A stretch of DNA of 20,000 nt. Source: an uncultured virus (IMG/VR IMGVR_UViG_3300049793_000365). Taxonomy: Duplodnaviria > Heunggongvirae > Uroviricota > Caudoviricetes. A model generated the notes under the pieces. It was not told the origin of the DNA and did not search any database. It saw only the letters and a list, made by a program, of their open reading frames with translations. A program made the translations under genes and the position numbers. Location: IMG/VR virus record IMGVR_UViG_3300049793_000365, one strand, 5' to 3'. Shown piece after piece: positions 1-20,000 of the stretch; the stretch's first letter is position 1, and each line of letters begins with the position of its first letter.

Positions 1-903
1 AGTCTTTGACATTTTTCGACCATCCTTATCGAGTATAGTACCGTGTACTAATAGTTTGTCTGTCTTTCTAATACCTTCTGACTCAAGAAATGCTTGAAAT
101 ATCACAGCCTGAAATCTTAAGTTATCGGGTCCGCATAATTGTATGACATTATCCCAATTGAAGTTATCAGTCAAATAACCAGCGGCAAAAATATAGTTTA
201 ATAGGGCATCAAACCACACGTAAATTACTTGTGAATCATCACCTGGTACGGAAACACCCCAGGGGCAGTTCTCTACCTTACGAGAAATAGATATATCTTC
301 CGCGCCAATAATTAAATTACGAAGTTCTTCTAATTTATTCTGTGGTTCTAAGAACTCAGTATTCTCATTTAACCATTTTAATAATGTATCTCTGTGTGCC
401 GATAACTTAAAGAAGTAATTCTCTTCTTCAACTTCCTTTATTTCCGTTGTTGGGTGGTCAGGGCATTTTCCGTCAACTAATTCAGAATCTTGTTTGTGTG
501 ATTCACAACCAACACAGTATTTACCCTTGTAGTGACCTTTGTAGATATCACCCTTTTCATAAAATCTGTTCCAGATAACTTTAACTTTATCGTGGTGAGA
601 CTTATCTGATGTTTTGTAGAAAGAGTCATATGATATATTAAACTTAGTACAGAAGTCAATCCATACTTCGGTTAAGTTTTTAATATGTGCCTCTGGTGTG
701 ATACCAAGTTCATTAGCTTTAGACCAAACTTTTAAACCATGTTCATCCAAACCAACATTGAAGTGTACGCTATTACCGCTTGATTTTAACCAACGAGTAA
801 TAGCATCTGCTAAGATGAATTCAAATGAGTGACCTATATGTGGAGCTGAGTTCACATACGGTAATGTTGTTGTTAAAAATATTTTCTTATTGAAGATTTC
901 CAA
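1..903 (-). CDS. metG: Methionyl-tRNA synthetase (class I), N-terminal ~300 aa; continues past the left edge; probable TTG start at 903
   Basis: Manual minus-strand translation: LEIFNKKIFLTTTLPYVNSAPHIGHSFEF (HIGH motif), GLDEHGLKV, Zn knuckle YCVGCE...CPDH, EEENYFFKL, DISISR...WGV, IYVWFDALLNY, VHG...DGRKMSKT (KMSKS-like motif at the window edge). Absent from the ORF track because the stop is outside the window. Confidence 0.95.
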   Translation of the reverse strand, partial: MEIFNKKIFLTTTLPYVNSAPHIGHSFEFILADAITRWLKSSGNSVHFNVGLDEHGLKVWSKANELGITPEAHIKNLTEVWIDFCTKFNISYDSFYKTSDKSHHDKVKVIWNRFYEKGDIYKGHYKGKYCVGCESHKQDSELVDGKCPDHPTTEIKEVEEENYFFKLSAHRDTLLKWLNENTEFLEPQNKLEELRNLIIGAEDISISRKVENCPWGVSVPGDDSQVIYVWFDALLNYIFAAGYLTDNFNWDNVIQLCGPDNLRFQAVIFQAFLESEGIRKTDKLLVHGTILDKDGRKMSKT

Positions 904-921
904 ATTTTTAAAGTTAAGATA

Positions 922-953
922 CAAATATACGGATTTATTTATGAATATCCAAA
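922..953 (-). promoter_or_regulatory. Bacteroidota-type primary-sigma promoter (-33 TTTG / -7 TAnnTTTG) for metG
   Basis: Minus strand TTTG (953-950), 20-nt spacer, TATATTTG (929-922); near-identical copy at 5646-5677. Confidence 0.7.
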
Positions 954-956
954 ATA

Positions 957-965
957 TTATATATA
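957..965 (+). promoter_or_regulatory. Putative late promoter, variant TTATATATA
   Basis: One mismatch to the TAATATATA seen at six other gene starts; 4 nt before ATG 970. Confidence 0.55.
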
Positions 966-969
966 GTGA

Positions 970-1404
970 ATGAAACATCTTAGAAGGCTTAATGAATCAA
1001 CTGAGCAGGCTCAATCAATACTAAAGGAAGTCGAAGAATGTTCAGCATCTTTATATGATTATCTGGAAGATATTGGTATAGAACCATTAACTGATTTAGT
1101 TATTAACCAACACTTGGATTCTACTGGTGGTGATAGTTTTATAACCATAGATATAAATGATATCAATAAGTATAAGGGTGATAGACAACACGTAGGTGTT
1201 AGAATATATTTCGTATTGGATAAAAATAAAAAGGATTCATCAACTATAACTTGGATGGGTGATGATTTGGATAAGTTTTCTAAAATATTAGGTCATATAA
1301 ATCTTATGTCTAAAAAGTTAAGAGGTTATTACTTTAAAGTGAGTCAATCCACGCCACTTAGTTGGCCAGGTGTAACATTTGAAATATTAGTTACGATAGA
1401 ATGA
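970..1404 (+). CDS. Hypothetical protein with N-terminal MKHLRRLNES motif (putative capsid-targeted internal protein)
   Basis: 144-aa ORF; shared N-terminal motif; upstream TTATATATA. Confidence 0.75.
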   Translation: MKHLRRLNESTEQAQSILKEVEECSASLYDYLEDIGIEPLTDLVINQHLDSTGGDSFITIDINDINKYKGDRQHVGVRIYFVLDKNKKDSSTITWMGDDLDKFSKILGHINLMSKKLRGYYFKVSQSTPLSWPGVTFEILVTIE

Positions 1405-1961
1405 GACATTTAAAAACATTTAAATTATTCGAGTCGATAGACAATATCGATGATATACTACAAGCCTTGGTGGATTCTTCATCTATACCTGATATAGATA
1501 ACGAAACAACATATAACGTTTCTGGTTATAACATTTTACACTATGGGTTTGAGGATGTTAGACTGGATGAGCCTGAGATAAACAAAGAGCTTAAGAGAAT
1601 TGAAGCTAAAATATATGAGCATGGATATTTCTTAATGAGCGACTACGACAAAGATAACAATAGATTATTTGTAGCTTTCGTACCAAATGAATTGAATAGA
1701 AACTTCATAGGTATTTCTAAGCTAAATAGTACTGATGATGATGTTAAATCTTATTACAGATTCGATAATGGTAATAGCATATTCGTTTGGGATTTGGATA
1801 AAGATACCAACTTTCATATGAACAGCGATGAGCGTTTTGAAGTCGAAGATGATTTATCATACGACCTGTGGAGAACTAATTCTAAATTATTAATAACATT
1901 CTGTATGTGGAATAACCAATTACATAAGCTAAATGATAAAAATCGTTTCACTAAACACTAA
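1401..1961 (+). CDS. Hypothetical protein with N-terminal MRHLKTFKLFES motif (putative capsid-targeted internal protein)
   Basis: 186-aa acidic ORF; ATGA overlap with the previous gene; shared N-terminal motif. Confidence 0.75.
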   Translation: MRHLKTFKLFESIDNIDDILQALVDSSSIPDIDNETTYNVSGYNILHYGFEDVRLDEPEINKELKRIEAKIYEHGYFLMSDYDKDNNRLFVAFVPNELNRNFIGISKLNSTDDDVKSYYRFDNGNSIFVWDLDKDTNFHMNSDERFEVEDDLSYDLWRTNSKLLITFCMWNNQLHKLNDKNRFTKH

Positions 1962-2013
1962 ACATTTTTCTAATTAACCATATACTAATTCAAAGATAAA
2001 TTTTAATTAGACA

Positions 2014-2973
2014 ATGGAACACATTTTACAAGAAAACAAAGACCGATTTGTATTATTTCCGTTAAAGTATAACGATATATGGGAGATGTACAAAACCGCT
2101 GAACACGCATTCTGGACAGCAGAAGAGATTGATTTAGCACAAGATTTACAGGATTGGGATGCCAAGTTAAACGATGATGAAAGACATTTCATTAAGATGG
2201 TACTTGCTTTCTTTGCGGCTTCTGATGGTATCGTTAATGAGAACTTAGCAGAAAACTTCTTAAAAGAAGTTCAATATCCAGAAGCAAAATGCTTTTATGG
2301 TTTTCAAATCGCAATGGAGAATGTTCACTCAGAAACATATTCATTACTAATTGATACTTACATTAAAGATGCTAAAGAAAAAGATACACTTTTTCATGCT
2401 ATTGATAACTTTCCTTCTATTAAGGAGAAAGCTGATTGGGCTTTGAAGTGGATTGGAAACGGTTCATTTGCTGAGAGATTAATCGCGTTTGCCGCAGTTG
2501 AGGGTATATTCTTCTCCGGTTCATTCTGCTCTATCTTCTGGCTTAAAAAGAGAGGACTTATGCCAGGATTAACTTTTTCAAATGAATTAATTTCAAGAGA
2601 CGAAGGATTACACTGTCAATTTGCTTGCTTGTTATATAACAAGTATATTAAGGATAAGATGAGTGAAGAAAGAGTTAAAGAAATTATCTGCTCTGCTGTT
2701 GATATTGAAAGAGTTTTCATCACTGAGTCTTTACCAGTATCATTAATTGGTATGAATTCAAAACTTATGATTCAGTATATCGAGTATGTTGCTGACTTCT
2801 GGTTACAACAATTGGGTTGTCCTAAGGTATACGGTGTTAGTAATCCGTTTGATTTCATGGACATGATTTCACTTCAAGGTAAAACTAACTTCTTCGAAAA
2901 AAGAGTTGGTGAATACAAGAAGTCCACTGATAAGTCAGTTGATTGGACAAATATGGAAGATACTGATTTTTAA
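2014..2973 (+). CDS. nrdB: Ribonucleotide reductase class Ia beta (R2) subunit
   Basis: [31 protein letters not shown] (Fe ligands and radical Tyr), [18 protein letters not shown]-terminal [10 protein letters not shown]. Confidence 0.97.
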
Positions 2974-2992
2974 TATTTTAGTAATTTTAATA

Positions 2993-3022
2993 AAAAAGAT
3001 AGAAAAAGATAGAAAAAGATAG
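2993..3022 (+). repeat. Tandem repeat AAAAAGATAG x3
   Basis: Exact 10-mer copies at 2993, 3003 and 3013. Confidence 0.9.
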
Positions 3023-3049
3023 CATATTTGTTATCTTTTTCTTATTTTT
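3011..3049 (+). terminator. Putative intrinsic terminator after nrdB
   Basis: AGAAAAAGATAGCA-tatt-TGTTATCTTTTTCT: 14-bp stem with one G:U pair, followed by TATTTTT. The stem is AU-rich. Confidence 0.5.
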
Positions 3050-3055
3050 GGTCAT

Positions 3056-3400
3056 ATGCCTACATTTAATTCGTTTAAGGAATGGTACAGTGAGAACGGT
3101 ACTAAAGAAGAACTAAGTCAATTGAGTAATCTTGAAGTACTCAATGGTTTGAAATCAATAGTGGATATAAAGTCAGCTTTAATCCAATCTCAGAAATATG
3201 AAATGGCGGCTAGAGCCAGGGATTTAGAAAAAACATTATACGACTACATCAACGAACATTACTGTAAACTCGGACTTGGGTTTACTTGTTATAATATGAC
3301 TGATGTACAGTCTATTATTAAATATGAGCTTAAGATAGTTAACCGAAATGAAAGTATCGATAGAATAACAAAAAATGGGTTGTCAGAAGAAGAAGATTGA
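3056..3400 (+). CDS. Small protein with a UVR (UvrB/UvrC; ClpC middle-domain-like) motif and a C-terminal-motif variant
   Basis: IKSALIQSQKYEMAARARDLEKTL fits the UVR pattern K..A...Q.(F/Y)E.AA..RD; near-terminal RNESIDRIT. Confidence 0.65.
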   Translation: MPTFNSFKEWYSENGTKEELSQLSNLEVLNGLKSIVDIKSALIQSQKYEMAARARDLEKTLYDYINEHYCKLGLGFTCYNMTDVQSIIKYELKIVNRNESIDRITKNGLSEEED

Positions 3401-3548
3401 TAAAATAAAAGCTATGTTAATCATAGCCAACGCGAATAAACCAACACAAAAGAGCTTCAAAAGAAGAGAAATTAATTATTATTTCTGTACGGAGTGTAAG
3501 TCATATCACACTACATCACAGAAGCGCAGAAATAGCTCTGTCTCTTAG
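3375..3548 (+). CDS. Small basic Zn-finger-like protein (57 aa), below the ORF-track cutoff
   Basis: Manual translation MGCQKKKIDKIKAMLIIANANKPTQKSFKRREINYYFCTECKSYHTTSQKRRNSSVS*; C...CxxC.xxH ligand set; fills an otherwise empty gap. Confidence 0.65.
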   Translation: MGCQKKKIDKIKAMLIIANANKPTQKSFKRREINYYFCTECKSYHTTSQKRRNSSVS

Positions 3549-4070
3549 TTGTTCTTGGTCTGTATAAAACCAAATGGTTTTCTCATAAGCCATTTTCATT
3601 TGCTTCCAATCTGGAACTGATGTCCACTTACCAAATATATAAACTTCACATGAACCCCAAGGTATCACTGAGTTTATTTCAGAACCTCTTTCAATAATTG
3701 AGCAATAAATACCGTCTTTGCTATATTTAGGATTAGCATTACATAGATATTCAACATTCCACATCCATGTGCGTGGTCTATCTACAAATCTAAACTCAAC
3801 TGTTTGGTCACACGGTAGAGTTTCTACGTGCATTGCTATTTTTGGATATGAGATTTTGTGTATTTTTCTATCATTATCCCAGTGAGATACTTGGTATAAA
3901 AATGTTTCACCGAAACTAAGATTGAATAATTTTGGAATAGTATTTTTACCCCAGAAACTATTCTTATCGAAGATAGGATCTATATCAGCTAATTCAATAT
4001 ATTTGTTTTTACTTTCGAGGGCTTTGTTGTATGCGTCTTTCGACATTTTACTATATTCTTCGTCACTCAT
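3516..4070 (-). CDS. Hypothetical protein with C-terminal motif (LRDRAISALL*)
   Basis: 184-aa ORF, last gene of the minus-strand operon starting at 5627. Confidence 0.75.
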   Translation of the reverse strand: MSDEEYSKMSKDAYNKALESKNKYIELADIDPIFDKNSFWGKNTIPKLFNLSFGETFLYQVSHWDNDRKIHKISYPKIAMHVETLPCDQTVEFRFVDRPRTWMWNVEYLCNANPKYSKDGIYCSIIERGSEINSVIPWGSCEVYIFGKWTSVPDWKQMKMAYEKTIWFYTDQEQLRDRAISALL

Positions 4071-4516
4071 ATTATCTCATTCAATTTTATATCCCTAAAT
4101 TTACTTCTAACGCTGGGTAAGTCGTTAAAGCACACTTTCTTTCCCTTGTCCGGGTTAATTGCAAAGAATGGTTGACCCCATTCTCTATATTCACTATCTG
4201 TACATAAGAAGCGATGCCAATATGTATATAAGTTATTACCACAATCGTTTAGATATCTACCAACAATTCCTTGTCTGTGTACCTTTTCTTCGAGAAAAAT
4301 ATCTTGTTTCAAAACCTCATAACAATATTGAAGAAAGAGCTTTTGACACTTTTCTACTACCTCAGGACTGTGTTGAATATACCCGGAACCATTCGCAAAA
4401 CTTGGTGTATCGGATTTATTTAAATCACTGTCGATTAATGATGTCAGACCTATAACCATTGGTGCTAATATCTCACAACATCTTTTATCTATCTCTTTGT
4501 TATCAATTTTTTGCAT
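4067..4516 (-). CDS. Hypothetical protein with C-terminal motif (FRDIKLNEII*)
   Basis: 149-aa ORF overlapping both neighbours in the operon. Confidence 0.75.
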   Translation of the reverse strand: MQKIDNKEIDKRCCEILAPMVIGLTSLIDSDLNKSDTPSFANGSGYIQHSPEVVEKCQKLFLQYCYEVLKQDIFLEEKVHRQGIVGRYLNDCGNNLYTYWHRFLCTDSEYREWGQPFFAINPDKGKKVCFNDLPSVRSKFRDIKLNEII

Positions 4517-4941
4517 AATTCTATATTTATGTTCTGAAATTCATTTAAAACAGGGGTAGCTTCTTCGAGAGTAACCCATTTAAAGTCATCCATTTCGTGA
4601 AATACTGCTTTACCATCGCGATATACCCAAGAGTGACACTTGAGTTCATGTTTGTCAAAAGAATCGTTTACCTTAACTAAAAATCCCTTTAGATACTTAT
4701 TAGTATTTCTATATCTGACATAATCAAATGGGACTACCGTTTCAATTTTAGAACTGAAGTCTTTTAAATCAACGTTTGTCTCTTCCCATAATTCTCTCAC
4801 TGCTACTTCATACTCAGAAGTTTCACCATCATCAATTCTACCTTTTGGTATTGACCAAACATTTGGACCATGATTCGTAGGATGAGCAATAAGTAGCTTA
4901 TTCTCATTATTGAACAAATATATACCGCAACTAATCTTCAT
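4489..4941 (-). CDS. NUDIX hydrolase
   Basis: WSIPKGRIDDGETSEYEVAVRELWEETNV Nudix box; C-terminal EMDDFKWV. Confidence 0.9.
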   Translation of the reverse strand: MKISCGIYLFNNENKLLIAHPTNHGPNVWSIPKGRIDDGETSEYEVAVRELWEETNVDLKDFSSKIETVVPFDYVRYRNTNKYLKGFLVKVNDSFDKHELKCHSWVYRDGKAVFHEMDDFKWVTLEEATPVLNEFQNINIELCKKLITKR

Positions 4942-5470
4942 CTATTATACTGTTTACTTTTAATTCTCTTAACAATGCTTCAAGGTTGACTTTATATGAG
5001 TCAACTGGTATGTCATTTCTGTACATATATATCGTTAATAGCTTATCGTCACTATATGTACTTACAACATTTATATCCTTCTCAAATGGTGGATAGTGCC
5101 AATTGAATGTATAGTCAAATTTTTCATCAAGTTTTTTAACTACATATTTAAATACAGACCTCAGACCACCAAATGCTAAATCATTATCTACAAGTGTTAT
5201 AAACCCACCAACGGTTTCGTCTATATAATCTGTTATTTGTAATTCTCTCATTATTTTTGAATTATGTTTCTTTACCCATCCCAACGTTTCGAATTTACTA
5301 TTGAGCAACATATCCAAACTATATTTATATGGCGTTGCCATTTGAGTATCTTTGAAAGAATACGTTTCATCCGGATTCATAAATAATATAGAGCCATCAG
5401 ATATCCTTCGTATCTGTGCCGCTACATATCCGAATTTCTCGGCTTCTTCTTTAGATTTAAACCCACTCAT
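4931..5470 (-). CDS. Hypothetical protein with C-terminal motif (LRELKVNSIIDED*); start revised to ATG 5470
   Basis: The track start (GTG 5506) lies well inside the upstream small ORF; ATG at 5470 (MSGFKSKEE...) overlaps only its last codons, like other coupled genes here. Confidence 0.7.
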   Translation of the reverse strand: MSGFKSKEEAEKFGYVAAQIRRISDGSILFMNPDETYSFKDTQMATPYKYSLDMLLNSKFETLGWVKKHNSKIMRELQITDYIDETVGGFITLVDNDLAFGGLRSVFKYVVKKLDEKFDYTFNWHYPPFEKDINVVSTYSDDKLLTIYMYRNDIPVDSYKVNLEALLRELKVNSIIDED

Positions 5471-5627
5471 TCTTGTGTTTTGGTTTACGTGTATATGTTT
5501 TGGCACTTTTGTGTACGCGATTCATATTACAACGTGTACCTTCTTCTATTTCAATGTTTCGCCTAACAGTACGCTCTATATTGAGAATTTGGTCTTTTGT
5601 TATTTTTATATTTTTGAGCTTTTTCAT
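5457..5627 (-). CDS. Small basic protein (56 aa) with ArfA-like C-terminal motif, below the ORF-track cutoff
   Basis: Manual translation MKKLKNIKITKDQILNIERTVRRNIEIEEGTRCNMNRVHKSAKTYTRKPKHKNEWV*; directly downstream of the promoter at 5646-5677; AAGGTGAG just upstream of the ATG. Confidence 0.75.
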   Translation of the reverse strand: MKKLKNIKITKDQILNIERTVRRNIEIEEGTRCNMNRVHKSAKTYTRKPKHKNEWV

Positions 5628-5645
5628 ATCTCACCTTTTATTTCG

Positions 5646-5677
5646 TAAATATACGGATTTTATTTAAAATAACCAAG
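5646..5677 (-). promoter_or_regulatory. Second copy of the Bacteroidota-type promoter
   Basis: Exact 14-bp match AAATCCGTATATTT (minus) to 923-936, TTGG at the same offset, same 19-nt gap to the start codon; the -7 box is the variant TATATTTA. Confidence 0.65.
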
Positions 5678-5706
5678 ATTCTTTAGTAAACAAACAGCGA
5701 ATATTC

Positions 5707-5715
5707 TAATATATA
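5707..5715 (+). promoter_or_regulatory. Putative late promoter TAATATATA
   Basis: Recurrent intergenic motif; 22 nt before ATG 5738. Confidence 0.6.
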
Positions 5716-5737
5716 AAGAAAAATAACACTGAATCCA

Positions 5738-6139
5738 ATGATTAAGGTAAAGAATTCACAATTAGACAGCGAAACATTAGACGTAATCAATAAAATTATT
5801 GACCAGAAAATAAAAGCCTCTGCTGCTTTCAAGTTAGCTCGAATAGTTAAAGATTTGTCTTCTATTGTTGAAGAGAAGATGAAGCAAGAAAAGCGCATTC
5901 TTGAGAAATGGGCAGAAAAAGATGCTGATGGTACAATTTTATCGCCACAAGATGCTGATGGTAAGGTAATCCCTAACTCAGTTAAGATTATGGATATGAA
6001 CGCATTCAACCAGGATATGATTGATTTGATGGAAGTTGAAAATGAACTTACTCACACATTATTAAAATTTGATGAGCTTGGTTTAGAAACAGATATCACA
6101 ACAAAAGAATTACTTAAAATTGACTTTTTATTTGAATAA
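5738..6139 (+). CDS. Phage helical protein, possibly DUF1617-like (often near tail genes)
   Basis: 133-aa ORF; AAFKLARIVKDL...EKRILEKWAEKDADG pattern; family assignment from memory only. Confidence 0.55.
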   Translation: MIKVKNSQLDSETLDVINKIIDQKIKASAAFKLARIVKDLSSIVEEKMKQEKRILEKWAEKDADGTILSPQDADGKVIPNSVKIMDMNAFNQDMIDLMEVENELTHTLLKFDELGLETDITTKELLKIDFLFE

Positions 6140-6603
6140 TGAATCAAATATTATCTACTTATGAGAAGCATAGGGATGATGTCTACAAAGCAATGAATAA
6201 GAATCCAGATGCCGTCTATTATTTTAAAGACGGCATTCTTTTTTTGATACTTCATTCTGAACACTCATCTAATCGAAAATATGGTTTTACAAAGGTTCCA
6301 TTGTCGGAGTATTTCGATGATTGGTACAATACCGTTAATGGTATGATTGATTATATATGTACATCAAGTGTTGTTTCGCAATTCGGTGGTGTTCATAAAT
6401 ACACTACCTACGATTTTGACTCACTTGTTGAACTTGAATCATTTCTTAAAGAGAAATATATGACACATAATATAACCATATCATATTTTGACTGTCTAAA
6501 ACACAATGATGTACAAGATATTATACAATATCGAATAGTAGCAAATCTATTTGAGACCAAACAGAAAACCAGAAAGGTTAAACTGGAAGACTTATTGAGT
6601 TGA
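6139..6603 (+). CDS. Hypothetical protein with C-terminal motif (TRKVKLEDLLS*)
   Basis: 154-aa ORF; TAATG coupling to the previous gene. Confidence 0.75.
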   Translation: MNQILSTYEKHRDDVYKAMNKNPDAVYYFKDGILFLILHSEHSSNRKYGFTKVPLSEYFDDWYNTVNGMIDYICTSSVVSQFGGVHKYTTYDFDSLVELESFLKEKYMTHNITISYFDCLKHNDVQDIIQYRIVANLFETKQKTRKVKLEDLLS

Positions 6604-6609
6604 CAAAAA

Positions 6610-6618
6610 TAATATATA
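6610..6618 (+). promoter_or_regulatory. Putative late promoter TAATATATA
   Basis: Recurrent motif; 23 nt upstream of the structural-like gene pair. Confidence 0.65.
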
Positions 6619-6641
6619 CTTAAAATCTTTAAAGTGTATTA

Positions 6642-8078
6642 ATGTCAACATATAGTATAAATAATGGTCAAATCACAGAAGCAGTAAAACTGAACAATTT
6701 ACAAGATGTATTTATTGGTTTACCTGATAATACCTCTAAGTTAATTGCTCCAGTTGATGTTAGAAATGCTGTTTACACAACATGGGAGAATATCTTATTG
6801 AAGTCAACCATAGTTGGTTCTTCATCTGTTGTATATACTGGCTATGATTTATCTAATCTGAGACAGAAATTTTACTTCGGTAAAAAGACTAACTTGGGTA
6901 TGGATATTATGACCAATACTTTATTAAGTGGTACTATATCAGATGTTGACGTATTTTTTTACAATAATAAATCTGATGTTGATACAAATCAGAATACTAA
7001 GATTGCTTTCTTAGCTGGTACAACATCTTATAACTTTGCTAATGCTCCATATATCGAAGCAAGACAAGTTACTTTCCCATCTTCTATCGATTTATACATA
7101 AATAACACTGGTTATATCGGATTCGGTATGACTGCTGGTAAGATTGATATTGATGCGGCTTTGGTAAGCATAAAGGGTGTTAGATATCCAGTTGCTCCTA
7201 CTAGTAGTAGTTTGTTTTTAACAACGGACATTGCTGGTAATGCTTTTTGGGCATCACCTACTATCACAAATATTAGTAATCCAGGCGCAACAGTTTCAAT
7301 TGTTGGTTCTCCTGTTTTAGTTAATGGTTATCCATTAGAATATACAAACGCATTTCCGTCACAAGTTACGGTTGGTGGTATACCAGCGGGTACTACATTT
7401 AGTAATGTATCTGTTTCACAGATGTTTGATAGTATTTTCTATCCTTACTTAACACCAATTATATCATTGAACACAAGTACATTGGTTTATGAATATGGTT
7501 CATCTTTTGCACCACAATTATTCTGGTCAATACAAGCAAGAACTTTAGATGTTACATCAGCTACGTTAAGTGGTGCTGTATCTCCTATATTACCTGGTGT
7601 TTCAGCGTCAAGTACGTTATCAGGAACATCGTCATCATTGAGTATAACAACTACTAACCCAACAGCAAGTTGGACGTTAGACGTATCTGATGGTACTGTT
7701 TCAGTTGCTACAACAATCGTAGCTACAAGAGTATTTCCATTCTTTTATGGTATGACATCAGCCGCTACAATGAGTGGTGTTACATTATACACTAATTTAA
7801 CAAAAGATATAGATGGCTTTAGTGATAAAGCATATTTATATAGTGGTATAAATGAGTTTATGTATTTTGCATATCCATCAACATATGGTACTGTATCTGA
7901 AATATTTGACCAGAACTTATATCAAGTGTATAATCATGCTGGTGGTGGAGCATTCACATATTCATTATCAACAGTAGCAAGTACAGGATTAGGTAGTAAC
8001 TGGTCTACAAGCTTTTATGTATATAAAACAAATTTATCAACATCTAACTACGGATACCAATTCCAGTTTGTGTTTTAA
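6642..8078 (+). CDS. Putative virion structural protein (tail fibre/appendage-like)
   Basis: 478 aa, very rich in S/T/G/aromatics and poor in charge; fibre-like LTTDIAGNAFW segment; VGGIPAGTTFSN...MFDSIFYPY segment; Ig-like C-terminal half. Confidence 0.65.
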   Translation: MSTYSINNGQITEAVKLNNLQDVFIGLPDNTSKLIAPVDVRNAVYTTWENILLKSTIVGSSSVVYTGYDLSNLRQKFYFGKKTNLGMDIMTNTLLSGTISDVDVFFYNNKSDVDTNQNTKIAFLAGTTSYNFANAPYIEARQVTFPSSIDLYINNTGYIGFGMTAGKIDIDAALVSIKGVRYPVAPTSSSLFLTTDIAGNAFWASPTITNISNPGATVSIVGSPVLVNGYPLEYTNAFPSQVTVGGIPAGTTFSNVSVSQMFDSIFYPYLTPIISLNTSTLVYEYGSSFAPQLFWSIQARTLDVTSATLSGAVSPILPGVSASSTLSGTSSSLSITTTNPTASWTLDVSDGTVSVATTIVATRVFPFFYGMTSAATMSGVTLYTNLTKDIDGFSDKAYLYSGINEFMYFAYPSTYGTVSEIFDQNLYQVYNHAGGGAFTYSLSTVASTGLGSNWSTSFYVYKTNLSTSNYGYQFQFVF

Positions 8079-8091
8079 AAATAATTAAGTT

Positions 8092-9516
8092 ATGGCAGGA
8101 ATTAATATAATAGATGGATTTAATGTAAACGCTTCTTCCCCGGTAGATTATAGGATAGTTGCGTCAAATTCTACTGACCGTGATGCTATTTTTTACAAGT
8201 ATGATGGTTTGAAAGTTTTCCAATTAACAGATAGAAGAACATATACTTATAATTCAATAAGTGCTACATGGAGTACTGATATTGTTGGTACTGGTAATAC
8301 ATTAGCCATGTTTGGTGCGAGTGGTTCAAGTCTAATTAACTCAGTAGTAAGTCAATCTGTAAGTGGTGTTAATTCAACTCTAACAGTCAGTGGTGTTAAT
8401 ACAACATTGATGTCAACTGGTACTGTTTCTATAATAGGTTCTGCCGGACTTTTCAATTTAGTAAGTTTGTTTCCTCTTGTTATTACTTATACTAGAGGTG
8501 GTAACGTTAGGTTAATTGGTGGTTCAGCATTTAATGCTAGTTACTCTGGTCATGCTTACGTTTGTGGTGGTGGTCCAAGTGGTAATGTTTATATTGGTTA
8601 TGATGGTGCTTCATTTATTGGTAAAATTGGTATTAAAACATCAACATTTGATGCTGGTATTGATTATCAAATTGCTCCAACGACTGCATTCAATAGCTTC
8701 GTTAGATTTAAACAATATACTGAAACTACTGCTAATGCGTATTTCTATAATAGCACAACAAGTTTAACATCTTCTGCTTATATCAGAAGTACTAATAATT
8801 ATTCTACACATTTGGTTCCTGATTATACATGGTATAACAATGACCAAGTAGGTATATTTCACCCAGCAGCTAATACAATGGGTTTCTCTATTGCTGGTGC
8901 TACTGCGGCTGTAATTAATGCTAATAGACAAATTGAAATAAACAGATCCACTGTTGCTTTACCATCCCTTGCTATTAGCGGAGATTTAAATACTGGTATA
9001 ACCCAACTTACATCTGATGGTGGTGATACATTAGCATTGGTAGTAGGTGGTGCTACTAAAATTAAATTACATACATTTGAATTAAGTGCTACGATACATA
9101 ATACAAGTGGTGCTACTGGTAGTAATTTGAATCCAGCTATTGGTTCTGGTACATATATACCAGTTGTGTCATCTACTGCAAATATAGACGCAACATCAGT
9201 TGGTGCTTTTCAATGGTCTCGTGTTGGTAACGTAGTAACTGTATCTGGTCAAGTCGATATTACACCGACTGCTACATCTACAACAACATCACTTTTATTA
9301 AGTTTACCAGTTGGGTCAGCAATGGCATCATTTGGTAGATTAGCTGGATGTGCTACATCAATAGATGCTTTCACAACTGCTCCGACAAACATTGCGGCTG
9401 CTGTATATGCTGAAACAAGCAAGGCTAGAGTAAAATTTAGTTCTACTACAACTACTATGTGGTCTTGGTTTGTACACTACACATATTGCGTAGTTGATGA
9501 AAGCTTATTATTCTAA
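8092..9516 (+). CDS. Putative tail fibre / receptor-binding-like structural protein
   Basis: 474 aa, S/T/G/A-rich; repeated P.......D..(V/T)GI segments (PDYTWYNNDQVGIFHP, PSLAISGDLNTGITQ); C-terminal WSRVGNVVTV...LSLPV beta-sandwich pattern typical of fibre tips. Confidence 0.7.
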   Translation: MAGINIIDGFNVNASSPVDYRIVASNSTDRDAIFYKYDGLKVFQLTDRRTYTYNSISATWSTDIVGTGNTLAMFGASGSSLINSVVSQSVSGVNSTLTVSGVNTTLMSTGTVSIIGSAGLFNLVSLFPLVITYTRGGNVRLIGGSAFNASYSGHAYVCGGGPSGNVYIGYDGASFIGKIGIKTSTFDAGIDYQIAPTTAFNSFVRFKQYTETTANAYFYNSTTSLTSSAYIRSTNNYSTHLVPDYTWYNNDQVGIFHPAANTMGFSIAGATAAVINANRQIEINRSTVALPSLAISGDLNTGITQLTSDGGDTLALVVGGATKIKLHTFELSATIHNTSGATGSNLNPAIGSGTYIPVVSSTANIDATSVGAFQWSRVGNVVTVSGQVDITPTATSTTTSLLLSLPVGSAMASFGRLAGCATSIDAFTTAPTNIAAAVYAETSKARVKFSSTTTTMWSWFVHYTYCVVDESLLF

Positions 9517-10200
9517 TTAATCGTCGATTTTTTCAAACCACCAATTGAAGTAAATCCAATTGCTACCAACTAACTGATAATATTTATTAGAGATTGAAAA
9601 TACGATTCTATTATCGAAAGCTCTTTCGAGTTTAATAGCCGTACCACTACTTAGAATTTTCTCTTCACCTGTATTTATGTCTATGGCAATAATCTCTTTC
9701 AGAGAACGCCATTCACCTGCTACTGGTGTTAAGAATTTTTTAATAGTTTTTAGAATAATTCCTTTGGTTCTGATTATCCATTCCTTTGTAATATGAAGAT
9801 TGTTTTGGTCTTTGAATACTTCACTTGTCAATGATGCGTCTCTTGTTGTGATATTTCTAATAACACCCCAATAGTCATTCTCATCAATTATAAATTCTAT
9901 GTAAACATCCCAATCACCAGCATTATTTGGTAATATTCTTAATATTTTAAGCGCAGAAATTTCTTGTCTATCTGACATCATAGCTTTTCGTAAAGCCGCC
10001 CATGATTGTGTGTTCATAACACCACCCATAATTGAATTAAGTCTTGCGTTAGCTTGTCTAATTAAATCTTGATGCTTATCAAAAGCATCCGCTGATAGTT
10101 GTGCATCATCTACATGAGTAGAAGCTTGAACTGAATCGGAATTCATTCTTTGGTTGTTAAACTCAGTAAATTCGAGTATCAGATTAGGTTTGCGTTTCAT
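9517..10200 (-). CDS. Hypothetical protein, putative late/virion protein with N-terminal motif variant (MKRKPNLILEFTEFN)
   Basis: 227-aa ORF; TAATATATA 8 nt upstream on the minus strand. Confidence 0.75.
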   Translation of the reverse strand: MKRKPNLILEFTEFNNQRMNSDSVQASTHVDDAQLSADAFDKHQDLIRQANARLNSIMGGVMNTQSWAALRKAMMSDRQEISALKILRILPNNAGDWDVYIEFIIDENDYWGVIRNITTRDASLTSEVFKDQNNLHITKEWIIRTKGIILKTIKKFLTPVAGEWRSLKEIIAIDINTGEEKILSSGTAIKLERAFDNRIVFSISNKYYQLVGSNWIYFNWWFEKIDD

Positions 10201-10203
10201 AGG

Positions 10204-10219
10204 TTTAATATATATTAAA
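10204..10219. promoter_or_regulatory. Perfect 16-bp palindrome TTTAATATATATTAAA carrying TAATATATA on both strands (bidirectional element)
   Basis: Occupies most of the 20-bp gap between divergent ATGs at 10200 (-) and 10221 (+). Confidence 0.75.
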
Positions 10220-10220
10220 T

Positions 10221-11027
10221 ATGCTCAAGCGATATTTCGACTTTATAAATGAATCTTTAATCACTGGTGAATTACCACGCGATTATGAGTTGGATTTAGA
10301 CTTCATAAAACATTCATTTGAAGATTTTGAGATAAAAGTTAGAATTATGGATGATTCATACCATGATAATGAAGGTAGATTAGTACACGAAGGTGATAAA
10401 AAGTATATAGACCGAACGGATGTATATGTAACGAAAGACATATTCATAGATGGTGCTGATATAAATAGAGATGAAGTTAAATCAATTGTCGTAAAGCTAC
10501 TTAGAAGATTAGAAATAGATGGATATAGAGTAAATAGATTTAATGGGACTATTGGTGGTGATACGATAAACTACATAAGATTGGTTATCTATCCAAAAGT
10601 AACTCCAGTAAAAGAAGCAATTGAAGTACCGAGTATTACACCCATTAAAGGGGAATTGCCAACTACTGAATATTTACGTGCCTTAACTACTGAAATAGAA
10701 GATGAAGGTGTGTATGTTAATTTCTCTAATCCAATACATTCTTCTGATGGTATGACTGTTGATTTGAATAGAGTTAATAGGTTACTAATGAATGGTGAGT
10801 ATGCTGGTACGCAGAAGAGAGACATTTTATCTCGTAAATACTACTTGTGTTATAATGTTATGTTTTCAGTTGATTCACCAGAGGATATTAATTCATATAA
10901 TACATACATTAATAAAATTATTAAAAAGCTTGAACATGATGGCTTTAAATGTGCGTTTTATAATGATTTGGGTAGTGGTATTAAGGATTTATTGAAGACA
11001 GTTATAATTTACCCGAAAGTAAAATAA
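10221..11027 (+). CDS. Hypothetical protein with N-terminal MLKRYFDFINES motif and an internal two-domain duplication
   Basis: 268 aa; KLLRRLEIDGY...LVIYPKV repeated as KIIKKLEHDGF...VIIYPKV. Confidence 0.75.
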   Translation: MLKRYFDFINESLITGELPRDYELDLDFIKHSFEDFEIKVRIMDDSYHDNEGRLVHEGDKKYIDRTDVYVTKDIFIDGADINRDEVKSIVVKLLRRLEIDGYRVNRFNGTIGGDTINYIRLVIYPKVTPVKEAIEVPSITPIKGELPTTEYLRALTTEIEDEGVYVNFSNPIHSSDGMTVDLNRVNRLLMNGEYAGTQKRDILSRKYYLCYNVMFSVDSPEDINSYNTYINKIIKKLEHDGFKCAFYNDLGSGIKDLLKTVIIYPKVK

Positions 11028-11033
11028 TATATA
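11025..11033 (+). promoter_or_regulatory. Putative late promoter TAATATATA overlapping the upstream stop codon
   Basis: 4 nt before ATG 11038. Confidence 0.6.
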
Positions 11034-11037
11034 AGAT

Positions 11038-11364
11038 ATGAAAAACATCAAGAAATTTAAAACATTCGAATCATCTGCCGCTGAGATAGATCCAACAAGG
11101 GTAAACGAAATAATGGATGACCTAACGGCTGCTATTTCAGACTTATCTAAGTATCGCGACAAGTTTATTAACTACTCAAAGGAGTTATCTAACTTCCAAA
11201 ACAAGTCAGATGAGAAGGGTAATGACCAAATTGATGACGCTGTATTAAATTTAGCAGAATCACATGATGATGTTGATGCATTAATAGCGAAAATTGATAA
11301 TATCAATACTGTTCTAAGAGATTATTTAGATAATGGTAGACAATATTTATATACCGGAAAATGA
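11038..11364 (+). CDS. Helical/coiled-coil protein with N-terminal MKNIKKFKTFES motif
   Basis: 108-aa ORF; heptad-like pattern; shared N-terminal motif. Confidence 0.75.
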   Translation: MKNIKKFKTFESSAAEIDPTRVNEIMDDLTAAISDLSKYRDKFINYSKELSNFQNKSDEKGNDQIDDAVLNLAESHDDVDALIAKIDNINTVLRDYLDNGRQYLYTGK

Positions 11365-12653
11365 GATTAAAACGATATCACAATTTTAAATTAAATGAGG
11401 CATTGGATGAGAAGTACATCACAGAAGATGAACTTGAATATGCATTGCAGGGAATTAGAGATATCGATGATGATATAACTGACGTTGATGTTTCTTTTAA
11501 ATTAATAAAAGAATTAGATGGTGTTCAGAAAGATTCACAATACGTTATGAATTTTCCTGGTCATCAGGATAAAGAAACAGAATTGAAGTATGACTTCTAT
11601 GATTCGGTTGTACCAGGTACAGAAGGTTATATAGCATATGAAGTTACTATAACATACGATTATATTTCAAAAAGTAAACCATCCGACACTTTCATAATTA
11701 GTGATGATGACTTTGATTTATCTGAGGAAATGGAATCTGAGGTTAATCGTTTTATAAAAAGAGTTAGAGCTGATTTTAAAGTTAATTTACTTGATTGGTA
11801 TATAAAAGACACGAGTAATTTATCTAGTGATATTCATCCAGTAATAACAGTATATTTCTATAAGCCTTTTCAGATTAAAATTACAGTAGAAGATTTTGTT
11901 AAATTCTATGACATAACTAATTATGTAGTTGAGAATAATAAACTATACATGGATGTATTATTATCAGATGTAGTTCCTGTTTTTATTAAAGATGATAAGC
12001 AAGAAGAGTGGTTATGTAAACGAGTTATTGATGATGATTATTTTTGGGATTACACTACCAGCGCGAGTGATGTTGAATATGCTTTGAATAAAGAACACAC
12101 TGAAATGTTGATTAAGTATTTCGCTGATACATACTTTGATGGTAGTATTGAAGCACTGAACGAAGAGTTTGATAGCGACTTTGAAAAAATGCTTGAGGAA
12201 TATAGTTCAAGTGGGGATTCTAATGTAGAAGTATTATTTGATACGTATAGGAATATGTATTGTGATTCGTTACAAAATAAACATACCGAAGAATTAGAAA
12301 CTGAATTTTTTAGATACATTGAAAAGAATTATAGCTTAAACGGTAGAATTATTGAAAAGGATATCGAACAAACTATTGAGGTTAAATATAAAACCAAGGA
12401 TGATAATGGTAAACTTATCGACAAATGGCATAAAGAAACAGTTTATACAGACAAATATAGATTTGAATTTGATTTTGATTCACTTAAATATTATGATATG
12501 GATAGAATAAAGGGTGATGGTCTAAGCCTATGGGAAGTATGGCGCGAAGCAAACGACCCAGAAAGAACTACATTAGAACCTTATTACTCAGACCACGGTG
12601 ATGTAAACTATCCTGACTTTAACACAGAGATTGCATACATTTTTAAAGAATAG
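11361..12653 (+). CDS. Large acidic protein with N-terminal MRLKRYHNFKLNEA motif
   Basis: 430-aa D/E-rich ORF; ATGA overlap with the previous gene. Confidence 0.75.
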   Translation: MRLKRYHNFKLNEALDEKYITEDELEYALQGIRDIDDDITDVDVSFKLIKELDGVQKDSQYVMNFPGHQDKETELKYDFYDSVVPGTEGYIAYEVTITYDYISKSKPSDTFIISDDDFDLSEEMESEVNRFIKRVRADFKVNLLDWYIKDTSNLSSDIHPVITVYFYKPFQIKITVEDFVKFYDITNYVVENNKLYMDVLLSDVVPVFIKDDKQEEWLCKRVIDDDYFWDYTTSASDVEYALNKEHTEMLIKYFADTYFDGSIEALNEEFDSDFEKMLEEYSSSGDSNVEVLFDTYRNMYCDSLQNKHTEELETEFFRYIEKNYSLNGRIIEKDIEQTIEVKYKTKDDNGKLIDKWHKETVYTDKYRFEFDFDSLKYYDMDRIKGDGLSLWEVWREANDPERTTLEPYYSDHGDVNYPDFNTEIAYIFKE

Positions 12654-12706
12654 GTATAAACTATTTATCATCGGCTAATATAAATTGAAAATAAAATTTA
12701 GCCGAA

Positions 12707-14635
12707 ATGAGTCTACTAGAAAAAATTAAGAAAAACTGGTCTGAAGGTCACAAAGATATGACTATTCAGGAGTACCTTGAGCTTTGTAAAAAAGATAAGG
12801 ATATATATGCTTCTCCCGCAGAGAGAATGTTACGTACAATTGGGGAACCAGAACTAATTGATACCAAAAGTGATCCAAGACTGAGCCGAATTTTCTCAAA
12901 TAAGCTCATTAAACGCTACCCAGCATTTGCTGAATTTTATGGAATGGAAGATACAATCGAACAAATCGTATCTTTCTTCAAACACGCATCACAGGGCTTA
13001 GAAGAAAAGAAACAAATTCTTTATTTACTAGGACCAGTAGGTGGTGGTAAGTCATCATTAGCTGAGAAGTTGAAACAGTTAATGGCTGATTCACATTTAT
13101 ACGCACTTGTAGGTGAAGATGGTGAAGTTTCTCCAATTTGGGAATCACCGCTTGGTCTATTTTCAGATTATAGAGAATTATTATTAGAAGAATACGGAAT
13201 CGAAAAACGTTATATCCCATCTTGTCCATCTCCTTGGGCGGTTAAAAGATTAAAAGAATATAATGGCGACCTTACTAAGTTCAAAGTTAGAAAACTTAAA
13301 TCTTCAATCCAAGAACAAATTGGTATTGCTAAGACAGAACCAGGTGATGATAACAATCAGGATATATCAGCATTAGTTGGTAAGATTGATGTTAGAAAAC
13401 TTGGTCAGTTTGCTCAGAACGACCCGGATGCTTATAACTTCTCTGGTGCTTTATGTAAAGCAAACCAAGGTGTTATGGAATTCGTAGAGATGTTCAAGGC
13501 ACCTATAAAAATGTTACACCCGTTGTTAACAGCAACACAAGAAGGTAACTATAATGGTACAGAAGCATTATCAGCTATTCCATTTCAAGGAATTATCTTA
13601 GCTCACTCAAATGAATCAGAGTGGGAATCATTTTCAAATGATAAAAAGAACGAAGCCTTTTTAGACAGGGTTTACATCGTTCGCGTTCCATATTGCTTAC
13701 GCTTAACAGAAGAGGTAGAAATTTACAAAAAGTTATTACGTAGTTCTTCATTAGGCAACGCGGCTTGCGCTCCACAGACACTTGATTTGTTGGCACAGTT
13801 CACAGTAATGACTCGTTTAAAAAGACCGGAGAACTCATTATTATCATCTAAGATGAGAGTTTACAATGGTGAGTCATTAAAAGAAACGGATCCTCAAGCT
13901 AAATCATTACAAGAATATCGTGATGATGGTGGTATCACTGAGGGTATGAATGGTATTTCTACACGTTTTGCTTTCAAAGTATTATCTAAAGTTTTCAACT
14001 ACGATAATGAAGAGATAGCAGCTAATCCAATACATTTAATGTATGTACTTGAACAAGAAATTATCAAGTTACAATTAAATAAGGATCTTGAAGATTACTA
14101 CATCGCAATTCTTAAAGATAACATCAAGACAAAATATGCTGAGTTCATCGGTGAAGAAATTCAAAAAGCATACGTTGATTCATACCAAGAGTATGGTCAG
14201 AATATGTTCGAGAAATACTTCTTATACGCTGACCACTGGTGTCGTGACGAAGATTACCGCGATGGTAATACAGGTGAAACATTTGACCGTCAGGTTTTAA
14301 ATGCTGAACTTGAAAAGGTTGAAAAGTCTGCTGGTATTTCTAATCCTAAGGATTTCAGAAATGATATCACTCAGTTTGTTTGGAGAACAAAAGCTTCTAA
14401 CAATGGTAAAATGCCACGTTGGGATGCTTATGAGAAAATTAGAAATGTAATTGAGAAAAGATTATTTTCTAAAACAGAAGATATTATTCCTGTTATCTCT
14501 TTCGCTACAAAATCTTCTAAGGATGAAGAAAAGAAACACGCTGATTTCATAAATCGCATGGAAGAAAGAGGATATACTCGTAAACAAATTCAACTTGTTG
14601 TTGAGTGGTATTTAAGAGTTAGAAAAAATTCATAA
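12707..14635 (+). CDS. yeaG: PrkA/YeaG family AAA+ ATPase (annotated Ser/Thr kinase)
   Basis: EFYGMEDTIEQIV, LEEKKQILYLLGPVGGGKSS (Walker A), KTEPGDDNNQDISALVGK, ANQGVMEFVEMFK, ILAHSNESEW, EAFLDR, VPYCL, GISTRF. Confidence 0.96.
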   Translation: MSLLEKIKKNWSEGHKDMTIQEYLELCKKDKDIYASPAERMLRTIGEPELIDTKSDPRLSRIFSNKLIKRYPAFAEFYGMEDTIEQIVSFFKHASQGLEEKKQILYLLGPVGGGKSSLAEKLKQLMADSHLYALVGEDGEVSPIWESPLGLFSDYRELLLEEYGIEKRYIPSCPSPWAVKRLKEYNGDLTKFKVRKLKSSIQEQIGIAKTEPGDDNNQDISALVGKIDVRKLGQFAQNDPDAYNFSGALCKANQGVMEFVEMFKAPIKMLHPLLTATQEGNYNGTEALSAIPFQGIILAHSNESEWESFSNDKKNEAFLDRVYIVRVPYCLRLTEEVEIYKKLLRSSSLGNAACAPQTLDLLAQFTVMTRLKRPENSLLSSKMRVYNGESLKETDPQAKSLQEYRDDGGITEGMNGISTRFAFKVLSKVFNYDNEEIAANPIHLMYVLEQEIIKLQLNKDLEDYYIAILKDNIKTKYAEFIGEEIQKAYVDSYQEYGQNMFEKYFLYADHWCRDEDYRDGNTGETFDRQVLNAELEKVEKSAGISNPKDFRNDITQFVWRTKASNNGKMPRWDAYEKIRNVIEKRLFSKTEDIIPVISFATKSSKDEEKKHADFINRMEERGYTRKQIQLVVEWYLRVRKNS

Positions 14636-14642
14636 TAATATA

Positions 14643-15032
14643 ATGGGTGAGATTCGTAAATCAGATATTGTAAATGGTGATGTAGCTAAGTATGCTGATT
14701 ACATAACCGATGCCGCTAATAACGCTCTTCAATATTGTGACTATTTGGTACATATTAATTTAAGTGTTAAGGACTTTATCGTAAAATATCACGATAAGGC
14801 AATGAGTGAGACTATAAGAACGATGTCACCAACTGAACTCGAAGAATATGCCGCTTTATTAAATGATATGATAACATTTCAAGAGATTACTGCCGGTAAG
14901 TTGGATAAACTTATCGGTACTCTTGATAAAGATTTATATAATGATTTTAGAGAAGCATATATGGATGAACAATCAGCTCTTAAGAAATACAAAAGAGATG
15001 TTAAAATTAACAAACTAACGGATGGCGACTAA
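14643..15032 (+). CDS. Hypothetical protein inserted between yeaG and yeaH, with C-terminal motif (KRDVKINKLTDGD*)
   Basis: 129-aa ORF; YADYI/YCDYL repeat at 14-residue spacing. Confidence 0.75.
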   Translation: MGEIRKSDIVNGDVAKYADYITDAANNALQYCDYLVHINLSVKDFIVKYHDKAMSETIRTMSPTELEEYAALLNDMITFQEITAGKLDKLIGTLDKDLYNDFREAYMDEQSALKKYKRDVKINKLTDGD

Positions 15033-16290
15033 TATAGTAGATAGAAGAAAAAATCCATCGGGTAAATCGGTTCCTAATCGTCAAAAATTCTTGAAAAGAA
15101 TTGAAGACCAAATAAAGAAAGCTATACCAAATATTGTTGATTCAAATTCAATAGATGAGATAACTAAGGGTAAGGGTAGCATTAAAATTCCAGTTAAGGG
15201 TATCTCTGAGCCGGAATTTGGCTATGACCATTCAAGTGGTGATAAGAAATATGTACATCCCGGTAATAAGAAATATAGTGAAGGAGATAAGATAAAGAAA
15301 CCACAAGGTGGTCAAGGTAAGGGTGGTCGTCAAGGCTCACGCGATGCTGGTGCGACAGAAGATGAGTTTACGGTATCTATATCACGAGATGAGTTTCTTG
15401 ATTTCTTTTTTAAAGATTTAGAATTACCAGATATGGTAAGAAAGCAGTTGACTAAAGTAGTTGATTGGAAACAAAAGAGAGCAGGGTACACCACTGTTGG
15501 TAATCCGTCTCGATTGAATATTGTTAAATCCTATACCAAGTCATTGACGAGGCGCATAGCTATGTGTTCTTATTATGACTCTGAAATTAAAAGAATAGAA
15601 GATAAATTAAAAACAAAAGGTTTATCAAGCGATGAGATATTAAAGTTAGAACAACAGTTAGAAGACTTTAAAAGATTGAAGTTGGCTATTCCATTTATGG
15701 ATGACATTGACTTACGTTACAATAACTTTGATAAATTTCCTGTTCCAAGTACACAAGCAGTAATGTTTTGTATAATGGATGTATCTGGTTCAATGGGTCA
15801 AAACGAAAAGGATATAGCTAAAAGATTTTTCTTATTGTTGTATATGTTCTTGATGAAAGAATATGAAAAGATAGAGATAGTTTATATTAGACATCACACA
15901 GAAGCAAAGGAAGTATCTGAACAAGAATTCTTTGATTCGAGAGAGTCGGGTGGTACCGAAGTATTACCAGCCTTAGAAATGATGAATAATATTATCAACG
16001 AAAGATATAGTGGTGGTTGGAATATTTACGCATCTCAAATTTCTGATGGTGATGTATGGGGTAGACAAGATGCTGATGATTGTGCTAAATTCCTTAATTC
16101 GGAAGTACTTAAGAAAGTACAGTACATGATTTATGTAGAAGTTTGTAGAGAGAGTATGGGAGATTTATGGATGACATACTCCGATGTTAAGGGTAAAAAT
16201 TCAAACTTTGAAATGGGTAAAATTAATAAGGTTAATGAAATATGGCAAGTCTTCCAAGACTTCTTTAGAAAAAAAGTAACTACCAAGTGA
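15022..16290 (+). CDS. yeaH: YeaH/YhbH (DUF444) family vWA-domain protein
   Basis: IVDRR.NP.GKS..NRQKFL, HPGNKKY..GD, G-rich linker, DLELP, PFMDDIDLRY, AVMFCIMDVSGSM (MIDAS), IRHHTEAKEV, ESGGT, WNIY..Q.SDGD. Confidence 0.95.
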   Translation: MATNIVDRRKNPSGKSVPNRQKFLKRIEDQIKKAIPNIVDSNSIDEITKGKGSIKIPVKGISEPEFGYDHSSGDKKYVHPGNKKYSEGDKIKKPQGGQGKGGRQGSRDAGATEDEFTVSISRDEFLDFFFKDLELPDMVRKQLTKVVDWKQKRAGYTTVGNPSRLNIVKSYTKSLTRRIAMCSYYDSEIKRIEDKLKTKGLSSDEILKLEQQLEDFKRLKLAIPFMDDIDLRYNNFDKFPVPSTQAVMFCIMDVSGSMGQNEKDIAKRFFLLLYMFLMKEYEKIEIVYIRHHTEAKEVSEQEFFDSRESGGTEVLPALEMMNNIINERYSGGWNIYASQISDGDVWGRQDADDCAKFLNSEVLKKVQYMIYVEVCRESMGDLWMTYSDVKGKNSNFEMGKINKVNEIWQVFQDFFRKKVTTK

Positions 16291-16610
16291 TGGCTATGAC
16301 ACCCTTTTATATAAGACCAAATCCTGGTTACAGTTATGATCCATGTGAATCAGATAGATATGAGTTCACTCAAGCTATTAAAAAACTTGGATTTGAATTA
16401 ACTAATCCGGAAGTGGATCTTATGAATTTTACATCAGAATGTACGGCGTTATATGTTACTGAGAATAACTTCGATGCTATATTGGTTGAGAAGAATAAGT
16501 ACACTTATATAAATATAGGTAGTAAACGCATAGAGAGTGGTGAATTTAAAAATAGCAGAATATTTTTAAGAGATTTAAAGTTGAAGAAATTAATAAATGA
16601 GCAAGCTTGA
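16287..16610 (+). CDS. Hypothetical protein with C-terminal motif (LRDLKLKKLINEQA*)
   Basis: 107-aa ORF (GTG 16287 or ATG 16290) coupled to the yeaH stop. Confidence 0.7.
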   Translation: MMAMTPFYIRPNPGYSYDPCESDRYEFTQAIKKLGFELTNPEVDLMNFTSECTALYVTENNFDAILVEKNKYTYINIGSKRIESGEFKNSRIFLRDLKLKKLINEQA

Positions 16611-16800
16611 TTTACATGGGGTTAGACACATTGATGTGGATGAGTTGGTTGAAGATTTTATATTAACCAATGAATTACCACTCTATATCATAACTGGTAA
16701 CTCACACGTAATGAAAGATAAAGTTATACGCTTATTGGATAAACATAATTTTAAATATGTAATTCGAGCGCATAATTTAGGAGAAATAGTTGTATTATAA
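16597..16800 (+). CDS. Stand-alone Smr (small MutS-related) domain protein
   Basis: LDLHGV...YIITGNS..MKDKV...L...NLGEIVV; 67 aa. Confidence 0.85.
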   Translation: MSKLDLHGVRHIDVDELVEDFILTNELPLYIITGNSHVMKDKVIRLLDKHNFKYVIRAHNLGEIVVL

Positions 16801-17042
16801 TGGCAAATATACCAGGTAGTATTTTAGTAACAGGATTAGCAGCACCATCTGATAATATAATGATGTGTGACTCAACGGGTAATATATCTTGGGGTAGACC
16901 AAGTAATAACTTACTAATGCGTGATGAGATTACGGGTGAGATATATGAATTGATTGTAAGCAACGGTAAATTAGATATAAGAGCTACTTCTAAGCAAGGC
17001 ATTAGACAACAAAAGATTGATAAAATAGTAGAAGATGAGTAA
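16800..17042 (+). CDS. Small protein with fibre-like segments and C-terminal motif (IRQQKIDKIVEDE*)
   Basis: 80-aa ORF; MMCDSTGNISWGRP resembles LTTDIAGNAFWASP in the 478-aa structural-like protein. Confidence 0.7.
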   Translation: MANIPGSILVTGLAAPSDNIMMCDSTGNISWGRPSNNLLMRDEITGEIYELIVSNGKLDIRATSKQGIRQQKIDKIVEDE

Positions 17043-17286
17043 GAGTGGTTACCATTTAGCTAAAATTCAGAAAGGTAAATTGGGCGAAATCTCAAAGATA
17101 CAAGAAGAATTAGATGAGCTTAAAGATGCTGAGTTACAGGAGTCAAAGGTAATGATTTCAGTAGAGTTATCTGATTTATATGGCGCACTAGAAGCTTACG
17201 CAATTAAACAAGGTTTAACAATGGATGATTTGAAAAAGTTTTCCATAATAACAAAAAGAGCATTCACAAATGGCAAAAGGAAATGA
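17035..17286 (+). CDS. MazG-like (all-alpha NTP pyrophosphatase) protein
   Basis: KIQEELDELKDA...VELSDL matches the EExxE...ExxD metal-binding pattern. Confidence 0.7.
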   Translation: MSKSGYHLAKIQKGKLGEISKIQEELDELKDAELQESKVMISVELSDLYGALEAYAIKQGLTMDDLKKFSIITKRAFTNGKRK

Positions 17287-17485
17287 TGATAAGAGACAAC
17301 GTGAGCTTGTAAATAAATTGATACAAGCGGCTAATCAGCTTAGTAAACAAAATGAGGGAAAGGCTGACCACGTTATTGTTTCTCCTGATTTATATGAGAA
17401 GATAGAAGAAATGAAAGAGTATATTGAAATTCTTGAGCGAATGAAAAATCGTAATAAAGGAATTGATGATGTACTTAACGGTTAA
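17270..17485 (+). CDS. Small protein with C-terminal motif (NRNKGIDDVLNG*)
   Basis: 71-aa ORF, last gene of the operon; convergent with 17482-18207. Confidence 0.7.
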   Translation: MAKGNDDKRQRELVNKLIQAANQLSKQNEGKADHVIVSPDLYEKIEEMKEYIEILERMKNRNKGIDDVLNG

Positions 17486-18207
17486 GGTCTAATCGCAAAT
17501 GTTTCACCTTCTTCTAATTGAAATTCTAATATAACTTTGGTATCTTGAATATTGATATCAATGATTCTATTATTAGACTTCAACTCTTTTTCCATTTTTA
17601 ATATCTGTCTTGCTGTTGGTGTTTCACCACCAAGTCCTAAACCACCTATATCCATTGTTAATTGAATAACATTATTACCCTCTTCTTCATAGTCCATCAT
17701 TTCAAGAGATTGACTAAATTCTCCCAACCAAGTATTTAATTTCTTCTTACTTATAGTAACTCTATTATTCTTTGTATCAACCCAATCTAATTCTGATTTA
17801 TCAGTGATGCCTTTTCTTGGTACGATTAGTCTTATATAATAAGGACCAGGTGAACCATCAGCGTTACCATCACCATTATCGTGACTTAATGTACACTCAT
17901 ATCCAGAACTGATTATCTTCTTCATTGCGGTGTATAAATGTTTATAAACACCAGCTAAATAGTTACTATCTTCTATATAATCACTGACATCATTAATAGA
18001 TAACTCAGTTTTCTTTTTATTCCTTTTGGGAAACATAAATTGAAGTATGAAAATTCTTTCATCCTTAAGCCAACTATCCATTGATGGGTCATAGTCTTCA
18101 ATTAAAGCAAGCAAAGCTGGTTCAACGATATCATTGAGTTCCTTTGCCTCTTTCGCGACTCCTGTATTTTCACTTTCAAATACTTGAAATGATTTAATCT
18201 TTTTCAT
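17482..18207 (-). CDS. Hypothetical protein with N-terminal MKKIKSFQVFES motif
   Basis: 241-aa ORF; TAATATATA 5 nt upstream. Confidence 0.75.
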   Translation of the reverse strand: MKKIKSFQVFESENTGVAKEAKELNDIVEPALLALIEDYDPSMDSWLKDERIFILQFMFPKRNKKKTELSINDVSDYIEDSNYLAGVYKHLYTAMKKIISSGYECTLSHDNGDGNADGSPGPYYIRLIVPRKGITDKSELDWVDTKNNRVTISKKKLNTWLGEFSQSLEMMDYEEEGNNVIQLTMDIGGLGLGGETPTARQILKMEKELKSNNRIIDINIQDTKVILEFQLEEGETFAIRP

Positions 18208-18212
18208 TATAG

Positions 18213-18221
18213 TATATATTA
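18213..18221 (-). promoter_or_regulatory. Putative late promoter TAATATATA
   Basis: Plus-strand TATATATTA; 5 nt before the minus-strand ATG at 18207. Confidence 0.65.
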
Positions 18222-18263
18222 AAAACGATTAAACTTTATTCAATTTTGGTCTAAAATAAAGAC

Positions 18264-18821
18264 ATGATAAATTATAGGATTTTAATACAGGCGTTAGATT
18301 ACTACCAGTCTATGGGCTTCACTCATAAAGAAGTTGATTGGTTAGTTGAAGAATCAATTGCGAATATAACCAAGCCAGATTTTGTTAGAAACTTCTACAT
18401 AGATGACAAAGCATTGGTTGGTTCAGCAGAACAATCATTTTTACAAATGATAACACACAACGAATTACCACCAGGGCAGTATGTGGCATTGACACCATGC
18501 TTCAGAGATGATGTTGAAGATTTGACACATAAGAGATATTTTATGAAAGTAGAATTAATAGATACATTAAATACCTCAGAAGAAAGATTGAATGAAATAG
18601 TTAATATATGTGTTGACTTCTTCAAACAATTTACTGATGTGAGGATAGAGAAAACTGGTGATTTGATGTACGACATTGTAGACGCTAAAACGGGTATTGA
18701 GCTTGGTTCCTATGGTATAAGACATCATCAGTCAGTTAATACGTGGATATATGCTACGGGTGTAGCAGAACCTCGTTTATCAACCGTAATAGACCTAAAC
18801 AATGGCGTGTCCAAACTGTAA
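18264..18821 (+). CDS. Minimal class II aminoacyl-tRNA-synthetase-like (SerRS-like) catalytic domain, no tRNA-binding domain
   Basis: LVGSAEQ (cf. SerRS TAE loop), motif 2 TPCFRDD...H.RYFMKVEL, IELGS, motif 3 ATGVAEPRL; only 185 aa. Confidence 0.8.
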   Translation: MINYRILIQALDYYQSMGFTHKEVDWLVEESIANITKPDFVRNFYIDDKALVGSAEQSFLQMITHNELPPGQYVALTPCFRDDVEDLTHKRYFMKVELIDTLNTSEERLNEIVNICVDFFKQFTDVRIEKTGDLMYDIVDAKTGIELGSYGIRHHQSVNTWIYATGVAEPRLSTVIDLNNGVSKL

Positions 18822-18996
18822 GAAAGATTTATCGATGTATCAATATACTTGGATAGACCACACACCACACGAATACATAGAAGATTGTCATCATTGTGGA
18901 TTTAGCATCTATACGGTAGAAGGAAAGAAAACTGTTTATAACCCAGTAATGGATAAAATACGGTTTAGAGATGAGAAAATAGATAAGATAAATTAA
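18802..18996 (+). CDS. Zn-ribbon protein with C-terminal motif (FRDEKIDKIN*)
   Basis: CPNC...CHHC; 64 aa. Confidence 0.7.
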   Translation: MACPNCKKDLSMYQYTWIDHTPHEYIEDCHHCGFSIYTVEGKKTVYNPVMDKIRFRDEKIDKIN

Positions 18997-19295
18997 TGGA
19001 GATATTGTATTTAACTGGTAAGTATTCATTAATGGGTGATAAGAATGAAATTTCTCTTTATATAGATGGGGCTGAAACACCAATAAGCTTGAAGAGAGGT
19101 TTAATCTACACAAAAAGCATAAAGGATAAACATCAGATTTATTATTACAACAAGCTAATGGAAACTGTTTATAATGAATGTGACCCATTTGATTTTATGG
19201 ATGCTAAATATTACAGTAGCATATTACCAAATATGCTTAAGTGGTACAGAGAGTACATAGTCGATACTAAATTGAAGCAATTACTGAATGATTGA
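18996..19295 (+). CDS. Hypothetical protein with C-terminal motif variant (IVDTKLKQLLND*)
   Basis: 99-aa ORF; TAATG coupling. Confidence 0.7.
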   Translation: MEILYLTGKYSLMGDKNEISLYIDGAETPISLKRGLIYTKSIKDKHQIYYYNKLMETVYNECDPFDFMDAKYYSSILPNMLKWYREYIVDTKLKQLLND

Positions 19296-19587
19296 GGAAT
19301 TACCGATTGATAAAAATGAAAGAAGAGAATATCTTAGAAAAAGAGGTTTGGTTTTATCCGAATCGCTATTATCTAAAACATTCGCTATGTGTGATTCACC
19401 TATGTTTAGCATGGGTGGTAGTATTTTGAGCTGTAATACCTGGGCTGGTGAGCCAAAATTAGATGCCAATGAAATATTTGTAATATACAAGAGAGAAGGA
19501 GATACATACAGGGGTACTATTGTACCAAGGTCTATATTAAGTTTGGATAAAATTAGAGAAGACCAAATAAATAAGATATTTGAATGA
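19288..19587 (+). CDS. Hypothetical protein with C-terminal motif (IREDQINKIFE*)
   Basis: 99-aa ORF overlapping both neighbours. Confidence 0.7.
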   Translation: MIEELPIDKNERREYLRKRGLVLSESLLSKTFAMCDSPMFSMGGSILSCNTWAGEPKLDANEIFVIYKREGDTYRGTIVPRSILSLDKIREDQINKIFE

Positions 19588-20000
19588 ATAAGCAATTAAG
19601 ATATGATACCGCATATTTACGTTTAGCTACTGAATGGAGTAAACTATCATGGGCTAAAAGAAAGCAGGTAGGTTCACTTTTAGTTAAGGATGGTGTGATT
19701 ATATCAGATGGATATAACGGAACGCCCACGGGCTTCGAAAACGAGTGTGAAGATGGTAATGGTGATACTAAGTGGTATGTTATACACGCAGAGGCTAATG
19801 CTATATTAAAATGTTCAAAATATGGTAACTCATGTGATGGTTCAACACTTTATATAACACACTCACCATGTAGAGATTGCTCAAGATTGATTTTACAAAC
19901 CGGAATAAAGAGAGTTGTCTATATAAATGACTATAAGGATCCTTCTGGGAAAGAATTTTTAATAAAGGCTGGTATACCAGTAGAACAAATTAATATTTAA
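19584..20000 (+). CDS. dCMP deaminase (ComEB/Dcd family)
   Basis: GYNGTP.G, HAEANAI, SPCRDC Zn-binding motifs; TAA at 19998-20000. Confidence 0.93.
   Translation: MNKQLRYDTAYLRLATEWSKLSWAKRKQVGSLLVKDGVIISDGYNGTPTGFENECEDGNGDTKWYVIHAEANAILKCSKYGNSCDGSTLYITHSPCRDCSRLILQTGIKRVVYINDYKDPSGKEFLIKAGIPVEQINI

Follow-up and report, generated by a model that had tools for sequence, protein, structure and literature searches.

What might explain why a dozen small proteins of one phage, their bodies without evident similarity, end in nearly the same peptide? The question is raised by the 20,000-nucleotide stretch of DNA analysed here (the window), which is part of a T4-like huge phage (contig of 711,805 bp) and in which an earlier note had read a shared motif at the C-termini of about 12 proteins. 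All 12 C-termini are exactly as written there; ten are clear copies of the motif, and the other two, in genes 3056-3400 and 3516-4070, are degenerate. The motif is a common C-terminal peptide found on about one-sixth of the proteins in a group of giant bacteriophages, with the consensus Φ-R-[DEN]-x-K-[IL]-x-x-[IL]-[ILF] no more than 12 residues from the stop, often extended by an N-cap to [ST]-x-E-Φ-R-[DEN]-x-K-[IL]-x-x-[IL]-[ILF] (about 13 residues). Its bearers are nearly all small, fast-evolving proteins with otherwise unrelated bodies. It is a real, portable tag at the protein level, a self-contained amphipathic helix added to the C-terminus via a short linker. We found no published description of such a C-terminal tag in the literature, and it looks like an undescribed address label.

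Window genes were scored with a 13-column motif model trained on 172 tails from LR745206.1 (a related phage of 634,780 bp) and from a 281-kb relative. The tails were chosen by R..K[IL], a pattern found de novo in these two genomes, and thus no window data entered the model. Scoring covered the 30 genes with an end inside the window, a match having to lie within 12 residues of the stop; the gene calls are heuristic, and the C-terminus is fixed by the stop codon alone. With this independent model the tag is present on 10 of the 30 genes at 8 bits or more, on nine at 10 or more and on eight at 12 or more, against 0 of 5304 internal positions at any of these thresholds and a mean of 0.09 genes (maximum 2) at 8 bits when the last 30 residues were shuffled 500 times. 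The scores are bimodal: ten genes lie at 9.3-22.1 bits, genes 3056-3400 and 3516-4070 at 5.6 and 6.7 bits, and the remaining 18 at -1.8 bits or below. What the earlier note observed is thereby confirmed.

The highest-scoring copy, RDIKLNEII (4070..4096, minus strand), forms the very C-terminus of gene 4067-4516 (149 aa; 22.1 bits). Also on the minus strand, where the earlier note labelled genes by their high coordinate, gene 4931-5506 (191 aa; 10.7 bits) has the core RELKVNSII followed by DED (4943..4969), and its orthologue P0078, 55% identical, has the C-terminus RRDYKINKIINED. The other clear copies are on the plus strand: RKVKLEDLL then S at 6571..6597 (gene 6139-6603, 154 aa; 16.0 bits), RDVKINKLT then DGD at 14994..15020 (gene 14643-15032, 129 aa; 17.4 bits), RDLKLKKLI then NEQA at 16569..16595 (gene 16287-16610, 107 aa; 18.8 bits), RQQKIDKIV then EDE at 17004..17030 (gene 16800-17042, 80 aa; 17.7 bits), RNKGIDDVL then NG at 17450..17476 (gene 17270-17485, 71 aa; 9.3 bits), RDEKIDKIN at the end of the Cys-rich gene 18802-18996 (18967..18993, 64 aa; 18.4 bits), VDTKLKQLL then ND, with Val for Arg, at 19260..19286 (gene 18996-19295, 99 aa; 12.6 bits), and REDQINKIF then E at 19555..19581 (gene 19288-19587, 99 aa; 12.7 bits). 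Gene 17270-17485 ends convergently with its opposite-strand neighbour 17482-18207; its product gives a sub-threshold match to Linocin_M18, with an E-value of 0.008 and 15.9 bits where the cut-off is 24.3, the sole trace of a connection to encapsulin-type shells. The two borderline copies are, in gene 3056-3400 (plus strand; 114 aa), RNESIDRIT at 3344..3370, with nine residues between it and the stop, and, in gene 3516-4070 (minus strand; 184 aa), the terminal RDRAISALL at 3519..3545. Both are backed by homologues: the first protein resembles a tagged mini-protein of LR745206.1 (296085-296384), and 48 of 65 cluster representatives of the second family, query counted, have a clear tag. As the earlier note had it, the tag avoids recognised enzymes and N-terminal-motif proteins; in the window it is absent from all of them, the enzymes ending inside it being the RNR small subunit, NUDIX, PrkA, DUF444/YeaH and a HisRS-like protein and the N-terminal-motif proteins numbering seven.

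The tag is restricted to a single clade of T4-like huge phages, in which it marks 12-18% of all genes. It occurs on 137 of 938 genes in LR745206.1 (2.7 expected), which encodes Gp23, a gp20 portal and a T4-type terminase, and on 46 of 392 genes in the 281-kb relative (1.6 expected). An unbiased k-mer scan of C-termini ranked R..KI first in both, with 83 occurrences against 4.0 expected and 26 against 1.3, respectively. A model derived from the window found the tag on 36 of 1792 ORFs of 81 other loci at 12 bits, compared with 0.8-1.4 in shuffles. Gene content suggests a Bacteroidota host for the tag-bearing phages.

Within LR745206.1, the last 12 residues have 11.9 matches per 1000 positions, compared with 0.09-0.30 in other parts of the proteins, a 130-fold enrichment. 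All 137 tags there lie within 12 residues of the C-terminus because the definition itself requires it; they are followed by 0-11 residues, 100 of them ending 0-3 residues before the stop and 12 on the final residue. There are also about 20 strong internal copies, and together with the trailing residues these indicate that the tag does not need a free C-terminus or carboxylate. Orthologues retain the tag: in 21 orthologue pairs from LR745206.1 and the 281-kb relative, the tag Arg is identical in 100% and the Lys in 86%, compared with 33-43% at the x positions and 44% over whole proteins.

Could the peptide be the by-product of a nucleotide signal, such as the next gene's translation start or promoter, or of AT-rich composition? 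The tag is commoner where the next gene overlaps or abuts (60/149 against 15/94, 17/81 and 21/99 in other contexts), and tag positions 8 and 9 have a mild excess of A-ending codons (p = 0.0006 and 0.012), from which it follows that a weak nucleotide-level overlay exists. Against such an origin, codons at the tag R, D, E, N and K match the relative's genome-wide use (chi-square p 0.1-0.9), as do those at most I/L positions, and in the window the tag Arg is encoded by AGA eight times and by AGG, CGA and CGT, with the Ile/Leu/Val codons varied too. Among genes of 60-150 aa the tag marks 21 of 99 convergent ends, and 17 of 81 that are followed by a gap of more than 30 nt, only 8 of 1435 non-gene ORFs have the motif, and four equally AT-rich loci (GC 0.27-0.29; L020-L022 and L038) have no tag. 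The window shuffles likewise yielded 0.09 genes against ten observed, and an Rfam search of the window returned no match. A nucleotide or compositional origin is largely refuted and we give it almost no credence; the earlier note was right both that the constraint is on the protein and that the motif is not a by-product of initiation sequence.

What, then, does the helix do? The earlier note, whose interpretation as a whole is partly supported, proposed a docking site, a degron or a localisation signal, and we infer a function of this kind. On balance we lean towards an address or docking helix, specific to the clade, for one common reader protein: an Ile/Leu face, bordered by the Arg (near-invariant) and the Lys, would insert into that reader, which would co-evolve with the tag. 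The alternative that needs no dedicated reader is a structural or self-association element, a capping helix or short coiled-coil. The hydrophobic residues of the tag have heptad-like spacing and the internal copies also fit such a role, as does the AF2 model of 3516-4070 (pLDDT 93.4), in which a helix at residues 172-183, preceded by an eight-residue coil, adjoins the long N-terminal helix, linker and tag being modelled at pLDDT 91-94. In that model the ordered helix may pack on its own body, an observation that weighs against docking. A structural role is nevertheless unlikely, as one charge and hydrophobic pattern (R in 136/137, K in 110/137) is kept across bodies that are almost all unrelated: for 135 of the 137, BLASTP finds no relative within the tagged set, in agreement with the earlier note. 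In the family of 4067-4516 (ten members aligned), five have linker and tag, and the other five, more distant, end about 20 residues sooner without either; the tag is thus a module appended to the protein. Its helix in the AF2 model of 4067-4516 has a pLDDT of 58, compared with 84-91 upstream. Position 4 of the tag is also altered in concert in one lineage, contig L019 having Arg there in 5/5 tags compared with 4/137 in LR745206.1; this concerted variant was counted in favour of a co-evolving reader.

None of the tests returned a shared reader for the tag. The PrkA (YeaG)/YeaH pair, which the earlier note had named as a possible partner, is suggested by gene order, since the tagged gene 14643-15032 is located between prkA and yeaH and a tagged mini-ORF of 36-46 aa holds the equivalent position in nine loci of relatives. 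Bulk starvation proteolysis in E. coli needs YeaG (PMC13684143), and B. subtilis PrkA is reported as an ATP-dependent protease (PMC9512850). However, two more distant PrkA/YeaH phages of 322-342 kb have 1 of 433 and 1 of 394 genes tagged, three loci that share a PrkA of 74-76% identity with the window have 0/41, 0/17 and 0/27, and 63 more PrkA loci have no tag. The pair is disfavoured as reader, and very improbable in our estimation.

Promoter class bears on when the tagged proteins might act. Classes were assigned by short consensus matches, and expression timing is inferred from these motifs only: for 81 tagged genes the closest promoter-like motif upstream is TA..TTTG, for 38 it is AATATATA, the corresponding counts for other small genes being 91 and 138 (Fisher p = 5.7e-7). 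Tagged genes would thus be mostly early, behind a host-type promoter motif. The 38 behind AATATATA share it with structural genes, a point against the docking reading we prefer. A packaging signal, in which a C-terminal equivalent of the T4 capsid targeting sequence (CTS) or of an encapsulin cargo-loading peptide routes many small proteins to the prohead, to be ejected later into the host, would account for numerous small, fast-evolving orphans with one signal, the profile of an effector repertoire. T4 internal proteins have only the targeting sequence in common (PMC3012670), and some tagged mini-proteins copy parts of the capsid protein and of a 707-aa neighbour. Most tagged genes are nonetheless behind the host-type motif, and capsid, portal, terminase and putative sheath are all behind AATATATA. 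These phages moreover already have a separate CTS-like N-terminal motif, whose assignable genes are behind AATATATA in 12 of 12 cases and which coincides with the tag on 0 of 18 proteins. We regard packaging as distinctly unlikely. The early promoter class, and a clade specificity that could track host range, would suit a reader in the host instead, the tag tethering the small early products of the phage to a host protease, RNA polymerase, the ribosome or a comparable hub. Convergence of over 100 distinct proteins on a single host site is hard to rationalise, and we consider this option similarly improbable.

If the tag docks onto a common reader, the best candidate is the ClpC-like unfoldase that the clade itself encodes, together with two ClpP proteins, a choice we make only tentatively. 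LR745206.1 has two ClpP genes, and PF07724 scored above cut-off in five tag-clade records (4/5 in one search and 1/5 in another), the misses being 26-68-kb fragments; the window itself encodes neither the unfoldase nor ClpP. The Clp N-domain of the ClpC-like protein, the usual docking place of adaptors and substrates, is missing in 5/5 tag-clade records and present in 4/4 aligned tagless records, an association that amounts to a single phylogenetic contrast. According to PMC12583610, ClpC partners work via the N-domain, and it is this domain that stabilises the resting state. Residues 27-61 of 3056-3400 (3134..3238, plus strand) are a copy of the UVR/middle-domain segment of the clade's unfoldase, with 46% identity over 35 residues and 32 bits to the tag-clade protein compared with 20 bits or fewer to ClpC-like proteins of tagless phages (local BLASTP); the tagged LR745206.1 mini-protein likewise copies this segment. 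The tag itself was also considered as a UVR motif and rejected: the UVR profile (PF02151) matches one of 137 tagged proteins, in its body (residues 19-41), and no tag. Clp unfoldases are present in tagless PrkA phages too, an observation against the Clp link. The tagged proteins, mostly early, would be removed by it at a set time or, alternatively, serve as adaptors bringing targets to the protease. In its full form, which we hold to be doubtful, this would be phage-encoded targeted proteolysis: the tag would plug over 100 early proteins, serving as baits or adaptors, into a deregulated, N-domain-less ClpC-like/ClpP machine so that chosen proteins are destroyed. Were that true, targets would include sensors of host defence, for which the lure would be pieces of the phage's own capsid, sheath, scaffold and unfoldase in tagged copies, and the baits themselves would be cleared afterwards by the phage.

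The tag is reminiscent of the T4 CTS, in which a short peptide is the sole common feature of diverse small phage proteins with one destination (PMC3012670), and the lineage too is T4-like. Unlike the CTS, which is N-terminal and takes late proteins into the scaffolding core, the tag is C-terminal, as it is in all ten clear copies of the window, and its genes are mostly behind host-type motifs. Encapsulin cargo-loading peptides are short and C-terminal and direct cargo proteins of unrelated kinds to the inside of an HK97-fold shell; the tag phage's Gp23 belongs to the HK97 fold family, but the tag sequence is unrelated and its promoter class argues against late, capsid-linked expression. The poxviral ankyrin PRANC/F-box modules, folded C-terminal units of about 40-50 residues that dock to host ubiquitin ligases, are similarly shared by many divergent proteins of one virus, unlike them the tag being a 13-residue helix of a bacterial virus.

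The ClpX-binding tail of SspB and the ssrA tag are short C-terminal peptides that link many proteins to an AAA+ protease, as MecA-type adaptors do for ClpC, and the tag clade has genes for both a ClpC-like unfoldase and ClpP. An adaptor-like protein of phage SPO1 (PMC6873191) offers a further Clp-related comparison. The N-domain to which SspB and MecA bind is the very domain missing from the clade's unfoldase. The ssrA degron occupies the extreme C-terminus with a free carboxylate, a position that only 12 of 137 tags hold; unlike Clp tails and degrons, the tag is helical, is followed by a variable run of residues and also occurs internally.

What might explain why so many small, otherwise unrelated proteins of one phage end in the same short helix? 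The tag, Φ-R-[DEN]-x-K-[IL]-x-x-[IL]-[ILF] (R being position 1 and K position 4), is real, selected at the protein level and modular, and we lean modestly towards its being an address or docking helix recognized by a single common partner protein, its reader, a function that we infer. The twelve window C-termini in which the earlier note had seen it all read as given there. An unbiased de novo scan for gapped three-residue patterns enriched in the last 18 residues ranks R..KI first in the related phage LR745206.1 (83 genes versus 4.0 expected) and likewise in a 281-kb tagged relative, G001 (26 versus 1.3). Because circularity was to be avoided, the 13-column scoring model was built from relatives only, using as its training set the 172 tails of these two genomes that match R..K[IL]. 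At 8 bits or more it picks out 10 of the 30 window genes and none of 5304 internal window positions, and 500 shuffles of the last 30 residues of the window genes yield a mean of 0.09 and a maximum of 2, so the tag is C-terminal. The degenerate copies on 3056-3400 and 3516-4070 score 5.6 and 6.7 bits, and the remaining 18 genes all score -1.8 bits or less.

The window has a GC content of 0.29-0.36 and encodes, besides numerous orphan genes, a MetRS fragment, an RNR small subunit, a NUDIX protein, PrkA (12707-14635), DUF444/YeaH (15022-16290), a HisRS-like protein, a dCMP deaminase and two Ser/Thr-rich fibre-like proteins; Rfam and tRNA scans of it found nothing. The window's own proteins lie on a 711,805-bp contig and close homologues on one of 709,085 bp, sizes that rank this phage with the largest phage genomes recorded. 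Among named records the closest is that of the uncultured phage LR745206.1 (634,780 bp), which shares 75.7% of its nucleotides with part of a prkA-yeaH query. This relative is T4-like: it has a Gp23 capsid protein, gp20 portal, T4-type terminase and gp32. Its genes for CHU_C sorting domains and TonB-dependent receptors are of Bacteroidota style, and it encodes many aminoacyl-tRNA synthetases, EF-G, DnaK, DnaJ, GrpE, two ClpP and a ClpC-like unfoldase. The adjacent Ser/Thr-rich proteins of the window, 6642-8078 and 8092-9516 (474-478 aa), match no Pfam family; they lie behind a AATATATA motif and are probably fibre or surface proteins. The first is related to three LR745206.1 proteins, two of which adjoin at 258246-261328; for the second, a weak match to the gene next to that pair (256716-258227) is all that emerged.

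In LR745206.1 the tag consensus is [KIL]-[SQE]-x-[IL]-R-[DEN]-x-K-[IL]-[NKD]-x-[IL]-[LIF]-[KND], with the arginine present in 136 of 137 tags and the lysine in 110. Between 0 and 11 residues trail it, and 100 of the 137 tags end within three residues of the stop. Match density per 1000 positions is 11.9 over the last 12 residues, drops to 0.30 for the stretch 13-30 residues before the end and is about 0.1 deeper, and about 20 strong copies are internal. Tagged proteins are mostly small: 114 of the 137 are 60-149 aa long, and the tag is found on 34 of 101 proteins of 80-99 aa and on none of 110 of 300-499 aa. Only 6 of the 137 have a Pfam match at 1e-3, and none of the seven tagged proteins among the 276 large ones scanned has a Pfam family at 1e-6. 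In the window, the tagged 71-aa protein 17270-17485 has two Pfam matches below threshold, one to the PhdYeFM antitoxin at E = 0.00066 and one to Linocin_M18, the encapsulin shell family, at E = 0.008. Tagged genes also cluster, forming 39 adjacent pairs versus 20.1 in shuffles.

The earlier note had argued that the constraint is at the protein level, that the tag is independent of a coupled downstream start and that the tagged bodies are unrelated, and LR745206.1 bears it out on all three counts. Synonymous codon use at conserved tag positions is that of the LR745206.1 genome (arginine: AGA 96 versus 104.4 expected, AGG 23 versus 16.0, CGN 17; chi-square p 0.39 for R, 0.81 for D and 0.11 for K), with a mild excess of A-ending codons only at positions 8-9. 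Among genes of 60-150 aa, the tag stands at 21 of 99 convergent ends, in 17 of 81 cases where the gap to the next gene exceeds 30 nt, in 15 of 94 where it is 1-30 nt and in 60 of 149 where the next gene abuts; operonic small genes are thus tagged more often, but the tag occurs in every downstream context and is therefore not a by-product of translation initiation. For 135 of the 137 tagged proteins, BLASTP finds no relative (E < 1e-3) among the others. The tag is nevertheless inherited with its protein. Reciprocal-best matching of LR745206.1 with G001 gives 157 pairs: both members are tagged in 21, one only in 5 and neither in 131, and within the 21 doubly tagged pairs R is 100% and K 86% identical, compared with 33-43% at the x positions and 44% over whole proteins. 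Two of the 12 window tag proteins have LR745206.1 orthologues (38% and 32% identity), both tagged, and the other ten have none there; P0078, an orthologue 55% identical to 4931-5506, retains the tag, and a full HMMER search with 3516-4070 gave 65 cluster representatives, 48 of them tagged at 8 bits or more.

The modularity of the tag can be seen in the family of 4067-4516, five members of which end in a linker plus tag (..LPSVRSKF-RDIKLNEII), while five more distant homologues end about 20 residues sooner, directly after the conserved domain. A rival explanation is that the tag is a structural or self-association helix, and here the structural evidence on a free helix is mixed, because two AF2 models differ. 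In 4067-4516 (mean pLDDT 81.9) a helix at pLDDT 58 forms the tag, behind a body at 84-91; in 3516-4070 (mean pLDDT 93.4) it is a well-ordered helix, residues 172-183, after an 8-residue coil. Foldseek with the latter model returned nothing at E <= 0.001, and an all-against-all aligner turned up nothing beyond a small beta-barrel of generic type (best Z 5.5, rmsd 3.6, 78 aligned residues).

How widely is the tag distributed? With a model derived from the twelve window instances, 36 of 1792 called ORFs in 81 other loci (80 PrkA-anchored IMG/VR loci and one from LR745206.1) reach 12 bits near the C-terminus versus 0.8-1.4 in shuffles, as do 16 of 386,264 internal positions and 5 of 5104 rejected ORFs. 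The matches lie only in L001, L002, L004-L012, L015 and L016, plus one in L019; L003, L013 and L014 lack them, and so do the 63 loci L018 and L020-L081, among which L020-L022 and L038 are as AT-rich as the tagged loci. On whole records, 137 of 938 genes are tagged in LR745206.1 (2.7 expected from the internal rate; 171 with a second model at 8 bits) and 46 of 392 in G001 (1.6 expected), and the distant PrkA phages G006 (342 kb) and G007 (323 kb) have 1 of 433 (0.70 expected) and 1 of 394 (0.27 expected), with no prominent alternative tag. Across these sequences, the tag is specific to one clade of T4-like huge phages. The locus L019 represents a sister lineage whose tag takes a concerted variant form, R-[DE]-x-R-[FL]-x-x-[FIL]-L, carried by 5 of 29 genes and seen at 0 of 4454 internal positions: arginine occupies position 4, as in only 4 of 137 LR745206.1 tags, and phenylalanine is frequent at position 5. 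Such a joint change of positions across a whole lineage is to be expected if the reader co-evolves with the tag.

PrkA/YeaH, which the earlier note had suggested as a partner, might seem a natural reader, as the gap between prkA and yeaH, where present, holds a tagged ORF. In the window this is 14643-15032 (129 aa), for which a search of related loci found no relatives, and nine loci (L001, L002, L004, L005, L007-L009, L011, L016) have a tagged mini-ORF of 36-46 aa. The KYSR tail of these mini-ORFs was rejected as part of the tag, being a shifted reading of the conserved N-terminal codons of yeaH. However, L003, L013 and L014 encode a PrkA 74-76% identical to that of the window and bear the tag on none of their 41, 17 and 27 genes, which, together with the near absence of tags in G006 and G007, argues against this suggestion.

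When might the tagged proteins be made? Upstream of LR745206.1 genes, a AATATATA/TATATATA motif precedes 101 of 323 gene heads versus 5.7 expected, including those of capsid, portal, terminase, putative sheath, PrkA, ClpC-like and DnaK genes. The second motif that stands out is TA..TTTG, which we take to be the Bacteroides -7 consensus. The nearest upstream motif is TA..TTTG for 81 and AATATATA for 38 tagged genes, versus 91 and 138 for other genes of up to 150 aa and 74 and 230 for larger genes (Fisher p = 5.7e-7 against other small genes, 3.8e-14 against all other genes). From these short motifs, tagged proteins would be mostly early. The T4 late-promoter string TATAAATA was discarded because it shows no enrichment, with 3 of 171 tagged genes and 23 of 423 large genes having it. 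In the window, AATATATA promoter-like motifs lie in intergenic sequence at 5708 (before 5738), 6611 (before 6642) and 18220(-) (before 17482-18207(-)), and at 10207 and 10216(-) between the divergent genes 9517-10200(-) and 10221-11027. At 2996-3025, three tandem copies of AAAAAGATAG, which could be an operator or a repeat, stand just upstream of a TATTTTTG motif (3043) and the tagged gene 3056-3400.

The tag could also be viewed as a packaging signal, a rival reading on which a second motif and a set of capsid-derived proteins bear. Seven window proteins (970-1404, 1401-1961, 9517-10200(-), 10221-11027, 11038-11364, 11361-12653 and 17482-18207(-)) begin with M-[KR]-x-[IL]-[KR]-x-[FY]-x-x-F-E-S or looser forms, presumably akin to the T4 capsid targeting sequence with its prohead-protease site after the Glu. 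All 12 assignable N-terminal-motif genes of LR745206.1 lie behind AATATATA/TATATATA, and none of its 18 strict matches carries the tag, in agreement with the separation of the two motifs first seen in the window. Tagged LR745206.1 mini-proteins do, however, copy capsid protein residues 494-539 and 344-530, a third has a sub-threshold Gp23 Pfam match, and others copy repeats of a 707-aa protein encoded beside the capsid gene; the one at the prkA-yeaH spot looks, on visual comparison alone, like the N-terminus of a 1295-aa protein, the putative tail sheath. No published description of such a tag was found in a literature mostly outside subscription journals, nor in work on capsid-targeting sequences in giant phages, and the part of a jumbo-phage review consulted (PMC7824862) mentions only ClpP and ClpS and does not describe it.

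Who, then, reads the docking helix that we favour? A comparison of genomes left 146 LR745206.1 proteins common to G001 and absent from G006 and G007, too many for one to be singled out because the tagless phages are too distant, and a rival version has the tag dock onto a host hub. DnaK was considered since DnaJ, DnaK and GrpE are encoded among tagged genes in LR745206.1, and was set aside because a helical i, i+3, i+4 spacing with acidic residues would suit DnaK-binding peptides poorly. The best single candidate, put forward tentatively and at well under an even chance, is a ClpC-like/ClpP protease without the Clp N-domain, with the tag as a timed degron or adaptor dock. In every tag-clade record where it was found (W01, G001, G002, G003, G011), the Clp-type unfoldase is 701-729 aa long, and an acidic tail of ~45 residues, rich in Lys/Ser, stands at its start in place of the ~145-residue N-domain; the four aligned unfoldases from tagless phages (738-783 aa) have that domain. 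In L117-L120 and L177 it opens with a short conserved motif and then an acidic run, which together read ..Y-x-x-N-[VL]-P-x-[IV]-[KR]-x-A-[LI]-E-D-D-D-D... An invariant G-F within a GVGF stretch resembles ClpP-docking loops, which suggests that the unfoldase may work with ClpP. Residues 27-61 of 3056-3400 are a copy of its UVR/M-domain segment (46% identity over 35 residues, 32 bits, versus at most 20 bits against tagless-phage unfoldases), and a tagged counterpart exists in LR745206.1.

If 12-18% of the proteins of a phage do lead to a single reader, the small orphan genes, numbering hundreds, that form the "dark matter" in the genomes of huge phages become one testable system, to which the tagged mini-proteins copying capsid, sheath and unfoldase pieces would also be connected. 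The tag would be a handle for finding the reader, by peptide pull-down or tag-GFP fusion, and a rule for spotting members in metagenomes; were the reader a protease, it could also serve in Bacteroidota as a compact, portable label for degradation or docking. The tag-clade unfoldase and its M-domain copy can be set beside ClpC itself, which, according to the part of PMC12583610 consulted, is held inactive in a resting state by its coiled-coil M-domains and is activated by partners through the N-domain, which stabilizes that state.

Follow-up and report, generated by a model that had tools for sequence, protein, structure and literature searches.

The DNA analysed here, hereafter the window, is a stretch of 20,000 nucleotides from the 711,805-bp contig of an uncultured huge tailed phage (genome of about 0.7 megabases) with a gp23-type capsid. 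It carries a string of co-oriented genes with overlapping neighbours that begins with a PrkA-type AAA+ protein, includes a DUF444 protein and ends with ORF C. Three small genes in this string – ORFs A, B and C – had been proposed in an earlier note to carry fragments of virion proteins fused to a common tag. Two sequences recur in what follows: L011, a metagenome contig, and W02, a 642-kb relative searched as a set of 988 ORFs. Comparisons for capsid, protease and fibre were made with the proteins of related huge phages.

6642..8078, + strand: 478-aa Ser/Thr-rich protein, termed structural-like in the earlier note; residues 185-207 are a weak partner of ORF B residues 15-36
12707..14635, + strand: PrkA-type AAA+ protein, first gene of the string (Pfam AAA_PrkA E 4.6e-167; PrkA C-terminal domain E 1.4e-61)
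14643..15032, + strand: ORF A, 129 aa, with scaffold-repeat module, helical body and tag; one of a family of small members
14685..14807, + strand: ORF A residues 15-55, a pair of Y-x-D-Y-[IL] units, each of 14 residues, resembling the repeat array of the head-maturation protease
14994..15017, + strand: ORF A tag RDVKINKL, residues 118-125 (pattern match, -12 from the C-terminus)
15022..16290, + strand: DUF444 (YeaH-like) protein (Pfam DUF444 E 2.3e-147)
16287..16610, + strand: 107-aa orphan with tag RDLKLKKL; its homologue at L011:604-915 likewise ends in the tag
16597..16800, + strand: 67-aa Smr-like protein, no tag (Pfam Smr at E 1.3e-4, under the curated threshold); L011 counterpart 72% identical
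16800..17042, + strand: ORF B, 80 aa, its N-terminal part variable and its beta-hairpin core conserved, ending in the tag; homologue P0002 70% identical
16800..16853, + strand: ORF B residues 1-18, resembling the N-terminal end of a W02 protein of 893 aa (BLASTP, 12/18 identical)
17004..17027, + strand: ORF B tag RQQKIDKI, residues 69-76 (R69, K72 and I73 invariant across six family members)
17035..17286, + strand: 83-aa MazG/PRA-PH-like protein, no tag (phrog_6408 E 1.4e-32; Pfam PRA-PH E 0.0017, below cut-off)
17270..17485, + strand: ORF C, 71 aa, with capsid-like helix-strand module, long helix and tag; nine-member family
17288..17422, + strand: ORF C residues 7-51, resembling positions 419-464 of the gp23-type major capsid protein (profile and pairwise matches)
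17450..17473, + strand: ORF C tag RNKGIDDV, residues 61-68 (ILERMKNRN-x-GID invariant in 9 sequences)

ORFs A, B and C are genuine small genes, and they are conserved. L011 keeps the order of ORF A, the 16287 ORF, the Smr-like gene, ORF B, the MazG-like gene and ORF C, and adds a tandem paralogue to its ORF B orthologue. Each of the three is modular – an N-terminal or central piece resembling a segment of a larger virion-morphogenesis protein, followed by a C-terminal tag helix – although for B this holds less surely. Their surroundings are nucleotide-metabolism genes, PrkA and DUF444, with no head module; the placement in a "non-late operon" suggested earlier is no more than consistent with the overlapping string that contains PrkA and DUF444. 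The 107-aa orphan matched none of the large proteins with which it was compared.

Likenesses to virion proteins

The clearest likeness is that of ORF A. The quoted sequence YADYITDAANNALQYCDYL is present in 14643-15032, with Y-x-D-Y at residues 17 and 31, a spacing of 14 residues. A profile of the window and L011 sequences, from which the tag had been removed, had as its top match in W02 the 699-aa protein g346 (E 1.8e-6, 24.2 bits), a score reached by none of 40 column shuffles (maximum 14.7 bits); a three-sequence profile gave g346 at E 1.3e-8, and hhalign aligned residues 15-54 of ORF A with residues 288-330 of g346 (P 5.7e-5, probability 66%). This protein is a head-maturation protease (phrog_207, E 6e-28) encoded directly upstream of the W02 capsid gene, and it contains 12 [YH]-x-[DEN]-Y motifs, of whose 11 spacings 10 are exactly 14. 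In six-frame scans of three relatives the best non-self match of ORF A was, each time, an ORF of 699, 727 or 769 aa adjoining the capsid gene. The family itself includes a syntenic member, L011:264-623 (36% identity), and four more small members, with 1.84 billion proteins scanned. That scan returned ten matches at E<=0.001: five small family members, four phrog_207 proteases in which the g346-type repeat array recurs, and a single unrelated repeat protein; that is, four of the five matches outside the family are head-maturation proteases. With ORF A alone as query another protein ranks best at the level of the proteome (E 0.061), and the pairwise comparison with the protease gives an E of only 0.003.

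ORF A shares with these proteases tandem 14-residue units of the form Y-x-[DE]-Y-[IL]-A-E, but where they have 9-12 motifs it has two such units, joined to an unrelated helical body and a tag; it has no protease domain, and PHROG and Pfam assign it no family. Across three aligned members the invariant columns are confined to the repeat module and the tag. The scaffold-type Y-x-E-Y repeat noted earlier is clearly borne out by the protease repeat array of W02 and other relatives. Since the spacing of 14 residues corresponds to the period of an actual repeat family, the likeness exceeds chance; the case for a virion fragment is strong, and the module very probably derives from, or mimics, a virion protein.

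ORF C, which contains the quoted sequence RELVNKLIQAANQLSKQNEGKADHVIVSPDLY in 17270-17485, has eight homologues (59-86% identity) in which the C-terminal third is invariant. Its dN against L011 is 0.21, near that of dCMP deaminase (0.17). AlphaFold2 models two helices (3-27 and 39-70) with a loop, at pLDDT 71, and the model has no fold match in PDB or BFVD. In three of three relatives the capsid ORF was the best non-orthologue match of the ORF C profile, always over the same segment (E 0.008, 0.017 and 0.1). When the W02 set was searched, the orthologue came first, the capsid protein second (E 0.004-0.005) and a 250-aa capsid paralogue third, by way of the homologous element. Comparison with capsid proteins by hhalign gave P 4.7e-4 and 2.6e-4, and BLASTP of the 59-aa W02 homologue against the W02 capsid protein found 13/31 residues identical (42%, E 4e-6). 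Positions 220-258 of Pfam Gp23 are matched by four of the nine members at 13.1-19.0 bits, a level at which a true capsid fragment of equal length also scores (16.8 bits, positions 222-270); ORF C itself has no Gp23 match at E<=10 (PF07068 gathering cut-off 24.4 bits). The helix-loop-strand concerned, which we take to be the axial-domain helix-strand of the capsid protein, is among the most invariant segments of that protein.

Several controls bear on these figures. ORF C alone, compared with 215 large proteins, gave the capsid protein at E 0.23, and in a single-sequence control 5 of 22 small window proteins had E<0.01 against some large protein. The profile score for the capsid protein (13.2 bits) stands barely above the best of 40 shuffles (12.6 bits). 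The best PDB match of the module is a designed TIM barrel (E 7.5e-7, by way of three 11.7-bit repeats), and among the nine family members DUF1415 matches eight and Phd/YefM six, against four for Gp23: the module is also a generic helix-strand-helix unit. The gp23-type segment proposed earlier receives moderate support; the window ORF by itself scores weakly. At the level of the family the likeness does exceed chance, the fragment case can be called moderate, and descent from, or mimicry of, a virion protein is rather more probable than its opposite for this module.

ORF C shows fragment-level homology to one conserved gp23 segment, its residues 7-51 aligning with capsid residues 419-464, but at 71 aa against about 570 it stays under the Pfam cut-off and is incapable of the HK97 fold. 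A full gp23-type capsid protein would need an N-arm, an E-loop and both a peripheral and an axial domain in an HK97-type fold of some 500 aa, and as such we rejected ORF C. Its strand-then-helix also matches positions 31-64 of the 74 in Phd/YefM (PF02604). An antitoxin of this type was rejected as well: the scores (14.8-19.9 bits) lie below the 29.8-bit cut-off and the domain lacks its N-terminal half. There is no toxin gene beside ORF C, whose neighbours are the 83-aa MazG-like gene and a convergent 241-aa orphan.

For ORF B the picture is less distinct. The quoted sequences CDSTGNISWGRP and DEITGEIYELIVSNGKL occur in 16800-17042, and TDIAGNAFWASP in 6642-8078, but the similarity claimed between the two proteins is unconvincing: BLASTP gave E 0.28 and did not align the quoted segments, and hhalign gave P 0.01 with a probability of 4%. 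The 70%-identical homologue from another phage reached E 0.001 over 22 residues of the 6642 protein, which also ranks first among the non-self matches when the ORF B profile is run on the proteome of the window (E 0.012). Pfam and PHROG give that protein no family; ESM Atlas links it to fibre and baseplate families, all below 0.9 and to be read as leads only. A second match joins residues 1-18 of ORF B to residues 1-18 of the 893-aa W02 protein (pairwise E 1e-4; E 0.015 at proteome level, reached by none of 40 shuffles), again a protein without a Pfam or PHROG family, and the matching N-terminus was seen in W02 only. The AlphaFold2 model of ORF B is all-beta (pLDDT 55). Four aligned family members matched no Pfam fibre or tail family at E<=10, and ESM Atlas values of 0.83-0.86 to T4_gp9_10_N, Phage_tail_C, Mtd_N and Phage_fiber_rpt serve as leads only. 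The fibre likeness proposed earlier keeps some short, weak matches, but these lie in an N-terminal part that the L011 orthologue does not retain. ORF B may, less surely, carry the opening 18 residues of a large fibre-like protein that has no annotation; its case as a virion fragment is weak, and derivation from or mimicry of a virion protein is doubtful for this module.

Taken together, the modules of A, B and C are likely to derive from or mimic virion proteins. By profile, A and C gave significant matches to capsid or scaffold proteins, and a structural match was not obtained. A lack of significant profile matches, the outcome that the earlier note held would count against it, is not what was found for A and C, because the repeat of the one and the segment of the other are supported.

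The C-terminal tag

The common tag itself is real. R-x-x-K-[ILV]-x-x-[ILV] ends A, B and C, at positions -12, -12 and -11 from the C-terminus, and a scan of the last 22 residues with the pattern R..[KRQG][ILVM][DNKESQRT].[ILVMF] found the tag on 9 of 32 gene products of the window, these three included. It extends across the clade: in W02 it is present on 138 of 988 ORFs (about 14%, or roughly one in seven), its density per position is 21.5 times higher at C-termini than internally, the R stands at -10 in 69 of 139 cases, and the tag codons match genome usage. By these figures the tag acts at the level of the protein. Tagged proteins are small and nearly all orphans, with a Pfam family (E<=1e-4) in just 3 of 137. 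Our literature search found no paper describing virion-fragment mini-proteins or the C-terminal tag.

To speak of a "library" of fragments, as had been done, is too strong, and the tagged proteins overall are not one. In W02 small tagged proteins match a larger protein (E<=1e-3) no more often than untagged ones (4/118 versus 21/472, Fisher p 0.80); a mild enrichment among tagged proteins is confined to matches with internal segments (4/118 versus 3/472, one-sided p 0.03). W02 itself has further capsid-like pieces, on both sides of this division: capsid residues 513-546 are matched by a tagged ORF of 61 aa (E 2e-7), a tagged 261-aa paralogue spans the C-terminal half of the capsid protein (E 5e-7), and untagged fragments match residues 8-129 and 32-67.

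Possible functions and related systems

A central issue is what such proteins might do. The best explanation overall, which we hold tentatively and from sequence, is that they are competitive "microproteins" acting on assembly interfaces. The virion-like pieces would be interaction surfaces of the parent proteins, and each mini-protein would sit where the parent segment usually makes contact with its partner: candidates are repeat bundling in the scaffold core, contacts between capsid neighbours and the attachment site of the fibre. Such occupancy could modulate, delay or poison particle assembly, and the common tag would dock A, B and C, together with about 100 other small proteins, to one putative partner. 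A and C are indeed small proteins related to what would be an interaction segment of a larger protein, without its other domains. That all three work as competitive assembly modulators is possible if somewhat doubtful; an element that is buried in the core of the capsid protein will not necessarily bind the folded protein as a free copy. If the mini-proteins do bind where their parent segments bind, huge phages would hold regulators of a dominant-negative type, assembled from parts of the phages' capsid, scaffold and fibre proteins, and particle assembly would come under a new layer of control, or of inter-phage competition. This would also offer a practical route to the tag on about one in seven proteins of the clade: the fragment-bearing proteins are the easiest tagged ones to test because their partners are predictable. 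A broader, unlikely version sees tag and bodies as a genome-wide adaptor system, in which one phage or host hub (candidates are a phage Clp-type ATPase/protease or the PrkA-type AAA+ protein of the same gene string) reads the C-terminal helix. The roughly 100 small bodies would then be interchangeable binding modules – scaffold repeat, capsid core element, fibre N-terminus, Clp ATPase UVR hairpin – some of them copying phage assembly interfaces, and the phage's own morphogenesis proteins could be timed, capped or degraded, or those of co-infecting relatives sabotaged.

Other explanations put the same modules to other uses. There is a minor chance that the mini-proteins are hitch-hiking cargo, their modules co-assembling with the scaffold core or capsid so that they are packed in the head and delivered with the DNA, the tag being a second address label or functional end. 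A short stretch of scaffold-type repeat could bundle with the protease array, the small size and orphan status of tagged proteins would suit cargo, and several other window genes have a separate N-terminal motif that recalls the T4 capsid-targeting sequence; but the genes lie beside PrkA, DUF444 and nucleotide metabolism rather than in a head module, packaging the products of 14% of ORFs seems excessive, and an element buried in the capsid core would make a strange handle. It is improbable, too, that the fragments are decoys showing capsid, scaffold or fibre epitopes that soak up host immune sensors without triggering them. We know of no sensor for this host or clade, and a scaffold repeat is a poor immune target, even if ORF C copies just the kind of invariant capsid segment that a sensor would target and none of the three genes belongs to a structural module. 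Avs7 and Dsr1 are bacterial sensors of major capsid proteins (PMC13581612), but from the figure legends of that source the known sensors appear to read folds and not 40-residue pieces. Our literature search found no paper on phage-encoded capsid-fragment decoys.

The remaining explanations deny the fragments a virion-related role. That there is no relation to virion proteins at all is unlikely: chance or convergence would have to arise from the 14-residue period of an amphipathic helix, a generic helix-strand-helix and a short N-terminal match, leaving three ordinary small accessory proteins, of which ORF C could be a Phd/YefM-like dimer. It is true that no capsid family matches ORF C as well as Phd/YefM (E 6e-4) or a designed TIM barrel does, that the single window sequences fall short of significance in proteome-wide searches and that the ORF B match spans 18 residues. 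Against this, the proteases found among 1.84 billion proteins share both motif and period with ORF A; the W02 ORF C pair is 42% identical over 31 residues; the top three proteome matches of the ORF C profile are all of the capsid family; no toxin-like partner adjoins ORF C; and the best matches of A, B and C are all of the morphogenesis type, as had been predicted. Least probable are decaying remnants of duplicated structural genes without a function of their own. W02 does have several partial copies of the capsid gene, of varied lengths, but ORF C evolves as slowly as dCMP deaminase and keeps its tag invariant in nine members, the invariant columns of ORF A are exactly module and tag, and the frames are intact, overlap the starts of their neighbours and are syntenic.

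The preferred reading, competition at assembly interfaces, has its nearest counterpart in eukaryotic microProteins, of which Id and LITTLE ZIPPER are examples. There, too, a small single-module protein is akin in sequence to the part through which a much larger protein interacts, without the other domains of that protein; the present proteins differ in being phage-encoded and in having virion-morphogenesis parents and an added C-terminal tag. Ccm, the capsid homologue of SaPIbov5, is a satellite protein of full-length HK97 fold that redirects capsid assembly. It shares with the prediction made here the use of a capsid-sequence copy to interfere with or redirect head assembly, but it is the full-length protein of a parasitic element, and here the fragments are of 60-130 residues and phage-encoded.

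The tag calls to mind two further systems. The T4 internal proteins IPI-III and Alt bear an N-terminal capsid targeting sequence that the prohead protease removes; these proteins are packaged in the head, from which they are delivered together with the DNA. Both peptides are short, terminal and found on otherwise unrelated small phage proteins; the tag, however, is amphipathic-basic and carried by about 14% of ORFs, and its C-terminal rather than N-terminal position led us to reject it as a T4-type targeting sequence. Encapsulin cargo-loading peptides are likewise short and C-terminal, occur on diverse cargo and bind an HK97-fold shell; their sequence differs from that of the tag, and no encapsulin shell is present here. 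ORF C does have one weak match to Linocin_M18 (E 0.008), which lies in its body and not in the tag.

The common tag and its genomic setting

The earlier note proposed that three small window ORFs may carry pieces of scaffold, fibre and capsid proteins, each joined to a common tag – a possible library of decoys or mimics. Every peptide that it quoted was found in window ORFs. The three ORFs are:

14643-15032, + strand: ORF A, 129 aa
16800-17042, + strand: ORF B, 80 aa
17270-17485, + strand: ORF C, 71 aa

The tag, R-x-x-K-[ILV]-x-x-[ILV] near the C-terminus, was found by pattern search in 9 of 32 window genes. It is a real feature: in window genes every match falls at -9 to -13 relative to the C-terminus, none being internal. 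A broader view came from W02, a 642-kb uncultured huge phage related to that of the window, whose full length was analysed (988 ORFs, called crudely as longest ORFs with overlaps removed greedily). The tag is present on 138 of the 988 ORFs. Per position, the final 22 residues are 21.5 times denser in it than the rest of the proteins, and 69 of 139 cases have its arginine at precisely -10. Tagged W02 proteins have a median length of 111 aa and nearly all are orphans (a Pfam family in 3 of 137 scanned, E<=1e-4). The tag codons for Arg, Leu and Ile follow genome usage, which indicates selection on the peptide. The possibility that the tag is really a signal in the DNA, a ribosome-binding site or promoter of the following gene, was rejected because these codons vary as they do in the genome and because the gene after the tag of ORF C is convergent. 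At either end of the W02 record (1-20 kb and 571-642 kb), tagged small genes cluster in long runs on one strand, and many of their products finish in R-D-x-K-L-x-x-L-G-I. In the literature records consulted, no description was found of the tag or of phage mini-proteins made of capsid or scaffold fragments.

The window is AT-rich (GC 0.29-0.36) and, judging from self-matches in three protein searches, is contained in a 711,805-bp contig. Its genes include a MetRS fragment, the RNR small subunit, a NUDIX protein, dCMP deaminase, a HisRS-like protein, PrkA and DUF444; the two synthetase-type ORFs are:

1-978, - strand: MetRS, ORF cut by the window edge (Pfam tRNA-synt_1g, E 1.4e-67)
18264-18821: HisRS-like core fragment, 185 aa (phrog_4806, E 1e-42)

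The closest public DNA belongs to three uncultured phages of 634-642 kb (W01, W02 and W03), with 68-72% identity in the PrkA and DUF444 region only; megablast with the whole window matched a single huge phage, and there PrkA alone. In W01, W02 and W03 the major capsid protein is of the gp23 type (match to Pfam Gp23 at E 4e-28), and all capsid, scaffold and fibre comparisons for A, B and C were made against these relatives. Neither exact-match nor single-protein searches of IMG/VR returned relatives of the three ORFs. Between the window and L011, a syntenic metagenome contig, synonymous divergence has reached saturation (pS 0.58-0.76), and dN alone was therefore used; L012, 99.7% identical to L011, contributes nothing extra.

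In the string that opens with PrkA (12707) and closes with the ORF C stop (17485), each gene start overlaps the previous stop or lies at most 7 bases away, and the 3' end of C meets a convergent gene head-on: the string looks like a single transcription unit. A consensus scan for promoters and terminators was at chance (promoter-like sites: 30, with 27.6 expected; terminator-like sites: 1, with 2.2 expected). No RNA dataset containing the stretch was listed, the one run that contains it being the DNA run that is its probable source.

Likeness of ORFs A, C and B to larger proteins

The clearest relationship is that of ORF A. A word-based search recovered the query alone (1 of 11 candidates); relatives were obtained from the metagenome contig and by exhaustive HMMER search. 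The orthologue in L011 is 36% identical and a weak relative occurs in W03 (L010); the columns invariant in the three sequences are K16-Y17, Y20, Y31 and Y34-L35, plus the tag. With the tag removed, a profile of the window and L011 sequences placed g346 at the top of the 988 W02 ORFs (24.2 bits, E 1.8e-6; maximum of 40 column-shuffled profiles, 14.7 bits), and addition of L010 raised the score to 31.1 bits (E 1.3e-8). This 699-aa gene lies directly upstream of the capsid gene, and its residues 4-402 match phrog_207, 'head maturation protease' (E 6e-28). It contains a tandem array, NIxYSEY[IL]AENLDK, with 12 [YH]-x-[DEN]-Y motifs spaced by exactly 14 residues in 10 of 11 intervals; ORF A has two motifs of this type, also 14 residues apart. 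By hhalign, ORF A residues 15-54 correspond to g346 residues 288-330 (P 5.7e-5, probability 66%). In six-frame scans the best non-self match adjoins the capsid gene in all three relatives (ORFs of 699, 727 and 769 aa; E 9e-4, 0.003 and 0.002), with several repeat matches in each. When 1.84 billion proteins were scanned exhaustively, ten matches reached E<=0.001: five small family members (79-134 aa), four phrog_207 proteases (512-693 aa) that share the 14-residue array, and one unrelated repeat protein. Taken by itself, the window sequence has no significant match in the proteome comparison, its best large match there being another protein (E 0.061); its pairwise E against g346 is 0.003. We conclude that the earlier note was right to see a 'Y-x-E-Y scaffold repeat' here.

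ORF C has eight homologues (59-86% identity) with an invariant C-terminal ILERMKNRN-x-GID. Its dN against L011 (0.21) is similar to that of dCMP deaminase (0.17), with dS saturated. A six-frame search of the three relatives with the family profile yielded a single orthologue, a tagged 59-aa ORF in W02 (E 6e-8), and beyond it the capsid ORF alone, in all three genomes and at a constant position (E 0.008, 0.017 and 0.1). In the W02 proteome the capsid protein ranks second (E 0.004-0.005), followed by a 250-aa capsid paralogue with the homologous element. Comparison by hhalign with 3 and with 27 capsid sequences gave P 4.7e-4 and 2.6e-4 (probability 32-43%), aligning ORF C residues 7-51 with capsid residues 419-464, a stretch rich in invariant columns that we take to belong to the axial domain. 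BLASTP against the W02 capsid protein gave E 5e-4 for the window ORF and E 4e-6 (13 of 31 residues identical) for W02's own small homologue. Pfam Gp23 matches four of nine family members (13-19 bits, positions 220-258); for a true capsid fragment of equal length the score is 16.8 bits, at positions 222-270. Further Pfam matches of individual members are Phage_cap_E (2/9), Major_capside (1/9) and Linocin_M18 (1/9).

Against this stand several cautions, to which we give equal weight. The capsid-like stretch also matches Phd/YefM (6/9 members) and DUF1415 (8/9), and the top PDB matches, a designed TIM barrel and then guanylate kinase, indicate that the module is also a generic helix-strand-helix unit. 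For the profile, the capsid score (13.2 bits) is barely above the best of 40 shuffles (12.6 bits), and the window ORF alone reaches the capsid protein at proteome level with E 0.23. 

The AlphaFold2 model of ORF C (pLDDT 71) comprises helix 3-27, a loop and helix 39-70; a fold search with it gave no PDB matches at E<=10 and five in BFVD, all with E above 5. A PDB sequence search with the capsid profile returned no matches at E<=0.001.

ORF B has a homologue 70% identical (P0002), an orthologue and a tandem paralogue in L011, and weaker relatives in W01 and W02; tblastn against the phage collection gave no match. The family conserves a hairpin-like core, D-x-x-[TD]-G-x-x-[YW]-[EK]-L-[LIV]-[IV]-x-[ND]-G, and the tag. 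The segment quoted in the earlier note, CDSTGNISWGRP, falls in the variable part and is not conserved in the L011 orthologue. Against the structural-like protein encoded at 6642-8078, BLASTP gives E 0.28 on segments other than those quoted, hhalign P 0.01 on the quoted ones and P0002 E 0.001, and in the window proteome this protein is the best non-self match of ORF B (E 0.012). A stronger match joins residues 1-18 to the first 18 of an 893-aa W02 protein (12/18 identical, pairwise E 1e-4; proteome-level E 0.015, reached by 0 of 40 shuffles), which lies within a run of eight large ORFs (343-1080 aa). This partner has no Pfam or PHROG family, its N-terminus is seen in W02 only, and the fibre and baseplate families that ESM Atlas returned for ORF B and the 6642 protein are leads, every score being under 0.9; the fibre likeness of ORF B therefore stays a lead. 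The AlphaFold2 model of ORF B (pLDDT 55) is too poor for a fold search. A PDB sequence match of the 6642 protein to pyrophosphatase (E 5.8e-4) was treated as spurious. A pattern like that of ORF B – copied N-terminus plus tag – occurs at W02 62259-62552, a tagged 97-aa ORF in which 13 of the first 18 residues equal the N-terminus of the 289-aa gene directly upstream (61390-62259; E 0.006).

Fragment carriers and their possible role

To gauge the extent of any library, W02 ORFs of at most 170 aa, trimmed of the tag, were compared with the 215 ORFs of at least 250 aa. At E<=1e-3 a match was obtained for 4 of the 118 tagged small ORFs and for 21 of the 472 without tag (p 0.80), many matches of the latter being shared N-terminal domains; for internal segments the counts were 4/118 and 3/472 (one-sided p 0.03). 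Capsid pieces do recur in W02:

277261-277446 (L026:17261-17446): tagged 61-aa ORF just after DUF444; capsid residues 513-546, E 2e-7
tagged 59-aa homologue of ORF C
tagged 261-aa paralogue of the capsid C-terminal half, E 5e-7, directly upstream of a B-like gene
untagged pieces: capsid residues 8-129 (E 1.6e-12) and 32-67

A UVR-like hairpin of the phage Clp-type ATPase recurs likewise, in two tagged W02 ORFs and in window ORF 3056-3400 (114 aa, tag-like end RNESIDRI), whose residues 32-65 correspond to residues 306-339 of the W02 ATPase (E 4.3e-5) and which also resembles L009:1146-1445. Fragment-bearing mini-proteins are a real but small subset of tagged proteins, which at large are not enriched for fragments.

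ORFs A, B and C are modular, each with a parent-like (putative interaction) segment and the common tag; they are under selection and are encoded away from the head genes. From these sequence features we infer that the mini-proteins may engage the binding partners of their parent segments and thereby modulate assembly, and that the tag may connect them to one common reader. Several rivals must be weighed alongside. The ORFs might be decoys for host sensors, as first suggested; sensors of capsid, Avs7 and Dsr1, do exist (PMC13581612). They might instead be hitch-hiking cargo or, much less probably, gene debris, the latter being opposed by the conserved tag and by a dN of ORF C close to that of dCMP deaminase. 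The likeness to parent proteins might also reflect convergence, a reading favoured by the generic matches of ORF C and opposed by the 14-residue array of ORF A.

Tagged fragment mini-genes lie within or just after the PrkA-DUF444 pair in two genomes: ORF A (14643-15032) in the window and the capsid 513-546 piece in W02. A functional link between such genes and the PrkA-type AAA+ protein is possible.

Other features of the window and its relatives

Separate from the tag, an N-terminal peptide, M-[KR]-x-[IL]-K-x-[FY]-x-x-F-x-E-[SN], is common to otherwise unrelated proteins:

Window: 970-1404
Window: 1401-1961
Window: 9517-10200, - strand
Window: 10221-11027
Window: 11038-11364
Window: 11361-12653
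Window: 17482-18207, - strand
Relatives: L001:5301-5858, - strand
Relatives: L003:5349-5747, - strand
Relatives: L011:2044-2799, - strand

It resembles the T4 capsid-targeting sequence of internal proteins, and its carriers may be packaged head proteins. Elsewhere in the window, a 133-aa protein (5738-6139; phrog_1401, function unknown) ends in LLKIDFLFE, which resembles the tails by which T4 polymerase, gp33 and gp55 bind the sliding clamp at their C-termini. No SpoVR gene follows DUF444 in the window. Downstream of PrkA and DUF444 in W03 there is a SpoVR/YcgB-like gene (L003:12370-14277), seemingly split by an intein-like insert that begins with C after NEG and ends in HN, followed by C.
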